Below, one piece after another: positions 1 through 64,000 of a stretch of DNA of 64,000 nt (positions within the stretch are counted from its first letter, which is position 1; the number at the start of each line of letters is the position of its first letter). The stretch covers positions 1 through 64,000 of the IMG/VR virus record IMGVR_UViG_3300045998_000148; one strand, given 5' to 3'. The DNA is from a virus. Under the pieces are notes generated by a model. The model was not told the origin of the DNA. It made no database searches and saw nothing but the letters and a program-made list of their open reading frames with translations. The position numbers and the translations under genes are program-made.

Positions 1-91
1 GATAAATCGTCAAGTGCTTGCAAGTTCCATCAAAGCACATTTCCCGCAAATTGGCAGCATTCGTTCGAGCGGTGGGAGTATCAATGCCGCA

Positions 92-1129
92 TCACGGAAA
101 GATGGCAATTCCGACGTGCCCCTTGCGGCAGCGCTTGGCAGCGAGCAATTTTTCATCGGCCAACTCGATCGCCCTCTTTGCACTCTCGATGCTGCGGGGG
201 ATGCCGCAGGCCACCCCAATCGATACGTTGACGGAGATCGGGCCGTGTGCCGTCTGTACGGGAGTCGAACAGATCTCCTGGTGTACTCGTTTCAGGACGG
301 CCTCTACCTGTTTGTCGTCGCAGCTCGGCAAGAGCAAAATGAACTCGTCGCCTCCCCAGCGCCCCGCTGCATCGTAGGAGCGCAGGGCAGTTAGCAACCG
401 CTGGGCGACAATTTGAAGGACTTGATCGCCGACGAGGTGGCCGTAGTTGTCGTTTATCGGCTTAAACTTGTCGATATCGATCATGACAAAGCAGAGGGGA
501 TTGTTCTTGCGGCTGGCAAAATTCCACTCGCGCTCGATTAATTCGTCGATGCCCTTGCGGTTCCAGAGGCGCGTCAGGGGATCGATGCGGGCAATGCGCT
601 CCGCCTGGTTGAGACGCGCAATCAGCGCGGCCTGTTCTTTGGATAGCGCCGTCATCGACAGCTCCGCCTCGACCATGCGGGCAAAATCGCGCAGGATCGC
701 TATTTCTTCTGAGCTTATTTGGCGGGGATTGCTGTCAATCGCGCAGAGCGTACCGAGGAACAGCCCCGGCTCAATCGAGATGGGGATGCCCGCGTAAAAG
801 CGAATGTGGGGTTCGCCCGTCACTAGGGGATTATCGGCAAACCGGGGGTCTTTTGCCGCGTCGGGGACGATAAAGGGTTCGTCGTTGAGGATGGCGTGGG
901 TGCAAAAGCTGACATCTCGCGCCGTTTCGGTAACGTAACAGCCATTGATAGACTTGAACCACTGCCGATCGCGATCAACCAGGCTGACGGCAGAGATCTC
1001 CACCCCCAAGACCCGACAGACCATGCGAGTGATGCGCTCAAATCGTTCCTCTAACGGCGTATCCAGGACGTTTAACTTCACAAGTGCTGCAATCCGCTCG
1101 CTTTCGTTTTCGGGTACTGCCAGTTTCAT
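92..1129 (-). CDS. GAF-GGDEF diguanylate cyclase
   Basis: N-terminal GAF (LDTPLEERFERITR...FCTHAIL...IRFYAG); DPLTRLWNR, DIDKFKPINDNYGH, RSYD I-site, GGDEF active site. Confidence 0.95.
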   Translation of the reverse strand: MKLAVPENESERIAALVKLNVLDTPLEERFERITRMVCRVLGVEISAVSLVDRDRQWFKSINGCYVTETARDVSFCTHAILNDEPFIVPDAAKDPRFADNPLVTGEPHIRFYAGIPISIEPGLFLGTLCAIDSNPRQISSEEIAILRDFARMVEAELSMTALSKEQAALIARLNQAERIARIDPLTRLWNRKGIDELIEREWNFASRKNNPLCFVMIDIDKFKPINDNYGHLVGDQVLQIVAQRLLTALRSYDAAGRWGGDEFILLLPSCDDKQVEAVLKRVHQEICSTPVQTAHGPISVNVSIGVACGIPRSIESAKRAIELADEKLLAAKRCRKGHVGIAIFP

Positions 1130-1183
1130 TTTATGCCCATTTTTTTGTCTAGTCGAACGAAAAAAATTGCCACAAAAAACTCG

Positions 1184-1693
1184 CTACAGAAAAGCTTTTA
1201 ACATATCTGCTTTAATCTGAGCGATCGCGCTATCGGCGAGGTCTTTAAGGAATTGCACGTCGTCGGCTTGCAGTTGGCGAGGTTGTCGGTCGAAAACACA
1301 GAGCGTACCGACGCGAATGCCATTAGAAATTTGCAGGGGACAGCCCGCATAAAAGCGAATTTGCAGGTCGCCCACCACCATCTGCCCGTCCTTAAAGCGA
1401 TCGTCGAGAGTGGCATTCGGCACGATGAGAATTTCATTGCCCTGAATCGTGTAATCGCAGAACGAAATATTGCGAGGCAGCTCCGTCAGCGGCACGCCCT
1501 GAATGGACTTGAACCACTGGCGCGTAGCATCGACAAAGACGAGGGCGGCAATGGGAACCCCCAACACGCGACAGGCAATGCGGGTAATGCGCTCGTAGCG
1601 CTCCTCGATAGGCGTATCGAGGATGTTCAAATTCTGCAAGAAAGCCAGTCGCATTAATTCGCCATTAATGGCGCTTGCCTGTGGTTGCTCCAT
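1184..1693 (-). CDS. Stand-alone GAF domain protein, paralog of the neighbouring cyclase GAF
   Basis: LDTPIEERYERITR...RQWFKS...FCDYTI...IRFYAGCPL. Start placed at ATG 1693 (MEQPQ); the ORF is open to 1774. Confidence 0.88.
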   Translation of the reverse strand: MEQPQASAINGELMRLAFLQNLNILDTPIEERYERITRIACRVLGVPIAALVFVDATRQWFKSIQGVPLTELPRNISFCDYTIQGNEILIVPNATLDDRFKDGQMVVGDLQIRFYAGCPLQISNGIRVGTLCVFDRQPRQLQADDVQFLKDLADSAIAQIKADMLKAFL

Positions 1694-2296
1694 CCCTTTT
1701 TTGCAATTCAAGCCCCAGAGGAAAAAGGCGATCGCCCCTGTCAGATATGCCGTCCGTCCGGCGCGATCGCACAATCAGACTTACGCTTCGCGATGATTTG
1801 AGATGCAAGCTACATCTCCCCTCCATCTTACCGCCTGCGCTGCGCTGCGCGGACTGTCGCGATGCGAAAAAGACGCCGCTTGACGTAATGGCTCTTTTGT
1901 CAAGTGACGCCCGAAAGCCTTGCGGGGTGCGGGTCGAGTTTTGGGCGTCGGGGAAGTTAAGCTAGAGTTATCGGTCGGCTGTCCCGCACGGAAGCTTGAA
2001 AGCCTCATGTCTCCGTCGAGCAATAAGCACTACTTATTGTTGGCCGATATTGCAAGTTCGATCGCCTCTCGTATCGAGCGCCGCAAAAAGGCAGTCGTAA
2101 ATTATACGGCAAGAACGGGCAAAAAAACGGAAAGAAAATTTTAACTCGACGGGCAATAAACGGGGGAAGATTGCTTCAGCGTTGCCGCCAAAACAAAAAC
2201 AAGAAATTGGCGGGCGATCGGGAAATGGCGCGACGGCGATCGCTATCACAGTTAGGTAGGCAGGGAGCGAACAAAATGTTAGGCGTCTTGTAATAT

Positions 2297-2327
2297 ATTG
2301 AATAGAGTCGATTAATTGAGTAGAGTC
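2297..2327. promoter_or_regulatory. Tandem operator-like motif ATTGA(A/G)TAGAGTC x2 upstream of the 2345 gene
   Basis: attgaatagagtc (2297-2309) and attgagtagagtc (2315-2327); the same motif recurs at 3972-4014. Confidence 0.5.
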
Positions 2328-2344
2328 AATTATTCTTTAAATCC

Positions 2345-3610
2345 ATGACCGCCAACCTCAATATTTTAAGGATTAACAAAGTTAAAAAAGGAGCCTCGAA
2401 GCCGACTCCCAAGCCGATACTGGCGCGACCCGTCGCCCGCGTGCCCCACGTCAAAGAGCCACGCGAGAAGAATCCGCATCCCAAGGTATCGGCATCTACC
2501 GCCTCCGCACACAAAAACTGTCGGGACGGCGGCATGGAATCGCTTTCCAACCTCTACAGCGAACGGGCGTGCGAGCGCATCCGGCAGGCCGTAGACGCTA
2601 TCAAAAAGGAAAAGAACTGGACTTACGACGCGATCGCCCAGTGCATCAACCAAGCAGAAGGCCGCAACGTCCTGACGAAAGACCTGATCTACCGACTCGT
2701 CAATTACGGCTACTTTCAAAAACAGAGAACCTTTGCCAAGACCAACACGATCTTGCTCAAACTGCCCTACCTGGCGATCGCCTCCAATGTTTTCACCAAA
2801 GAGGACTTAATCGCGATCGCCCTCGACCGCGACCCCATCACTTATAAGGCAAGGAGGGCGCTCGGCATCGACAAGACGAGACTCCTGCACGCCGAAAAAA
2901 TTCCGGCAATGGAACTCCTGCAATCGGCGATCGTCAAAATGACACGGAGCGAACTCGTCGAAGCAATTAACGAAATAACCCGACAGATGGCACAAATAGC
3001 ACGGGCAGCAGAAGGTGAAGTTTCCAAGTCCCCGGCTGTCGAGGAAACCTCGGCAGCCTCGTCCCCATCGATAACAACAGAGGAAAACCCTAGCGAGGCC
3101 GACAACGTGACACGATCTAATCTCAATTGCGATTCCGATCCCCTGCAAGATTCAAGAGAAAACCTGCTTGTCAATTTAAAAGCCAGGGGGTACGACCTCG
3201 ACCGCGTGACATCGACAACAACAGAGGAAAACCCTAGCGAGGCCGACAACGTGACACGACCTAATCTCGATTGCGATTCCGATCCCCTGCAAGCCTTAAG
3301 AGAAAACTTGCTTATCGAATTAAAAGCCAGGGGGTACAACCTCGACCGCGTGACAATGGCACAGCCCTTGCAACAATTCTTAATCGGAGAGTTAGAACTA
3401 TCTCCCGGACAGATGCGGCAGTACATCTTGCCGTACAAGCTGTTTTTAAAGGGAAGGAATTCCCTACCTGCCGAACTTGCTAGGGCGCTCGCCCACTGGG
3501 TTGCTATTTCGCGCTCGGATAGGAACGACTATCGAGCGCAAGGCAACGCCGATCACTCCAACGAGCAAGACAATAGCGGCTTCGGCGATATGCCGCTTTC
3601 CTTGGGGTAA
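2345..3610 (+). CDS. Putative phage transcriptional regulator (HTH-like) with an internal 48-aa duplication
   Basis: IKKEKNWTYDAIAQCINQ...LTKDLIYRL resembles an XRE-like HTH; long ORF. Confidence 0.45.
   Translation: MTANLNILRINKVKKGASKPTPKPILARPVARVPHVKEPREKNPHPKVSASTASAHKNCRDGGMESLSNLYSERACERIRQAVDAIKKEKNWTYDAIAQCINQAEGRNVLTKDLIYRLVNYGYFQKQRTFAKTNTILLKLPYLAIASNVFTKEDLIAIALDRDPITYKARRALGIDKTRLLHAEKIPAMELLQSAIVKMTRSELVEAINEITRQMAQIARAAEGEVSKSPAVEETSAASSPSITTEENPSEADNVTRSNLNCDSDPLQDSRENLLVNLKARGYDLDRVTSTTTEENPSEADNVTRPNLDCDSDPLQALRENLLIELKARGYNLDRVTMAQPLQQFLIGELELSPGQMRQYILPYKLFLKGRNSLPAELARALAHWVAISRSDRNDYRAQGNADHSNEQDNSGFGDMPLSLG
3066..3354 (+). repeat. 144-bp in-frame tandem duplication
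   Basis: acaacagaggaaaaccctagcgaggccgac... occurs at 3074 and 3218 (TTEENPSEADNVTR...LKARGYxLDRVT x2). Confidence 0.95.
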
Positions 3611-3900
3611 TTGCAATCGATATACGGGTATCTCACCCACTCGTTCCGGCGATCTTTGATTAAAATAGCGAGTTCTACGCCAAACCGATGTTTAATTAAC
3701 TCAGTCGCGCCATCAACCGCGATTGCCTCCCCGATGCTCGAAACAAAGCATTCGACTACAGGCAGTTCTCCCCGATCTCGATCGCCTCCTCCTTTCAAAT
3801 TGTGTGCCGACAAAAATAGATTGCTCAGCGGCTTGTCGGTTGTCATTGCAATAGCATCGGCTATGGCGGCAATACTGACAGGAGTGAGGTTTTTTTTCAT
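3553..3900 (-). CDS. Hypothetical protein
   Basis: 115-aa ATG ORF divergent from the 4092 gene across an AT-rich intergenic region. Confidence 0.45.
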   Translation of the reverse strand: MKKNLTPVSIAAIADAIAMTTDKPLSNLFLSAHNLKGGGDRDRGELPVVECFVSSIGEAIAVDGATELIKHRFGVELAILIKDRRNEWVRYPYIDCNYPKESGISPKPLLSCSLE

Positions 3901-3971
3901 GTTAATTAACTTCTCAACCGAGAGTTTAGTTAGGTTTTAATAACAAGCCAATTAGGACGTACCATAAAGGA

Positions 3972-4014
3972 TAACTCTATTTAATGCCGTTAGAGAACAA
4001 ATTCAATAGAGTTA
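3972..4014. promoter_or_regulatory. Inverted-repeat operator-like site in the divergent promoter region
   Basis: taactctatttaat ... attcaatagagtta, a 14-bp inverted repeat with 1 mismatch; same half-site as 2297-2327. Confidence 0.5.
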
Positions 4015-4091
4015 GAAAGAATATTGCCGGAGCATTTTTTTAAATCTAAGTAAATTCACTGTCGTATATTTTCGACGTTCGATCTACAGAA

Positions 4092-4637
4092 TTGGCGTTC
4101 GATTCAATCTCTATGTCTCTTTCTTACCCCCACACCGAATTACTAAAGCACGTCCCCGCCTTTGTCCTGCGGCTGCGGCAAGCGCTGGAATTTGAGGGCA
4201 AATTGAGCGACGGCGGAGCGCCAAAGCACTTGAAGAGGACGGGCATCGTTTCCATTCGAGGCGATCGGCTCGGAGAAAGGCAGGCACAGAATCCGACGCC
4301 ACATCTCTACACGCCTTACAGCGTCCTGTTCGACCTGTTGTGGACGTTTACCTTTCGCGCCGACGACAGCGATACTGCCGACATTCAGCGAGTAACGCAG
4401 CAGCTCAACGAAATCTATCGCGTCCGCGAAATCCTGTTAAAATCCGACTTATTGTTAAGTCACGACGATCCGCGAACGATTTTCCTTCCGCCCGTCATCT
4501 CGGGCGAAATTTCAGTCATTCGCTCCTACAACGTCGAAAATCAATCCGACCTCTATACGACGCTATTTGCCGCCAATCTGGAACTGCCCGCCTTTCTCAC
4601 TTTTGACTGGCAGGGCGATGCCATCTTGAACGGCTGA
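4092..4637 (+). CDS. Hypothetical phage protein (possibly tail-completion-like)
   Basis: 181-aa ORF; start may be ATG 4113; no clear motif. Confidence 0.55.
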   Translation: MAFDSISMSLSYPHTELLKHVPAFVLRLRQALEFEGKLSDGGAPKHLKRTGIVSIRGDRLGERQAQNPTPHLYTPYSVLFDLLWTFTFRADDSDTADIQRVTQQLNEIYRVREILLKSDLLLSHDDPRTIFLPPVISGEISVIRSYNVENQSDLYTTLFAANLELPAFLTFDWQGDAILNG

Positions 4638-4653
4638 TCTTCAGAGCCAAAAA

Positions 4654-5454
4654 ATGCGAACATTACAAATCCGAAACTACATTATTCCCATCCACTTCGC
4701 CGACGAGTTGACCCTGACGAGGATGATGAACCTCCTCAACGAAATCGACGAGCTGACCCGCGAGGAAAAAAAAGGCAATCGGGAGCGCCGCAATCGATTT
4801 GCCCTAAACGACTTCTTCTGGCGGCTGACGGAATTGGTTCAGGTCGCCTCTCAGGGGCAGATCGATTCCCAATACGTCCAGTACCGCGAAATCGTGCATC
4901 CTGACGGCGGCATCGAGTGTGTCGGCAAGCAATTAGTCCTCTATACCGAAGAGATAGCCTACCTGATCTGGGAATTGAGCGCAGTCTATGTCGAAGACCT
5001 CTACAGGCGCAAGAAGGTACTGATCGAAAAAATAAAACAGGGCGTCCTGTCGCCGGAGGAAATCGCCCAAGTTAAAACCAACATCAAAAACTTGGAAGGT
5101 CAGATCGAGGTCATTCCCGAAACTATCGAGCGCAATACGAACTTCGTCATGCGGTACGTCCTGCTGCAAGAGGCGGGGGGAGTCTTCCATCGCGATGAAG
5201 ACACGCCAAAATACGCGGCAGGCCATAAAAACGGCAGGGCGGAAGGCAAGAAAAAAATCAAAAAGGGATTTGCCGCTTCCCTGCCGCCCGAACCCACTTT
5301 CAGCGAGGCGATCGCCCTGCCACGGGCTGCCGTTGCAAGACAAGTAGATAGCGGCGAAGAAGGCGAAGGCGAAGGCGAAGGCAATATCGACAACGGCGAA
5401 GGCAGCGACGACCTCGAACTACAAGAACTCAAGGCGATGGTGGACGAGCTTTAG
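4654..5454 (+). CDS. Hypothetical phage protein with acidic C-terminus
   Basis: 266-aa ATG ORF, co-oriented with the upstream gene. Confidence 0.7.
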   Translation: MRTLQIRNYIIPIHFADELTLTRMMNLLNEIDELTREEKKGNRERRNRFALNDFFWRLTELVQVASQGQIDSQYVQYREIVHPDGGIECVGKQLVLYTEEIAYLIWELSAVYVEDLYRRKKVLIEKIKQGVLSPEEIAQVKTNIKNLEGQIEVIPETIERNTNFVMRYVLLQEAGGVFHRDEDTPKYAAGHKNGRAEGKKKIKKGFAASLPPEPTFSEAIALPRAAVARQVDSGEEGEGEGEGNIDNGEGSDDLELQELKAMVDEL

Positions 5455-6037
5455 CATTTTTGGCGGCGATCGCCTTAAAAAATTCGATTTGACGCAGCCT
5501 CTTTTTCGCTTCTTCCTCCGTCCCGTACTTGCCGAGGAGCTTGCCCTTGCGCGAAAAAATAGCGTATTGCGAGCCGACCTTGCGGATCGAATCGCAGTGC
5601 GGCTCGGGGGAACCCCACAGCGCCAGACATCGGCGAAAATGCGCGTCTTTCGACGCCATTACTTCAATGGCACTGGCCTTGCTAGCATCGTTGCGGGCAT
5701 CGAGAATCGCCCGCCGATAGTCGTAGGTATCGGGGTTGGGCGGCATCCCCAATTCGGCGATCGCTTTGTTAAGGGCGATCGCCTGAACCGTCTCTTTTGC
5801 CGCTAAGCGGATCGGAGCGGATAGGAGTTCTTCGCGGACGTATCGAGCTGGCAGAGAACCCTCGGCAGGTTCGCCTTCAACAGTCCGATCGCGCCCGAGG
5901 CGATCGGCTGGGCTGTCGGCTGGGCTGTCGCCTGGGAAGTCATCGGGAAGGGCTGGACTGAAGGAATGAATTTTGCCCAGCATTGCATCGAAGGGATTGA
6001 GCTTGGGCGTAGGTTTGGCAGGCATCGCAATTCTCAA
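5429..6037 (-). CDS. Hypothetical, probably head-associated protein
   Basis: C-terminal module IRKVGSQYAIFSRKGKLLGKYGTEEEAKKRLRQIEFFK, which I recall from phage head-associated proteins, follows an xxDS site; coupled to the upstream gene. Confidence 0.6.
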   Translation of the reverse strand: MRIAMPAKPTPKLNPFDAMLGKIHSFSPALPDDFPGDSPADSPADRLGRDRTVEGEPAEGSLPARYVREELLSAPIRLAAKETVQAIALNKAIAELGMPPNPDTYDYRRAILDARNDASKASAIEVMASKDAHFRRCLALWGSPEPHCDSIRKVGSQYAIFSRKGKLLGKYGTEEEAKKRLRQIEFFKAIAAKNAKARPPSP

Positions 6038-6723
6038 CCAAATTCGTAATAGCCGCCGTTGACCATGCCGCTAACCCGCACGAATTTTGCGGCATCAAGG
6101 GCATCCGTCCTTTTCTTTCTGGTCTTAGAAGGAGGCGTCTTAGGAGCCTCGCCAGAAGCCGTTTCCCGTATCACGTCCGATAGTTTTTTGCGGCCTTTCT
6201 TTTTAGATTTAGTTTCGCCCTTTTTCGCTTTAGACGATTCGGCGGCGGCGGTCAGCAGTTTTCTGTCTCCTGGGTTATTTGCGCTAACATCGCTCATCAA
6301 TTGCTTCCAATCTTCGTCAGATAAGTTTTCGCCAACAAGATCGCTCATTAATTGCGGCAAATCTTTGGCAGACAATGTGTAATATTCTTGCGCTCCCTTT
6401 CCTTTGGGTTCCAAAAGTTCTCCCTCGACGGCCTCTACTTGATTTTTCTTTTTCTTGCCGCCGCCGCCAGAAGTCAGGGCGCGTCCCGCCCCATAGCCCG
6501 CCGCCCCTACCGCACCGCCAACCAGCGTGGCAGCCAGCACCTTTTTAGCCAGTCCGCCCTTTTTGCCGCCGCCGCCTTCGCCGCTGCCGCCACCCCCGCC
6601 GCTGCCTTTGGGAAGAGATCGGTAATAGCCGCCGCCCTTCATTCCAGGTACTTTGACAAAAATCTTGTTGCCGATAATGGCGTCTTCTCGAAATTGTATT
6701 TTGGATAATATGCTGGTTGCCAC
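6034..6723 (-). CDS. GGYY-leader family protein (putative capsid cargo), small member
   Basis: REDAIIGNKIFVKVPGMKGGGYYRSLP leader, Gly linker, hydrophobic helix VLAATLVGGAVGAAGYGAG; RBS aggagg. Confidence 0.8.
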   Translation of the reverse strand: MATSILSKIQFREDAIIGNKIFVKVPGMKGGGYYRSLPKGSGGGGGSGEGGGGKKGGLAKKVLAATLVGGAVGAAGYGAGRALTSGGGGKKKKNQVEAVEGELLEPKGKGAQEYYTLSAKDLPQLMSDLVGENLSDEDWKQLMSDVSANNPGDRKLLTAAAESSKAKKGETKSKKKGRKKLSDVIRETASGEAPKTPPSKTRKKRTDALDAAKFVRVSGMVNGGYYEFG

Positions 6724-6744
6724 GATATACCTCCTATAGGCATT

Positions 6745-7167
6745 TCAAGAATGGGAACGACTGGGTTTTTGCATCGCCATCGCCGTGAGGCCGTCGCCAA
6801 GGAAGGCGACCTCGATCGCCACGCGAGAAAGAACGACTCGTCGGCTTTTGATAGTAAAACAATAGCGGCGGCAATTCGAGCAGGTAATTTCGCCATACAC
6901 CAACGCGCTTTCTCGATCGCGTTGCACGGAATGAATTTTTTCAATCTCGATCCCTAAAAAATCGTCTTCAATAACTGCCCTGAGGTACTCTCGAACGAGG
7001 TCGTCCTGAATGTCACAGTCGGGATTGGCGAAAAAGGATAAGGGATCGCAGTTGGGACACGAGGCATCGCGATCGGCATCGCGATCGGCATCGCGATCGG
7101 CATCGCGATGGGGAAGGGAGGAAGGATGGGGGCGGTCAGAGGGCAACATATCGACTTTTTCGCGCAT
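6745..7167 (-). CDS. Hypothetical Cys-containing protein, paralog of 7170-7487
   Basis: LVYGEITCSNCRRYCFTI vs IVYGELACTNQCRYFFSI; (RDAD)n encoded by a 12-bp repeat. Confidence 0.65.
   Translation of the reverse strand: MREKVDMLPSDRPHPSSLPHRDADRDADRDADRDASCPNCDPLSFFANPDCDIQDDLVREYLRAVIEDDFLGIEIEKIHSVQRDRESALVYGEITCSNCRRYCFTIKSRRVVLSRVAIEVAFLGDGLTAMAMQKPSRSHS
7063..7109. repeat. 12-bp tandem repeat ggcatcgcgatc x~4
   Basis: Seen directly; encodes RDADRDADRDADRDA on the minus strand. Confidence 0.9.
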
Positions 7168-7169
7168 TG

Positions 7170-7487
7170 CTATTTTTGTTCTTGCTCTTGTACTTCTACC
7201 ACTCTCCGCAACGTGGCGATGCTATTTTCAATCGAAAAAAAATAACGGCACTGATTGGTACAGGCCAGCTCGCCGTACACGATGTTTTTTTCAGCTTCCG
7301 GCATCAAATAAAAAAAGCCCGCTACTTTCAAAGGAACGAAGTCTTCCTCGACGACGGTTTTCACATAGGCTTGCGCCCCTTTCATCGCTTTTTGAAAATC
7401 TTCGTCTTCCCGCAGCTTGTAAAGCTCCTCTTTGAACTTGTCAAACTTCGGCGTATCGCCCGACCGCGAATCTTTTGAAGGAGGCAT
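7170..7487 (-). CDS. Hypothetical protein, paralog of 6745-7167
   Basis: Start overlaps the stop of the 1672-aa gene; shared VYGE(L/I)xC motif. Confidence 0.7.
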   Translation of the reverse strand: MPPSKDSRSGDTPKFDKFKEELYKLREDEDFQKAMKGAQAYVKTVVEEDFVPLKVAGFFYLMPEAEKNIVYGELACTNQCRYFFSIENSIATLRRVVEVQEQEQK

Positions 7488-10400
7488 TAGCTTGCTTGCT
7501 GTATTTTTCTGATTTTACCCGTATTTTGCGCGTTCAGTACGTCGAGGGTGCGGCTGGCCTCTGCCGTTACCGTTTTTTGGATGCCAAGGGTAGTTTCCAG
7601 CCCCGCCTTTACCTGTCGCGCCGTCCGAACCGCCTTCTTCGGCAATTCGGCATAGATTTTGCCGACTTCTTTAGCGGCGGCAGTAGCGTCGATTTCGCCC
7701 GACTTGTAGCGGTCGTAGACGCTGACGACATCGTTAGTCGTCGCCATTGCAACTACGGCTCCAATTCCCGGCGTGGGCAGGGGTATCGTGTGTTCAGCGA
7801 GCTGAGCCGACGCATTTCCGACGACCCAACCGCCGATATCTTGTTTTTTGACCTGCTCGGCAGCCGCAACGTCGCGGCGTTCGAGTTCGGCGATCGCCTC
7901 TTGGCGAAGCAGCTCTAATTTTTCAAGGCGTCCGGCCTGCTGGAACACGGGTTCGAGCTTGAGTTTGTCGTAAGCCGCCTTTGTCGCCTTAGCATCGGCA
8001 AACCCCCTGCGAATCGTGCGCGTGCCCATAATATCGCCAGCCAATGCCCCCGGCAAGCCGCCGATCGCGCCCCATTTGGCTCCATAAATGCCGCCCAGTG
8101 CCGCCGCCCCTTCTTCAACCAATTCGAGGCGACTCGGAACTTGCGTGCCGACCTGACTTGCCGCTTTGCGGGCGAGTTCCTCCCTCGCATTGCCCTCGTC
8201 GATCAATTCCTTGGTCGTGTCGTAGACAGCTTTCATGCTCGTGAGGAGCTTATTACGGACGATCGCCTCGCGCTGCGCCCCTTCCTTTTTTTGCTCTATG
8301 ATAATTTCGTCCTGCTGCCGCAAACCTTCTCGATAGCGCTCGACCGTAGCGCCCAAGACATCGCGGAACACATCTCTCTTTCGTTTCACCCGCAGCGTGC
8401 CGTCAGGCATTTCGACGACAGGCGAAAGCGCCTGCGCCAATTGACGAGCCGCTTTTTCGGTGCGTTCGTCGCCGCCGCCGACGACCTTCGCCCCCCTCTC
8501 TATAGCAGATTGGCTCGTTTCCGACAGCGCTTCCCTCGCTTTTTTTCGCACCGCTTCCGTGCCGACCACTTCCACGTTGCCGACGGAGATCGGCCTATCG
8601 GCTTCGCGAACCGCTGCAACCGCCTCGTCTTTAACCTTTTTAAGGGCTTCTTCTCGAACCGTTTTAAGGACTTCTTCTTTGACGCGATCTTTAACGCGAT
8701 CGGCGACAAAATCGGCAACTTTCTCGGGCGTACCTCCATCCTCTTCTGGATTGGGGTTCACATAGCGGACGGAGCGATAGGTTTTGCCGTCCTTGCCCTT
8801 GACGACTACCTCTTTGGCTACGAGGTCGGGGTCGTCTTTAAGGGCAGTTGACTTGCCGCCCCCGCCTGGTGCGGACTGGCGGGAAGCGGGTGGCTTGCCC
8901 ATTCGGTCGGCTCGCACGTTAAAGCCCCGAGCGGACGTAATCTTCCTGGCGAGCGCCTTGTTTGCCATCGGCAGCAGGCGGTTGAACTGCCTGTCGTCGA
9001 GGACTTGGGCAAGGGAGCGGTCTAATTTCGCTTTTAATTTGGGCAAGACGTCAACTTTTGGATTGGCCGATCGCTCCAGTGCAACGTCCCGAATGGCCTT
9101 TGCCCACAGGCGGTAGTAGGTCGATTCCTTGCTCTGGTGATAGGCGATCGCGATCTTGACTTCGTTTAACAGAGGGGATTCGCCTCTCGCGATCTGGCGC
9201 AGCGCCTCGTTCATCTTCTTTCGGATTTCGCCGATCCCCAACAGGAAATGCCCGCTTGACACTCCCGCCAGCACCCGTTCGACTTCAGCCTGATTGGAGC
9301 GTTCGTGCAGGGGATAGGCAATTTCTCCTTTAGGCAGGACGGGATAGGTATTGTTAATCGAAACGATCCGATCTACCAGGCGGCGTACAATTTTCGCCCC
9401 TTCCTCTTTTAGCCACTCGCGATCGCCGCCCGTCGTGACGCCCAACACGGCATCGCTACGGCGCTGCTTGCGCTTTCCGCGCTTGCTGTCGCCTTTACTT
9501 CGCTCGTAGATATTGCCGTTAAGGTAGACGTACTTGCCCTCATCGATAGCCGCAAGTCGGCGCTCTATCTCGGCCTCGAAATCGGCGAGGTGCTGGCGAG
9601 TATCGGCAAAGATCGTCTCCATGACCGTTTTTGCCTTGGCATTGGCGACCTCAATGCGATCGCCCTGGCGGATATAGTGATTGGCGTAGTTTTTCCGCAT
9701 TCGATTGGCAAGGCGTACCACGGGCTGCTTGCTGGCCTTTTGAATGCGCTTGAGGTAGTCGCGGTACTCTTCGACGGAACTAATTTGATTTGGCTCGAAC
9801 TTGGAACCTAACGTCATGTAATTGACGTAATTGCCGAGAGAGTCGGGACTGTAGGTTTTTGTCGCGTTTAAATTGAGAAAATCGACGATGCCCGCATATT
9901 TTGTCAGGTCTGCACCTCTCGGGTTTTGTGTCGGGCTGACGGCGGCCTTCATCACTTCCAGCAATTTCAAGGATTGAGCTTCTTCGGGGAAGCGTTTTTC
10001 AAATACCTTGTAGGTCTGCATTTCCTTCTCAAAGGGAGACATGGAGTTTGAAGTCCTAATTTCCTCCACCTCTCGCCTGAATTCGCCAAACTGCTTTTCC
10101 ACCGCTTCATAAATCGACATATCCTCGGCAGTTTCCGACTGTCGAAGTTTCCTCGACCGCTCCTGCGGGACGCCTGCCGGAGAGTCCGAAGTCCCCGACT
10201 GTCGAGTGCGATCGGCTGCGACAGTACCCGCCTGTCTCGCCTGTTTCTTTTCCGTGCCGGAGAGCCGATCTCGACTGGCGATCGTTTTCTGTCTCACCCC
10301 TTCAATTGCGTCGAGCTGTCGTTCGAGCATGGCAGATTCGCGAGTCCACTGGTCGAGAGCCTTGACGCGCACCTGCTGTCGGCCTGCCTCGGCGCTCATT

Positions 10401-19437: not shown

Positions 19438-19925
19438 TATTGCAGCAAATATTCTTCGAGCAAGTCGCGCATTGCTATCAGCGTGCGATCGGAAACGCCG
19501 AGCAACAATCGAACGGGTACGCCATCGCCCGTCTGGTGCTTGAGCGCCTTGGGGTCGGAAAAACCGACGCGCAACTCAGTCGGGCTGGCCGCGTAATTAG
19601 CCGAAGCCCTCATGTATCCCGTCCGCTGCAATATTTTGAGGATGGCTCCTTCCCGCCGCTTGCGCTCGATAGTCCAGGCCGAATTGGGACGCCAGGGGAC
19701 GCCAAACGGATCGGTTTCTTCCCGAAACTGATTGTCTATTTCGCCCAGCATGAACTCGCCAATCGCCTCTAACGGCTCCTGGCGATCGCCCAACCTGCGC
19801 TCTATTTCCTGCAACAGTTCGCTAACTTCGCGATTGTCGATATCTATTTGCAATACCACGACAAGATTTCCCTTTTTTTGAATCTTGCCGCAATAATACC
19901 GCAAAACAAGACAAGCTTCCCCCAA
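19434..19925 (-). CDS. Phage virion morphogenesis protein (Mu gpG-like)
   Basis: FREETDPFGVPWRPNS...ILQRTGYMRAS...KHQTG..VPVRLLLGVS; true start probably about 60 nt downstream. Confidence 0.85.
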   Translation of the reverse strand: MGEACLVLRYYCGKIQKKGNLVVVLQIDIDNREVSELLQEIERRLGDRQEPLEAIGEFMLGEIDNQFREETDPFGVPWRPNSAWTIERKRREGAILKILQRTGYMRASANYAASPTELRVGFSDPKALKHQTGDGVPVRLLLGVSDRTLIAMRDLLEEYLLQY

Positions 19926-20035
19926 AAAAACGCCAAGGCGTTCGGAGACAGAACGACTTGGCGAAAAACGCAGGAGAAATTCAAGAAAAAAGAAAGTGGC
20001 AGCCGTTTGCTAAACTGCCACGGGCTTACTCTTTG

Positions 20036-20383
20036 CTATTGAGACGAGGCAAAAGCACGCAGGCGAGCCAGCAACCGACTGACATCCTCGGCATCGACAT
20101 TGCCATCCACAAAATAATCCTCAAGAAACTGAAAGCCGACATCGGCCAATTCGTTATCGCGAGCCTGGGCGATCAGGGAATTGAATTGATCGAGAAGTAC
20201 GTCCGCTTTGCGGGCAATTGCGGGGGAAAAAGCATCTCCCATCGCGAGAAAAGCGGTCAGGACACCCGCCTTAACCGCGCCCACCGACGCACCCTGGCCG
20301 ACAGTAGCGGTAGCAGCAGCGACGACGCCAGCGGCGCTCTGAGCGGTATTGGCAATAGAATTGACGGCATTCATGACATTCAC
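20036..20383 (-). CDS. Hypothetical Ala-rich protein
   Basis: 115-aa ORF. Confidence 0.5.
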   Translation of the reverse strand: MNVMNAVNSIANTAQSAAGVVAAATATVGQGASVGAVKAGVLTAFLAMGDAFSPAIARKADVLLDQFNSLIAQARDNELADVGFQFLEDYFVDGNVDAEDVSRLLARLRAFASSQ

Positions 20384-20799
20384 GGCTTTTCTCGCTTTTT
20401 GAGAGTCTATTTATCAAGCCATAATAAAAACGAAAACGAGCTTTGATATCCGCGAAGGTACGCCTCTTGGGGAAAAAAGAAAAAGACTGTTACGCAATCG
20501 CCCTGAAAGAGGGGCGAGACAAGATCGAAAAATCGTGCTACTGTCTTCCTTGAATCACTCTGCGCTTTTCGCCGCTTTTCGCCATGCGGCGGGAAAAACG
20601 GAACATTGCAACTCCTTTTGTCTTTGCCCCCGATTTCCATTCTGGTCGGGGGTTTTTCGTGGTATTTTTGGGGCAAGGGTTGATCTCGGCGCAGCTATCC
20701 AAAATTTTTGGCTTTAGTTGCGTTGAGGCTTTCTACTTGTTCCTGCACCCCCGATTTCTATTCCGATCGGGGGTTTTCCCAATCGCAAAGGCAAATCAG

Positions 20800-21105
20800 G
20801 TGAAAATTTTCGCGATCTACACCACGCGGCGCACGACGCCCATTGTCGTCTCTGCCGAAGACCGCAACCACGCGATCGCGGTATCGCGCAAGCAATGGAA
20901 GCAAGGGTACGGCGCAATTTCCTCCGTACAGGAATTGAAGGACAAAGACGCGGCAGATGCGCGGGCGGGCAAGTGGGTACGCCGCAGGGAGTCGGGACTG
21001 TCCCCCGATCGCGGTACGGCTGCCGAGCGGCGGTCGGCGAGGCGGCAGCGATCGCGATACCGCCCGCAACTGGCGGAGAAATCGAAGCGGAGTCTCGAAA
21101 CTTGA
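20800..21105 (+). CDS. Hypothetical basic protein
   Basis: GTG start, 101 aa, Arg-rich; the ORF is open from 20584. Confidence 0.5.
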   Translation: MKIFAIYTTRRTTPIVVSAEDRNHAIAVSRKQWKQGYGAISSVQELKDKDAADARAGKWVRRRESGLSPDRGTAAERRSARRQRSRYRPQLAEKSKRSLET

Positions 21106-21117
21106 GCGAAGAACGAT

Positions 21118-21834
21118 TCAATCGTTCAAAATGCGCCGCATTTCGCGCTGTAGTTCGGGCGGCTGTCGCTCGATACCCTGTTCGACAAATTCGCCGCGCT
21201 GCCTCGCGTTAGAGATTCCGGCAGCGCGAGTGAAGGGCGGCTCTGCGATGGTGCGCCAGTCGGGGGGATCTTCCAATCGCAAGCCCATCCGTTCGATTTG
21301 ATTGCGGGTTAGCAATCGGGTAGCACAGCGGCAGAAATAGCCGCAGGGAGGCGCTGCCCGACGCCAGAATTCGGCATCGACTGGAAATACCTTGAGGTCG
21401 ATTGCCTTGTGATGGGGGCGAAAATCGGGCGAATCGCGATGGAGCCACTGCCTGCCGACAAACAATCGGCGGATATGGGGCTTATCCATCTGCGCGTACC
21501 TTCCCGCCGAATGCGACCGCCGCAGGTTGGTATCGAAAACCACGCGGAGGTGTCGATCGCGGAAGCGGTCGAGTACCTGTTGGCCGCCTTCGTCGGATTC
21601 GAGCAGGGTGACGAAGCTATCGTAGTCCGCACCGCCTTCGATGGCCGCATTGAGTACGCCGAACAGGTAATTAATAAAATCGGCGGAGGTCACGCCCGAT
21701 ACCGAGAACGCCCAGTCGTGGTATTCGCTGCCGACATTGCGGAGCGATTGGGCGGGCAGGGGAACGCGACGGCGCAAGAAATCGAGCTGTTCGGCAAAGG
21801 GTTGGCGGTAAAACTCTTCGGGATAGATCGGCAT
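21118..21834 (-). CDS. Phage Mu gpF-like minor head protein (MuF)
   Basis: WAFSVSGV, VFDTNLRRSHSAGRY, RPHH, FW...PPCGYFCRC. Confidence 0.9.
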   Translation of the reverse strand: MPIYPEEFYRQPFAEQLDFLRRRVPLPAQSLRNVGSEYHDWAFSVSGVTSADFINYLFGVLNAAIEGGADYDSFVTLLESDEGGQQVLDRFRDRHLRVVFDTNLRRSHSAGRYAQMDKPHIRRLFVGRQWLHRDSPDFRPHHKAIDLKVFPVDAEFWRRAAPPCGYFCRCATRLLTRNQIERMGLRLEDPPDWRTIAEPPFTRAAGISNARQRGEFVEQGIERQPPELQREMRRILND

Positions 21835-21846
21835 TTTGTCTCGACT

Positions 21847-22035
21847 TCAATGAGTGCCACTGCGCGGCTCGACGCGGGTGGGATATTTGTTTTGCCCCCT
21901 GAATTTATCGACGGGATGGGGAAAATACCTTCGATAGACCCACCAATCGAATGCGCCCAGGCAATAATGAAGGACGATCAGCAAGAGGAAGGCAAAGATC
22001 GCGAGGCGAACGAGTTGGCGATCGTTTGGATGCAA
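21847..22035 (-). CDS. Small membrane protein
   Basis: One transmembrane-like stretch LAIFAFLLLIVLHYCLGAF; lies in the operon between tape measure and MuF. Confidence 0.55.
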   Translation of the reverse strand: MHPNDRQLVRLAIFAFLLLIVLHYCLGAFDWWVYRRYFPHPVDKFRGQNKYPTRVEPRSGTH

Positions 22036-22056
22036 GACAAGAGCAAGTGGGAAACA

Positions 22057-25000
22057 TTAAAGTATCGCCGTCTTGGACAAATTGAGGGCCGTGTCTAATA
22101 TTTGAGAGAGGTTATCGGTAGGTCTGGCCGCTACGGAGCCGCGATCGCCTCGAATTGTCACCTTTGTATCTTTTTTTGCTACGGTCGCCTGTTTTAGGGC
22201 GTCCGTGAGGGCTTTCATGCTGGTATTGAGAGTATTGATATTGCGGTTGAGAGTTTCCTGTGGGCTGACCGTGGGGACGGTCGAGGGCACGCCAGCTCCG
22301 AATTGAGGCAATCCCGCAGGCCGCTTGACCTTTAATAAGTTTACCCCTTCTTGGATCGGGACGGGAGCGGTCGCTTCTGCCTGTAGTCGGGAACCAATGC
22401 CCGAGTAAAGAGGCCCATAGAGATTCCTGGCCTCGCGTTCTTTCTTGCGGACAACTCCTTCAAAGAGGCGCGGATTGTAGATGCGGCTCAAGTCCTCCAG
22501 CTCGGGTGCAATTTCGAGCAGGCCGCGATCGATGCGGCGAGGGGCGGCAGGACTTGGAGCTGGAGCGGGCGGAGCGGAAGGCGGCGGCTGTCCGGGTCGG
22601 AAAGAGACGATATCGTTAGCGCCCGTCCTGCCCGACAGGATATTAGCCTGGGTCTGGGCGACGAGCTGACGCCCTGCCGAGCGCAAGCCTCCCGTTCCGG
22701 CAAAGCCCAATTGAGCGGCAGCCCGATCGCCGAGCTGTTGAAAGAACTTGCGCTGCTGGTACTTGCTGGGCAGCGCTTCGCCAAATTGCACTTGAGCGCC
22801 CAGCCGCCCTGCCTGCTGGTTGATTAGAGTCTGCTGTCGTTTCTGGCCGAGGATTTGTGCCTGGGCGTCAAAACTCTGCTCGTCGAGGACGGCTCGCTGC
22901 CGGACGAGATCGATCTTTTGCGTCTGAGCGTCCACCTTCTGAGTGAGCGCCCCGATCAGGGCGGCATTGGCCGCTTTCTGCGGGTCGGCAAGGGCGGTAG
23001 CGAGTTCCGATTGCGCGTCGATCAGCCCCGACCGAGCCTCTATTTCCGCTACCTGATTGGCGATTTTCTGTTTCTCGCGGGCGATCTCAAGGGATTTTTC
23101 CTCTAATTTCAAATTTTCAAGCTGAGCCGCGTATTCCGTCTCCAGGGCATCGAGCTTGATCGCAGCAATCGTGGCGGCCAATTCCTTGCGCTCTCGTTCG
23201 GTGCGAGCGCCCTTGTCGAGGACGCCAAACTGCGCTTCGAGGAGCGATACCTGAGCCTTAAACGTCTCCAGAATGGCATTGGCGACGTCTTGCGTATTTT
23301 TAACCTTGGCCGTCTGCACGTCGTAGAGCGCCAGAATTTTTTCGAGTTCCGCCCTCGTCGCCTCGATATTGGTCTGGGCGATTTGCCGATCGCGGGCGAT
23401 AACGGCTTGGGCGGCCTGTATTTTATGGGTCGTCTCCAATTCCGCTTTTTTCAGCTCGTTTACCTGGATCTGCCGTTCCAGGGCGCGAACTTCAGCATCG
23501 TTTTGGGGGGCGATCGCGTTAGCTTGCAGGTAGCGAATGCGCTCGGCGAGCAATGCCCGAGTCTTTTCGAGTTCGACGTCGATCTGCGCCGTCGCGACCT
23601 TCCCTTTCTCTTTGATGGCGGTAATTTCATCTACCTTGCCGCGCACTACCGCCAGACTGAGCGCCTGTTCCTGCAATTTAATGTCTTCTAACTGGTCGCC
23701 GTACTTCTTCGAGATCGCCTCGTTAATGGCCTCCAGCGCCTTCTGTCGCTGTTCGGGTTCGACGTTGAGGGCAACCGATACCTCGCGCATTTTCTCGATA
23801 AATTCATCGCCACTAGCGATGCCCACGGCAAAGGCTTTTTGATAGTCCTGAATCAGGCGGTCGATTGTCGCCTTAAAGCCGCCCGACTGGGACTCCTCTC
23901 CCTTGGCAAAAGTCTCGTCGATGCTTTTTAGCTGCGTGCGGAGCTTGTCGCCCGCCTTGCCAATTTCGGCGGCCAGTTGGTTGCGCTGGATCGTACCCGT
24001 CGCCTGTTCTTTTAACTTGTCGTTCTCTTCGGAGAGGGCGTTGTTTTCCTCTTGAAGGGCTTCTCTCTGGGTATCGGTCAGGCCGAACAGGGAAGAAAGC
24101 CCGCGCTTGCTGCCCGCTACCTTCTTCTGCGCCTCTACATACTTGGTAAACTCATCGGTTGCCGCAATCCGCAAATTTATTTCGCGGCGCAATTCGCTTA
24201 CCTTCTGCCCCTGTTCCCTCGATTCTACGAGCCGTCCGTCCCGGTAGAGAGTATTGTACTTTTCCTGTTCGGCGGAAAGCTGCACGAGCAGCCGCGCCGT
24301 CTTGTCGCCATAAGCCCCCGTTTTAGGCGCGGAGACGGCCAAGATCGATGCGTTGCGCGTTTTTTCAAGGGCTTCTATTTCGGCAGCGAGGCTGTCGTAT
24401 TCCTTGGAATTGGGGGCGGCATCCACCAATTTCTTTCGCAGTTCGCCGAGCTGGTCGGTAACGCCGATCGCCTGCTGCACCTTGGGCGTCAGGTCGGCGA
24501 TGTCGCCGCCGCTTTTTTCAAAAGCCTGCCGTTCCTTCCGCAGTGCGTTAGCTGCGGCCAGGGTATCGATGGAGCTGGTAAATGCCTTTTCAGACTTATT
24601 GCCGCCGAGCAGTTCCTTGTTCTGAGCGATCAGGATTTCGTTAAATTCGATCTGTGCCTGTGCCTGGGATAGTTTCTGGCGGTTGCGCTTTAGCTCCTCC
24701 TCGGAAAGGGCAATCCCACTTTCGAGTTGTTTGGACTGCGCCTCATTTAACTTCTCGACCTCCTCGCGCAATTTTTGAGTCCGTATTTGCTGGATGTCGA
24801 GCTGGTAGCTGATATCCTCGAAGACCTGAGTATTGACCGATTCGCGTACTCGGCTGTAGATTGCCGCCGCCGCCGCGATCGCCCCCATTATCAGCAGGAG
24901 CGGGCCGAATGCCGCCCATAGTTGGGAGACGGCCAATTTCAAGCTGCCCAGGACGGGGAGCAAGCCGGAGAATGCCCCGGCGAGCTGGGTCTGCTTGAGG

Positions 25001-28000
25001 GCGGCAAAGCGGAGTTGCAGTGCGCCCGACTGGATGCCCAATGCCTTAAAGCTGTTGTCCAACAGCAGGGTACTGACAGCGGCTACCTTCTGCGTCAATC
25101 CGAGGCTGGCAATGCCGATGCTCAATCGATTAAAGGCAAGTGCCGTCTGACCGCAAATAATACCGACGAGCTTCACCGCTTCGCCGTAGAAAGCGGCGAT
25201 CGCCCCAGATATTGACATCTTCTGCGCCGAGGCCGCCGTCGCATCGCCGAGAGCTGCCGAACTCGCCACCGCCGCCGCCTGTTTCTGACGGAACAGGTTG
25301 AGCGTACCGATGTATTTCTGCATATCTTCGGCCAAGAGGCTGAACGCCGCCCGCACGTTTGCGAGACTCGCGCCACTCAAGCCGAAGATACCGATCAGCA
25401 AGCGAAGCGCCGCTGCTACCCGACTCGTCACGCCCGTCAGCCCCGTCAGTATGGCCGTGCTGACAAAAGCGCTGCGGTTAAAGGCGATGAGGCCGACCGA
25501 CAGTATGGCGAGTGCGCTATTGACCGCGCCAAAACTCTTCAGCGCGTCGATAAGGACGTCCACTGCCGACTTGACGATAGAGAGGAGGTTGCCCAACACC
25601 GCGCCAATCGAGTTAAATGTCTCGACAAGGGACTCGTTGCCCAGGATGACCTCGTTAATGATGCGGGCGGCGAGGTAGAGAGCAGATCCCCAGAAGGCAA
25701 TGCTGATGGCCTGAGAAGCGAGTGTTTCCCCGACCTGGCGCAATATCTTGTTAAACGTCTCTGTCAGCAGCCCTACTGTCGTCATTTGCGCCTTGCTTGC
25801 CCCGAGCTGACTCGCCATATTGGAGGCAGAAGCAGCGATCGCGTTCATCCCCGCTCCCAGGATGGGGACTTGGGCGATAAACTTGTTGCTCGCAATCGCG
25901 TTAAAGGCAGCGCCAATCGCGCCTAAATTGCGGGCGGGACTGGCCTGCAAGATCGACTCGAAGCCCGCCCGCAGCGGCGGGAACAGGTTGATAAGAGCTA
26001 TCCCCTGCACGGAAAGGGAGGCGACGGTAGGAATCAGCCCAGTCAACATGGCGGAGAATGGGCCTGCTATGGGCAGGAGAGACTTCTGCACGGCGGCAGC
26101 CAGTCCGGGTATTGCCTGCAAGTTCTGACCGAGCGTGAGGAAGCCAGCGCCGCCTCGCTGGAGCTGGGGGAATAAGGTCGCAAACGTCGCGAACATCCGG
26201 TTTGCCCCCAATTCCGTAGCGAACAGCAGTTCGCCGACGATGGGCAGCGATATGGCAATGGATCTAAAGGAAGTGGCGAGCAATTGAATTCCCTTTTGCA
26301 AGACAATCGCCTTGACCGCCACCCCCAAAAAGCCGCCGCCGACAGCGCGAACGAAGCCGACGAGCCGACCCATGAAATCGACAAAGGGCTGCAAGATCTC
26401 GACGGTAGCGTTAATGCCATCGGCGATCGCGCTTAGGAAATTGCCGAAGCTCTTGGCGAGGTAAGCCGGGATGCTGCTCGAAACGGGCAGGAGAGAGGCA
26501 AACGCATTTTTGATGGCATCGAACAAGTCGAGGACGCCCGAAAAAATAGCCGTGGAAACCTCGGTGAGGCCGCCGACAATTTGTTTTTTGACGAGCCGAA
26601 CCAAATTGCCCGTCTTGCCGATCGAGAACTCGGTCAATCCGTCGAAGACCTCGCCCAACCGAGCGACAATCGGCTCGATCAGGCCGCGCCCAGCGGCGAG
26701 CGCTGCCGTCTCAATCGTCTCGACAATATTGCTGTACTGGCCGCCGATGCTCTGCGCTGCCAATTTGTTCGCCTCTTTAAATCCGGCGAGGCGCTTGGTC
26801 AGTTCGGCAACCCCCGTATTCTGCGCCTTCCACTTGGCGATCATTTCGTTGGAAATGTTAAGAGTTTTGGCGAGTACGCTATTCTGGTCGATCGTACCCG
26901 TCAAGATACTGCCTATTTCCTGCCGCGCTTGGAAAAGCGGCAACCCGATCGCGCCCAGCGCTGCCGTAAAATCAACGGTCAGTGCCGCCGACTCGCGCAA
27001 GCCGCCGCCAATCGAGGAAATGCTGTTGTTGACGACCTGGAAGACCTCGACCAATTGGGAGGAGGTGACGCCGACTAACTCCAGCGACTCTTCCCGGATC
27101 TGTTGCAGCGCACTTCGCACGGGGCTAGCCAGAGCGGAGACGGCATTAATGCTTGTCAGGGCAATAGCATCGCCCTGACTGTTGGCACTGGTAACGAGCG
27201 AATTAAAAGTGCGCGTCGTCGAGGCGATCGCCGACTGGGTGGCGAGGAGCTGTTGGTTGAGTTCTTCGTTTTGACCGATCAGCAATCGAATCGGCCCTGT
27301 ACTGACAATCTGCTGGATGGTGGCAAATCCGCTGCTGATAAAGAAGATCTGCTGTCCCACGTTAGCCAGCACGTTAGAAGCCGCGCCGAGGCCGCCCATG
27401 ATGCCTTGAAATACGTCGAGCGGTTCGGACAGCCCCGCCATATATCCGGCTGTTTGGGAAATAAAGCTCAAGGGGGCAATAAACTTGCCTGGTAAACTCT
27501 CGATCGTGCCGAGGGTGTCGATGATTGCCGACTCAATGCGATCTAAAAGGGGCGTCATCTGTTGGAACAGCCGATCGCCAAAACCCTGCACGAATGAATC
27601 CCGCGCCCTCTCGCCCAACTCGTTCATCGACGAACTGAGCAATCCGCCGAGCCGATCGTCGATTGCCGTAAACTGTCCTTCCAGAAGGGTACTCGCCCGT
27701 CCCATCGCCTGAATTATTCGATCGCCGATATCGTCTGGGATCAAATCCTTTATTCTCTGCAAGAAGGCATTGTTCGCCCCAAACTTCTCTACCACTTGAC
27801 GGACGGCATTGCCGACCTGATTGAAAGCACTTGCGAACTTCTGCGAAAACCCCCTGACGTCGAGGCCAAAAATGCCTTCAAACGTCTTGGCTAACGCCTC
27901 CAGGGGTTGCGTGCCACTCAAAAACTCATCCCTTGCCGCCTGCAACTTCGCGATCTCGGCGCGAACCTGACCCAGCAAGGCAATGTCTTCATCCACCACG

Positions 28001-29964
28001 CCCGTCGCGCCGCCTCGAACGACCGGAACCGTATTAATATTGCGGGCAATATCTTGTTGTAATTGCCGCTCCCTTTTTTTTAAAAAGTCGATGGCCTCTA
28101 CATTGATGTTTAGCCGCTCTTGCAGCCTTTCCTTTTCGGCTCTGATGCTTTCGCCGTCACCCTTGCCGCCCTCGGGCAACTTTTCAAGTTGGGCGAGCCG
28201 ATCCTTTATCCGCCCTTCATTGGTCAGAAAAGCCTCGGGAATTAAAATATCGTTGACGCCCGCGACGACTTTCTTAAACCCCCCAGTCCAAGACTCTTTC
28301 AGTTGGTCGAAGGGGAGGAACTGCCTGAAGTTGTTATAAATCAACTGTCCGACAGCAGGCAGTCGAGAAACAAACTGCCCCTCTAATGCGTCAATAGCGC
28401 GAGAGGGCACGCTCTCAAACTGGGTTTCGAGGGATGCCGACAGGTCGATTAATTGATTGGCAATCTGGTTTTTTATGAAATTGACGGGAAGCAAGTCTGC
28501 ACTCGCGAACTGAGAGCGCAAGCCGGACTGCAATCCGGTTGCAATACTGCCTCCCACCTGTTCGCGCAACAATACATCTATGTTTTCCCGGCCTTCACGC
28601 GGCTTATAGCGTTCGATGCGCTGCAATGCCCTGCGCGGGTCGAGGACGGCGGCAAGGCGATCGCCCATCAGGTTGCGGGGAAGCAGGGCAATGGCAAGCT
28701 GATTGGCGAGGTCGGGCTGTCCGACAAAATTAATAAGCCCGCCCGCAAATAACTTCCCTGCCTGATAGCCTTTTTCCGTGACGGCAGCACTGGCTTTATT
28801 GAACAGGCTTTCATAACCTGCCTGCAAGAGGGAAATGCTCGCACTAGAGGCCAACTGCGATGCCGTTTTCGAGAGCGCAGCTCTAATGGGTTCATTGATA
28901 TTGGCGATCTGGCCGCCGAGTCCTTCCCCCTTTCGCGCTTCGGCAATTAAAGTTTTTAAAGCTCCCGATTCTACCAGTGCAATCCGACTGGCATCTGTCA
29001 GTTGACTGGCAATCACCTTTTCCAAGGCCGTTCCCGACAACTCGCGATCGAGGACGGAAAGCAATTCGCTCGATGTCTTTTTAGCAAAATTGGCCAACTT
29101 TTCCGATCCAAATGCCTTTGTCGCCGCAGAGACTAATTTTTCGCCTTGCCTGTCTATAAAAGCAGTGGGATCGGGAAAGATATTGGCGATAATCGCTTTT
29201 TGACGGGCTACAAAATTAGACGCCCCAGACACATCGAGCGCCTGCTGGTATTTCAGCCGCGCATCGGCGAGCAACTTCTGACGCTGTTCAATTTGGCCTT
29301 GAAGTCGTCGGTTTTCCTCTTCTAAAGGAGATTTGCCCTCCTGCGGGCGATCGCGATTGCGTTTCTGCGCGATTTCAAAATCAATTTGCGTCCTATTCCT
29401 GCTGCCTCCCCCTGCGATTAAATCGTCGAGAGTGCCGCGCCTTGCCACTTGCCGATTGAGGGCAATGCGAGCCTGCAAATTTGCGATAGAAGATTCAATT
29501 TTCTGTACCGCCCTCTGAGCCTTAAAAACTTCCGGCTCGACGGGAGCTAGATTGCGCTTTATCTCGCCACTAAAGCCCTTAAAAATTTCGCGGCTGATGC
29601 CAAACGTCTCGCGCAAGCCAGCACTCAGCTTGCCCGTATCGCGCAGGAATTTGGTTTGTGCCAACTCGTTGAGGGTGGCGAGGACGGTCGTTCCTCCTAC
29701 GTCTGTCTGCAAGACGGAAACCATTTCTCGGAGGGCGGAGGTGGTCGTCCTAACCCCGAGTAGCGTCGTACTCGCCCCAATCGACGTAATGTTGCGCGAC
29801 AGGGAGATCGCCTCGCTCGATACCGACGCAACCGCCTTCGTCAGGGCTTCAACACCCTTGGTAACGAGGCGAACGCCAGGAGTAGCGCCATCTTTTGTCT
29901 CCAGTCGAATCTCGATTGGATTGTTGCGAAAACTGCCTGCCCTTGCCCGCCCGCCCGTTGCCAT
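22057..29964 (-). CDS. Tail tape measure protein
   Basis: 2635 aa, helical and Ala/Leu/Gly-rich, central hydrophobic block, C-terminal coiled coil, N-terminal IEIRLETKD. Confidence 0.85.
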   Translation of the reverse strand: MATGGRARAGSFRNNPIEIRLETKDGATPGVRLVTKGVEALTKAVASVSSEAISLSRNITSIGASTTLLGVRTTTSALREMVSVLQTDVGGTTVLATLNELAQTKFLRDTGKLSAGLRETFGISREIFKGFSGEIKRNLAPVEPEVFKAQRAVQKIESSIANLQARIALNRQVARRGTLDDLIAGGGSRNRTQIDFEIAQKRNRDRPQEGKSPLEEENRRLQGQIEQRQKLLADARLKYQQALDVSGASNFVARQKAIIANIFPDPTAFIDRQGEKLVSAATKAFGSEKLANFAKKTSSELLSVLDRELSGTALEKVIASQLTDASRIALVESGALKTLIAEARKGEGLGGQIANINEPIRAALSKTASQLASSASISLLQAGYESLFNKASAAVTEKGYQAGKLFAGGLINFVGQPDLANQLAIALLPRNLMGDRLAAVLDPRRALQRIERYKPREGRENIDVLLREQVGGSIATGLQSGLRSQFASADLLPVNFIKNQIANQLIDLSASLETQFESVPSRAIDALEGQFVSRLPAVGQLIYNNFRQFLPFDQLKESWTGGFKKVVAGVNDILIPEAFLTNEGRIKDRLAQLEKLPEGGKGDGESIRAEKERLQERLNINVEAIDFLKKRERQLQQDIARNINTVPVVRGGATGVVDEDIALLGQVRAEIAKLQAARDEFLSGTQPLEALAKTFEGIFGLDVRGFSQKFASAFNQVGNAVRQVVEKFGANNAFLQRIKDLIPDDIGDRIIQAMGRASTLLEGQFTAIDDRLGGLLSSSMNELGERARDSFVQGFGDRLFQQMTPLLDRIESAIIDTLGTIESLPGKFIAPLSFISQTAGYMAGLSEPLDVFQGIMGGLGAASNVLANVGQQIFFISSGFATIQQIVSTGPIRLLIGQNEELNQQLLATQSAIASTTRTFNSLVTSANSQGDAIALTSINAVSALASPVRSALQQIREESLELVGVTSSQLVEVFQVVNNSISSIGGGLRESAALTVDFTAALGAIGLPLFQARQEIGSILTGTIDQNSVLAKTLNISNEMIAKWKAQNTGVAELTKRLAGFKEANKLAAQSIGGQYSNIVETIETAALAAGRGLIEPIVARLGEVFDGLTEFSIGKTGNLVRLVKKQIVGGLTEVSTAIFSGVLDLFDAIKNAFASLLPVSSSIPAYLAKSFGNFLSAIADGINATVEILQPFVDFMGRLVGFVRAVGGGFLGVAVKAIVLQKGIQLLATSFRSIAISLPIVGELLFATELGANRMFATFATLFPQLQRGGAGFLTLGQNLQAIPGLAAAVQKSLLPIAGPFSAMLTGLIPTVASLSVQGIALINLFPPLRAGFESILQASPARNLGAIGAAFNAIASNKFIAQVPILGAGMNAIAASASNMASQLGASKAQMTTVGLLTETFNKILRQVGETLASQAISIAFWGSALYLAARIINEVILGNESLVETFNSIGAVLGNLLSIVKSAVDVLIDALKSFGAVNSALAILSVGLIAFNRSAFVSTAILTGLTGVTSRVAAALRLLIGIFGLSGASLANVRAAFSLLAEDMQKYIGTLNLFRQKQAAAVASSAALGDATAASAQKMSISGAIAAFYGEAVKLVGIICGQTALAFNRLSIGIASLGLTQKVAAVSTLLLDNSFKALGIQSGALQLRFAALKQTQLAGAFSGLLPVLGSLKLAVSQLWAAFGPLLLIMGAIAAAAAIYSRVRESVNTQVFEDISYQLDIQQIRTQKLREEVEKLNEAQSKQLESGIALSEEELKRNRQKLSQAQAQIEFNEILIAQNKELLGGNKSEKAFTSSIDTLAAANALRKERQAFEKSGGDIADLTPKVQQAIGVTDQLGELRKKLVDAAPNSKEYDSLAAEIEALEKTRNASILAVSAPKTGAYGDKTARLLVQLSAEQEKYNTLYRDGRLVESREQGQKVSELRREINLRIAATDEFTKYVEAQKKVAGSKRGLSSLFGLTDTQREALQEENNALSEENDKLKEQATGTIQRNQLAAEIGKAGDKLRTQLKSIDETFAKGEESQSGGFKATIDRLIQDYQKAFAVGIASGDEFIEKMREVSVALNVEPEQRQKALEAINEAISKKYGDQLEDIKLQEQALSLAVVRGKVDEITAIKEKGKVATAQIDVELEKTRALLAERIRYLQANAIAPQNDAEVRALERQIQVNELKKAELETTHKIQAAQAVIARDRQIAQTNIEATRAELEKILALYDVQTAKVKNTQDVANAILETFKAQVSLLEAQFGVLDKGARTERERKELAATIAAIKLDALETEYAAQLENLKLEEKSLEIAREKQKIANQVAEIEARSGLIDAQSELATALADPQKAANAALIGALTQKVDAQTQKIDLVRQRAVLDEQSFDAQAQILGQKRQQTLINQQAGRLGAQVQFGEALPSKYQQRKFFQQLGDRAAAQLGFAGTGGLRSAGRQLVAQTQANILSGRTGANDIVSFRPGQPPPSAPPAPAPSPAAPRRIDRGLLEIAPELEDLSRIYNPRLFEGVVRKKEREARNLYGPLYSGIGSRLQAEATAPVPIQEGVNLLKVKRPAGLPQFGAGVPSTVPTVSPQETLNRNINTLNTSMKALTDALKQATVAKKDTKVTIRGDRGSVAARPTDNLSQILDTALNLSKTAIL

Positions 29965-29976
29965 TGAGGAAGCCGC

Positions 29977-32352
29977 CTATCTGTAGAGTTTGCGAAGGTA
30001 ATTCAATACATCGGCATTCGCCATGTACGATCGGGTCGCATCGCCGACGCCATCGATCTCGTGAGCGCCCGTCTTCTGAGGAAAGACGCCGAAGCGATCG
30101 TTTGCGCCGATGAGCGACAGTTCCGCAAGTGGCGTCCCCGCTTCCGCCATGCCGAAAGTAGGCGTCGAGATCGTCGCGAGCCGAAATTGCTCCATGATCT
30201 TCTGTGCCTTGGGTACGCCGTGGGTCTTGACGAGGGATTGATAGAGGATGTCGTAGGACACCCGTGCCTTAATTCCGGCATCTTTAGAGGCGAGCATCGC
30301 AATACGGCGGTTCGGCCTCGATTCGATATTGTCGGAAAGGGCAAACAGGTTGGCCGCCAGTCGAATAGATTCGGGATCGACGGGTTCGGTATCGACGGCA
30401 CTCAGTCCCAAATTGCGGCGAATGGCAGCGCCAAACCCGTCAATCGAGATGTGCTTGAAACGCTCGTCCTTGCTAAATGCACTCGCTCCAAAGGGGGCGT
30501 CCGCTTCTTTAATGCCGAATTCGGAGGCGACGGAAAAAAACTTAGTCATCCCGCCTGCTAAATTGCCGCTCTTACTCGTCCTGCCCTTGAGCCGATCGCC
30601 TTCGGGAATGCCGTCGAGCAAGTCTTCGTCTTTCTCCCAAGTACCGCCCATCAAAAAAGTGAGGTTGTTCTGCTTTTCCTTCTTTATCGCGTCGAGCTTG
30701 GGCTTGTTCAGCTTGGCGGCCTCGGCGAGGGCGAGGTCTGCCGCATTTTTGACATTCTCCTGGTATTTCTTGTTGGCAGCGGCGTATTCCTTGGGGCTGA
30801 GTCCCGTTACCGTACTGCCCGCAAAGAGGCGGTAGCTGGCCTTGTCGCCGAGAGCCATTTCTTTTAACTGCCCGACGCGATCGAGGAACGTATTGAGCGA
30901 GGGGTTGTAGCGTTCGGTAGCCTCATCCAACTGCTTTTGCAGCGCATTGCTGCGGTTGGAGATGCGGCTGGAATAGTAATTTAAGCCCTCGCGCAACTTG
31001 TCGCGCACGTCTCGATTTTTGAGGTAATCTTCGGCCTCGCCGCCCATTACCGATGCGATCCACTGCGGCTTTCGTTTCGGCATCCAGCTAGCCGGATCTT
31101 TGGCGCTCGTAACGGTGCGGTCGTTGACGTTGCGCCAGATACTCGGCGTATCGGCCACGCCAAAGGTAGGACTGCCCAACCGCACGAGGTTGATGCGCTC
31201 GGTAATGCTGAGGCCGCCCGACGCGCTGCGATCGGCTTTTTTCATCCGCCCCAGTATCTCGATCGCCTCGTTGGAGATGTTGCCGCCGACGCCGTGGGCG
31301 ACGATATTTAAGGGCTTGTCGGGATAGCGGTTGCCATAGGCGTAGAGCTGCGCGGCCAGGTCGATAGCCGCATCGCTGCGACCCCGCACGATATTGTTCG
31401 TGATGTAGCCTTTAATCCGATTGTTTATCTGGTGCGCCAGGTGGAAGGGGTTGGGCTTGCCGTTGAGCCACTTAGCATTATGGGGAGAAAGGTCGGAATC
31501 CTCGTCCGGGTTTTTAAAAGCAACGACGTGATTGCGCTCGCCGAACCAATTTTCTTCTTCCGAATTGTCCGTATTTTGCAGCAGCATCTCCCGCAACCGA
31601 TCGCCTTTAGAATTCTGAGAGCCGCCGCCGCCAACGGCAAACAAGATATTTTCCTTGCTCGTCGTATCGACCTGCATTTGCTTGGCTCTTGTCAGGGCGA
31701 TGTCGGCAGACTCCTTGAAGCCGTCGCGATGTCGCGACTTGGCCTGCTCGTACTTGGCGGCAGTAAAGCCGATAATGCCCGCCGCCAACAGGATACCCGC
31801 TCGCTTGGGATTGGCAGAGACGATCTTCTGCAACTTAATTGCCAGCCGCAGATCTTTTGCCGCTCCCTTGGGCAGCGAACTCAAGACGGCAGTGCGTTCC
31901 TTGCGGCGGCGCTCTAAAGTCTTTCTAAAATTGCGCTCCTCTTCGGGATTGCTTTCGACTAATTTAATCTGCCGAATTAACTGATCTTTGGTAAGGTGAT
32001 TGGCGCGATAAATTTGTTTTCGCGAGGCGATCGACTGCAACTCGCGGATCGAACGGTCTTCGAGCTTGCTGCCGCCCGCCTTCACGCCTTCGGGCAGCTT
32101 GCGCCAGTAACCGCCGCCCTTTACGCTCGGATCTCTAACGTACACTTTATCGCCGCGCCGCAAAGCCGGACGGCTATCTTGGTGCGCGTTCCCTAGCGCC
32201 GTGCGACGGCGCGGGGTCGCACCGCTATCTTGGTGCGCGTTCCCTAGCGCCGTGCGACGGCGCGGGGTCGCACCGCTATCTTGGTGCGCCGCCGAGGGTT
32301 TCTGGGCAGTTGAGGGCTTTAGACTTGCTTGCATTGGCGCGATCGTGAACAT
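29977..32352 (-). CDS. GGYY-leader protein with Rho-N-like domain and two degenerate alpha/beta-hydrolase-like domains
   Basis: GDKVYVRDPSVKGGGYWRKLP leader; LEDRSIRELQSIASRKQIYRANHLTKDQLI (Rho_N-like); LNIVAHGVGG and LVRLGSPTFG (lipase elbow lacking Ser); second copy LATISTPTFG. Confidence 0.7.
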   Translation of the reverse strand: MFTIAPMQASLKPSTAQKPSAAHQDSGATPRRRTALGNAHQDSGATPRRRTALGNAHQDSRPALRRGDKVYVRDPSVKGGGYWRKLPEGVKAGGSKLEDRSIRELQSIASRKQIYRANHLTKDQLIRQIKLVESNPEEERNFRKTLERRRKERTAVLSSLPKGAAKDLRLAIKLQKIVSANPKRAGILLAAGIIGFTAAKYEQAKSRHRDGFKESADIALTRAKQMQVDTTSKENILFAVGGGGSQNSKGDRLREMLLQNTDNSEEENWFGERNHVVAFKNPDEDSDLSPHNAKWLNGKPNPFHLAHQINNRIKGYITNNIVRGRSDAAIDLAAQLYAYGNRYPDKPLNIVAHGVGGNISNEAIEILGRMKKADRSASGGLSITERINLVRLGSPTFGVADTPSIWRNVNDRTVTSAKDPASWMPKRKPQWIASVMGGEAEDYLKNRDVRDKLREGLNYYSSRISNRSNALQKQLDEATERYNPSLNTFLDRVGQLKEMALGDKASYRLFAGSTVTGLSPKEYAAANKKYQENVKNAADLALAEAAKLNKPKLDAIKKEKQNNLTFLMGGTWEKDEDLLDGIPEGDRLKGRTSKSGNLAGGMTKFFSVASEFGIKEADAPFGASAFSKDERFKHISIDGFGAAIRRNLGLSAVDTEPVDPESIRLAANLFALSDNIESRPNRRIAMLASKDAGIKARVSYDILYQSLVKTHGVPKAQKIMEQFRLATISTPTFGMAEAGTPLAELSLIGANDRFGVFPQKTGAHEIDGVGDATRSYMANADVLNYLRKLYR
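32173..32288. repeat. 51-bp hairpin element family A variant with swapped inner stem, x2.3
   Basis: Inner stem gcgccgt-gcg-acggcgc replaces ggcgagg-nnn-cctcgcc. Confidence 0.9.
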
Positions 32353-32368
32353 GAGAATTTACGGTAAA

Positions 32369-32824
32369 TCAGTACAGCAAGGTATAAGCGTTTTCTCCCT
32401 TCTTGTGCAGCAAGTCTAGTCTGTATTGCAAGTTATTTACAGTCAGATTTTCCAATTCGCAGGGAAAGCCGTCTCGGTCTGGATTGAGGGGTGTAGCGGC
32501 ATCGCCTTCTCTTACGGGCCAGAGGATGTAATCGGACGCCCTGAGAACGGCTTCGTCTAAGGTGCGAGAAACGCGGCTGACCGTATAGCGATCGACGTCG
32601 CCTTCCGCCGTACTGCGCTCTAAAAAAGGCTCGCGGTCGGTGCGGTCGGCGCGTTCGACGTGGGGGCGCGGCAGTATTTCGACATAGCGATACAGCTCGA
32701 ATTGGTCGTCGTAGGAGCGAATGAAAACGCGATACCGCGACGTCTGAGTATCGCCCCTACCCGCCTGCCGCGATCGCAGCCGATCTCGTAATTCGATGCG
32801 CCGCAACATTCGACTATTCGCCAC
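32369..32824 (-). CDS. Hypothetical protein, possibly head-tail joining
   Basis: 151 aa, downstream of DUF4054 in the head operon. Confidence 0.5.
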   Translation of the reverse strand: MANSRMLRRIELRDRLRSRQAGRGDTQTSRYRVFIRSYDDQFELYRYVEILPRPHVERADRTDREPFLERSTAEGDVDRYTVSRVSRTLDEAVLRASDYILWPVREGDAATPLNPDRDGFPCELENLTVNNLQYRLDLLHKKGENAYTLLY

Positions 32825-33377
32825 TTTCGGTCGCTCCCTCCTCCTTCACTGCCGACGGGTAGAATGCCTCCGCTCCGCCTTGCGACCCTCTTGGTGCGCT
32901 TTCCCCTGGCGAGGACGCCTCGCCGGGGTCGCACCGCTCTCTTGGTGCGCTTTCCCCTGGCGAGGAGATCTCGCCGGGGTCGCACCGCTCTCTTGGTGCG
33001 CTTTCCCCTGGCGAGGACGCCTCGCCGGGGTCGCACCGCTCAATCAAGAGGGCGATCGCCATTTTCAGGTGTTCTTCCGCACGCTTGCTTTCGCGATAGT
33101 ACGAGTCCGACTGAGATAGGAATTGCAGTCGAGTGAGACACGATTGCAGCACGTCCTCCAAGTACGCTCCATTGCGTGCGTTGCGGTCTAACTCGCCGCG
33201 CTGCCAGCTAATCGTAAAGCCGATGCCCGTCGAAACGCCGCCCACTGGAATGCCGCCTTCTTTCCAATTTGCGTTTAAATACCAGTCTTCGGTCAAGTTT
33301 CCGCGCATTTCCCGCGTAAAACAATAATCTAGCGAACTTTCCACGACTTTCAACTCCCGCTCAAGAATTTCGATCAA
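32814..33377 (-). CDS. Tad1-like (Acb2/Tad1 family) anti-defence sponge protein with a repeat insertion near the C-terminus
   Basis: ISWQRGELDRNARNGAYLEDVLQSCLTRLQFLSQS..YRESKRAEEHLKMAIALL aligns with the recalled Tad1 pattern FQxGP..NG..xEDL...RLxxFQ...REN.AI.KLEEA..WL; TTG start overlaps the upstream TGA. Confidence 0.65.
   Translation of the reverse strand: MIEILERELKVVESSLDYCFTREMRGNLTEDWYLNANWKEGGIPVGGVSTGIGFTISWQRGELDRNARNGAYLEDVLQSCLTRLQFLSQSDSYYRESKRAEEHLKMAIALLIERCDPGEASSPGESAPRERCDPGEISSPGESAPRERCDPGEASSPGESAPRGSQGGAEAFYPSAVKEEGATESGE
32888..33041. repeat. 51-bp hairpin element family A, x3 tandem
   Basis: cttggtgcgctttcccctggcgaggacgcctcgccggggtcgcaccgctct; period 51. Confidence 0.95.
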
Positions 33378-33742
33378 ATGCTGAACCCCCACAGCTCGCG
33401 CTTGCCGTGCGCCCGGATGAGGCTGAGCCATTGCTGGCCGTAAACCGTCGCATTGAAATGGCTGGCATCGTTAGCGAGGGTGGTGCTAGCAATGGGCTGG
33501 AAAGAACCCTTCTCAATCGCCTCCGCCCTCGAATCGGTTTCCATCTCCTGCTGTCGCTGGCGCTCTAATTGGTGCGCTAGCCATAACATCACCGCCCGAT
33601 CGCGATGGGCGGGCGCAAAATTGATGTCGATGCTCGCCTCGGCCTGTTGCAGGTAAAAAGCAAGCCGCTCGGCGGGTTCGCTAGTAAATTCGTCAAAAAT
33701 AGTGAGGAACGATTCGGCGGTGACGGCCATGTTGTTGCTCAA
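33374..33742 (-). CDS. DUF4054-family head-tail adaptor
   Basis: FLTIFDEF, AVMLWLAHQL, FNATVYGQQW. Confidence 0.8.
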   Translation of the reverse strand: MSNNMAVTAESFLTIFDEFTSEPAERLAFYLQQAEASIDINFAPAHRDRAVMLWLAHQLERQRQQEMETDSRAEAIEKGSFQPIASTTLANDASHFNATVYGQQWLSLIRAHGKRELWGFSI

Positions 33743-34545
33743 AGTCGCGTGTTGTTTCCAGAAAGCGATCGCAGGGTTGCACGCGCCTGACGGCGGACGA
33801 GGGGCTGTATTAGCTGGGCAGAACTTTTAGAAGAACGGCGCTGGCTGGCAGCCATCGAGAGCTGTTCGCGCTTGACTGCCGCCACATTTAAAATATCGGT
33901 ATCGACGACGCCGAGGCAGAGCTTGTCGAGTTCGGCTAGAGTTCTGACGTCTTCGAGCAACAGCTCAAAATCCTCGTAATCTTCGAGGTTGGCGGGCTGC
34001 TTGTTGACGTCTTTTTTGGGATGGACGCGAATTGCTTGCTGGAACTTGCCCGCCCCGAGGCGATCGTAATGAGCCTTAACCAACAATAGATCGGCCATAT
34101 CGATCTCCTGCAATCCCGGATAGAGAGTAAACGTATTGGAAACCTGTTTTTCGGGGTCGGGCTTTTCCGGCAAGCGGCGGGCAAACCCGACAGGCTGTTC
34201 GTAGAGGTGATCGACAGCCTGACAGTCGAAATATATTGTCATCCGACTCGCCAAGTCGTAGCCGCTGGCTCCCTTCGGCTCCTGCCGCACCGCCTTCGCA
34301 CTCTCTACAATGTCCTGCAATTCTTGAGGCGCAACATCCCTTATCTCATCTTTTGAGAAATCGGAGCGTTCTTCCTCGACGAGTTCTTGTAGTTCGGGGG
34401 GAAGGGAAGAGGAAGGCTGCCGCGACGAGCTAGCCTTTGGCGCGTCCCCAGCAGATCGCTTCTCGCGAGTCTTGGATGGGGTCTTAACTGTCGTGGCTGC
34501 GCTTTCGGCAGTTGTAGTGCTGGCGGGCGATCGTTCTTCTGCCAT
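33739..34545 (-). CDS. Hypothetical protein downstream of the major capsid gene
   Basis: 268-aa ORF coupled to DUF4054. Confidence 0.65.
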   Translation of the reverse strand: MAEERSPASTTTAESAATTVKTPSKTREKRSAGDAPKASSSRQPSSSLPPELQELVEEERSDFSKDEIRDVAPQELQDIVESAKAVRQEPKGASGYDLASRMTIYFDCQAVDHLYEQPVGFARRLPEKPDPEKQVSNTFTLYPGLQEIDMADLLLVKAHYDRLGAGKFQQAIRVHPKKDVNKQPANLEDYEDFELLLEDVRTLAELDKLCLGVVDTDILNVAAVKREQLSMAASQRRSSKSSAQLIQPLVRRQARATLRSLSGNNTRL

Positions 34546-34602
34546 GTCAATTTTTTTTACGAAGTCAATTGTATTTTAGCCGCTCGTGTACGGGGGCATC
34601 GC

Positions 34603-34649
34603 AAAAAAGCCGCGATCGCCGGGAGATAGTTCGTGGGGCGAGCGCGGCT
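34603..34649 (-). terminator. Putative intrinsic terminator after the major capsid gene
   Basis: 13-bp stem agccgcgatcgcc/ggcgagcgcggct (1 mismatch) followed by a U-tract on the minus strand. Confidence 0.55.
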
Positions 34650-34669
34650 GCGTTTGCGTGAGGTAAAAA

Positions 34670-35866
34670 TTAAGGCAGCACGAGGATGACCATTGCCGCC
34701 TTGCGGTAGAGGAGGACGCCAGCCGTCGAAAAGCAGGAAGCCCTCACGATTGAATCCCAGCCGAACTCCTTGGGCGGCAAGTCCATGATGTCTGGCGTAG
34801 TCATCTGGAAGCGCAGGTTAGCCGGATTGCGCTTGTAGAATACGATCACGTTATTGGGGTTTAATCCCTTTTCGGCTAGCTGAGCGGCGTCTAATTCGGT
34901 CATTGCCTTAATATTGACCAGTCCGTTGCGCTCCATGCAGTATTGGAGGGTGGACTTGGAGACATTAGCGGTTACTGCCGCTACGCCAGTCGGCGTCGAG
35001 TAGAAGAGTTTATCGGCGAGGACATTGTAAATGCTATTAGACATCAACACCGTATCGGGCTTGTTAAGGGCAACGCGATAGGGTTCGATTATTTGATGGT
35101 AGCGAGCGCCGAGGTTGAACACGGCGAGGTCGGATTCCGGCGTCGTCGCCGTCGTAATCCCGATCGCGCTGTAAAAAGTAAGCCGTTCGGGGTGGTTGGC
35201 AAATCCGGGCAGGCCGACGCTCGGATCGCCGCGCAGCACCAGATCGGATTTCATCTGCTGCGCTCCGGCCAGCATCGCCAATCGCTTAATAGCGGGCAAG
35301 TCGATTGTCGTCGCGCCGTTCATCCCCGCCCTGGCGATAACCGCCAATTCCTTTGGCGAGAGGGTATAGCCGCCGTAATAGCTGTAGATCGGATCGATCC
35401 ATTCGGCAAACGCCGCTTCAGTCTGGGGGATGTCAGTGGTCTGCGGCGATCCCTGCTTCCACTGCCCGACCGCTTCTACGTTGTAGTGAACGTAGCTAGT
35501 CGCGAAAGGATCGTTAGCCGTCTGGATCGGGAAAATTTCGCCATCGCCAAAACTGCCGGGGGCGGGCATCTCCATCGAGACTTGCTTATCGACTAATTCC
35601 AACCCCCGCGCTACTGAGGTCACTAGCGGCTCCGAGTCCAGCCTGCCCACTCCCATAGAAGTAAGGCTAGCCTCGATCGCATCGCGGCGCTGTTGGTTGC
35701 CGACAGCCAAGTAAACGGCATCGTCTACCTTTACTTGCGTCGGATTTTTGTTTAGGGCGTCCATCCGAGCCTGCGCGGAGGCAGTAAGCCCAGACTCGTT
35801 TCCGTAGGCATTACTTAGGGCATTTAATCCCAATTCACTGCCTTGCATTACCAGGCTGTTAGACAT
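34670..35866 (-). CDS. Major capsid protein (DUF2184/HK97-fold type)
   Basis: ARGLELVDKQV, GGYTLSPKEL, GDPSVGLPGFANHP, KPDTVLM, STAGVLLYRKAA; follows the decoration and DUF2213 genes. Confidence 0.85.
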   Translation of the reverse strand: MSNSLVMQGSELGLNALSNAYGNESGLTASAQARMDALNKNPTQVKVDDAVYLAVGNQQRRDAIEASLTSMGVGRLDSEPLVTSVARGLELVDKQVSMEMPAPGSFGDGEIFPIQTANDPFATSYVHYNVEAVGQWKQGSPQTTDIPQTEAAFAEWIDPIYSYYGGYTLSPKELAVIARAGMNGATTIDLPAIKRLAMLAGAQQMKSDLVLRGDPSVGLPGFANHPERLTFYSAIGITTATTPESDLAVFNLGARYHQIIEPYRVALNKPDTVLMSNSIYNVLADKLFYSTPTGVAAVTANVSKSTLQYCMERNGLVNIKAMTELDAAQLAEKGLNPNNVIVFYKRNPANLRFQMTTPDIMDLPPKEFGWDSIVRASCFSTAGVLLYRKAAMVILVLP

Positions 35867-35907
35867 TTAAAGTTGCTCCAAAAATAAAAATAAAAAACCC
35901 GTACAAA

Positions 35908-36747
35908 TCAGAGGTGGAAGTTCATGCAGACTACAAAATTGCCGTCGAGAGTTTTGACGGGCGCTTGTGCAATTTTCATAATTCCGGCCAGTGCAATATT
36001 GCCGCCATTGCTGCCCGCCGCCGAAGTAACGAAACCGGGATTGCCGCCGACATCGGCATAGACGGTCGAATCTTCCGTCAGCGAGCCTTCGACAGTTCGC
36101 ACCCATATTCCCTTATTAACGCCGACATCCGCTACTACGTCCATGACGCGCTGGGGCGGGTAGCCGTCTTCGCGGCTGGCTCCCCTCGATTCCGACGCCT
36201 CAAATCGCGTCAGCTTGGTCACTCCCAACACTTTATTACTTGCAGCAGCGGGCAACTTGGCCGTATTGGGCGGCTCGCCCGTCGCCCTCACTACGATGAC
36301 CCCCATCGGAATCCAGAGTCCCATCCCGGCAGCGATTGTTTCGTCTACCGCCAGATCTTCGTCATTGGTAACAATCTGGTTGCTGATGCCGAAAGCGTTT
36401 GCCGTCACCAGCAAATCCGTGCCGACTTTAGAGATCGTTCCTAGCGAATTGGCGATCGCATTGGAACGCCACGCACTGAAAAGGCCGTCTTGCAGTTCGG
36501 CTTGAGTCGCGTTGGCATCCGTGGTGTAAGAAACGACCGCCGCATCGCCGTTGACGGAGAGGGTATAGGTCGAGCTGTTATCGGGAGCGCCAGGTACTCC
36601 GACCGTCAAAACCTGTCGGACGAAACCGGACATATTCTGCAAGGGCAGTATTTTGGAGTCGGAATATTCGCCGTTCATCTGTCCGGGCAGGGCAATACCC
36701 GTAAACTCGCTGCCGTAAACTTTTAGGCGATTGCCTGCATATAGCAT
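35908..36747 (-). CDS. Capsid decoration/cement protein
   Basis: GIALPGQ, IPMGVIVV, VLGVT, GIWV; lies between protease and capsid genes. Confidence 0.7.
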   Translation of the reverse strand: MLYAGNRLKVYGSEFTGIALPGQMNGEYSDSKILPLQNMSGFVRQVLTVGVPGAPDNSSTYTLSVNGDAAVVSYTTDANATQAELQDGLFSAWRSNAIANSLGTISKVGTDLLVTANAFGISNQIVTNDEDLAVDETIAAGMGLWIPMGVIVVRATGEPPNTAKLPAAASNKVLGVTKLTRFEASESRGASREDGYPPQRVMDVVADVGVNKGIWVRTVEGSLTEDSTVYADVGGNPGFVTSAAGSNGGNIALAGIMKIAQAPVKTLDGNFVVCMNFHL

Positions 36748-36852
36748 AATTGCGTCCTCAGTAGAGAGAGTGAATGAGTGCGGTCTTTCTGGAAAAACAA
36801 AACAAACAGGACAGGCGGGACTCTATTCGCGCCTGGTGCGCGTTTCCTTAGC

Positions 36853-38610
36853 CTAGCGAGCGACGGACGACCACACCGAGGGGGTGCTGTTTTTCCAGGC
36901 TTCGTTGATAGAAGGCGACAGGGTAGCAATGCGATCGACGACTCCATCCTCCCTCGCCTCTTTTGCTTGCGACTTGCCGCCGATGGCATTGAGTACGCTG
37001 TCGAACTGCCGAGCGTGTTTTGACGGCGGGCGATGCGTCGAATCGCTGCGGCTCGATGCGGACGCCGAATCGAGATCGCCTTCGCCGCCCTCTTCTTCTT
37101 GGGAATCGAGGTGGACTACTCCAGCGGTATTGGCCGCGTGCAGCCACGCATAGATCGAAGCCGCTCCATCGGCGGAAAGGCTGTCGTAGTGGAAGGATTC
37201 GCTGGGCAGCACGCTTTCCAATATGGCAATAGCGCCGCGCTTGGCGATATCGTCGAGTTCCGCCTGAGTCGGAAATTTCGAGTCAAACCGACTCAGTTCT
37301 TCTGCCATGTGAGGAAAGGCGCGATAGGTCGCCATTAAGTCGGCTGGAGTGACGGAATCAAAAGAATCGCTTCGGTGTTTTGCCTTGCCCTTCTTTTTAA
37401 TAGTCGTTGACTCTCCCCCTTCTTCTCCTTCTTCTTCGCCCTCGCCTTCGAGTTCGTCGTCGAATTCGCCGTCTTCGTATTCATAATCCGTCTTTTTTTT
37501 CTTGGTCTGCATGGCATCGCCTCTTGTTTGATTTGATTTGTGGTTGTCCCGTCCGTTTTTTTCGCCTTCGAGAGGATTGCCCTCGCTATCGAATCGCTCG
37601 TAGCCCGAAGCATCCAAATATTGCTCGAAAGCACTTCCCGCCTCTACCGCGTAGGAAACGCCATCCCAAATTATGCCCACTTGAGACATGGCCGCATCTG
37701 CCTGGTCGAGCCGCAGTTGCAGATCGCTCAGGGCTTCCTGCCATTCTTCGGATTTGACTTCGCTATCGCTGCGGGTAGTGCGCTCGGAATCCAGCTCTGT
37801 CCGCAGCGCGTCGAGAGAAGCATCCTTTGCCTGCAATACCTGAGACAGTATTGCGACCGAATCCGATCGGAGGTGTATTTCAGTGCGATCGCCGTTTGCC
37901 AACTGCAACGAATAGGGCGTCAGCCCTATCAATTCGGAATTTTCATTGCCCATGAAAAAAAACCTCCTGTTAGGATTTTCTAAAATATCGGAATCGATGC
38001 GCCAGCCCATATCCCAATCGCGCAAGAAGGAATTATCGCCGTCGAGTCGCGAATCGAGGTGCAGCCGCGCCTCGCATCCGGCTCTCGCCCTTTCAGTAGT
38101 TGCAAGGTGGTTGGGATCGATAAACGTCTGAATGCAATCGTAACGCTCCCCTCGGTAAATTCCCGGCTCGTGTTTCGGGATTAAATAATAGCCGAGCGAC
38201 AGTTCGCGCTGCTGGGCGCGTTCGATCGCCTCGATCGCCTTGGCGTCGTAATAGGTAAGCCACCCATCGAGGCGCGGCGAGGCAAAAGAATAATCGCTGC
38301 CGAAGCCGACCATCAGCTCCTTCGTATTCTGCGCGTTCACCATGTAGCCGGGGGGATGTTCGATGGTGACGGGCAGCGGCACTTCCCGCGAACGAAGGGT
38401 ATGCAACAGCCGCTCGTTTTCCGAGTCCGGCCTGTACTCCCGCACGACGCTGCCATCGGGCTTCTGATAAGTCAGTATCCCCGACAGACAAATCGTGCCG
38501 GGAGCTTTTAAATATCCCTCTTTAGTACGGACGGCATTGCCCGTTATGGTTCCGGCATCGTACCGAATTGCCTTTCGGTCGTCGTTCACTTTTTCTGCTG
38601 CAATGAACAC
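36853..38610 (-). CDS. DUF2213 prohead protease with C-terminal scaffold region
   Basis: RTKEGYL, GILTY, EYRP, PVTIEHP, RELSLGY, NHLA..ERARAG. Confidence 0.92.
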   Translation of the reverse strand: MFIAAEKVNDDRKAIRYDAGTITGNAVRTKEGYLKAPGTICLSGILTYQKPDGSVVREYRPDSENERLLHTLRSREVPLPVTIEHPPGYMVNAQNTKELMVGFGSDYSFASPRLDGWLTYYDAKAIEAIERAQQRELSLGYYLIPKHEPGIYRGERYDCIQTFIDPNHLATTERARAGCEARLHLDSRLDGDNSFLRDWDMGWRIDSDILENPNRRFFFMGNENSELIGLTPYSLQLANGDRTEIHLRSDSVAILSQVLQAKDASLDALRTELDSERTTRSDSEVKSEEWQEALSDLQLRLDQADAAMSQVGIIWDGVSYAVEAGSAFEQYLDASGYERFDSEGNPLEGEKNGRDNHKSNQTRGDAMQTKKKKTDYEYEDGEFDDELEGEGEEEGEEGGESTTIKKKGKAKHRSDSFDSVTPADLMATYRAFPHMAEELSRFDSKFPTQAELDDIAKRGAIAILESVLPSESFHYDSLSADGAASIYAWLHAANTAGVVHLDSQEEEGGEGDLDSASASSRSDSTHRPPSKHARQFDSVLNAIGGKSQAKEAREDGVVDRIATLSPSINEAWKNSTPSVWSSVAR

Positions 38611-38663
38611 GGCCTACATTTGCCGTGGATTGCCTTTATTTTATAGTGTGACGCGGCGATCCG

Positions 38664-41384
38664 TCACAGCTCCGGGAAAAAGGATAGAAACGGAAACTCA
38701 AGCAAGCTAAACTGCAAGCCTAACGCGGCAAAATTGGGGGCGTATTTATCGAGGGGATGGGTCGCATTTTTGCGGCGCACGAACTTCAGATTGGCGCTGT
38801 CGAACGAATACAGATCGACGCGCCATTTATTTTGCACCCGTTCTAGTTCGGCCTCCGTAGGATACTGGGCGATCGCGACGGTAAGGACGCCCTCGCGATC
38901 GGTATAGAGCGTTTCGTTATTGCGCTCGTCATAGTGGGAGGAATCAGAATCGCTCCACGAACGCTCGCGATCTAGGTAATCGAGCAGCAGGGCAGTAAAG
39001 TCACCTGCGGGCGCGACGACAATGCTGCGCGTCAGGCTGCGAGAATCGTTGCCGCAACAGAGGAAAGTCTTTCCGCCGCCGCCCGTAATTTGCACTCCTA
39101 TCGAAACGGGACGAACGACCGTATTGTACGCATTTGCATCCCGCAAGCGCCAAGTATCGTAGGCGTAGCTGATGCTCTCGATCGAACCCTCGTATTCGGC
39201 AAACAGGGGGCCGCTTGCGTCCTGCACGAACAAGGCAACCTGAGTTCCCACCAATTGCGGCTCTCGACCTTCCCACGCATAGACAATCGACTCGGACTGG
39301 CTTCCGGTATAGGTATTGTAAGTAGAAGTATAGCTGCCCGAGCGAGTCACTTCGGCGACGGCGGTAGAGGTGATGCCGACCATCTCGGAAATGCCGACCC
39401 TAAAATGAACGCCATCGTCCGGCTCAAAGGTGACGGTTTGCGGAAAGCCAGCCGCCGCATCGATCGCGGGCTGCCCCGCCGCCGAAAAACGGACGTGAAA
39501 GCGGCTGCCGTCCGATCCGCCTTCCCCGTCAGCGAGGATGTAGTTTGCGCCCGCTTGCGAGACGACAAAACTCTCCGTCCTGTCCTTGAGGCTGCCGTAA
39601 CCCCTGCCCTGGCCGCGATCGCCGACGCCAAATTCATACCCGCCCGTACAGGGCAAGACGGTCAACTTTTTTAGAAAGCTGTGAGGATTGAACGGTCGAT
39701 TCCAACGCAAGTCGCTAATGGGTTGCAGCTCAATACCGTGTAGGTTCTGTTCGACAAAATCGCGAAAGGGAGCTATCGGCGTCGGCGAGGTGGCAACGTC
39801 GGCAAGAACCGTTTGGTCGCGGCTAAAATCATAGCTAAATTCGCGCTGCATCGCCGTTTCAGATACCGATACCGCCCACAGTAACGACTGGGGTACTCCG
39901 CCGTCGCCAATGTCGCCGCACAGCAGGTAACGCGGCTTTTGCGTGCGATTCGAGCAGGCGATCGCGTCACTGAAGCGGTCTTGGAGAAAATAATAGCTCC
40001 GATCTGCCCCTGCTAGGACTTCATAGGTGAAGTAGGACTGGTGATAGGCGTCAAAAACGCGGGTAAAAGCGTGCGCTTCCTGGTAGTTCGAGATCGCATC
40101 GCTGCCCGACAAAAAAGGCATCGCCACATCGACGGCATTGCTGCGTTCGATATTGCCCGACCGACTTTCTTCGAGGTATCGGCGCTCGATATTTGCCGGA
40201 TAAGCGAACCCAGTCGGAAGCCCTCGCACCTCGTAACTGTAGGAAATCGTGCCGGAAGCCGACAGCCCGCGACTGCCCAGGTCGAGGGTATCGGCGACCA
40301 CTTGCTCCGCGTTTGACGGATTGGAAACTAAAGGCGTTACGACAATCGCCCGCAGCGGAATCGAATGATTGGCGGCGATCGTTTCCGATGTATTGACGGT
40401 AGTGCTGTAATTATCGCTATCCACTGTCGATTCGACGATCGTTCCCGACAGCGAAGAGAGAGTGCCGTACTCGACAGTATCGTAAGTCAGATTCAGGGAA
40501 GTCTGATTATTATTGCCTCCAAACTGCTGGCGGGCGATACGCTGCGCGACTGCCGTAAGGTCGGACATATCGTAATATTCAGAGCCAAAGAAATTCAGTG
40601 CGGTCGGCCTCGGATATACCGTGTAATAGACGCCGCTGAAGAGATTGCTGTTGACGGGCGAATTGGCAGCGGAAGAAAATTGCAAGTAGGGAGCGCTGGC
40701 AAAGAGGTCGATAACTTCTTCGTAGCGCGAAAATAAAAACTGTCGGCCATAGCGCGTATCGCCGAGCGGCATTGCGCCAGAAACGGCAATCCTGCGAAGT
40801 CCCGGAAATTCGCCGCCCTCGAAGGGGGCGATCGCATCGACGGGGGCGATAAAATCGCCGCTTTCTTCATGCGAATGAAGGAGGCCGATACCGCCGCCGA
40901 GATGTCGGAAATGGGGATTGACGTTAAAAAAAACGGAGTCGGGGATATCCAAAGAAAAATTATTGACGTAGAGGCGGAATTCGCCCTCGTAGAAAGGAAG
41001 GTCGAGATAGTATTGGGCATCGAAGCGGCGCTGAATGCGAGCGACCCCGTAAAAAGAGACGAAATCGCTGCGAGACGTACCCGTATTGGCAAAGCCGATA
41101 AACAGGCAACTGTAATTATCGTTCTCTGCAAGGGTGGCCGCCGCCAGCAGGGTAGGAGATGGCCTGCGATCGCCGAATACGACTGCGCCAATCGAGCCGT
41201 CCATCAGCCGATAATCCCAGCCCCCCTTAAACAGATAGCGCTTCTTAATGCGATTGGGCGACGACCCGCGCCGATAGCGAAAGGCGACCGAACGGCGTAC
41301 CGACGGGCTGAGCGGCTCGGAAGGCGGCAATCTCTGTTGCTGCAATCGAATGATTTCGAGTAACTTGCGCTCGCGATCGCCCAT
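38664..41384 (-). CDS. Large beta-rich putative tail/receptor-binding protein
   Basis: 906 aa, Ser/Thr/Tyr/Phe-rich; no recognised motif. Confidence 0.5.
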   Translation of the reverse strand: MGDRERKLLEIIRLQQQRLPPSEPLSPSVRRSVAFRYRRGSSPNRIKKRYLFKGGWDYRLMDGSIGAVVFGDRRPSPTLLAAATLAENDNYSCLFIGFANTGTSRSDFVSFYGVARIQRRFDAQYYLDLPFYEGEFRLYVNNFSLDIPDSVFFNVNPHFRHLGGGIGLLHSHEESGDFIAPVDAIAPFEGGEFPGLRRIAVSGAMPLGDTRYGRQFLFSRYEEVIDLFASAPYLQFSSAANSPVNSNLFSGVYYTVYPRPTALNFFGSEYYDMSDLTAVAQRIARQQFGGNNNQTSLNLTYDTVEYGTLSSLSGTIVESTVDSDNYSTTVNTSETIAANHSIPLRAIVVTPLVSNPSNAEQVVADTLDLGSRGLSASGTISYSYEVRGLPTGFAYPANIERRYLEESRSGNIERSNAVDVAMPFLSGSDAISNYQEAHAFTRVFDAYHQSYFTYEVLAGADRSYYFLQDRFSDAIACSNRTQKPRYLLCGDIGDGGVPQSLLWAVSVSETAMQREFSYDFSRDQTVLADVATSPTPIAPFRDFVEQNLHGIELQPISDLRWNRPFNPHSFLKKLTVLPCTGGYEFGVGDRGQGRGYGSLKDRTESFVVSQAGANYILADGEGGSDGSRFHVRFSAAGQPAIDAAAGFPQTVTFEPDDGVHFRVGISEMVGITSTAVAEVTRSGSYTSTYNTYTGSQSESIVYAWEGREPQLVGTQVALFVQDASGPLFAEYEGSIESISYAYDTWRLRDANAYNTVVRPVSIGVQITGGGGKTFLCCGNDSRSLTRSIVVAPAGDFTALLLDYLDRERSWSDSDSSHYDERNNETLYTDREGVLTVAIAQYPTEAELERVQNKWRVDLYSFDSANLKFVRRKNATHPLDKYAPNFAALGLQFSLLEFPFLSFFPEL

Positions 41385-41402
41385 AAGTTAAGTAAGGTCG
41401 GT

Positions 41403-42188
41403 TCAAAGAGAAAGGGCAGACCGCGCCCGATTCCAGTAGGCTAAGCGATCGTTTAATCCGTTGAGGCCGCCGTTAATCCTGCGCGTAACCTGCTTGAAAG
41501 CGTTCAAGTTATTCGCTTTGGCAATCCTATTGAGCTGCCTCGTGTGCCAGAACCAGCCCGCCACCCCCGCACTGAGGTAGGGATCGTCGGCAACGCGCTC
41601 CGGTTCGCCCATCAAGTCCATATTAAAAAACTCCCCCGCCTGCTTGTAGTTTGTCGCGCCCGTCAGTTGGATCAGGCCGCGCCCCTTATAGCGGACGCCC
41701 CATCCCGGCCTGATATTGCCCAAATCCGCCCTGCCCTCGTAAGCGCTGCCGTCTGCAATCTCCTCCTTATAGCGGAGGGAACCGGACTCGTGAGCTAGTT
41801 GAGCGATAAACATCGCCACCTGAGACGGCGTTTCGATCGCGAAACGAGCCAGGGTAGCGTTAATCGGGTCGAGATAGGTATTGATATTCGCCCGACTCGC
41901 ATTCGGCATGACGTAGCGATAGAACTCTTTATCCAACAACACGACTGGACTTTGCGGGCGTGCAGCGGGCGGCTCGATGACAGACCAATGATCGGCAAAA
42001 ACATAGCGCTTGCCCGAACGGGCGGCGAGGGTGACGAGCCAGTGGCCGGAAGGGGCGTCTTCTATCGTCTCGACGCCGTATTCCCTGCCTGCCGGAACGA
42101 ATTGCAGCGCATCGGGCGCGAGGTCTTGCGAGGGCATGGGAGCCGACTTCAACCAAGTAATGACTTTAGCTTTAATTTTTTTTTGCAT
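41403..42188 (-). CDS. GH19 chitinase-like endolysin with SH3-like N-terminus
   Basis: FIAQLAHESG, YEGRADLGN, YKGRGLIQLTG, VTRRINGGLNGLNDR; start MQKKIK at 42188. Confidence 0.92.
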   Translation of the reverse strand: MQKKIKAKVITWLKSAPMPSQDLAPDALQFVPAGREYGVETIEDAPSGHWLVTLAARSGKRYVFADHWSVIEPPAARPQSPVVLLDKEFYRYVMPNASRANINTYLDPINATLARFAIETPSQVAMFIAQLAHESGSLRYKEEIADGSAYEGRADLGNIRPGWGVRYKGRGLIQLTGATNYKQAGEFFNMDLMGEPERVADDPYLSAGVAGWFWHTRQLNRIAKANNLNAFKQVTRRINGGLNGLNDRLAYWNRARSALSL

Positions 42189-42600
42189 CGAACTCTTTAT
42201 CCAACAACACGACTGGACTTTGCGAGCGTGCAGCGGGCGGCTCGATGACAGACCAACGATCGGCAAAAACATAGCGCAACACGACTGGACTTTGCGGGCG
42301 TGCAGCGGGCGGCTCGATGACAGACCAACGATCGGCAAAAACATAGCGCAACACGACTGGACTTTGCGGGCGTGCAGCGGGCGGCTCGATGACAGACCAA
42401 TGATCGGCAAAAACATAGCGCTTGCCCGAACGGGCGGCGAGGGTGACGAGCCAGTGGCCGGAAGGGGCGTCTTCTATCGTCTCGACGCCGTATTCCCTGC
42501 CTGCCGGAACGAATTGCAGCGCATCGGGCGCGAGGTCTTGCGAGGGCATGGGAGCCGACTTCAACCAAGTAATGACTTTAGCTTTAATTTTTTTTTGCAT
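42172..42600 (-). pseudogene. Duplicated, truncated N-terminus of the GH19 endolysin with a triplicated 72-bp unit
   Basis: First ~84 aa identical to 41403-42188; RYVFADxWSVIEPPAARxQSPVVL x3, then a stop. Confidence 0.7.
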
Positions 42601-43663
42601 CGAACGCAGCCGCCAATTCTTTCAAAGTCGAATCAGTTGAGAGGTAAAAGCCCGCCGCATTGCGGTGGCCGCCGCCGCCAAAACGCAGGGCAATTTCGGA
42701 AACGTCCCAATTGCTGCCGTTTTTATCGGAGCGCAGCTCCCACTTGCCCTCCGCGTTGTAGCAGGCCACAAAAGGGGAGCCTGTATATTTTTTGTACAGC
42801 GCCCTGCAAATATCGGAAGCGAGATAATCGCGACCTTTCCCCGTCCTCACCGCAGGAATGGAAAAACGGTCAATTTTCACCCACTGCACCTCATTTTCGA
42901 CATATTGGCGGACGATCCTTGCATTTTCTTCTACGGCGCGTTTGCCTACAGGCTGCAAAAACCAAAACAGCTCTTGCTCGGTCATTTCGGCAAGGCGATC
43001 GAGGAGCGCAAAATTGAGGCCGAGCGCCCGCAGCGCTTCGTGAATCCACTTCGTTTCGGGGTATTTGAACTCGAAGAGGTCGCGATCTTTGATGAATTTG
43101 AGGATGGGGGGCTTCTCTTGGCCCACAAAAAAATAATTCCAGCAGGCCGTAGCACCCGACTCTTCTAAATCGAAAAAACAATCAGCCCTGTCGCCAATTT
43201 CTTTGAAAGCGCTTTTGTGGTGGTCGATGACGAGAAGGACGTTTACTTTAGACGCCAACAGATCGAGCTGATCTGGAGTAAAACTAAAATCGACCGCGTA
43301 CAGCTTGTCGATGTCGTCCGGCAAAGTGGCGCAAAAAGCTTGGCGGCGATCGTAGGTACAGGGTACGGCGATCGCGTCGGGATAGTATCGCCGGACGACC
43401 CAGGCAGAAGCTATGCCGTCGTGACAGGACGTATCCTCGCTAAGTTGATGGTAAACTGCCGCGATTTTTACCCTCGCCGAGGTCGCACCGCCGTCTTGGT
43501 GCGCGTTCCCTTGGCGAGGAAGCCTCGCCGGGGTCGCACCGCCGTCTTGGTGCGCGTTCCCTTGGCGAGGAAGCCTCGCCGGGGTCGCACCGCCGTCTTG
43601 GTGCGCGTTCCCTTGGCGAGGAAGCCTCGCCGGGGTCGCACCGCTACCTGTATCGCTTGCCAT
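42584..43663 (-). CDS. DHH/DHHA1 phosphoesterase
   Basis: CHDG, VDFSF, IDHH, ESGA, DRDL, GGGGHRNAAGF. Confidence 0.9.
   Translation of the reverse strand: MASDTGSGATPARLPRQGNAHQDGGATPARLPRQGNAHQDGGATPARLPRQGNAHQDGGATSARVKIAAVYHQLSEDTSCHDGIASAWVVRRYYPDAIAVPCTYDRRQAFCATLPDDIDKLYAVDFSFTPDQLDLLASKVNVLLVIDHHKSAFKEIGDRADCFFDLEESGATACWNYFFVGQEKPPILKFIKDRDLFEFKYPETKWIHEALRALGLNFALLDRLAEMTEQELFWFLQPVGKRAVEENARIVRQYVENEVQWVKIDRFSIPAVRTGKGRDYLASDICRALYKKYTGSPFVACYNAEGKWELRSDKNGSNWDVSEIALRFGGGGHRNAAGFYLSTDSTLKELAAAFDAKKN
43472..43645. repeat. 51-bp hairpin element family A, x3.4 tandem
   Basis: Same unit, in the DHH gene N-terminus. Confidence 0.95.
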
Positions 43664-43672
43664 GTTTGTTTT

Positions 43673-43855
43673 TCAACGATTGCGAAGGGAAGAACGAGAT
43701 CGCACGGTGCGGGTCAATTCCGTTTGGAGGGGATACTGTGCGACGACGCGCCCCCGCTCCCGAACGACCAAAAAGTTGCCTTCCTGTCTAATTGTACGGG
43801 AATTCAAGCGAATCAAGTCGATTAGTTTTTGCGCGTCACTGTTCGGGGGCGACAT
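43673..43855 (-). CDS. Small hypothetical protein
   Basis: 60 aa, in operon, overlaps the upstream stop. Confidence 0.45.
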   Translation of the reverse strand: MSPPNSDAQKLIDLIRLNSRTIRQEGNFLVVRERGRVVAQYPLQTELTRTVRSRSSLRNR

Positions 43856-46274
43856 ACTTGAACCTCCTCCTATTTTCTAAGCCAGAAACGGTGCTGCCCA
43901 ACTGTCCCGCCGCTCCCGCCGCAAAATCGGAAGACAGATCTGGATCTTTGGGGTTGCTGTTATTGTTATTTTGCTTCGGTTCCTGGCGATGGGTCAGCCC
44001 CGCCTTAACCAAACGCCCAGTCGAAATTTGCGTGCCGCCGCCCGTCATGGCATAGCGGTAGCCGCGCCGCGCCGAGCTGTCATCGCTATCGATCTCCAGC
44101 GACACGCTCGCACTCAACACGATTTCGTTCCCCGCAACAGCTCCCGGCAGCGCGTTGGGATAGTACCAGGCGATCGTCTTCTGACTGGCATTAGTCGAAA
44201 GAGACTGCAACTGCATTTCTGTCTTGGCCGCGACCATCGCCTCGTGTAAATTCCCCGCATACTGAAAGGAAATTTGTTCGGGCGGGTTGACTAACTTCTT
44301 ACTGTTGCTAGACGTTATGTAGTAATCGAATTCTTTCTCGCGGAGCGCGTTGGGGTCGGCTTCGGTCGGATTGCCGCCGTCTTCGCGATCCTCCCACCTC
44401 GCCTGCCTCGAATTGGGCGACGGCGGAGTGCCGCCAATCGTCTCCTGCTCTACCTCCTGCGCGAAATCCTCAAAACCGACATTCTGACCGCTGGCGGAGG
44501 TGCGCTCCTCGAAGTAGGAAGAGGCGTCGATCAAGTTGCGCTCGACTTCCTGATAGAGTTCTTCTCCCGTCACCAGCGGCGGCGCGATCGGGTCGTCCGC
44601 CTTCTCTGGATCGGGCATCCAGGCAAAAGCAATCTTTTCCTTTTTCGTGCGGGCGATATAGTATTGCTCGACGTAATTGGGATCGACGGTTACTACACCC
44701 ACCCTTCCCTTCTTGTTGACGTACTTGCTATTCGTCACCAAACTTTTAATGCGCGGCGGCAGTTGACTATAATCCTGCCAGGAAACGGTGAACGGCGATT
44801 TCTGGCGCGTCTCCTTCTCTAATTTCGCCAGATCCTTGTCTGCTTGCAGGTTAGCAGTGGAAAGCGCCGCTAGGATGTCCTTCCGCAAGCTCTTGAGCAA
44901 GATAGTTTCTTCGCCGTAGGACTGCACCCAGCGAAAGCGATAGGCCGCCATGAGCCGATTAAATTCCGACTCAGAGATGCCGCCCGATTGCAAGTCGAGC
45001 AGGTAATTGGCCGCTTCGTTTTCCTCCGACTCGCCTTTTAGAGGAATCCACTTGCGCCCCCTGGTCTTAACCCGCACCAAAAATTCGACCGAGGGCTTGT
45101 AGCTGACAAAATTAGTAAAATCCGATTGCTGCTGGCCGACGAGGGGCAGGTAATCGGGGTCGATAATCAGCGGCGTCCCCCGCTCGAACTCGTTCGTCGG
45201 ATCTTCGCGAGCTTCGAGGCGAAAGGCGATAGCGCTCAGCCCTTCGTAGATATACTCCTGCGCCTCTTCCTCGACTATCTTCCAGTGTTTTTTTGGCTCG
45301 TCCGTCCCGATCTCGTAGTCGCCTTCACTGCCCTGGAGGATATCGGCAGAAAGATAGGCAAATCCCTTTGTCTGTTGCACGGTCTTAAAAGGCTGTCCGT
45401 CGTGTAGCGTCGTCGTCACCTTTGTCTTGAGCGGCCCACTCTTATGAGCATTGCTGTCGAGGGTAAGGATTATCTCGCTGCCCTGCGGCGGGTCGTCGAA
45501 ATCCTCAGTCTGCTTTACGAATTCTCTTATTTCCGGCTCTCGCTTGGTAAAGCGCGGCGGGCGATCGTCGTTATCCGGGTCTTCGTCCTCATCTTTATTT
45601 TTGGGGGCGACATTATCCCAGCTCAATAGCGTATCGCTATAGCCGTACTCGTCGGTCGTCAGTATTTTTTGTTCGGCAAACCAGCGATCTTCTGTCGGCA
45701 GCGCGACTGCCTTGCCCCTGCCCAAGATGGCAAAGGCAATGCCCTTTTTGCCGTATTCGAGATAGCCGCCGTGGATGCGAGCTATCTCGACGGCGAGCTG
45801 CACTGGGTCGAATACCGCCTGCGTTGCCTTGTCGTCTTGCAGCCAGAGCAAGTGATTTGGCATCTGGATCGGACACTTGCACCGATTAAATACCTGACTC
45901 GTACTGATGTACTTTGTGCCGCGCTGGATGGGAACCTTCAATCGAGAGCGCAGCTCCCGCGACCACTTCCACTCGCATTCGAGGCTGACATCGTAGGTTC
46001 GCAGATTGCCGTAGCGATGCACCGAGATCGCCTCGGCAAGGGTAGAAGAAACCGAGCGGACGACAAAGGGGAAGCCCTCAAAACTGACGCCCTGGCCGCC
46101 ACTATTCTCTAGTTTCTTGCGAAAGGAACGAGTACAACCGCGATAGGAAATCGAGAGGGTAGGGGGCTGCTCGAACGAAGTCGAAAAACTGACCGAACCG
46201 TAAAACATATCCTGCGGCAGCTTCATATTGGGTCGCACGAGGTTGACGCTGGGACGGCTGACTCGATAACGCAT
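43836..46274 (-). CDS. Putative tail hub/tail-associated protein
   Basis: About 812 aa from MRYRVS; located among putative tail genes. Confidence 0.5.
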   Translation of the reverse strand: MRYRVSRPSVNLVRPNMKLPQDMFYGSVSFSTSFEQPPTLSISYRGCTRSFRKKLENSGGQGVSFEGFPFVVRSVSSTLAEAISVHRYGNLRTYDVSLECEWKWSRELRSRLKVPIQRGTKYISTSQVFNRCKCPIQMPNHLLWLQDDKATQAVFDPVQLAVEIARIHGGYLEYGKKGIAFAILGRGKAVALPTEDRWFAEQKILTTDEYGYSDTLLSWDNVAPKNKDEDEDPDNDDRPPRFTKREPEIREFVKQTEDFDDPPQGSEIILTLDSNAHKSGPLKTKVTTTLHDGQPFKTVQQTKGFAYLSADILQGSEGDYEIGTDEPKKHWKIVEEEAQEYIYEGLSAIAFRLEAREDPTNEFERGTPLIIDPDYLPLVGQQQSDFTNFVSYKPSVEFLVRVKTRGRKWIPLKGESEENEAANYLLDLQSGGISESEFNRLMAAYRFRWVQSYGEETILLKSLRKDILAALSTANLQADKDLAKLEKETRQKSPFTVSWQDYSQLPPRIKSLVTNSKYVNKKGRVGVVTVDPNYVEQYYIARTKKEKIAFAWMPDPEKADDPIAPPLVTGEELYQEVERNLIDASSYFEERTSASGQNVGFEDFAQEVEQETIGGTPPSPNSRQARWEDREDGGNPTEADPNALREKEFDYYITSSNSKKLVNPPEQISFQYAGNLHEAMVAAKTEMQLQSLSTNASQKTIAWYYPNALPGAVAGNEIVLSASVSLEIDSDDSSARRGYRYAMTGGGTQISTGRLVKAGLTHRQEPKQNNNNSNPKDPDLSSDFAAGAAGQLGSTVSGLENRRRFKYVAPEQ

Positions 46275-46278
46275 GGCA

Positions 46279-47184
46279 TCAATTCGCAGTAAGGCGCTGG
46301 TAGACGATCGCCAGCCCTGCCGCCCTCGGAATGGCTGCCGCCTCCAGCGAGCGGGAGTACAGTTTTTCACTCGCGGCAGCGGCGGGTCGCATCAATGGCA
46401 GGTAGAACAAGCCGACGTTGCGGTTGGCATTGGCCTCGTCGCCAATCGCGTCCGGCAGCCAGATAAAGCGACAGGGTGCTGGAAAATTTTGGCTCTCGTA
46501 CCAGAGGGGGCGACCGTACATTTCGGCAAAGAGCGGCCTGTCCTCCAACTCCATCTCGATCGCAGTCAATGAAGGAGTCAGCGATACCTGCAAGTCGATG
46601 GCGATCGTCATTTCGTCTTCGGCGGCGATCGCGTACTGGGGAGGAGCCAAATGAAGCAATACCTCGCGACCGTCTTGCTCGAAACTTCCAGGCTGCGTTC
46701 CCGGCAAAAAACGACGCGCCCCGAGCGAGCGATCGCCGATGTCGATATAAGCCACCGATGCGCCGTCAAAGCGCTCGTCCAGGCGGTACTCGTAGCCAGT
46801 GCCGATAGAGACGCCCGAAACGACGGCAAAAAGCAGGCGCAGCGAGACTGCCTGCGACTGCCTCAGCGGGGAGAGAAAGTGAACGCAATTGCCCTCGACC
46901 CAACAAAAAATATCCTCCACCGCCATCGCGCCGAGCAACTCGACGGCATCGGGAAGGTCGTAGCGAGAGTAATAATAATTGGCTGCGCCCACGGCAAAGC
47001 TGTCCGCAGGCGATACCCCGACAGGCAAGCCGCCAGCGTAATCGAAGGCAAAAGCAGCAGCGCCCTGCGGGGAAGGAGGCGCAAGGCGAAAAGCACCCGA
47101 CCGCCCGCGCAATACCGCCTCGCCGTCCGCGATCGCTTCGGGCAAAAAAGCATCGCCTTCTGGGGATCTGCCGAGACGAAACAT
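46279..47184 (-). CDS. Hypothetical (putative distal tail) protein
   Basis: 301-aa ORF in operon. Confidence 0.5.
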   Translation of the reverse strand: MFRLGRSPEGDAFLPEAIADGEAVLRGRSGAFRLAPPSPQGAAAFAFDYAGGLPVGVSPADSFAVGAANYYYSRYDLPDAVELLGAMAVEDIFCWVEGNCVHFLSPLRQSQAVSLRLLFAVVSGVSIGTGYEYRLDERFDGASVAYIDIGDRSLGARRFLPGTQPGSFEQDGREVLLHLAPPQYAIAAEDEMTIAIDLQVSLTPSLTAIEMELEDRPLFAEMYGRPLWYESQNFPAPCRFIWLPDAIGDEANANRNVGLFYLPLMRPAAAASEKLYSRSLEAAAIPRAAGLAIVYQRLTAN

Positions 47185-47190
47185 CGGACT

Positions 47191-47601
47191 TTAGGTGTAA
47201 GCGCCCGAGCTGTATTCGAGAGAAACCTGCTGGTCGTAAACGGCAATGCCGTTGACCAAAGTAGGCACGGAAGGAGTAAACCTCGTCGGCTTCATCTCAA
47301 ATAATTGAATAGCGCCCAAGACGATATCGAACGCGACGTAAGACTGCTGGATGAGCTGCACCTTACTGGTATCGAATCGATTTTGAATGGTCGCCATGAT
47401 CGCATCGTTAAGGCCGACCGCATTTAGGGTAAGCGTCCGCCGCACGAGCTGGACGACCGTTCCGACCGAATCCTGAATCGGAATGTCCTTCGTCTCGCCA
47501 TCTCCGATCTGCGCCTGGTCGGTAGGGACGTAAAAACTAATCCCCCCCGGCGTATCGTTAAATAAGAAATTTGTAGCTTGAATTGTCATGAGTGGAACCA
47601 A
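47191..47601 (-). CDS. Putative tail tube-like protein
   Basis: 136 aa with beta-rich tube-like composition; low certainty. Confidence 0.4.
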   Translation of the reverse strand: MVPLMTIQATNFLFNDTPGGISFYVPTDQAQIGDGETKDIPIQDSVGTVVQLVRRTLTLNAVGLNDAIMATIQNRFDTSKVQLIQQSYVAFDIVLGAIQLFEMKPTRFTPSVPTLVNGIAVYDQQVSLEYSSGAYT

Positions 47602-47709
47602 GCCGCCGTATTGTTACCAACCATAGTAGCGCGATCGGAGGCGATCGCAATGCCCCTGACAACGCAATGCACCTGACCGAAAAAAACGATCGCGAGGGAT
47701 ATAACGACC

Positions 47710-48024
47710 ATGCGGGACTTGAGCCAATTTTTGCGGGAGGACTGTTCCGATCGCTTTTCCATGACTCGGCTGATCTGCTTCTTTTTCGCCCTAAATGCGA
47801 TCTACCTGAGCTGGACTCTGACGGGCAACGAACGACTCGCCGCGATCGGCGCGTTCATCGGCGGAGCGGCCTACACCAAAATCGCCCAGAAAAAAATCGA
47901 ACGCAACATCTTGAAAGATCACAACTTGCAATACCCCGAAAACCCCCAAGACCCCCAAGACCCCCAAGACCCCCAAGAAAACGAAGCCGAACGCCCGACC
48001 CCCGACCAGTCCGAATTGAATTAG
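47710..48024 (+). CDS. Holin-like membrane protein
   Basis: FSMTRL followed by two transmembrane-like segments and a KxxQKKIE tail; (PQD)n 9-bp repeats. Confidence 0.55.
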   Translation: MRDLSQFLREDCSDRFSMTRLICFFFALNAIYLSWTLTGNERLAAIGAFIGGAAYTKIAQKKIERNILKDHNLQYPENPQDPQDPQDPQENEAERPTPDQSELN

Positions 48025-48136
48025 CCAAAAAAGACGCGATCGCAGACTAATTTAACAATTTTTAGCGAAAAAGACTTGTTCTTACCGCCTTTTTGAGCTA
48101 TACTTTCATCAATACCGTTTTTTCGCCGCTATTATC

Positions 48137-49249
48137 ATGCCTACTGCTGCCAAGACAGCAGCGCGATCCCGCATGGCCGCACGACCTGACAGCAGTGCGA
48201 CCCAAGGAAACGCGCATCAAAAGACTTTGCGCCATCGGTTCTACCGCGACGACCTGCTCTACCGCGCCGACGTAAAGAAGAAAGAGACAGTCCCCACCCT
48301 CGTCCTGTTTGCAGGGGGCGGGCTGGCCGATATCGGCTTACAGGCAGCGGGATTCGAGCCGATCGCCGCCGTCGAGAAAGACCCCGCGATCGCCGCTTGC
48401 TATCGCCTCAACCACGGCGAACGGGTAATCGAAGCAGACTGCAATGCAATCGACTACAAGCAATTCGGCAGGGGTTGGGCGAAAGCGATTTGGTGCAGTC
48501 CGCCCTGTCAGCAGTGGTCGCAAGCTCGCGATAAGGCGCTGCCCTGCCGCGAGGATGGCGACGTCAGCGATGCCATAATCCGCGCAATCGCCGAGATCGA
48601 GCCGCAGTATTTCTTTTTGGAAAACGTGCGGGGATACCTCAAGTCTCCGGCCTACGCCGCAATAATAAGCTGGCTGTTTGCCTCCGGCTATGGCGTCGAT
48701 GCCCGCGTCTACAACGCCGCCAACTACGGCGTACCGCAAAACCGACTGCGCCTGGTCGTGCGAGCCGTTCGCGATCGGGTCGTCCTTCCCTACCCCCCTA
48801 CTCGCAACCCGCAGAAGGTCGGCTGGTTTGAGGCGATCGCCCCTCAATTGAGTGAATGCCCGCAAGTCGAACTCGCCAACTGGCAGAAGCACAAGTTATT
48901 CCAGCAGTACCCCGCCTTTTTCCTTTCCGAAAAGACGGAGAAGGGGCGTGCGCTCGTCCCCCGCGTCGGCTTTCGAGGAGATAAGCTGCCCCTATACACC
49001 GAACAAAAGACCGCTCCCACCCTGCGAGCGCTGGGTCACGACCGACATTGGCGGCAACTCGACGCGATTGCCTGGGACGAACACCACCGCCTGTCCTCGG
49101 TACAAGCCGTCTCGCCTCGCTGTTTTGCAATCCTGCAATCCGTCCCCAAATGGTACGCCCTGCCGGAAGACAACTGCGACGCCACCCGCATTATCGGCAA
49201 CGGCGTACCTCCCCTCCTCGCCTACGCGATCGCCACCTCCTTATTGTGA
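48137..49249 (+). CDS. C5 DNA cytosine methyltransferase
   Basis: LFAGGG (motif I), SPPCQ (IV), ENV (VI), PQNRLR (VIII), IGNGVPP (X). Confidence 0.93.
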   Translation: MPTAAKTAARSRMAARPDSSATQGNAHQKTLRHRFYRDDLLYRADVKKKETVPTLVLFAGGGLADIGLQAAGFEPIAAVEKDPAIAACYRLNHGERVIEADCNAIDYKQFGRGWAKAIWCSPPCQQWSQARDKALPCREDGDVSDAIIRAIAEIEPQYFFLENVRGYLKSPAYAAIISWLFASGYGVDARVYNAANYGVPQNRLRLVVRAVRDRVVLPYPPTRNPQKVGWFEAIAPQLSECPQVELANWQKHKLFQQYPAFFLSEKTEKGRALVPRVGFRGDKLPLYTEQKTAPTLRALGHDRHWRQLDAIAWDEHHRLSSVQAVSPRCFAILQSVPKWYALPEDNCDATRIIGNGVPPLLAYAIATSLL

Positions 49250-49300
49250 GGTATTATTTTTTGCAAAGCCCGTCCTAATATTTACAACAAGCAGGAAAAG

Positions 49301-49783
49301 ATGAAAGAGAAAACGATGCCCGCACCCATAGAGGAGATTGCCGTCGAAAAAGAGCTATCCTCTGCGATGGGCAATTTGACGGCAGCGGATGGCGTCAAAG
49401 CGCCCGTACCCGCTGCCAATACCCTTCGCCTACGGGAATGGCTTACTAGAGACGATCGCTCCTCGCGGCGAGAGAATAGGCCGACCTTTGCCGACTGCTT
49501 CAGCAAGCCGTACTTCGCCCAATGGCAGACTAAGCGCGAAAAGTTCGGACTGACCTTTTACGAAGCGCTTTTATTTTTCGGTTGGGCTTGCGACAAGCTC
49601 GACCTACTGGCACTGGCGGAATTGATCGAACTAAACATTCGCATTTCTACCGCCGCACAATACGACAAATTCTTAGAAGCCCGCCACGAAAGTCGGCTTC
49701 CCCGCGATGGATTCGGCATCGACGAATTCGGCATCGATATCCTTGCGGACTACGAACAATCCCCCACTTGTAAAGTTTTATGA
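49301..49783 (+). CDS. Hypothetical protein
   Basis: 160 aa, RBS aggaaa. Confidence 0.6.
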   Translation: MKEKTMPAPIEEIAVEKELSSAMGNLTAADGVKAPVPAANTLRLREWLTRDDRSSRRENRPTFADCFSKPYFAQWQTKREKFGLTFYEALLFFGWACDKLDLLALAELIELNIRISTAAQYDKFLEARHESRLPRDGFGIDEFGIDILADYEQSPTCKVL

Positions 49784-50028
49784 GCGCAGTAGTCTATCGC
49801 ATTCAAATCCCGAAGCCCGATCCCCTCTTCCCCAAGCCGTTTAACTACTATGTCGTCAATATCGACGAAGTAAGTCGGCTGATGTCGGGCGTGCGCGGCG
49901 CTTCCTCGCTCCATACCGCCCTCGAATATCTCAAGCCCGGACAGGGCATCGTCGAAAGGCGCGGCAACCAATGGCATTTCGTCCGGCAGTATATGTCTAA
50001 CTACCCGACAGCCTGCTATCGCGCCTGA
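49780..50028 (+). CDS. Hypothetical protein
   Basis: ATGA coupling with the upstream gene. Confidence 0.6.
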   Translation: MSAVVYRIQIPKPDPLFPKPFNYYVVNIDEVSRLMSGVRGASSLHTALEYLKPGQGIVERRGNQWHFVRQYMSNYPTACYRA

Positions 50029-50038
50029 CCGAATTAAT

Positions 50039-50386
50039 ATGAACGCGACCCCCAATCCCAACCTCAATAACCTTCTCGGAGAAAACGCCGAGCGCGTAAT
50101 AGGCCGCGACTGGCTCGTCGTCGATGCGTCCGGCAGGGCTTACGTCGGCACTGCGATCGCCGCCGCCGCCGATCCGCCGCGCATTACCCTTCAAAATTCT
50201 CTAGAAGTCATACAGCCCGCCGACCGCGTATTCGCCTGGATGCGCGTTGCCCGCCACGGATTTCCCGTCGATGGCAATTCCAGCGTTGCTACGATAGTCG
50301 GGCGAGGCAATATCGAGATCGCCAATCCGACCGATATGATGGAAGCCTCCGAACGCGCCATGCAGCACTTTCAAGAATTTGCCTGA
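50039..50386 (+). CDS. Hypothetical protein
   Basis: 115 aa, in operon. Confidence 0.6.
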   Translation: MNATPNPNLNNLLGENAERVIGRDWLVVDASGRAYVGTAIAAAADPPRITLQNSLEVIQPADRVFAWMRVARHGFPVDGNSSVATIVGRGNIEIANPTDMMEASERAMQHFQEFA

Positions 50387-50847
50387 TCTCTTGGTGCGCT
50401 TTCCCCTGGCGAGGACGCCTCGCCGGGTTCGCACCGCTCTCTTGGTGCGCTTTCCCCTGGCGAGGACGCCTCGCCGGGTTCGCACCGCTCTCTTGGTGCG
50501 CTTTCCCTTGGCACGATACCTTGCTCCTGCAAGAAAGCAGCAATTTTAGCGGAAGCATCCGCGTGGCCGCAGGCAACCAGGCAGATATAGCCGCTTTGTT
50601 CGAGCAGCCGGATAAATTGCTGCTCTTGCGTCGAAAGTTCGCTCTTGCGGTAGCGCGACTGGACGGTAAGGAACAGCCGCCACTCGGGAACGAACAGGTC
50701 GGGCAGGGAAGAGAGCGAACCGAGCGCCTTGAGCCGCCTTATACTCTCGCCGCTAAAGGCGTGCGGTCGAGGCAGGGCGCAGATCAGCTCCGCAAAATTT
50801 TGGCGGAACCACTCGACCGTCAATTTCTGCTCGTGATACCTGCTCAA
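50371..50847 (-). CDS. VRR-NUC-like protein with degenerate catalytic motif
   Basis: LPDLFVPEWRLFLTVQ (canonical PDL...FIEMK), LSTQEQQFIRLLEQSGY. Confidence 0.65.
   Translation of the reverse strand: MSRYHEQKLTVEWFRQNFAELICALPRPHAFSGESIRRLKALGSLSSLPDLFVPEWRLFLTVQSRYRKSELSTQEQQFIRLLEQSGYICLVACGHADASAKIAAFLQEQGIVPRESAPRERCEPGEASSPGESAPRERCEPGEASSPGESAPRDQANS
50388..50512. repeat. 51-bp hairpin element family A, x2.4 tandem
   Basis: Same unit, in the VRR-NUC C-terminus. Confidence 0.95.
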
Positions 50848-50870
50848 TCCGCTGATAGTGACAGACTCCC

Positions 50871-52082
50871 CTAATAATTCCAGCGAATGCGTCCCTTTCG
50901 CCTATCTAGGTGTACGAATCCCTTGACCGCGCCGTAACCGAGGGCTTTATCGTTCCAGGCATAGAGGTCGAGCCAGCGCTGAAAGTTGAAAAGATCGTTT
51001 ATATCGGCAGGGTAGACGTCTACTGCATTGCCCGTCAAGTGCTGGCTATCGCCAACACCGCCCACCTCCCGATTGATTTCGGTAGGCCGATACCAGGAAC
51101 TCGTCAGGATGGGCAGTCCCCGCAGCTCGCGCACCCGATCGAGTGCTTTCGCCGTCTCAATGATATTGACTTCATGATTGGGATTTTTGGGAATGCGCCG
51201 CTTGTCCCCTAGCGTCACCTCTCGGACGGTAAAGAACTTGGAGATCTTGACAAAATTATTGCCCCAATCGATCTTGCCCGCGACGGCTTCGACAAAAGCC
51301 TCCTCTACGCCAAAGGCTTTCCTTGCCCGCTTCCAGTATTCAAAGCGAACGGAACTGCGGCTGAGCTGGGGACTGAGGGCGGCGACGATCGCCGCAAAAT
51401 TATCCGTATCGCTATGGCGGTTCAGGTTGCGCGTCGTCCACAGCCAGCCCGCCGCGCCCAGCCCGATATCGATGCGCTCGGCGACCCAATCGGGATTTTT
51501 TTCGAGGTCATAGCCCAGGTCGAGGCCGCACTGTCGGTAATTGGCGCGTCCGACGAGGGGCAAAAACCCCCTCGGTCGATAGCGCTGAGCATCGCTTTCG
51601 TAATAATTGCCCAGGTAAATGTCCTGTTCGCCCGTGCTGCCTTTTTCCTCAAAAGGATGAGTGCGCCGCGAAAAATCGCTCGTCTCACAGGCGACCATCG
51701 CGAGAAAGGCGGCTGCCCGCTTGCCCGTCAGCAGGTTAAAGCGATTCAGGCATTTATTGAGCGGATCGATGAGGTTGACAATATCGGAGAGGGCGGCATC
51801 CGGCGCGATCGCCTTCAGCGAGACGGTAGAGAGAAAGGTCTGTTCCTCCTTATTCTCTGCTATGTCCTCCCAAGGAAATTGCCAATGTCCGCCCCAGGCA
51901 TACCACAAGCCCGCCCCACCAGCTAGCTCTACCTGGACGTGGTTGCTGCGCGTCGTGACGTGGGAAGTGACGCCGTAGGACTGTCCTTTTTTGACGGCTA
52001 CCTTTTCGTTTTCGGCCAGCTCGACTGATTGGACGACCTTCTTTTTGAGAAAGGTATCGGCGGTCGCGATTATTTTTTGCAC
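50871..52082 (-). CDS. Endolysin: SH3-like + GH19-like + peptidase M15A (D-Ala-D-Ala carboxypeptidase-like)
   Basis: TFLKK N-domain; AAFLAMVACET, YRPRGFLPLVGRANY; SWYRP..N..VGG..SQHLTGNAVD...FVHLD. Confidence 0.88.
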   Translation of the reverse strand: MQKIIATADTFLKKKVVQSVELAENEKVAVKKGQSYGVTSHVTTRSNHVQVELAGGAGLWYAWGGHWQFPWEDIAENKEEQTFLSTVSLKAIAPDAALSDIVNLIDPLNKCLNRFNLLTGKRAAAFLAMVACETSDFSRRTHPFEEKGSTGEQDIYLGNYYESDAQRYRPRGFLPLVGRANYRQCGLDLGYDLEKNPDWVAERIDIGLGAAGWLWTTRNLNRHSDTDNFAAIVAALSPQLSRSSVRFEYWKRARKAFGVEEAFVEAVAGKIDWGNNFVKISKFFTVREVTLGDKRRIPKNPNHEVNIIETAKALDRVRELRGLPILTSSWYRPTEINREVGGVGDSQHLTGNAVDVYPADINDLFNFQRWLDLYAWNDKALGYGAVKGFVHLDRRKGRIRWNY

Positions 52083-52093
52083 AATTTTTGCTC

Positions 52094-53920
52094 CTACAGG
52101 ATATTCAGTAATTGATCCAAGGCGGTTTGGCTCACATTTGTTTTCTTCCAGGCAGAAGAACTGGGGTTGACCGCAAAATTCATGATCACCGTATCGGACT
52201 TGTCCGGCGATCGCCCGATAATGCGCTTCACTTCATCTTTCTCGTTAGCCTTAATCTCGATCTGCATCCCTATTTTTTGCGTGACGTGCCAGCGATGGGC
52301 GCACAACTCTTCGTGCAATTCGCGATCGGGCGGCAGCGAGATGGCAAAATCGTTGGTCGGGTCGAGCAATTCGCGCATATTCCAGAGCATCTCGGTACGC
52401 TTGTCCTTAAAGACAATATTACCCGTGCGGTCGGTACAGGGGACGACTTTACCGGCTTCGTCTAATTTATAGGAAGATCCGCCGAACACGATGCAGACAG
52501 GCTTCATCTTGTAGCGCTTGCAGGAATCGAAGGCCGTCGTGCCGACGCCCATCCCGTCGATCCGTACCTCGACTTGTTTGGACTCCCGCATCCGCATAAT
52601 CTCGCGGGCAATCCGATCGCCCTCAATTTGCGAGTCGTCCTCGCGGTGCGTCTCGCTCTTGGGCAATACCTTGAGGCGCGAATGCCAGATATCATGGCGG
52701 GAACCGAGAACGGTACGGTCGCGACCGCCCCAGGAAATATCGGCGGCAATGTGCGTTTGAGCGGTAGGCGGTTCCGGCGTCCAGCGGCGCATCGCCGCCT
52801 TGACCCAGGCAGAAGGAATAATCTGAAAGCGGTCGTCCCTCTCGATATCGATGTCGAAACGCCCTTCCAATAACTGCGATCGCAGGGGTTCGGGAAAGGA
52901 CATCAAGACAGAGCGATAATTGCTGTCGCGCAAATATTTATTGTCGCTGAGGCGACCGGGAATGAAAGTCCGGCTCGACGGCTGTAGCGAGATGACTTGC
53001 TTGCCCGACTCTATCTCGACGTCCTCCGCCTGGGGATAGTAAATCTTGCCCCTATAGCCAATCGGAGCGTACTCCCTAACCGGAATGCGCCTGCCCCCTT
53101 CGAGAATAATGAATAGCTTGACCTGTTCCGGCTCCAGCTCGACATCGACCGGATTGCCATACTCGTCTGTATTGACCACAAACCACCGCACCTCCCCCGG
53201 CAGCGCTGCCTTGCGCCCCGTCCGTTCTTCATAGCGCGGGTCGATCCAGGGCGCGAAGTAATCGACGACCCATCGGCCTTCCAGCGTACTCGGCGGATTG
53301 AACGTCGCTACGGTACGGCAGAGCTGGTGGATGTCCGACGAGCGGTTCCAACCTCGAATGAACTCGAACTGCGATCGCGAAAATTCGGTCAGCTCGTCGA
53401 ACGCCTTCAAGTCGTGGTCGTGGCCGCGATAGCTCTCTTTGTCCTTCTCGTGTTCGCAGTGTCCGAACTGAATCGTCCGATCGCCGGGGATGTGATGGTA
53501 AACCTTGTCGTTGGAATTGTAAGACGCGCCCGGAGCCATTCGGTATTGGGCGATCGCGTTTTTAATAATCGCATTCAAGCGCTTAAAAGTACGCCTTAAA
53601 ATTAAAGTCTGCCTGTGTTGGTTTGCCAGTACCAGAATGGCCGCCGACTTGCCCGCACCGCCCGCACCGCCCAACCCAATCGTATTGGCGATCGACCGGA
53701 CTGCCGCCTGCTGCATGGGATTGTTCGCATCCGCCCGCCACGGCTGCCAGTTATTCTCCGCTTCGAGACGCGCAATCTCCGATTGCTCGTGGGAATGCAG
53801 GTAAGCCTCGACTTGGGGAGATTGCGACATCGCCACCTCGTATCCCAAATCCTCGACAAAACGATTGGCGCGTAATTTAACCTTTTTCGCGCTTTCCGCC
53901 GCCGTCAAATTTTTTGCCAC
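52094..53920 (-). CDS. terL: Terminase large subunit
   Basis: GGAGGAGKS Walker A, FDELTEF Walker B, TFNP, ADISWGGRD nuclease, RSPDKSD. Confidence 0.92.
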   Translation of the reverse strand: MAKNLTAAESAKKVKLRANRFVEDLGYEVAMSQSPQVEAYLHSHEQSEIARLEAENNWQPWRADANNPMQQAAVRSIANTIGLGGAGGAGKSAAILVLANQHRQTLILRRTFKRLNAIIKNAIAQYRMAPGASYNSNDKVYHHIPGDRTIQFGHCEHEKDKESYRGHDHDLKAFDELTEFSRSQFEFIRGWNRSSDIHQLCRTVATFNPPSTLEGRWVVDYFAPWIDPRYEERTGRKAALPGEVRWFVVNTDEYGNPVDVELEPEQVKLFIILEGGRRIPVREYAPIGYRGKIYYPQAEDVEIESGKQVISLQPSSRTFIPGRLSDNKYLRDSNYRSVLMSFPEPLRSQLLEGRFDIDIERDDRFQIIPSAWVKAAMRRWTPEPPTAQTHIAADISWGGRDRTVLGSRHDIWHSRLKVLPKSETHREDDSQIEGDRIAREIMRMRESKQVEVRIDGMGVGTTAFDSCKRYKMKPVCIVFGGSSYKLDEAGKVVPCTDRTGNIVFKDKRTEMLWNMRELLDPTNDFAISLPPDRELHEELCAHRWHVTQKIGMQIEIKANEKDEVKRIIGRSPDKSDTVIMNFAVNPSSSAWKKTNVSQTALDQLLNIL

Positions 53921-54039
53921 CGCCCCCTTCTACTATCCCGGCAGTCGATCCGTCCGTGCCATTTTCCGATATTCTACCGCGAGGTCGTCTTGCTGCGCGT
54001 TCCCTTGGCGATCGTCTCGCAAAATTATAAAATGGCAAA

Positions 54040-54843
54040 ATGCCAACCAGCAAGACAAGCATCGAGATGAACGGCGAATCAGTAGCAACCAATTGTTCTC
54101 TGGTCTTCAACTACGGGGGCGGTCGGCAAACCGTGGCAATGTGCATCATGATAGCGAAGGGTGTCTTGCCAAAACCCAATGTTGTCGTAATGGCTGACAC
54201 TAGCAGAGAAAACCCGATGACATGGGATTACCTTGAAAAGTACACGCAGCCGATGATGACTGAGCTTGGTTGTCCAGTGGAAATTGCTAGGCATGAGCTT
54301 GCAAAAGTGGATCTTTATGCGAACAACGGCAACTTGTTGCTCCCAGTCTATACAAAGGATGGCAAGCTTCCGACGTTTTGCTCCACTGAGTGGAAGAAGC
54401 GTGTTGTGCGAAGGCATCTGCGTGCAAGCGGACACAGTGGCGGAACGCAATGGTTGGGACTGGCGATGGATGAAAAGCGAAGATGGAAGAAACACCACGG
54501 GAAAGTTGAAGGCAAGTGGCTTACCGTTTGTCCGCTTGTTGATTTAATGATTAACACAGATGCCTGCCTGAGCGTCATTAAGTCGTTCGGTTGGCCGGAA
54601 CCGCACCAGTCAGCTTGTTGGATGTGCCCCCATAAGAAGAATGCAGAGTGGCGTGAAATCAGAGACAACCATCCTGCTGAGTGGAAGCGGGCTGTGGAGC
54701 TTGATAAAAAGATTCGAGCTTCCGATGACCACGGCGGCGTGTTTTTGCATCGCGATCGTGTGCCACTGGATCAAGCCAACTTGGACGCGGAAGAGACTCC
54801 CGAGCTAGTGCGGCAGTGCAGTCTCGGTATGTGTTTCGTGTGA
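54040..54843 (+). CDS. PAPS-reductase/PP-loop (adenine nucleotide alpha-hydrolase) family protein
   Basis: NYGGGRQT, ADTSREN..T, CSTEWK, SACWMCP, C-terminal CSLGMCF. Confidence 0.8.
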   Translation: MPTSKTSIEMNGESVATNCSLVFNYGGGRQTVAMCIMIAKGVLPKPNVVVMADTSRENPMTWDYLEKYTQPMMTELGCPVEIARHELAKVDLYANNGNLLLPVYTKDGKLPTFCSTEWKKRVVRRHLRASGHSGGTQWLGLAMDEKRRWKKHHGKVEGKWLTVCPLVDLMINTDACLSVIKSFGWPEPHQSACWMCPHKKNAEWREIRDNHPAEWKRAVELDKKIRASDDHGGVFLHRDRVPLDQANLDAEETPELVRQCSLGMCFV

Positions 54844-54892
54844 CCTAACCTAGATTCAAAGAACCAGTCATTGGAAAACTGCTAATAGCGAA

Positions 54893-55591
54893 ATGCCGAC
54901 CAGCAAGACAAGCATCGAGTGGACAGACAAGACTTGGAATCCGACGACGGGCTGCAACAAAGTTAGTCCGGGCTGCCAGTATTGCTACGCCGAAGCACTG
55001 GCCGAAAGATTTCCCAAAAGTTTCACGCAGGGGTTCAAGTTGACCCTGCACCCCGAGCGGATAGAGCAGCCAAAAAAATGGCGCAAACCCAGCCGCATTT
55101 TCGTGAATTCTATGAGCGATTTGTTTCACGAAGATCTGCCTTTTTCCTACTTGCAGGAGATTTTCGCGGTAATGCAAGATACGCCGCAGCATACCTATCA
55201 AATCCTGACCAAGCGCGATCGGAACTTGGCAAAATTAGCGCCCCTGCTTGAATGGCCTGAAAATATTTGGGCGGGCGTATCGGTAGAAAGCCAGTCTTAT
55301 GTCTACCGGATCGATGCCTTGAGAGAAGTTCCCGCAAGAGTACGATTCCTTTCCTGCGAGCCTTTGTTGAGTCCGCTCGCCCTAAATTTGAAAAAAATTG
55401 ACTGGGTGATCGTTGGCGGCGAATCTGGATACCGACATCGCCCCATAGAGCCGGAATGGGTGAGGGACATCTTGCGCCAAACGAGAGAAGCAAAGGCGGC
55501 CTTCTTTTTCAAACAGTGGGGCGGACGCCACTCGAAGGCGGGAGGCCGGACATTGGACGATCGCGTGTGGGACGAGATGCCATCAGTGTAA
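54893..55591 (+). CDS. Phage Gp37/Gp68 (DUF5131) radical-SAM-like protein
   Basis: IEWTDKTWNPTTGCNKVSPGCQYCYA, FVNSMSDLFH, WVIVGGESG, FFKQWGG. Confidence 0.93.
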   Translation: MPTSKTSIEWTDKTWNPTTGCNKVSPGCQYCYAEALAERFPKSFTQGFKLTLHPERIEQPKKWRKPSRIFVNSMSDLFHEDLPFSYLQEIFAVMQDTPQHTYQILTKRDRNLAKLAPLLEWPENIWAGVSVESQSYVYRIDALREVPARVRFLSCEPLLSPLALNLKKIDWVIVGGESGYRHRPIEPEWVRDILRQTREAKAAFFFKQWGGRHSKAGGRTLDDRVWDEMPSV

Positions 55592-56550
55592 TGAGCGGGG
55601 CTGAAAGGGCTAAGCGATGCCGGGGAAAAAACGGAATGCAAAGAATTAAGCCGTTATTCAGCTATTATGGGGGCAAGCGGCGTCTAGCAACGCGCATTGC
55701 AGCGGAATGCTGGAAAATCCCCCATTCAGTCTACACGGAGCCATTCGCGGGCGGTTGTGCCGTGTTGTTTGCCAAGGGATTGCCTGCCATCTCTAACAGC
55801 GATCATTACCGAGAAGCAATCAACGATCGCGACAGTCGGATCGCTAACATTTACTGGGTTGCGAGACATCACCCAGACGAACTAGAAAGGCGATTGCAAC
55901 TGACGCCTTACAGTCAGGAATGCTATCGGGAGGCAGTGCAACTATGCAAAGAAGGCAGCGACGACCGCATTGAGATGGCATGGGCTGCGATCGTCAATTT
56001 AGAGATGTCGTTTGCAAACAAGATGAATGGAGGATGGGGAACCAATGTTTGTAGCGAGAATCGTGCTGCAACATGGGCAGCAAAGCGAACAAGCCTGACA
56101 TTTGCTATGAAAAGGCTTGATCGAGTCTATCTTGGCAATGAAGACGCACTGCGTTTTATTGAGAGATGGGATTCGCCCCAAAGCTTGCACTATACAGATC
56201 CTCCATACCCTAACACCGAACAAGGACATTACAGTGGCTATACTCTGGACGACTGGCAAGCCTTGTGCAACTTGCTAGACGACATTAATGGCAGCTACAT
56301 TCTTAGTAACTATTTCCAACCTATTGAGCCAAAATCGGCACAGCAACGGATTGAGATTAGCGTAAATTGTTCTAGCAGCGGAGCTGGCATGGTTGGCAAG
56401 AACAGGGACAAATCGCGAGCTGCCACTGCTGAGGAATTAGGCGATCGCTCTCGGACTGAGGTTTTGTGGATTTGCGATCGCTCCCACAAAATCAGGAAAG
56501 AACTTTACGCCGTCACTCAGAACAAGCACAAGCAACTCAAATTGCTTTAG
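55591..56550 (+). CDS. D12-class N6-adenine DNA methyltransferase (Dam-like)
   Basis: YYGGK, YTEPFAGG, IND, YTDPPY; start either ATG 55591 (TAATG coupling) or 55636. Confidence 0.9.
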   Translation: MSGAERAKRCRGKNGMQRIKPLFSYYGGKRRLATRIAAECWKIPHSVYTEPFAGGCAVLFAKGLPAISNSDHYREAINDRDSRIANIYWVARHHPDELERRLQLTPYSQECYREAVQLCKEGSDDRIEMAWAAIVNLEMSFANKMNGGWGTNVCSENRAATWAAKRTSLTFAMKRLDRVYLGNEDALRFIERWDSPQSLHYTDPPYPNTEQGHYSGYTLDDWQALCNLLDDINGSYILSNYFQPIEPKSAQQRIEISVNCSSSGAGMVGKNRDKSRAATAEELGDRSRTEVLWICDRSHKIRKELYAVTQNKHKQLKLL

Positions 56551-56608
56551 CGCCATCGGTGCAGTAATGCCGCAACATCAAACCGCAAAACCGTTTAACC
56601 CTTAATAC

Positions 56609-56703
56609 CTTTGCCAGAAAAACCATAACTTTGCCAGAGGAAGCATAACTTTGCCAAAGGAACCATAAAACTTCCAAAACGGCAAAATTATGGTTCCTTT
56701 GGC
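56609..56703. repeat. 20-bp tandem repeats x3 plus one inverted copy
   Basis: ctttgccagaaaaaccataa / ctttgccagaggaagcataa / ctttgccaaaggaaccataa; perfect 16-bp inverted repeat 56653-56668 vs 56688-56703. Confidence 0.85.
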
Positions 56704-56719
56704 TGTCCCCGCACCCCGC

Positions 56720-56752
56720 AAAAAAAACCGATCGAATCTCGGCGACGATCGG
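56720..56752 (-). terminator. Intrinsic terminator of the cas8-like operon
   Basis: ccgatcg...cgatcgg stem followed by 8 U on the minus strand. Confidence 0.7.
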
Positions 56753-56782
56753 CATACTCTCAAACGATTTAATTTCTACATT

Positions 56783-57790
56783 TTAAACTTCTAGCGCAAG
56801 CATTTTTCTCAGCCCTTTCTTTTCAGCCACAAGCGAGTCAAATTCCAAGTCTGCAAACCCTTCGTACCACTCCGACCCCTTTGCCAGGTTTGCGACGATC
56901 GCGCCTCGGAGGGGGTTTGCCGAAACAAAACGCCTGCCTTCACTGTCGCTACCGCCCTTGTTTGGAAACATTTCCCGAATCCGTTCATAATCGGCAATAT
57001 AGTCTTCCGTTGGGTGGGCTGTCTTCGCATCGACGATCGACGCAACGCGGTTGCTCGACCTCGAATAGAACTGATAGCCGTGGACGTACTGCTTATTGCG
57101 ATCGCAGTAATCCGCACAGGCATCAATCAGGTTTGCCGCGACAAATCGATCGGCATCACAAGGCTTATTGAATTTGATCGTCTCCAGGCTGACTATATCT
57201 GGACAAATCAGGCCGTAGCTGTATCTTCGCTTGTGTCCGAACTTTTCCTGAATTTGATAGAAACCCCAGGTTAGAGGAGAAAACAAGCTAGCGATCGCAT
57301 TTTCAAACGACAACCGAATTCCGCTACTGGAATTGGGAATCGCAGTAGACTTCAGCGTAACCCCCTTCGCTCTCGCTTGAAACTTCAACTTTTTAGCAAA
57401 ACCTTGATGGACGAACGACTTCAAAAACAACGTATTGAAAGCGATTTCTCCAAAAGGGGATTCGAGGGCGATCGCTTCAGGGTACAGCATGGGACGCGAG
57501 GCGGGCGATTGCAGTAAAGTCTCCAGCATCCCGATATGCGTTGTCAAATTACAACCAGGCAAAGAGATGATCCCGCCAGAGAGCCGGAAAGTCTGTCGAA
57601 ACAGAAAATCCCAGGCTTCCACAAAATCGCCATCCCAAGAAACCTCAATTTTGGTTCGGTCTTTCTGCCACTGAAAGACAGATTGCTCTTTAGGCAGAGA
57701 TTCGAGGGCAAAGGCCAACCCCGCAATCCCGGCAGAAATATGACAGTCGCCAATAGAATGCGACAAAACATCAAAAGTCAATGAATTCAT
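56783..57790 (-). CDS. cas8: Orphan Cas8 homolog (type I-B MYXAN Cas8a1/Cmx1-like), 335 aa
   Basis: HISAGIAGLAFAL (recalled pattern HRAGIAGLALAL), W...I.VSWDG, FLFRQTFRL.GG.I.LPG, TLLQ, ASLFSPL, LICPDI..L, NPLRGAIVANLAKG.EWYEGF; ATGA coupling. Confidence 0.7.
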   Translation of the reverse strand: MNSLTFDVLSHSIGDCHISAGIAGLAFALESLPKEQSVFQWQKDRTKIEVSWDGDFVEAWDFLFRQTFRLSGGIISLPGCNLTTHIGMLETLLQSPASRPMLYPEAIALESPFGEIAFNTLFLKSFVHQGFAKKLKFQARAKGVTLKSTAIPNSSSGIRLSFENAIASLFSPLTWGFYQIQEKFGHKRRYSYGLICPDIVSLETIKFNKPCDADRFVAANLIDACADYCDRNKQYVHGYQFYSRSSNRVASIVDAKTAHPTEDYIADYERIREMFPNKGGSDSEGRRFVSANPLRGAIVANLAKGSEWYEGFADLEFDSLVAEKKGLRKMLALEV

Positions 57791-58167
57791 GCTGCTACCG
57801 CCTCCACTTCCCGACTCTCCCGCAAAAGCTCGGAAAAATCCGGCATATTCGACAGCCCGCTTTTTTTCCAGGCAAACTGCCGGTTGTTTCCCATCACCCA
57901 ATAGAGGCCATTCGTCAAAAAAACGGCGGCATAGGGATAGCCATCGTCTTCCGGGCATCCAGCCGCCGCCCGTAATTCCTTGCCAAAATCGTAGGGCGAT
58001 TCAAATTCTGTACTGACCACCTCCTCGAAAATGAATTTGTCGAGCTGCGCCGGAAAGTGCGCGTTAATCCACCGATTGTCGGCGATCGCAATCCCCAACT
58101 TTTGCACGAAATCCAAATAAGCCGTGGCGTTTGCCTTAGCATCAGACTTATAAACGTAAACGGTCAT
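57787..58167 (-). CDS. Small hypothetical protein (candidate anti-CRISPR)
   Basis: 126 aa, RBS aaggag, coupled to the cas8-like gene. Confidence 0.65.
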   Translation of the reverse strand: MTVYVYKSDAKANATAYLDFVQKLGIAIADNRWINAHFPAQLDKFIFEEVVSTEFESPYDFGKELRAAAGCPEDDGYPYAAVFLTNGLYWVMGNNRQFAWKKSGLSNMPDFSELLRESREVEAVAA

Positions 58168-58214
58168 TGCCTTACTCCTTTTTTTTCGTTTTTGCCGACA
58201 GGTCGAGATGGCTC

Positions 58215-58730
58215 CTAAATTTGCGCTGCGATGTTCCGTACTTCTGACGGCTTGGTGAGACTTTCTGGAACTTCCAGACTGGAGGAACTATCCCCCAGCT
58301 TGAAAACCCGCTCGACTTCCCTCAGCGTCTCTTCGCCACAAGTGGGACGCTTCCAAAACCGCTCAGTAGCATCGATCGCAGCCATCGCCTCCAAAGAATT
58401 GAAGTTTGCAAGCTTTTCCAGCAGCTCGTGACGATCTGCACCCCACTTCGCATCCAACCCGTTCTCCTCGATCGCCGATTCGACCGAAAGCAACAGCGCC
58501 GCATCTGGCGACAGACAGGGATCGAAAAATTCCCCATTGAGGGCATCGCAAAGCAGCAGGGCTTCATTGCGATTGAGCGACAATTTTTTAAGCGATCGAT
58601 CGACCAAGGCATAATACCTCGCGAGATCTGACTGCGCCTGAACTCCCAAGGAAGCGCCCCACTTGACGCGATCGCTCAAGTTTTCTTGGAGCGCCTTGTT
58701 TAGACGGAAAGAGACACTGGGACTGGGCAT
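58215..58730 (-). CDS. Putative RHH-like DNA-binding regulator
   Basis: N-terminal SVSFRLNKALQENLSDR (strand-helix); RBS aaggag; first gene after the promoter. Confidence 0.55.
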   Translation of the reverse strand: MPSPSVSFRLNKALQENLSDRVKWGASLGVQAQSDLARYYALVDRSLKKLSLNRNEALLLCDALNGEFFDPCLSPDAALLLSVESAIEENGLDAKWGADRHELLEKLANFNSLEAMAAIDATERFWKRPTCGEETLREVERVFKLGDSSSSLEVPESLTKPSEVRNIAAQI

Positions 58731-58754
58731 TACGGACTCCTTTTCTTTTGCTCC

Positions 58755-58783
58755 ACTGTATTCCAACTGCCCACAGTTGTCAA
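58755..58783 (-). promoter_or_regulatory. Sigma70-type promoter TTGACA-17-TACAGT with palindromic operator CAACTG-N4-CAGTTG
   Basis: -35 at 58783-58778, -10 at 58760-58755; inverted repeat at 58764-58779. Confidence 0.8.
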
Positions 58784-58850
58784 CGCCTGCCTACAGCTAT
58801 CTTTGTCCTGCTGATTTTGCAGCGCGATCGCCCCCGCTTCCGCCAGGGAT

Positions 58851-59053
58851 TTATTGTCTACTTACCGACTTTATTATCTATTTACCGACTTTATTATCTA
58901 TTTACCGACTTTATTATCTATTATTTGCCGAATTACCTACTTACCGACTTTATTATCTATTTACCGACTTTATTATCTATTTGCCGAAGTATTTATTTAC
59001 TGACTTTATTACCTACTTGCCAACTTTATTATCTATTTACCGACTTTATTATC
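58851..59053. repeat. AT-rich 20-bp tandem array (tttaccgactttattatcta) x~10, some copies degenerate
   Basis: Seen directly; no intervening spacers. Confidence 0.92.
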
Positions 59054-59074
59054 TTGCGTTTTTCAAAGAAAGCG

Positions 59075-60229
59075 CTAGTCGTTGAAAACTTCAGCAGGGT
59101 CGAGATATTCGAGTTCCGCCTGAATCTCCGAAATATCGCGTTCCTCGTGGGCGTGGGGGAATCCATTCTCGTCGAAACGATCGTCGCGTTCGGATTCGAC
59201 GATCGAGGGCAGGATATCGTTAGGGAGAAAAGAAGCGCCCGCCCCAGCGCGAATGCAATCGCGATCGATCTGATCGATCATCAGCTCGAAGACCTTATTC
59301 AACCCGATCGCTTCGAGGAAATTGCGCTTGGCGACCTCATTAGAGTCGTTATTCTGCCGGATCGCGTAGGCCAATTTACTAAGATGTCCCATCATCGCCC
59401 CGGTCTTGCTGAGCGTTTCGTTAGAAATTTCACCCTGACTCAACTGCGTCATCCAGACAGGCTCGATCGTCTCGTCGTACTTAACCTGCGGCAACAGGGT
59501 AGACAGGATGCCCTGAAAGCTCTCGTTCATCTGGCGGAGCCGCTTCCACTGCTCGATAAAAGCCTCGTAGAACTCTTCCAATTCCCGAATATAGGAGCGC
59601 TGCCTGTAGATACTCTCCCAAATCGGAACGTGCGACTCCATCCACTGCTTGAAAAACCGACCTCGATAAGCCCAAAAATAATTTTCGTACCACCGCACCG
59701 TTGTCCTGAGATGGCTCTCGACCTTGGCAGAAATATCGACCTCCAAATCGCAATTATAAAAAGCAATGTCATTTTTTACCTGCTTCAAGAACTCGATCGC
59801 GACGTATTTATAGCGCGGCATATTTTCGGGCAGCCGCTTGTAAAAACTAAAACAGTAAATCTTAAACGCCCGATACGCCGCCGCCGATTCGGTCGGATAG
59901 GGCGGAATGGGGAACTCGGCAAAAACAATTGACTTGTAATCCGAACGTGCAACGGCACGGGCGAGATTCCGATCGCCTGCAATGAAGCGAAGGGGATGCT
60001 CCTCCGGCAGCCCGCCGCCTGCACTATCGAGGTCGCCCGTATCGAGGCGATCCAAGACGCCTTCGTGGTGAAAGCCCAAATCCTCCGGCGATATCTGTAG
60101 GATATCCCGCCGCCGCGCACTGCCCTTTACTGCCCGTTCGCCGCCCTTCGCCTTGCGCCCTGCCGACTTCTCTTGCGAAGCAGGCGCTCCCGACCCCTCG
60201 CCGTATTCTTGCCGCCTAGATCGAGGCAT
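59075..60229 (-). CDS. Hypothetical protein, possible terminase small subunit
   Basis: PTESAAAYRAFKIYC resembles the ESxxAYxAF motif of some small terminases; coiled-coil C-terminal half. Confidence 0.4.
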   Translation of the reverse strand: MPRSRRQEYGEGSGAPASQEKSAGRKAKGGERAVKGSARRRDILQISPEDLGFHHEGVLDRLDTGDLDSAGGGLPEEHPLRFIAGDRNLARAVARSDYKSIVFAEFPIPPYPTESAAAYRAFKIYCFSFYKRLPENMPRYKYVAIEFLKQVKNDIAFYNCDLEVDISAKVESHLRTTVRWYENYFWAYRGRFFKQWMESHVPIWESIYRQRSYIRELEEFYEAFIEQWKRLRQMNESFQGILSTLLPQVKYDETIEPVWMTQLSQGEISNETLSKTGAMMGHLSKLAYAIRQNNDSNEVAKRNFLEAIGLNKVFELMIDQIDRDCIRAGAGASFLPNDILPSIVESERDDRFDENGFPHAHEERDISEIQAELEYLDPAEVFND

Positions 60230-60620
60230 TTTGACGCACCGCCCTTTTAACCTCTTCTTCCGTAAGACAGCTCGCCTTCTCCCCTCGCCACCGAGAGCGA
60301 TAAAGCCCGTCTAGCACCTCGCGGACGGTTTCAGCAACGGCATCCCCCTCCAACTCTCCAGGCGCGACCAGCCGATCCATCTCGGCGGGCGAGGCGATCG
60401 CGATGCGAACCGCGTACTTCGCGCCCTGCGGCATCGCGACCGCAAATTCATTGCGCCCCAAATCCTCGCTATCCAAATTTTCCAGCGCCTCTCCGATGGC
60501 CTGCCTCAATCGCAGCAAGCCGAGGCGATCGCCTACTATATACGCGCAAAACTCCTCGCCTTCCCCAAGGGGCGAGGCATAAACGTATAAAATATCGTCT
60601 CTCAATTTTTTGTATTTCAC
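60216..60620 (-). CDS. Hypothetical protein
   Basis: Probable GTG start at 60620; overlaps the next gene start. Confidence 0.55.
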   Translation of the reverse strand: MKYKKLRDDILYVYASPLGEGEEFCAYIVGDRLGLLRLRQAIGEALENLDSEDLGRNEFAVAMPQGAKYAVRIAIASPAEMDRLVAPGELEGDAVAETVREVLDGLYRSRWRGEKASCLTEEEVKRAVRQNASI

Positions 60621-60672
60621 CGCTATTTCCCTGCCACTCGTTTCGGCAATTATAGCCTCAAAAAAAACCCCC

Positions 60673-60701
60673 TTGACGATTTGGAGCGATCGCCGTACTA
60701 T
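60673..60701 (+). promoter_or_regulatory. Rightward promoter TTGACG-17-TACTAT
   Basis: ttgacg atttggagcgatcgccg tactat. Confidence 0.6.
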
Positions 60702-60854
60702 CTTGATGTCGAAAGACCGCAAAAAAGAATACAAATACATACTATGACCGAGATTGTTGCATCGTCCCTGCCCGTTTCGTCCCCATCAACGCAAAAGCGC
60801 CCAACCGATAGGCAGTTGAGACGCTTTGCAGGAAAAACTCGCGAGAAACAAGTC

Positions 60855-60890
60855 GTTTCCATTCAATTGGTATCCCCCCGAAGGGGAATT
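60855..60890 (-). CRISPR. Solitary CRISPR repeat unit (cyanobacterial type III-B-like); no array
   Basis: Minus strand AATTCCCCTTCGGGGGGATACCAATTGAATGGAAAC: a 5' hairpin plus the AATTGAxTGGAAAC tail of the cyanobacterial III-B repeat family. Confidence 0.6.
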
Positions 60891-61027
60891 TCAAAGTAGC
60901 CAACTATCAAGAGATCGACCGACGAAATCGAGGTATTTGGAGACTTTGACAACTTATGCAGCCCGTGTAGTAGCCGAATAAGCCGGAGCCGATAAGCTTT
61001 AGCCGAGGAGCTTCAGCAAATCTAAAA

Positions 61028-63229
61028 ATGATAGTAGCCGATAAGTTTACACCCTGTCAAGACATTGCCCTGCCGACCGATCGGACAGTGCGACTGCACG
61101 GCGGCATCCTGGCAGCAGGCGGCCCATATCTAAAGCTGTGGTACGCCCTGCGCTGGCTCGACACCAAAGGCAGCGGACGCCTCACCCTCCCCGCCAAGGC
61201 GATCGCCGACCTCTGCGGGCTATCGACCAAGACGCTGTACCGCCACCTACGCGAAGGCCGCGCCGTAGGAGCATTCCTGCGCTATCGCCTCAAGAAAGGC
61301 GTCCTGACCGTAGAAATGGGCAGCAGGGCGCGGCTGACGGTTCACCTCGGCATCGAAGACTGGGGCAACACCGCCAGCTACCCCATCGACGAATTTTTAA
61401 CAAATTTTTACACGATCGCGGCGACTCGCCTCACCGCCGCCGTCAAGCAAAAACAGGCTTACCATGCTGCCTGCCAGCAGCACGTTAAGGGAGTCGTGCC
61501 GCCAGAAAGCGCGATCGCGATGGCAAGAGAGCGGTGCGAACCCGGCGAGGTTTCCAAGTCCCCGACTGTCGAGGTTTCCTCGACAGCTCGTGCGGGACGC
61601 TCGCCAGGGGAAAGCGCACCAAGAGAAAGCCATGCGGAATCGGCGAAAACGGAAGACCTGCTCAGTACGAGCAAATCCCCCAGTAGCGAAGCAAACTCGC
61701 TTATAAAAATACGCTGTGAGAACGGGGATCAGCGGGTCGCGCACCATTTTCTCGACGTCCGCTTGCAAGAGTTCGATGGCGCTGAAGATATCTCAACGCA
61801 TCGAGACGACAGATCACCTCTATACCCGCGAAAGATAATAACGCCAGAACTTGTCAGTTTTCCCGATTGCGCGGAAAATACGGTCGATGACAGGCTCTCA
61901 TCCCAAGCGAATATCCCCCCTATCCATAGAGAGGAGTCTATGGAAAACGCCATTACCACGGCGTCAGTCTGGGGTTTTTTATTTGGAAAAAAGCGATTCT
62001 CAATAAGAGGAAAATCTTGTTTTTTTGCAAATGGAGCGGTACAAAGGCCGCCTGCAATTTTTTTCATTTCCAAAAAGAAAATCTTCGTTACGGGCAGTGC
62101 AAAGATCGCCGCTACTTCGCAAGAAAGTATCGCCGAGGCAATCGGGCGCTCAAAAAAAACGGTAAACAGGCACTTGAAGGCGGTTTTCAAGCGTCAGTAT
62201 TGCCAATCAAACCCGAAAGTATTTTCACAAATTCAGCGCCAAACTCGCACCGGAGAAACCTTCTACGACCCGGAAATCCTGGCTGAAATGACCCCAAACG
62301 GCGAAAAAGTAGCGCACTTGCGCGAAAAGATAGTACGTCGGGCGAGGTTGGAGAAGGGGCGCTGTTTCCAGTTCGAGGGCGAATTGGGCAGGGTTTTGGG
62401 CGATCGCAATGCTTTTATCAATAGACAGAGCATTTACGACCTACCCTATATCGTCCACAGCACGAGGACGGCAAAGCGGTACTTCCGGCGGAAATTCAAT
62501 GTTTCTGCCGTAGAAGGCTACAGTAACGACTTTAGGCTCAATCCCGAGCGCGATCGCCTCTGCCGCAGCAACCCCTTCCGAAGGGGTATCCCCTACCGGG
62601 GGATGTACGAGCATCACTTCGAGGCTTGCCAAACCCTTAAAGGAAGCGATGTTTCGGGAATTGCGACTGCCGAACTCGCTTCCGCCGAACTCGTTTCTGC
62701 CGCCCCGCCCGCAAAACCCGTCTCGCCTGCAAGAGGGGCAAAAGCCGCGATCGACACTCTCATCGCGGACACCGAGAGCGCCTTACAGGGGCTTCCTGAT
62801 TCAAAAGGTACTAACGCCTTGGCCGCAGCGAGGGAGGCGGTAAGGGCGGCATTCTACCGCTCGCAGGATGGCGATCGCGATTCCTTTAAAGCCCTCATCG
62901 AAGGGCGAATCGCCCTGCACTATTTCGACCTGACCGAAGGCGATCGCCAGCCCTTAATCGAAGCCCTGCTCGAAATTATTGCCGATTTCACGGCGAGGAC
63001 GGCGCTATTTCTCGCTCTAGCTCCCGAATGCTATGAACTATCGCCGAGCAGCGCGACCAATTTTGGACTGTGGGAAACTGAAGGTGTAGAGGGATGCGAT
63101 CGCTTACTCAATTCAATCGATTTTATTAATTTTTTTGAATATTTAATTTCGATTGGATTTTGTTTTGGGAAAGAGCTTGAAGTGCTGGCTTCCGCCGCTT
63201 GGAACTGGGGGAGCCGCAGCCTATCGTAA
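61028..63229 (+). CDS. Large HTH-containing protein, putative replication initiator
   Basis: Two HTH-like motifs (AKAIADLCGLSTKTLYRHL; SQESIAEAIGRSKKTVNRHL); the start may be GTG 61088. Confidence 0.55.
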   Translation: MIVADKFTPCQDIALPTDRTVRLHGGILAAGGPYLKLWYALRWLDTKGSGRLTLPAKAIADLCGLSTKTLYRHLREGRAVGAFLRYRLKKGVLTVEMGSRARLTVHLGIEDWGNTASYPIDEFLTNFYTIAATRLTAAVKQKQAYHAACQQHVKGVVPPESAIAMARERCEPGEVSKSPTVEVSSTARAGRSPGESAPRESHAESAKTEDLLSTSKSPSSEANSLIKIRCENGDQRVAHHFLDVRLQEFDGAEDISTHRDDRSPLYPRKIITPELVSFPDCAENTVDDRLSSQANIPPIHREESMENAITTASVWGFLFGKKRFSIRGKSCFFANGAVQRPPAIFFISKKKIFVTGSAKIAATSQESIAEAIGRSKKTVNRHLKAVFKRQYCQSNPKVFSQIQRQTRTGETFYDPEILAEMTPNGEKVAHLREKIVRRARLEKGRCFQFEGELGRVLGDRNAFINRQSIYDLPYIVHSTRTAKRYFRRKFNVSAVEGYSNDFRLNPERDRLCRSNPFRRGIPYRGMYEHHFEACQTLKGSDVSGIATAELASAELVSAAPPAKPVSPARGAKAAIDTLIADTESALQGLPDSKGTNALAAAREAVRAAFYRSQDGDRDSFKALIEGRIALHYFDLTEGDRQPLIEALLEIIADFTARTALFLALAPECYELSPSSATNFGLWETEGVEGCDRLLNSIDFINFFEYLISIGFCFGKELEVLASAAWNWGSRSLS
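61031..61060 (-). promoter_or_regulatory. Leftward promoter TTGACA-18-TACTAT pointing at the solitary repeat
   Basis: -35 at 61060-61055, -10 at 61036-61031. Confidence 0.6.
61524..61626. repeat. Family A element (reverse orientation) with a nested family B hairpin
   Basis: caagagagcggtgcgaacccggcgagg[...gactgtcgaggtttcctcgacagctcgtgcgggacg]ctcgccaggggaaagcgcaccaagaga. Confidence 0.85.
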
Positions 63230-63307
63230 AAGGAAGACATTTTTGAGAAAAAATCGGCCTTGCGCCCGCCGTGCTGCCACGCGGCAGCTTAGAGCGTCCG
63301 AACGCCG

Positions 63308-63811
63308 CTAGACGAGCAGGACGATCGTACAGCGGGGAGGCAGCTTGCGGTCGTAGCGAAGCCTGCCCCCCCACAAGGGGATGCAGTTGAGGTTGTCGTT
63401 GCGGAGGACGCCGCCCTGTACGAGGGCATCCCAAATGCCGCCCTCGACGTTATCGCCGTCCTGGGCGCGACTGCACTTGCCCGATAGCTCGATGAAAAGG
63501 CCGCTTGCCCTGGCGATGGGTTCGAGGCCGCCCTGTTCTCGGTATTGCACTCGCAGCTCCCAGGCGGCTTTTTCCTTCCACTGGCCGTACCCGCCCTGGT
63601 AGTAGGCGATCGAGCGACCGCCCGCCCTCGCAATTTGCGCCCGCTGTTTGGCGACTGGGTTTCCCTCCAGCTCGAAACGGTACGTCGCTGCCGGATTTCC
63701 TTCAGCGGCTAGCAGCGCCCGAAAAAAGGCGATCGTCCTGTCCGCCGTCCGGTCGAACGGCTTTCCTCCTGCCTTGCGCCTGCCGCCGCCCGTATATCTG
63801 GATCTATACAT
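63308..63811 (-). CDS. rusA: RusA-family Holliday junction resolvase
   Basis: GNPVAKQR, QDGDNVEGGIWDAL..GVLRNDN. Confidence 0.8.
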   Translation of the reverse strand: MYRSRYTGGGRRKAGGKPFDRTADRTIAFFRALLAAEGNPAATYRFELEGNPVAKQRAQIARAGGRSIAYYQGGYGQWKEKAAWELRVQYREQGGLEPIARASGLFIELSGKCSRAQDGDNVEGGIWDALVQGGVLRNDNLNCIPLWGGRLRYDRKLPPRCTIVLLV

Positions 63812-64000
63812 TCACCTGTCTGTGGCCTGCGCCCGTCCTACTTTTTTGGCGCAGTTCTTTTGTGGGAAGCTTGAGAGTTTCGAGCGCGTGCAAATAGGCT
63901 TGGTGAGCCTTATCGGGGGTAGGAAAACAGCCTAAATACAAGACCTTGCCATCGTGCCGGATCTGCGCCTTGAAGGGATTGAGTCGGCTGCGGTTCGGGC

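Follow-up and report, generated by a model that had tools for sequence, protein, structure and literature searches.

Hairpin-Bearing Genes of the Window

The window, a stretch of 64,000 nucleotides, is part of a 99.9-kb record of a cyanophage resembling CL131 and PaV-LD that is estimated to be 88% complete. Four of its minus-strand genes, P0001 to P0004, encode a G-G-Y-Y module of 25–30 aa in five clear copies and one degenerate copy (Table 1). The five leaders of the original prediction were all present, each scoring 37–55 bits with a leader-only hidden Markov model (HMM), and a motif scan of the full 99.9-kb record in six frames revealed no copy beyond the six. An R-x-D-A tetrapeptide precedes four of the leaders, as had been claimed, as well as the degenerate copy, and is missing ahead of the P0004 leader. 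An AlphaFold model placed two strands on the motif (residues 24–28 and 34–38 of the protein with copy 2, pLDDT about 82), and the module is hereafter named the hairpin. The subtype of this genome reads G-G-Y-Y-Y-R-A-L-P, and that of most relatives reads G-G-G-Y-W-R-K-L-P. The three closest copies are separated by synonymous differences at 5–14 of 30 codons, indicating that the peptide is under selective conservation rather than recently copied as DNA.

Table 1. Coordinates of the hairpin genes, hairpin copies, helices and head-tail genes in the window
Feature	Position	Strand	Description
P0001, 229-aa gene	6034..6723	-	Hairpin, Gly-rich linker, Gly/Ala helix, basic low-complexity tail, degenerate C-terminal hairpin
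P0002, 1672-aa polyprotein	7487..12505	-	Two hairpin-helix heads, kinase-like unit, coiled coils, C-terminal Gly-zipper region
P0003, 505-aa gene	12486..14003	-	Hairpin, helix, LRAT/NlpC-like domain (about 13242-13616)
P0004, 791-aa gene	29977..32352	-	Hairpin, Rho_N-like helix-extended-helix motif, helix, two lipase-like units without Ser
Hairpin copy 1 (P0001)	6601-6690	-	Residues 12-41, R-E-D-A start; leader-only HMM 55.5 bits
Hairpin copy 2 (P0002)	12374-12460	-	Residues 16-44, R-L-D-A start; leader-only HMM 37.3 bits
Hairpin copy 3 (internal, P0002)	11075-11161	-	Residues 449-477, R-R-D-A start; HMM 37.6 bits
Hairpin copy 4 (P0003)	13908-13994	-	Residues 4-32, R-I-D-A start; HMM 40.7 bits
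Hairpin copy 5 (P0004)	32080-32172	-	G-G-G-Y-W subtype, without preceding R-x-D-A; HMM 50.4 bits
Degenerate sixth copy (C-terminus of P0001)	6037-6111	-	After R-T-D-A
Gly/Ala-rich helix after copy 1	6493..6540	-	Kyte-Doolittle 1.79
Gly/Ala helix after copy 2	12242..12292	-	Hydrophobicity scan
Gly/Ala helix after copy 3	10919..10969	-	Kyte-Doolittle 2.15-2.19
Gly/Ala helix after copy 4	13716..13760	-	Hydrophobicity scan
Gly/Ala helix of P0004	31756..31800	-	Kyte-Doolittle 2.07
Stand-alone MuF-like minor head protein	21118..21834	-	Sequence comparison
Tape measure homologue of CL131 and PaV-LD, 2635 aa	22057..29964	-	E 5e-96
Major capsid protein (DUF2184)	34670..35866	-	Three R-x-D-[AS] in the first 78 residues
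DUF2213 protein, presumed head maturation protease and scaffold	36853..38610	-	R-x-D-[AS] ten times, 0.8 expected

The cargo labels assigned earlier fared unevenly. The LRAT domain of P0003 was recognised by Pfam (PF04970, E 2e-7, 31.7 bits versus a cut-off of 24.3), with the His and Cys of LRAT/NlpC-P60 proteins in the motifs H-Y-A-V-Y and N-C-E-S-F. The lipase fold of the P0004 cargo is supported through DUF676, Lipase_3 and Abhydrolase matches of its relatives, but the nucleophile elbow of P0004 and its closest relatives is G-H-G-V-G-G instead of G-x-S-x-G; the elbow Ser is kept in units 1 and 2 of CL131 ORF048 and in the relative P0088. Different tails stand behind the two heads of P0002, and its kinase-like unit showed a catalytic-loop motif together with a sub-threshold match to PI3_PI4_kinase (PF00454, E 0.11, 12.9 bits versus a cut-off of 27.1). 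This domain has one homologue, sharing the motifs D-R-x-x-G-N and I-D-M-G, and comparison with the PDB returned no match; its AlphaFold model, with a pLDDT of 37, was unfit for a fold search. The hairpin proteins of the window contain no recognisable embedded peptidase.

A Gly/Ala-rich helix follows the hairpin in every case in the window, in agreement with the original prediction, whereas its hydrophobic character proved marginal (best 15-residue Kyte-Doolittle means 1.7–2.2). Across the family, a hydrophobic 15-mer lies at most 130 aa downstream of the hairpin in 43 of 50 instances (86%, median distance 27 aa) against a background of 34%, and the helix is missing in the other seven.

Distribution of the Hairpin Family

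About 50 instances of the hairpin in about 40 proteins were collected from metagenomes and viral contigs by two profile searches, and the fused cargo domains were tabulated. The first search, run against a library of 1.84 billion proteins, used a profile of 244 positions in which the DnaJ columns came from one full-length row; most of its 915 matches were J-domain proteins, and only rows at profile positions 3–47 were kept. Further instances lie on 8 IMG/VR contigs and 5 metagenome contigs. The family consensus is W-V-x-D-x-x-V-K-G-G-G-Y-W-R-K-L-P.

As predicted, the cargo is swappable, with one and the same module heading DnaJ, LRAT, lipase-like, HExxH and coiled-coil regions. The hairpin often stands within polyproteins, being found in each unit of P0002, P0011, P0019, P0155, P0156 and P0088, or immediately after portal-InPase; among 41 members, a portal domain occurs in 7, InPase in 6 and MuF with Hint in 1. 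Several domains are combined in P0156 (DnaJ and LRAT), P0088 (hydrolase, LRAT and lipase) and P0159 (portal and DnaJ). On contig L007, hairpin genes come after a portal-hairpin gene and alternate with MuF-like and morphogenesis-like genes, so named from sequence resemblance only. Moreover, members of the lipase class carry a Rho_N-like helix-extended-helix motif after the hairpin, with a Pfam match in P0013. The expected co-occurrence with DUF2213 was observed on one further hairpin contig, L005, most hairpin contigs being fragments of 7–25% completeness.

The module had not been recognised as a described family, and this held against the databases: Pfam gave no match over the 25–30 aa even at E values up to 1, DNA-binding domains included, and the PHROG matches fell elsewhere in the proteins. 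There was no usable match for the leader in the ESM Atlas and none by tblastn in GenBank phages, where P0003 likewise had none. Neither P0004 nor the capsid protein, each used as a single query, had a match in IMG/VR; the pattern G-G-Y-Y-Y-R-x-L-P yielded three chance matches there and D-P-S-V-K yielded none. The narrow pattern K-G-G-G-Y-W-R-K occurred at 13 places in 185,579 species genomes, all by chance and without a true match, an absence that is weak evidence because the pattern is narrow. Taken together, these results support the view that the hairpin family is genuine and undescribed and that its cargo is swappable.

Probable Virion Association and Cassette Swapping

The cargo homologues of P0004 are CL131 ORF047 and ORF048, and both P0004 and these two ORFs are located just ahead of the tape measure gene in their respective genomes. 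ORF047 and ORF048 were both detected by LC-MS/MS in CsCl-purified CL131 virions: 105 peptides gave 54.6% coverage of ORF048, and 14 peptides came from ORF047 (PMC6293099, Table S5). In these virion-detected proteins, the place of the hairpin is taken by a Cys4 knuckle. This Lys-rich knuckle swaps with the hairpin in CL131, PaV-LD and P0088, and is absent from the present genome as a leader. Swapping was also seen at the portal: the portal of L008 is 93.5% identical to that of CL131 over 847 aa and, past an x-D-S junction, switches to hairpin, helix, coiled coil and HExxH domain. The 99.9-kb record, at an estimated completeness of 88%, yielded no portal gene. Considering the portal and MuF fusions of the relatives and the CL131 homologues in virions, the earlier assignment of the hairpin cargo to a probable virion-associated class is supported.

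The Upstream Site and the DUF2213 Protease

A site of the form hydrophobic/Arg-x-Asp-Ala/Ser precedes the hairpin in about 85% of instances, and the conserved x-D-[AS] lies 0–13 aa upstream of the module. D-[AS] was found at most 33 aa upstream in 27 of 38 non-redundant instances against a background of 24.5%, a count that leaves out the five Y-Y-Y-type copies, all of which have an R-x-D-A start. R-x-D-[AS] is enriched 10- to 20-fold in DUF2213 proteins, numbering 10 in the window, 9 in PaV-LD and 11 in L005, with expectations computed for the window (0.8) and L005 (0.5). In addition, the conserved core of the window capsid protein begins after R-L-D-S at residues 75–78, and the capsid core starts immediately after an x-D-A/S-type site in four phages. 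No description of DUF2213 cleavage specificity was found in the literature searched. The R-x-D-[AS] site ahead of the module is plausibly cut by the DUF2213 protease, in line with the protease site of the original prediction.

Proposed Role of the Hairpin-Helix Head

We propose, with about even confidence, that interchangeable, virion-borne cargo cassettes of CL131/PaV-LD-like cyanophages have this module as their conserved head, which would be freed by a DUF2213 cut and would anchor the cargo at the host envelope. Each cassette would consist of the hydrophobic/Arg-x-Asp-Ala/Ser site, a basic aromatic beta-hairpin, a short linker, the weakly hydrophobic Gly/Ala helix and the cargo, which may be DnaJ, LRAT, lipase-like, HExxH or coiled coil and, in the window, also the kinase-like unit. 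The cassettes may enter the prohead as polyproteins, as portal or InPase fusions, or as separate head-module proteins; the DUF2213 maturation protease would then cut after Asp and free each cargo, the new N-terminus of which would carry the hairpin and helix. During infection, the cargo proteins would exit with or before the DNA, and the hairpin-helix would act as a membrane-insertion or anchoring head that positions them at the host envelope. The location of P0001–P0003 outside the head-tail block, adjoining primase and Gp157 genes, counts against this proposal, as do the lack of a portal gene in the record, the marginal hydrophobicity of the helices with seven instances lacking one, and the Cys4 knuckle in place of the hairpin in the virion-detected CL131 proteins. 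P0004 lies inside this block directly upstream of the tape-measure-like gene.

The hairpin was originally thought to be itself the packaging tag, and a capsid-targeting signal that binds scaffold, capsid or portal and loads any bearer would agree with its N-terminal or near-N-terminal place in several unrelated proteins of a single phage, with the hairpins of relatives in head-module genes adjoining portal genes, and with the Cys4 knuckle, a second small module, at the same place in proven virion components. Such a role now appears unlikely, since the module is kept where the cassette is covalently tied to the portal and is repeated in every polyprotein unit, where a single tag would do. Furthermore, it co-varies with the helix and not with any capsid gene, and the conserved site stands upstream of it; because the predicted cut falls there, the hairpin would stay on the mature protein. 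The hairpin-helix is more likely to act once cleavage has occurred, in ejection or in anchoring to the membrane, than to serve as the packaging tag itself.

The very basic and aromatic composition of the module, its interchange with the Lys-rich knuckle in CL131, PaV-LD and P0088, and the Rho_N-like motif behind the hairpin in the lipase class would also fit a small nucleic-acid-binding module, by which the cargo is condensed with the packaged genome and leaves with the DNA. This seems quite improbable, as no DNA-binding family was matched and the tight coupling to the Gly/Ala helix would be left unexplained. The least probable of the readings is that the proteins are not carried in virions but anchored in membranes during infection, for example in DnaK recruitment or lipid remodelling at the cytoplasmic or thylakoid membrane, with the hairpin as a juxtamembrane element. 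The placement of P0001–P0003 beside replication genes speaks for it, as does the combination of a J-domain and a membrane anchor, which recalls DjlA of E. coli. Contrarily, relatives are fused to portal, InPase and MuF, the P0004 homologues were detected in virions and share its gene position, and the narrow pattern had no true match in the species genomes.

With regard to the topology of virion-borne cassettes anchored at the host envelope, J-domain and kinase-like cargo would need the cytoplasmic side, which counts against the proposed role of the hairpin-helix head.

Possible Implications for Phage Protein Delivery

Phage particles that carry effectors are known, yet how diverse cargo becomes deliverable is poorly understood, and cyanophages had been described as having few such proteins. 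In the present family, J-domain, LRAT acyltransferase, lipase-like and metallopeptidase-like cargo recurs and is linked by a single module without a name, a protease motif that is itself predicted, and a recombination junction at a defined place. These features offer a possible rule for where the uncharacterised DUF2213 protease cuts, a possible tag for delivery or anchoring, and a set of proteins that may be injected on entry by cyanophages associated with blooms. A wider and rather doubtful generalisation is that the Gly/Ala helix, combined with either the hairpin or the equivalent Cys4 knuckle, forms a general portable translocation-and-insertion signal. Once exposed by the head protease, this signal would lead any attached protein along the portal and tail channel and then into the membrane of the host. 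If true, this would represent a plug-and-play protein delivery system with cassettes recombining exactly at the protease site.

Comparison with Known Systems

Among the closest counterparts are CL131 ORF047/048 and PaV-LD ORF061/065/079/080/081/085, which belong to the same phage lineage (DUF2213, DUF2184, DUF4054) and have an R-x-D-A site ahead. ORF047/048 also share the lipase-like cargo, the Gly/Ala helix and the place just ahead of the tape measure gene. They differ in that the Cys4 knuckle replaces the hairpin, and the PaV-LD versions lack a helix right behind the knuckle. No description of these proteins as a leader family was found in the literature searched.

The capsid-targeting sequences of T4 are likewise short N-terminal elements on unrelated packaged proteins that are cleaved by the prohead protease. 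The T4 peptide is removed by this cut, whereas the module here would be retained downstream of it; the module also occurs internally in polyproteins, and the cleavage motif, protease family and helix are unlike those of T4. The ejection proteins gp14–16 of T7 and gp7, gp20 and gp16 of P22 are capsid-internal, contain hydrophobic helices, leave by way of the portal and become inserted in the envelope of the host. No sequence relation to the hairpin proteins was seen, and they are not known to have a shared head on swappable enzymatic cargo.

In phage polyvalent proteins, several unrelated effector domains share one polypeptide, and packaging, injection and processing into separate units have been predicted for them (Iyer et al. 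2017, PMC5512222). The same study describes them as scarce in cyanobacteria and makes no mention of DnaJ, LRAT or transmembrane segments. P0156, P0088 and P0159 resemble them in having at least two unrelated effector domains per polypeptide, and hairpin relatives do so in their location among head genes and their fusions to portal, MuF and InPase; in the window, P0002 bears dissimilar tails behind its two heads, and the likeness in head-gene context is one of neighbourhood only, with P0004 in the head-tail block and a MuF gene nearby. In contrast to the polyvalent proteins, the same hairpin-helix head opens every unit here, and processing is predicted to rely on the head protease cutting at x-D-[AS].

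The module and its copies in the window

The IMG/VR virus record is 99,877 bp long and estimated to be 88% complete, the window being its first 64 kb. Aphanizomenon phage CL131 and Planktothrix phage PaV-LD encode distant homologues of its capsid protein (DUF2184), DUF2213 and DUF4054 proteins, large terminase and tape-measure-like giant protein. The octamer GCGATCGC, known as HIP1 and characteristic of cyanobacterial hosts, occurs 92 times in positions 1–64000 against 4.7 expected. Neither a portal (PF06381) nor an InPase was detected across the whole 99.9-kb record; the portal could be encoded in the absent 12% of the genome, or its sequence could have diverged too far to be detected. A stand-alone MuF-like gene is present (see table).

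The original prediction placed five copies of a 26–29 aa leader module, predicted here to form a basic β-hairpin, in the window, and translation of four minus-strand genes puts them exactly there. A degenerate sixth copy was seen at the extreme C-terminus of the 229-aa protein P0001, and a six-frame motif scan of the whole record found none beyond these six. R-x-D-A, which the prediction placed directly before four leaders, opens four of the copies and also the sixth; the site is missing from the copy in the 791-aa protein P0004, where the preceding 60 residues are the product of a perfect 51-bp tandem repeat. The database gene model of this protein (P0005) begins directly at the module. The three closest copies share 68–73% DNA identity and differ synonymously at 5–14 of 30 codons; they are therefore old and held by selection on the peptide. 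AlphaFold, given a six-sequence alignment, predicted two strands across V-x-V-K and Y-Y-Y-R (pLDDT about 82), and the helices after the window modules are Gly/Ala-rich with only marginal hydrophobicity.

Coordinates of features in the window (nucleotides) and in the compared phages
Feature	Position	Description
Paralogous small ORF, 140 aa	6745–7167	minus strand, between 1672-aa and 229-aa genes
Paralogous small ORF, 105 aa	7170–7487	same strand and interval; V-Y-G-E ... C-x-N ... R-Y motif block common to both
12-bp repeat, in frame	7063–7109	3.9 copies; includes GCGATCGC; encodes D-A-D-R run in small ORF
C-terminus of 1672-aa protein	7487–8400	Gly-zipper-like
24-bp tandem repeat, in frame	10782–10880	4.1 copies, inside 1672-aa protein
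15-bp repeat, in frame	17644–17833	12.7 copies
Stand-alone MuF-like gene	21118–21834	matches residues 940–1214 of CL131 portal polyprotein
Lipase-like unit of P0004	30973–32052	G-H-G-V-G-G vs G-H-S-x-G-G in relatives
51-bp tandem array, in frame in coding sequence	32173–32289	2.3 copies, 100% match; encodes N-terminal 60 residues of P0004, reaching its hairpin
51-bp tandem array, in frame in coding sequence	32888–33000	2.2 copies, 95% match
Portal of viral contig L008	L008:2062–5895	
CL131 portal ORF012	L028:3801–7982	
Site before capsid core, window	residues 75–78	R-L-D-S
Site before capsid core, CL131	residues 9–12	R-M-D-A
Site before capsid core, PaV-LD	residues 9–12	R-L-D-A
Site before capsid core, contig L005		H-Y-D-A

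The Gly-zipper-like region that ends the 1672-aa protein is similar in kind to the tail at the C-terminus of the CL131 portal polyprotein; the two gave no significant alignment.

Family and cargo

On the first pass, a leader-only profile retrieved the window's own proteins and only two metagenomic ones, one of which carries an InPase domain upstream of the module and a P0004-like tail and the other a module, a helix and a J-domain. An exhaustive library search, partly contaminated by J-domain columns, nonetheless supplied new members, and a cleaner 12-row profile led to 41 proteins, across which an HMM located about 50 instances with the consensus [RK]-x-G-[HYN]-x-W-V-x-D-x-x-V-K-G-G-G-Y-W-R-K-L-P-K-G. 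Genuine instances also lie on eight IMG/VR contigs and five metagenome contigs. A narrow pattern gave only chance matches in 185,579 species genomes, and none of the GenBank phages carries the module. No Pfam family covers it; the original prediction, too, did not recognize the leader as a described family. One cluster member is labeled as a Synechococcus phage MAG.

A hydrophobic 15-mer composed of 50–70% Gly/Ala/Ser/Thr follows the module within 130 residues in 43 of 50 instances (background rate 34%), at a median distance of 27 residues. Pfam domains among the 41 members comprise DnaJ (9), portal (7), InPase (6) and LRAT (5), together with serine esterase/lipase families in a few and MuF and Hint domains in one. 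Their order is portal–module–helix–DnaJ in P0159, portal–InPase–module–helices in P0177 and DnaJ–module–helix–LRAT–module–helix in P0156, while P0019, P0155 and P0011 contain two or three module–helix–cargo units; the window's 1672-aa protein P0002 is a polyprotein of this type. The cargo labels of the original prediction held in part: the kinase label is weak, and the lipase-like unit of P0004 and its nearest relatives lacks the nucleophile Ser. With this motif, serine hydrolase activity of the P0004 unit is improbable.

Candidate protease site

R-x-D-[AS] occurs 10 times in the window's DUF2213 protein (0.8 expected), 11 times in that of L005, a module-bearing contig (0.5 expected), and nine times in that of PaV-LD, which is a head maturation protease by annotation only. 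Residues 1–78 of the window's capsid protein hold three such sites, where 0.14 would be expected over its full length, and the conserved capsid core starts directly behind an x-D-A/S-type site in four phages. D-[AS] lies at most 33 residues upstream of the hairpin in 27 of 38 non-redundant instances (background 24.5%), a count that leaves out five Y-Y-Y-type copies, which start with R-x-D-A; several exceptions have D-T, D-N or D-R, or lie at the extreme N-terminus. The spacing between site and hairpin varies from 0 to 13 residues, and the site is therefore argued to be a separate element. We infer that the DUF2213 protein cleaves after Asp; no paper on its cleavage specificity was found in the literature searched.

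Link to the virion and cassette exchange

The cargo of P0004 matches CL131 ORF048 at three places, and ORF047 has a like unit; P0004 here and ORF047/048 in CL131 are encoded directly upstream of the tape-measure homologue. LC-MS/MS of CsCl-purified CL131 particles detected ORF047 with 14 peptides and ORF048 with 105 peptides (54.6% coverage), as well as ORF049 and the 1393-aa portal ORF012 (PMC6293099 Table S5). Contig L005 shares the gene order of the window, with DUF2213, capsid and connector genes followed by a module-bearing P0004 orthologue. On contig L007, a portal–module gene precedes a module gene, MuF-like and morphogenesis-like genes, so labeled from sequence resemblance only, and a module–DnaJ gene.

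The portals of L008 and CL131 are 93.5% identical across 847 residues and diverge exactly past a conserved W-N-R-E-S-x-x-D-S junction, after which their C-terminal cassettes are entirely different: CL131 continues with a MuF-like region, and L008 with a module, then a Gly helix and a Glu/Lys coiled coil, and last an HExxH-containing domain. The pattern recurs in a GenBank comparison of a second related portal, whose CL131 match ends at residue 849, right by the start of its module (848–871).

CL131 ORF047/048 lack the hairpin and display, in this order, R-x-D-A or R-x-D-K, a Lys-rich Cys4 knuckle, a Gly/Ala helix and a lipase-like unit, an arrangement that recurs at least four times. In PaV-LD, ORF061, 065, 079, 080, 081 and 085 carry a knuckle variant after R-x-D-A with no adjacent helix. 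These PaV-LD proteins also have in common an N-terminal β-rich pro-region of about 100 aa ending in R-x-D-S and R-Y-D-A. Hairpin-headed and knuckle-headed units coexist within the database protein P0088, and the Cys4 knuckle is absent from the present genome. Since the knuckle in CL131, PaV-LD and P0088 takes the place of the hairpin, two different small basic modules fill one slot.

Possible roles of the module

The data agree with cargo cassettes that travel in the virion and that the head protease processes. A less likely reading, under which the module proteins are not virion components, is suggested by P0001–P0003, which adjoin a primase gene; P0004 is the member whose cargo homologues were recovered from CL131 particles. 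For the hairpin–helix itself, the original prediction proposed a packaging or ejection tag analogous to T4 capsid-targeting sequences. This analogy fails on one point, in that the T4 tag is removed while the module would stay on the mature protein. For that reason, and because the module persists in portal fusions, recurs in each polyprotein unit and travels with the helix, a role as membrane anchor or in ejection is ranked above a packaging tag. Alternatively, the hairpin might bind DNA, as suggested by its basic character, its swap with the Cys4 knuckle and a Rho_N-like motif adjoining it in the lipase class.

The closest concept to cassettes of this kind is that of the polyvalent, portal- or MuF-fused effectors of Iyer et al. 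2017 (PMC5512222), who described InPase and portal fusions, mentioned neither DnaJ, LRAT nor transmembrane elements, and reported few polyvalent proteins in cyanobacteria.

Follow-up and report, generated by a model that had tools for sequence, protein, structure and literature searches.

A Cas8 N-terminal domain encoded in a candidate anti-CRISPR operon of a cyanophage

A three-gene operon in a virus of cyanobacteria

The window analyzed here comprises 64,000 nucleotides, positions 1 to 64,000 of IMG/VR record IMGVR_UViG_3300045998_000148, a virus of cyanobacteria of roughly 100 kb. The record is linear and 99,877 bp long, with a CheckV completeness of 88% (~12% of the genome is missing), and it carries viral genes for a terminase, a lysin and RusA. 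DNA of this virus is present in two sediment metagenomes, whose contigs covered it in short pieces only and added no bridging information. Three genes, all located on the minus strand and encoding proteins of 171, 126 and 335 aa, form an operon. Gene 1 (58215–58730) encodes P0003, a protein of 171 aa for which AF2, Foldseek and VIA point to an AcrIE10-like fold. It is preceded by a GGAG ribosome-binding site 7 nt ahead of the ATG, and one homologue opens with the same MPSP residues. Gene 2 (57787–58167, minus strand) has a strong AAGGAG ribosome-binding site and encodes P0002, an acidic ORFan (126 aa, pI 4.7) for which profile and homologue searches yielded neither a family nor a homologue, nor any Atlas match that could be used; it is a candidate further Acr or accessory protein. 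Gene 3 (56783–57790, minus strand) encodes P0001, a protein of 335 aa that corresponds to the N-terminal domain only of Cas8a1/Cmx1 and that, on the basis of profiles, fold, tree and co-fold, is a candidate decoy large subunit. A longer frame of 391 aa was considered for gene 3 and ruled out, as relatives begin at the Met of the 335-aa frame.

A sigma-70-type promoter, TTGACA-17-TACAGT (58755–58783, minus strand), was identified by motif scan and direct reading, with the −35 element TTGACA at 58783–58778, a spacer of 17 nt and the −10 element TACAGT at 58760–58755. It scores 10/12, the highest value among the 9 promoter-like sites between 56400 and 59200 (vs 2.5 +/- 1.5 in shuffles). A perfect palindrome, CAACTG-N4-CAGTTG (58764–58779), overlaps the spacer and the final 2 nt of the −35 element; it occurs once in the window and is a candidate operator for the RHH protein. 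As 7% of the 29-bp (promoter-sized) stretches of the record overlap a perfect inverted repeat of 6 bp, the palindrome taken by itself is weak evidence. At the other end, an intrinsic terminator (56720–56752, minus strand) begins 31 nt past the stop codon of gene 3, with a 7-bp stem (CCGATCG/CGATCGG), an 11-nt loop and T8; a scan detected its inner 5-bp version and the full hairpin was read from the sequence. The preliminary description of this DNA had proposed a near-consensus promoter overlapped by a palindrome, translational coupling of the 126-aa gene to the 335-aa gene and an intrinsic terminator at the operon end, and each of these is borne out, the coupling by an ATGA overlap between genes 2 and 3.

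The operon is flanked by short repeats. Directly upstream of its promoter, Tandem Repeats Finder detected ~10.5 AT-rich 20-bp tandem repeats (58850–59054; plus-strand consensus TTTATTATCTATTTACCGAC). This array is similar to tandem-repeat arrays found ahead of promoters in the ardA cassette array of the phage. On the other side, three direct 20-bp repeats ATAACTTTGCCAGAGGAACC and one inverted copy (56605–56703; Tandem Repeats Finder and sequence) sit between the operon terminator and a convergent Dam methylase gene.

GC content is 0.48–0.49 across the operon vs ~0.55 in the flanks. The site lies between packaging and DNA-modification genes on one side and putative regulatory genes on the other, and not at a contig end. 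DNA methylase genes and an SspD-like/DUF5131 pair adjoin the operon, and ArdA is encoded 14 kb away. Two upstream genes (384 and 174 aa) had no match in Pfam, PHROG, PADLOC or NCBIfam, and the INPHARED phage collection contained no DNA or protein match. Two kb upstream of the operon and on the same strand, a solitary CRISPR-repeat-like unit with its own promoter resembles type III-B-associated cyanobacterial repeats at a score below the Rfam gathering threshold, and neither a second clear repeat nor a spacer was established beside it. This context of methylases, SspD-like/DUF5131 pair, ArdA and solitary repeat-like unit points to counter-defence.

An orphan Cas8 N-terminal domain

P0001 is genuinely homologous to the Cas8a1/Cmx1 N-terminal domain, although it has diverged very far from it. 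A Cas8a1/Cmx1 assignment had been proposed from motifs, and it stands as far as homology is concerned (E 5.6e-13 against TIGR03485, cas_csx13_N), although the score of 48.3 bits lies below the curated cut-off of 80.85 bits; relatives from its own clade score 35–48 bits and a true Cas8a1 343 bits. The PADLOC Cas8b profile matches at 3e-14, a tblastn match (E 3e-20) falls on the Cas8 encoded in a locus with the complete set cas6-cas3-cas8-cas7-cas5-cas4/1, and P0001 and two close relatives bear the precomputed Pfam label PF27372. The nearest true Cas8a1 proteins are only ~23–25% identical to P0001, so that no cognate target can be named for it.

The AF2 model of P0001 (pLDDT 95, pTM 0.93) shows a Cas8 N-terminal domain that is well folded and complete. 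Foldseek (E 3e-20, query-normalized TM 0.84) places the Cas8 of a nuclease-free CAST Cascade as its closest solved relative, and VIA superimposes model residues 1–335 onto residues 6–397 of the 534-residue chain 8fcj_I (Z 31.9, rmsd 2.5 Å, 327 residues). A profile built from the P0001 clade finds the same PDB chain at E 2e-43 over residues 24–402 of 534. No match to P0001 was present among the BFVD viral structures.

The Cas11-like C-terminal domain is missing from P0001. The suspicion that the C-terminal helical part was lacking is confirmed by the position at which the protein ends, equivalent to chain residue ~397–402 of 534; profile positions 370–488, which make up the Cas11 chain of the solved structure, have no counterpart in P0001. 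Searching the six frames of the whole record with TIGR03486 (csx13_C) gave 0 matches at E ≤ 10. The gene had also been described as an orphan, with neither cas5, cas7, cas6 nor cas3 in the window, and this holds throughout the 99,877-bp record, against which the Cas7, Cas5, Cas6 and Cas3 profiles gave 0 matches at E ≤ 10. No CRISPR array was seen in the repeat scan with Tandem Repeats Finder, and there was no Tn7 signal in the 99.9 kb.

In a quick IQ-TREE search without bootstrap, 14 proteins lacking the C-terminal domain were split from 42 canonical ones by a branch with 99% SH-aLRT. P0001 is placed by this tree in a rare clade whose members all lack the C-terminal domain. Relatives of P0001 were not found in viral contigs or genome contigs, and a metagenome scan returned only two loci, both canonical I-MYXAN. 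Within the clade, P0013 and P0017 carry HNH tails (Pfam HNH_3, 1.5e-6 and 2.1e-7), other tails are basic and RMF-like, and the same tail is also present on Cas8c proteins truncated alike. For P0027, a small tail-bearing protein, the Atlas offered nothing beyond weak matches to hypothetical viral clusters (score 0.80). The HNH and RMF-like tails hint at activities beyond those of a passive decoy.

The leader protein

P0003 is composed of a basic RHH-type module (residues 1–50, pI 10.0), an acidic helical domain (residues 54–142, pI 4.4) and a disordered tail. The first gene had been recognized as RHH-like, a view that the fold of its AF2 model (pLDDT 77) supports and extends, as it matches AcrIE10, an RHH Acr-Aca. 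AcrIE10 is the best Foldseek match (probability 0.98), and in a wide VIA search 8ji9_D reached Z 8.9 (rmsd 3.0, 112/114 residues, 21% identity, model residues 2–124), the second-best match being at Z 4.6. A short N-terminal strand is absent from the monomer model, as expected, because this strand forms only in the dimer. By sequence, comparison with AcrIE10 gave a profile E value of 0.95 and 0 phmmer matches. P0003 is thus AcrIE10-like in its modelled structure, and this predicted likeness is new here.

The possibility that P0003 is a hidden Cas11 was considered and rejected, its VIA score against 8fcj_J (Z 3.7) being level with those of dozens of unrelated helical proteins. Four homologues of P0003 were found, all metagenomic, and none is on a contig as long as those of the two closest P0001 relatives.

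AcrIE10 has been shown experimentally to be a bifunctional Acr-Aca, whose RHH domain recognizes an inverted repeat lying across the promoter of its own gene, while Cas7 is the target of its helical domain (PMC13530269, PMC11317147). By analogy, P0003 is a candidate autorepressor and possibly an Acr as well.

Interpretation and comparison with known systems

We give slightly better than even credence to the reading that this is a cyanophage anti-CRISPR operon in which a Cas8 subunit acts as decoy, directed against a host Cascade of type I-B (Cas8a1/Cmx1, 'MYXAN'). The strong promoter with the inverted repeat in its spacer drives all three genes. According to this model, the basic RHH module of P0003 would bind the palindrome and switch the operon off after an early burst, in an Aca-like manner, and Cas7 may be bound by the acidic helical domain of P0003, like that of AcrIE10. 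P0001 would occupy the place of the large subunit beside Cas5 and the crRNA 5' handle. A Cascade containing P0001 instead of the host Cas8 would then lack the domain that forms the belly together with Cas11, the belly that stabilizes the non-target strand and the full R-loop needed for Cas3 recruitment, and the outcome would be a dominant-negative Cascade. P0002, coupled to gene 3, may be a further Acr or a helper. A Cas8 decoy with anti-CRISPR function was also what the preliminary description had put forward, and it gains support from the AcrIE10-like fold of P0003, the orphan state of the Cas8 gene and its separate clade without C-terminal domain; the lack of conservation of the operon partners, P0002 having no homologue, counts against it.

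The predicted position beside Cas5 was addressed by co-folding, a check suggested earlier with the subunits of the host and answered here in part. With a stand-in type I-MYXAN Cas5, which is not that of the host, P0001 obtained 0.76 (median of three runs) vs 0.00 for the best of 3 controls, but this score, as Cas8-Cas5 complexes have already been solved, may reflect likeness to solved complexes and does not show binding by P0001. The co-fold mark is reached by 58 of 80 solved complexes and by 2 of 110 mismatched pairs; contact agreement between the runs was at least 2% and the pLDDT of the partner at least 81.

Conservation of the predicted Cas5-contact residues within the clade (0.487 vs 0.541 elsewhere, permutation p 0.95) is uninformative either way. 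That these residues are not specially conserved would fit an exapted Cas8 fold with a job unrelated to host CRISPR, for instance as a DNA- or RNA-binding module in regulation, replication or inter-element conflict, with the flanking iteron-like repeats as its targets. An exapted module would also be in keeping with the HNH nuclease tails of P0013 and P0017 and the basic RMF-like tails of other relatives, with the 20-bp repeat arrays on both sides of the operon, and with the age of the clade, which is only ~23% identical to working Cas8. We nevertheless judge such a role unlikely: the same tail on Cas8c proteins truncated alike links this layout to the large subunits of Cascade, the stand-in Cas5 co-fold scores above its controls, and the operon leader is AcrIE10-like according to its model.

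In type I-B systems, the N-terminal domain and Cas5 read the PAM, while the C-terminal domain and Cas11 support the R-loop (PMC11096372). The modelled N-terminal domain of P0001 is entire and retains the part that pairs with Cas5, and it could enter the host Cascade in order to re-tool it rather than to block it, yielding DNA binding without Cas3 or recognition of another PAM, with host crRNAs or a guide-like RNA of its own serving silencing or inter-element conflict. The solitary repeat-like unit, which has its own promoter and the orientation of the operon and lies 2 kb upstream of it, fits this picture, and so does the nuclease-free CAST origin of the closest solved relative. However, that unit is type III-B-like, not I-B, remains below the Rfam threshold and is accompanied by no established second clear repeat or spacer, and the AcrIE10-like neighbour points to inhibition; a hijack of Cascade is accordingly rated a little lower again than exaptation. 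A decaying remnant of a phage-borne CRISPR-Cas system or CAST, or a piece of a complete system lying in the unassembled 12%, is very improbable: cyanobacterial phages and Tn7-like elements do carry type I-B modules (PMC9881144), and the record is linear and 88% complete, but the P0001 frame is intact with a very confident predicted fold and its own promoter, ribosome-binding sites and terminator, the C-terminal domain is missing across the whole clade, no other cas or Tn7 signal was seen in 99.9 kb, and the gene lies between packaging/DNA-modification and putative regulatory genes, away from the contig end.

The tail that truncated Cas8a1 proteins have in common with truncated Cas8c proteins points to a broader family, overlooked until now. 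Tentatively, and as a conjecture in which we place limited confidence, Cas8 proteins without the C-terminal domain could constitute an old, recurrent, mobile-element-borne class of Cascade poisons with at least two origins (Cas8a1/Cmx1 and Cas8c/Csd1), in which members of both lineages would have exchanged the Cas11-like domain for the same basic RMF-like tail of ~60 residues (others for HNH). In the present virus, one subunit of this kind would act within an anti-CRISPR island with several lines of attack, alongside a distant relative of AcrIE10 and the solitary repeat of type III-B likeness.

To our knowledge, anti-CRISPRs acting on cyanobacterial CRISPR systems are essentially uncharted, and we know of none for the Cas8a1/Cmx1 branch of type I-B. 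The same branch also powers type I-B CRISPR-associated transposases, which are used as genome-insertion tools. The only RHH-type Acr-Aca known to us is AcrIE10, from enterobacterial plasmids; if true, an AcrIE10-like leader would extend this type to cyanophages and provide a new marker for acr loci.

Among known systems, chain I of 8fcj (the Cas8, of the Cas8a1/Cmx1 family, of a type I-B CAST Cascade) has its N-terminal fold and family motifs in common with P0001. The two are 19% identical, and the N-terminal domain of P0001 is ~50 residues shorter owing to shorter loops; moreover, P0001 has neither the C-terminal helical (Cas11-like) domain nor partner cas genes or transposon genes. In viral sequences, candidates for RNA anti-CRISPRs (Racrs) are over-represented close to acr genes (PMC10651486), and the solitary repeat unit with its own promoter 2 kb upstream resembles them, but it lies outside the operon, is type III-B-like and is sub-threshold in Rfam.

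AcrIE10 from Klebsiella plasmids (PDB 8ji9, 9m71, 9m7t) and P0003 are alike, as far as the model of P0003 goes, in their two-part fold of an RHH-type module and a short-helix bundle, in a basic N-terminal and an acidic C-terminal part, and in having a gene whose promoter carries an inverted repeat across the site for RNA polymerase. P0003 differs in having ~30 additional disordered C-terminal residues and an inverted-repeat spacer of 4 bp, whereas AcrIE10 needs 2 bp. The link is one of fold alone, sequence similarity being not significant, and the host of P0003 is a cyanobacterium, presumably with an I-B Cascade rather than I-E.

That some Acrs derive from Cas subunits, as the preliminary description had stated, is already published, and so is the idea of a Cas-derived decoy Acr itself. 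In Listeria, AcrIB4 (Cas8b-derived) and AcrIB3 (Cas5-derived) are proven Cas-derived inhibitors that form their own clades, join Cascade and render the complex defective, and 358 orphan viral cas genes, including I-B cas8 matches, have been reported in IMG/VR (Katz et al., 10.1101/2023.06.24.545427). No entry was found under the names csx13, cmx1 or cas8a1 in the supplementary tables of that study. Like AcrIB3 and AcrIB4, P0001 is homologous to a subunit of Cascade, is encoded on a mobile element with no cas operon or array around it, and belongs to a clade apart from working Cas proteins. In contrast to them, it comes from the Cas8a1/Cmx1 lineage and from a cyanophage, and is a candidate known from sequence and models. 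Moreover, AcrIB4 corresponds to the C-terminal domain of Cas8b, its last 90 residues, whereas P0001 represents the opposite half, the whole N-terminal domain. If the decoy reading is true, this natural N-terminal-domain-only Cas8 would be the mirror image of the C-terminal-domain-only AcrIB4, and would separate the roles of the two halves of the large subunit in assembly, PAM reading and the recruitment of Cas3 (or TniQ).

The Cas8-like protein and its relatives

The preliminary description had reported Cas8a1/Cmx1 motifs in the 335-aa product of the third operon gene (P0001), as well as an apparent lack of a C-terminal, Cas11-like part, and profile searches bear out both points. P0001 matches the NCBIfam profile TIGR03485 (cas_csx13_N, Cas8a1/Cmx1) with an E-value of 5.6e-13, though its 48 bits fall below the curated cut-off of 80.85 bits, and PADLOC Cas8b at 3e-14. 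The last ∼120 profile positions, represented by the Cas11 chain of the type I-B CAST Cascade complex 8fcj, are absent. Of 5.8 billion proteins searched, only two proved to be close relatives (62% and 46% identity). Run against 1.84 billion cluster representatives, a profile returned 96 matches, the best eleven being 330-420 aa long and the remainder mostly canonical Cas8a1 of 500-570 aa. A metagenome scan also yielded a complete type I-MYXAN locus, L005 (cas6-cas3-cas8a1(N+C)-cas7-cas5-cas4/cas1), whose Cas8 aligns with residues 1-331 of P0001 (23% identity, E 3e-20).

The AF2 model of P0001, for which an alignment of 56 rows was used, has very high confidence (pLDDT 95, pTM 0.93). Foldseek places it on the Cas8 chain 8fcj_I (E 3e-20, TMq 0.84), and VIA superimposes model residues 1-335 onto residues 6-397 of this chain (Z 31.9, rmsd 2.5 Å, 327 residues aligned), the next matches being Synechocystis I-B Cas8b (Z ∼17) and I-A Cas8a (Z 8.9). 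Since the match to 8fcj_I ends at residue 397 and the Cas11-equivalent positions are missing, P0001 is, according to the model, the entire N-terminal domain of the large subunit and nothing more.

An IQ-TREE phylogeny of 56 proteins, computed from the columns of the N-terminal domain, places 14 of them, including P0001, and 42 canonical ones on opposite sides of a branch with 99% SH-aLRT. The former are 13 short proteins and one that is N-terminally extended, and the C-terminal domain is missing in every one of them; a few short rows on the canonical side have the appearance of contig-end fragments. Because all 14 share one side of this branch, the phylogeny argues for an old, inherited domain loss and against a recent break. 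According to earlier work, AcrIB3 and AcrIB4, both proven and Cas-derived, likewise form clades of their own (10.1101/2023.06.24.545427).

Within the clade, nothing follows the N-terminal domain in P0001, P0011, P0012, P0014 and P0015, a conserved basic tail of ∼60 residues (W-K-x-K/R-T-G-F-E ... G-Y-x-A-G-Y ... W-G-x-G-Y) follows it in P0004, P0006, P0007, P0009 and P0010, and P0013 and P0017 carry an HNH_3 nuclease tail where the Cas11-like domain would be. Although absent from P0001, the basic tail is present in both its closest relatives. It also terminates two truncated Cas8c/Csd1 proteins (P0030 and P0100, covering positions about 15-460 of the 559 in the Cas_Csd1 profile) and is found on two small stand-alone proteins (P0027 and P0052); in P0030 it weakly matches ribosome modulation factor, below the cut-off (E 8.8e-4). 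As the tail of P0030 and P0100 is that of the Cas8a1-type clade members, the alignments indicate that truncation struck two unrelated large-subunit families at the same position and that both received one common appendage.

Architecture of the operon and its first gene

The promoter TTGACA-17-TACAGT (58783-58755, minus strand) is the top-ranked promoter-like site of the region, and the palindrome CAACTG-N4-CAGTTG (58764-58779), present once in the window, spans the end of the -35 element and most of the spacer. By our own count, 7% of promoter-sized windows in the record overlap some perfect 6-bp inverted repeat, so that the palindrome carries weight only when taken jointly with the identity of the first gene. 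Three minus-strand genes follow, each preceded by a good ribosome-binding site: P0003 (171 aa, 58730..58215), P0002 (126 aa, 58167..57787) and P0001 (57790..56783). The last two overlap by ATGA, and the operon ends in a 7-bp hairpin with T8 (56752-56720, minus strand). The promoter with its overlapping palindrome, the translational coupling and the intrinsic terminator are thus present as previously claimed. A longer, 391-aa frame was rejected as the P0001 gene, as the relatives share the start methionine of the 335-aa frame. GC content is 0.48-0.49 in the operon versus ∼0.55 in its surroundings. On each side of the operon lies a different array of 20-bp repeats, with 10.5 direct AT-rich copies upstream (58850-59054) and three direct copies plus one inverted downstream (56605-56703); both resemble iterons or protein-binding arrays.

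Four homologues of P0003 come from metagenomes (35-41% identity). In the AF2 model of P0003 (pLDDT 77), a short segment at the N-terminus is followed by a pair of helices (residues 12-21 and 28-47), as is typical of ribbon-helix-helix (RHH) proteins; short helices then form a bundle that reaches residue 142, and the tail is disordered. AcrIE10 ranked first both in Foldseek (probability 0.98, target-normalised TM 0.68) and in an independent all-against-all VIA search of 48,161 chains, where 112 of 114 residues aligned with 8ji9_D (Z 8.9, rmsd 3.0, 21% identity) and the runner-up reached only Z 4.6. Sequence similarity to AcrIE10 is at noise level in both profile and single-sequence comparison. 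The charge split of P0003, with a pI of 10.0 for residues 1-50 and 4.4 for residues 54-142, matches that of AcrIE10, and an Arg in the putative strand is kept in four of five homologues. AcrIE10 is an experimentally characterised bifunctional Acr-Aca, whose RHH domain binds an inverted repeat across the -35/-10 of its own promoter, while its helix bundle occupies the Cas7 crRNA groove and blocks backbone assembly (PMC13530269, PMC11317147). This likeness upholds the earlier assignment of an RHH-like first gene and makes its pairing with a palindrome a specific parallel that is open to testing. P0002 is acidic and qualifies as an ORFan: none of 5.8 billion clusters contains a homologue, it matches no family, and the Atlas provides no lead.

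Host and probable counter-defence neighbourhood

The virus record is a single, linear sequence of 99,877 bp, the window being its first 64 kb, with an estimated CheckV completeness of 88%. Its genes include those for a large terminase (PHROG 979, E 1.7e-35), an M15/GH19 lysin and RusA, and near-identical DNA is contained in two sediment metagenome runs from two studies, one of which may be the sample of origin. HIP1 is a cyanobacterial octamer; because GCGATCGC occurs 164 times in 99.9 kb versus 1.5 expected, the host is, from sequence composition, almost certainly a cyanobacterium.

Leftward of the operon, a plus-strand cluster (54040-56550) carries an SspD-like gene of PAPS-reductase fold (PADLOC SspD 7e-11; PHROG 424), a DUF5131 gene (Pfam 7e-95; PADLOC PDC-M41B 1e-106) and a D12-class adenine methylase (Dam), which probably protect the phage genome by DNA modification and anti-restriction. 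ArdA (L001:8434-9063, Pfam E 1.8e-28), 14 kb from the operon, is one cargo of a small-gene cassette array (L001:6000-11900, record 70000-75900). All of its cassettes contain a HIP1 hairpin with T-tract, an array of 13-bp tandem repeats (GCTACAGATCGCC) and a promoter, TTGAC-N17-TATAAT, with a spacer inverted repeat (ATACCGAT-N3-ATCGGTAT); the Cas8 operon is alike in lay-out but different in sequence. Evidently, this phage invests heavily in counter-defence.

Upstream of the operon, beyond two same-strand genes without recognised function and at a distance of 2 kb, lies a solitary CRISPR-repeat-like unit (60855-60891, minus strand), which matches Rfam CRISPR-DR58 at 28.3 bits, below the gathering score of 38 (E 0.031). 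It has a CCCC-TTCG-GGGG hairpin, ends in AATTGAATGGAAAC and is preceded by a promoter TTGACA-18-TACTAT (about 61022-61050, minus strand). Its last 14 nt are identical to those of Microcystis repeat DR3, which is listed alongside subtype III-B genes (PMC4428289). RNA anti-CRISPRs that consist of a solitary repeat are known, and viral sequences show an enrichment of such repeats close to acr genes (PMC10651486); this unit is possibly an RNA anti-CRISPR too.

In a 733-aa protein (61028-63229, plus strand), whose gene diverges from the leftward gene cluster, the only recognisable domains are two helix-turn-helix motifs, at about residues 53-76 and 363-390; the protein is possibly a regulator or replication initiator of the region. 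Elsewhere, a 51-bp GC-rich hairpin-forming unit forms short tandem arrays, partly inside reading frames, at four or more places (32173-32289, 32888-33041, 43472-43644 and 50387-50512).

A candidate large-subunit decoy

In type I-B systems, the PAM is read by the Cas8 N-terminal domain together with Cas5, and the Cas8 C-terminal domain, identical to Cas11, forms with three Cas11 copies a belly that supports the non-target strand; Cas3 recruitment depends on the full R-loop with the strand so supported (PMC11096372). We lean towards a decoy, in which P0001 would vie with host Cas8 for the position beside Cas5 and the crRNA 5' handle. Cascades with P0001 would be without a covalently attached belly domain and would fail at R-loop completion or Cas3 recruitment, while P0003 would at first permit and later repress transcription and may also bind Cas7 itself.

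Co-folding of P0001, entered with its alignment, and the L005 Cas5, a stand-in for that of the host, gave 0.76 (median of three runs) versus 0.00 for the best of three controls, with contact agreement between runs of at least 2% and partner pLDDT of at least 81; the mark is attained by 58 of 80 solved complexes versus 2 of 110 mismatched pairs. The prediction suggests that P0001 has retained the way in which Cas8 fits Cas5, and, because Cas8-Cas5 complexes have already been solved, this pass may reflect likeness to them and does not amount to binding. The predicted Cas5-contact residues are no more conserved than the remaining protein, which decides nothing on this fit. Exaptation of a Cas8-fold protein for a role unrelated to CRISPR seems unlikely, and we think it quite improbable that the phage re-tools the host Cascade to serve itself. 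Profile searches in all six frames of the whole record at E ≤ 10 detected no csx13_C, Cas7/DevR, Cas5/DevS, Cas6/Cmx6 or Cas3 core, extending the earlier claim that other cas genes are lacking, and no CRISPR array was seen; together with the inherited domain loss in the clade, this leaves very little credence for P0001 as a remnant, or one piece, of a phage-borne system.

Cas-derived decoy Acrs have already been published, and 358 orphan cas genes of viruses have been catalogued, I-B cas8 matches among them (10.1101/2023.06.24.545427), and RHH-type Acr-Aca control is known from AcrIE10 (PMC13530269, PMC11317147). Compared with these systems, the putative remote AcrIE10 relative heading the operon is new, as are the Cas8a1/Cmx1 origin of the candidate mimic, its cyanophage setting and, at the level of families, the apparent sharing of one tail by Cas8a1 and Cas8c proteins devoid of the C-terminal domain. 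Likewise new is a large-subunit mimic predicted to consist solely of the N-terminal domain, the converse of AcrIB4.

Follow-up and report, generated by a model that had tools for sequence, protein, structure and literature searches.

Judged by its sequence and predicted fold, a solitary repeat unit (SRU) in the genome of a cyanobacterial virus (IMG/VR record IMGVR_UViG_3300045998_000148) is a full-length, intact member of the cyanobacterial type III-B CRISPR repeat family that includes CRISPR3 of Synechocystis. We propose, with roughly even confidence, that this phage SRU mimics the crRNA precursor of a Cas6-less type III-B (Cmr) system of the host and would give rise to non-targeting complexes or, less likely, to a real guide. 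Of these two roles, that of a decoy resembling the known RNA anti-CRISPRs (Racrs) seems more likely than that of a guide. The window referred to below is the whole stretch of 64,000 nucleotides that was analyzed, positions 1 to 64,000 of the record. The complete record comprises 99,877 bp (~100 kb, with an estimated completeness of 88%). It encodes a large terminase subunit with 44% identity to that of Planktothrix phage PaV-LD, as well as an endolysin and RusA.

The unit and its parts are located as follows.

60855 to 60890, minus strand: solitary CRISPR repeat unit of 35–36 nt, cyanobacterial type III-B (Synechocystis CRISPR3-like) family (exact single match, covariance model and Rfam)
60872 to 60889, minus strand: predicted repeat hairpin with a 7-bp stem and a UUCG tetraloop, beginning at nt 2 of the unit (RNA fold)
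60855 to 60868, minus strand: 14-nt 3' end AATTGAATGGAAAC, the putative crRNA 5' handle after the expected RNase E cut (invariant in 13/13 aligned host repeats)

The 36-nt string occurs once, at 60855–60890 on the minus strand, and no other match with up to three mismatches was found in the window or in the whole 99,877-bp record. Local alignments of the unit to the 155 nt downstream and the 170 nt upstream scored below those of shuffled controls. A covariance model, built from 13 host repeats only, placed the next best site in the window at E = 0.25 and found none in the remaining genome. A ‘GAAAC’ motif approximately 80 nt downstream was considered as a degenerate second repeat and was dismissed on the basis of the flank alignments and the covariance model. 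As none of the string search, flank alignment and covariance model revealed a further match, the unit is regarded as solitary. With this single copy in 99.9 kb, the phage possesses neither an array of repeats and spacers nor the two or more repeats flanking a spacer that characterize a mini-CRISPR array. A preliminary description of this DNA had reported a single 36-nt minus-strand unit, lacking a second repeat and containing a CCCC-TTCG-GGGG hairpin; the searches of the window and of the whole record bear this out, as does the predicted fold (hairpin A2–U19, 7 bp, UUCG loop).

Membership in the repeat family was supported by two models. The covariance model of the host repeats scored the unit at 45.8 bits (E = 2.7e-10; 60855–60889, model positions 1–36, 128 kb searched), and the independent Rfam family CRISPR-DR58 (RF01371) matched it in the same orientation at 28.3 bits (E = 0.0012), which is below the gathering score of 38. 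No match was obtained in 100 shuffles. The resemblance to real repeats, on which the preliminary description had relied, is thus far beyond chance, and a fortuitous similarity, for which nothing but the shortness of the unit speaks, is refuted. The best match found was the repeat of a Chamaesiphon array from metagenome-assembled genomes (32 of 36 positions identical). The repeats of Nostoc PCC 7524, Leptolyngbya and Microcoleus are also closer to the phage unit than that of Synechocystis CRISPR3 (25/36). The 14-nt handle of the phage unit, which in this family has the form AAUUGA(A/U)UGGAAAC, is the same at 14/14 positions in every aligned host repeat. The stem and the 16-nt 3' end, which are thought to be the parts that matter for function, are intact, and deviations from the host repeats are confined to the loop and linker. 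Two host repeats (L007 and L028) fall into the same fold class as the phage unit, and the position of the hairpin from nt 2 is likewise that of host repeats. An identical repeat was found neither in IMG/VR or metagenome contigs nor among 185,579 species-representative genomes, the latter containing only family members.

CRISPR3 of Synechocystis sp. PCC 6803 is a subtype III-B variant with the repeat GTCTCCACTCGTAGGAGAAATTAATTGATTGGAAAC (Scholz et al. 2013, PMC3575380), whose ending AATTGATTGGAAAC had been correctly given in the preliminary description. It shares with the phage unit the length of 36 nt, the 5' stem-loop from nt 2 (PMC12464536) and a single-stranded 3' part, and the two 14-nt ends differ by one base (AATTGAATGGAAAC in the phage, AATTGATTGGAAAC in CRISPR3). 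In contrast to CRISPR3, the phage copy stands alone, without spacers and without cmr genes. CRISPR-DR58 has in common with the unit the hairpin CCCC-UUCG-GGGGGAU and the GGAAAC end, whereas the phage handle follows the AATTGAATGGAAAC branch and that of DR58 reads TAGAAATTGGAAAC. A cyanobacterial genome of 3.0 Mb contains arrays of the DR58 type with 97 copies.

Host arrays of the unit's family share contigs with cmr2 and are adjoined by Cmr6-like and Csm6-like genes. In Nostoc PCC 7524 (pNOS7524.01, RefSeq annotation), whose handle is the same as that of the phage unit, the array lies between csx18-cas1-cas2 and cas10/cmr2-cmr3-cmr4-cmr6, and no cas6 is annotated; likewise, no cas6 was present on the contigs of the host arrays. 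The association with cmr genes in the absence of cas6 is thus a trait of the family as seen in host arrays, not on the phage. The earlier assignment as type III-B-like agrees with these data, as host arrays with the identical 14-nt end adjoin cmr2, cmr3, cmr4 and cmr6. Orphan units of the family also exist in host chromosomes away from cas genes, beside trpC and feoB, which indicates that solitary copies can arise as remnants. One further viral contig (L027) contains a mini-array of 3.5 repeats of the same family. No spacers against the phage were detected in twelve 8-kb host loci or in this viral mini-array.

In this family, cleavage by RNase E is known for the CRISPR3 repeat of Synechocystis only; it leaves a 13/14-nt handle, and maturation proceeds via RNase E/RNase J (PMC12464536). 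If the phage unit were processed in the same way, leftward transcription would yield a structured small RNA of approximately 100–230 nt, whose 5' stem-loop would be recognized by the RNase E of the host. Cleavage would be expected 13–14 nt before the end of the repeat, a position carried over from Synechocystis CRISPR3 (PMC12464536). In the predicted product, phage sequence would follow an authentic AAUUGAAUGGAAAC handle, and this RNA could be loaded by the host Cmr complex. There it would compete with host crRNAs, resulting in non-targeting complexes. Since repeats of this family are expected to be cut by RNase E, with no Cas6 involved, such a decoy would have to act at Cmr loading and not by Cas6 capture. 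In a less likely variant of this mechanism, the ~28–34 nt after the handle would serve as a real guide.

The arrangement of the surrounding sequence supports a crRNA mimic, because the unit is preceded by a promoter-like site and followed by a terminator-like hairpin, both predicted on the crRNA-sense strand. The unit is situated in a divergent intergenic region of 400 nt with the following elements and flanking genes.

61031 to 61060, minus strand: sigma-70-like promoter TTGACA-18-TACTAT, ~135 nt upstream of the unit (consensus scan, 10/12 matches; consensus match only)
60969 to 61048, no strand assigned: short direct repeats in the divergent control region, AGCCGATAAGCTT three times and AGTAGCC.. 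twice
60891 to 60949, minus strand: long hairpin with mismatches, adjoining the unit on its 5' side in the leader (inverted repeat I1 with 27-nt arms, 70% complementary; fold)
60830 to 60854, minus strand: spacer-like sequence of ~25 nt between the repeat and the terminator hairpin (folds; weak hairpin 60854–60836, T5 run)
60791 to 60829, minus strand: terminator-like hairpin with a CTTTTGCGTT tail (scan, 60814–60798 with T-tract; fold of 60790–60854, z = −4.08)
60673 to 60701, plus strand: facing promoter-like site TTGACG-17-TACTAT (consensus match only)
61028 to 63229, plus strand: divergent orphan protein of 733 aa with two helix-turn-helix motifs
60216 to 60740, minus strand: orphan ORF gp174 downstream of the unit (174 aa as listed)

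Both promoter-like sites had been named in the preliminary description, and the consensus scan recovered them as consensus matches at 61060–61031 (minus strand) and 60673–60701; two sites were found compared to 0.5 ± 0.6 in shuffles. The leftward site coincides in part with the initial codons of the 733-aa ORF on the opposite strand (start at 61028). A transcript from the facing site would run antisense to the unit and could be a long 5' UTR of the 733-aa gene. The terminator-like hairpin begins 26 nt downstream of the unit, and one such site equals the shuffle expectation. Within the intervening sequence, UUUCC (60835–60831) is able to pair with GGAAA of the handle. The short direct repeats are possibly operator sites.

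Solitary repeats of this kind have precedents. Viral SRUs, whose first description PMC10651486 attributes to Faure et al. 2019, act as Racrs against types I-C, I-E, I-F and V-A when accompanied by a promoter within 250 bp (PMC10651486). The validated set comprises RacrIF1, RacrIC1, RacrIE1/2 and RacrVA1-3; RacrIF1 acts by binding Cas6f and Cas7f, and a non-targeting crRNA likewise lowers interference (Camara-Wilpert et al. 2023, PMC10651486). The phage unit resembles them as a lone viral copy of a repeat-like sequence that is not accompanied by cas genes and is similar to real CRISPR repeats in sequence and hairpin fold. A solitary position and a promoter-like site no more than 250 nt upstream, here a consensus match, are also the published traits by which Racr candidates were selected (PMC10651486), in line with the earlier proposal. 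Type III SRUs appear in the virus tables of the same study, where none of those listed was tested, and the sequence of the phage unit is not among the table entries compared. Viral solitary repeats including those of type III are thus already catalogued, and the phage unit is a further case. It differs from the validated Racrs in its counterpart, as its repeat family belongs to Cas6-less III-B systems and, judging from CRISPR3, is cut by a housekeeping RNase. If the proposed mimicry works, it would undermine type III immunity when Cmr complexes are loaded, with no need for Cas6 capture, its target being a system in which the essential RNase E of the host is expected to mature the repeats. It would then also offer a simple RNA tool for inactivating the CRISPR3-type systems of Synechocystis and other model cyanobacteria. 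A counter-defense function would suit the inferred lifestyle of the virus. Neither integrase, resolvase, ParA or ParB nor other lysogeny or partition genes were found in the ~88% complete record, which fits a lytic phage, for which counter-defense would be more useful than superinfection exclusion. A DUF1874 ring nuclease was also not found in this record. Racrs often lie close to acr genes, and no known acr families were detected near the unit.

Several observations speak against a mimic. To our knowledge, Racrs against type III systems have yet to be validated, and we know of RNA anti-CRISPRs proven only where a Cas protein (Cas6 or Cas12a) recognizes the repeat. A decoy made only after infection would be unable to displace complexes that are already loaded, and the searches revealed no host whose repeat is identical to the phage unit. 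Furthermore, the promoter and terminator are consensus matches, the former overlapping the start of the neighboring ORF, and host chromosomes also harbor orphan members of the family remote from cas genes. These orphan units would also fit an inert relic, a repeat that the phage acquired when its genome recombined with a host array (for instance, through a host spacer and the matching phage protospacer) and that has not yet been lost. A single copy with no known relatives is in keeping with a relic, which would be of interest as a record of past recombination between a phage and a host type III array. Nevertheless, we consider this origin unlikely, because nothing of the unit is missing, its 16-nt 3' end being perfect and its stem intact, and because it lies in crRNA-sense orientation between promoter-like and terminator-like sites in a control region. 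Moreover, neither a second repeat nor a host-type leader accompanies it; the missing conserved leader indicates that the unit is not a freshly captured start of an array. Rather improbable is a one-spacer guide, equivalent to a mini-array minus its second repeat, in which the 28–34 nt after the handle would aim the host Cmr complex at a competing phage, a plasmid or a host transcript. The 3' ends of type III crRNAs arise by trimming (PMC12464536), so that a second repeat is not strictly needed. The objection that the spacer is too structured was rejected, since the first 30–45 nt behind the unit do not exceed 189 natural spacers in structure and the folding is that of the terminator hairpin. 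There are precedents for mini-arrays on viruses that make use of the Cas proteins of the host (PMC6858448, PMC11656645), such as those of Saccharolobus SPV1/SPV2 (Medvedeva et al. 2019, PMC6858448), cas-less arrays of cyanophages are represented by N-1 in the description in PMC6293099, and the 3.5-repeat mini-array on the other viral contig belongs to the unit's own family. Like the phage unit, mini-arrays are host-type repeat material on a virus without cas genes and presumably exploit host Cas proteins. They differ in having at least two repeats and spacers that match related viruses, whereas the phage has one repeat and no detectable target. The preliminary description had suggested a search for targets of the ~40 nt following the unit. 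With the downstream 35–65 nt as query, this search yielded no match within the phage itself, only chance-level similarity among the 401 cyanobacterial genomes sampled (96% over 23 nt at best), unrelated matches of at most 25 nt (E ≥ 0.3) in 50,697 phage records, and no exact 20/21-mers in IMG/VR; a spacer matching related viruses or mobile elements was thus not recovered in these searches. The terminator hairpin beginning just 26 nt past the repeat and the lack of detected lysogeny and partition genes are additional arguments against a guide, and the collateral RNases of a triggered type III system would harm a lytic phage too.

It is similarly doubtful, and slightly more so, that the unit is a cis-acting element of phage transcripts, either an RNase E entry site in a leader of ~400 nt of the leftward operon (gp174, gp384 onward) or, on the other strand, an anti-repeat in the 5' UTR of the 733-aa gene. 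The repeat of CRISPR3 is a proven RNase E substrate (PMC12464536). No scan-grade promoter was found between the unit and gp174, which makes read-through from 61060 possible, and the facing site at 60673–60701 would transcribe the antisense strand. However, the terminator-like hairpin lies between the unit and gp174, and a perfect 14-nt Cmr handle would be superfluous for an RNase E site. In type III systems, tag:anti-tag pairing permits RNA cleavage by the Cmr backbone and blocks activation of Cas10. If both facing promoters fired, RNase E would process the minus-strand RNA to a crRNA-like guide, for which the plus-strand 5' UTR of the 733-aa replication-region gene would be a perfect target with an anti-tag, and Cmr could serve as a silent RNA-guided RNase that times expression of this phage gene while the harmless guide fills Cmr complexes; we regard this scenario as very improbable.

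The neighboring genes gave few functional clues. The search with the 733-aa protein returned no homologue besides itself, and for gp174 and gp384 no family was found in Pfam, PHROGs, NCBIfam or PADLOC and no useful match in the Atlas. The Atlas structural matches of gp174 span residues 40–153 only, and its real start is probably the GTG at 60620. Phage relatives sought via the large terminase for a comparison of synteny were only short contigs with at most 36% identity. Two features lie further downstream of the unit.

56783 to 57958, minus strand: orphan Cas8a1/Cmx1-like ORF, 2.9 kb downstream of the unit (TIGR03485 match; PADLOC Cas8b/Cas8a)
58833 to 59075, no strand assigned: ~11 tandem 20-nt iterons between the unit and the Cas8-like operon

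The preliminary description had mentioned a ‘cas8-like’ operon near the unit, and this label stands in part. The ORF at 56783–57958 shows partial similarity to Cas8a1/Cmx1 (TIGR03485, N-terminal part; E = 1e-12, residues 75–139), but the match remains under the curated cut-off. Two homologues of the ORF were identified (P0003 and P0004), of which P0003 is 62% identical to it and could be aligned to a gene annotated as cas8a1 on a Nostoc plasmid (24% identity). Both homologues were absent from IMG/VR, the phage records and the 401 sampled genomes, and plasmids gave only this 24%-identical annotated cas8a1. Cas8 is a type I protein, and its proximity therefore does not argue for a functional connection to a type III repeat. 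Together, the unit and the orphan Cas8a1-like ORF suggest that this cyanophage lineage gathers pieces of host CRISPR systems. The iterons between them are a probable replication origin.

The 36-nt unit is carried by a tailed cyanophage, whose full IMG/VR virus record comprises 99,877 bp with the window as its first 64 kb. The large terminase subunit is 44% identical to its counterpart in Planktothrix phage PaV-LD and 40% identical to the one in Aphanizomenon phage CL131. Other products include an endolysin, a RusA resolvase and a D12 methylase. The sequence has 53% GC and 164 copies of GCGATCGC, the HIP1 octamer of cyanobacteria. The unit resides in a non-coding stretch of ~400 nt that separates two divergent orphan genes, and its wider surroundings contain the following features:

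56783-57958, minus strand (as the unit): Cas8a1/Cmx1-like orphan ORF, 2.9 kb downstream of the unit
58833-59075: ~11 iterons in tandem, each of 20 nt (TTACCGACTTTATTATCTAT-like), located where orphan ORF 59075-60229 has its 3' end
60216-60740, minus strand: orphan ORF, true start probably the GTG at 60620
60673-60701, plus strand: facing promoter-like site (consensus match), which would yield antisense RNA
60814-60798, minus strand (crRNA-sense): terminator-like hairpin and T-tract (consensus match)
60855-60890, minus strand: CRISPR repeat unit, 36 nt, exact string with one occurrence
61060-61031, minus strand (crRNA-sense): TTGACA-18-TACTAT promoter-like site (consensus match)
61028, plus strand: start of the gene for a 733-aa orphan protein with two helix-turn-helix motifs

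The unit is solitary, as the preliminary description had stated. No further copy with up to three mismatches was present in the window or the whole record, and the best local alignment of either flank to the unit scored below shuffled sequence. The next covariance-model site in the window had an E-value of 0.25, and none was found in the remaining 36 kb. A 'GAAAC' ~80 nt downstream was rejected as a degenerate repeat, because the flank alignment fell below shuffles and the covariance model passed over the site. No part of the conserved leader of host arrays (…CCTCGCAAA…GGGTTTAnAAT…) is present at the unit, which is thus not a freshly captured array start.

Judged by sequence comparison, the unit is a real CRISPR repeat on several independent lines. 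When one genome from each of 185,579 species was scanned for a pattern of the hairpin plus the 14-nt 3' end (the handle), 12 loci emerged, of which 11 are cyanobacterial; several were true arrays with a periodicity of 72-83 nt (Chamaesiphon, Microcoleus, Leptolyngbya, Tildeniella, Pantanalinema and Dolichospermum). The nearest natural repeat comes from a Chamaesiphon MAG and agrees at 32 of the 36 positions. When the window was searched with filters off, using a covariance model built from 13 aligned host repeats without the phage unit, the unit scored 45.8 bits (E = 2.7e-10) over the entire model. Rfam CRISPR-DR58 independently matched the same place and strand with 28.3 bits, under its gathering score of 38. 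The similarity to real repeats for which the preliminary description had proposed a search is borne out. The hairpin CCCCTTCGGGGGGAT of DR58-type arrays is identical to that of the unit, which joins it to a AATTGAATGGAAAC-type handle. The predicted fold has a UUCG loop on a 7-bp stem that spans nt 2 to nt 19, leaves the 3' part single-stranded, and agrees with the hairpin described before. One 3.0-Mb single-contig cyanobacterial genome contains large arrays with 97 DR58-type repeats (GTTCCCCCTTCGGGGGGATCCCTAGAAATTGGAAAC) at ~156.6 kb; since their leader motif resembles that of AATTGAATGGAAAC arrays, the two types appear to be branches of a single repeat family.

The type III-B-like assignment also held, as host arrays of the family share contigs with cmr2/cas10 and adjoin genes for a Cmr6-like RAMP and a Csm6-like CARF protein. 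On the Nostoc PCC 7524 plasmid pNOS7524.01, RefSeq gives the order csx18-cas1-cas2, 63 repeats, cas10/cmr2-cmr3-cmr4-cmr6. No cas6 is annotated at this array or was found on the array contigs of the family, in agreement with the Cas6-less III-B variant of Synechocystis, in which RNase E recognises a stem-loop from repeat nt 2 and cuts 13/14 nt before the repeat end (PMC12464536). The Synechocystis 6803 CRISPR3 repeat is printed as GTCTCCACTCGTAGGAGAAATTAATTGATTGGAAAC (PMC3575380), so the ending given for it before is correct. The unit shares its architecture, with the stem from nt 2 and a single-stranded 3' part, and differs by one base in the last 14 nt.

Both promoters of the preliminary description, leftward and facing, are present as consensus matches. 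They face each other ~330 nt apart; if both were active, sense and antisense RNAs would overlap fully across the unit. Short direct repeats (AGCCGATAAGCTT, three times; AGTAGCC.., twice) at 60969-61048, between promoter-like site and unit, are possible operator sites of a divergent control region. The 101 nt from the unit through the terminator-like hairpin fold with z = −4.95 (equally stable shuffles, 0/200), and the extra structure downstream resides in the terminator hairpin (60791-60829). The downstream sequence could not be called 'not spacer-like', as its first 30-45 nt are ordinary (35th-60th percentile of 189 natural family spacers). Since GGAAA in the handle is able to pair with UUUCC, the handle together with 34 nt exceeds 94% of natural crRNAs in its degree of structure.

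Solitary repeat units (SRUs) were reportedly described by Faure et al. in 2019. The phage unit belongs to this known class of viral elements. SRUs have been shown to be RNA anti-CRISPRs, or Racrs (Camara-Wilpert et al. 2023, PMC10651486), and the virus tables of that paper include type III SRUs; the sequence of our unit was not found among the SRUs in the portion of these tables available to us. Only I-C, I-E, I-F and V-A Racrs were tested, whereas the unit would be aimed at RNase E-matured type III-B. Candidates were selected in that study for resembling repeats in sequence and fold and for having a promoter no more than 250 bp away (PMC10651486). The unit resembles repeats in both respects and has a promoter-like consensus match in this range, and so stands as the Racr candidate previously proposed, with its activity as a Racr putative. 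Single family units away from cas genes also occur in the Microcoleus sp. GLPB chromosome (7457-7492) and a Kamptonema MAG (740-775, minus strand), one near trpC and an aminotransferase gene, the other directly after feoB, with a terminator of its own and a decayed second unit behind it.

We consider it about an even prospect that the unit acts as a crRNA mimic engaging the type III-B effector complex Cmr, mostly as a decoy. Because the family needs no Cas6, host RNase E would cut the unit's RNA, which would then compete for loading into Cmr. A separate guide function, with the sequence after the handle targeting some transcript, is quite improbable: no target of the following ~40 nt, suggested earlier as a possible guide, was found in the phage itself, 401 sampled cyanobacterial genomes, the phage database, or IMG/VR (exact 20/21-mers). 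That the unit is a relic appears unlikely. Such an origin would fit the orphan units beside trpC and feoB in host chromosomes, and no relatives of the unit's region were retrieved for comparison, but the unit has a perfect stem and 16-nt 3' end and is placed and oriented like a gene. A cis element of phage transcripts is improbable too, and chance resemblance is negligible. No integrase, resolvase, ParA or ParB was found in the record, which speaks against a resident prophage that defends its host.

The phage holds pieces of CRISPR systems. The cas8-like neighbour noted before was recovered, at 2.9 kb, as a real but partial resemblance: ORF 56783-57958 matches the Cas8a1/Cmx1 model in its N-terminal part (residues 75-139; E = 1e-12, under the curated cut-off). 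Of its two homologues in public data (P0003, 62% identity; P0004, 45%), P0003 aligns with an annotated cas8a1 product on a Nostoc sp. MS1 plasmid (24% identity, E = 9e-7). As Cas8 is a type I protein, the ORF gives context and not a mechanistic link to the unit. Another viral contig, IMGVR_UViG_3300021392_000005, encodes TnpB and a tail tube protein and has at its end a mini-array of 3.5 repeats from the unit's III-B family (11100-11460). The leader of this array is of the host type, its last repeat is truncated and followed by a terminator, and none of its spacers matches the phage described here. Between the unit and the Cas8-like ORF, the iterons at 58833-59075 are a probable replication origin.
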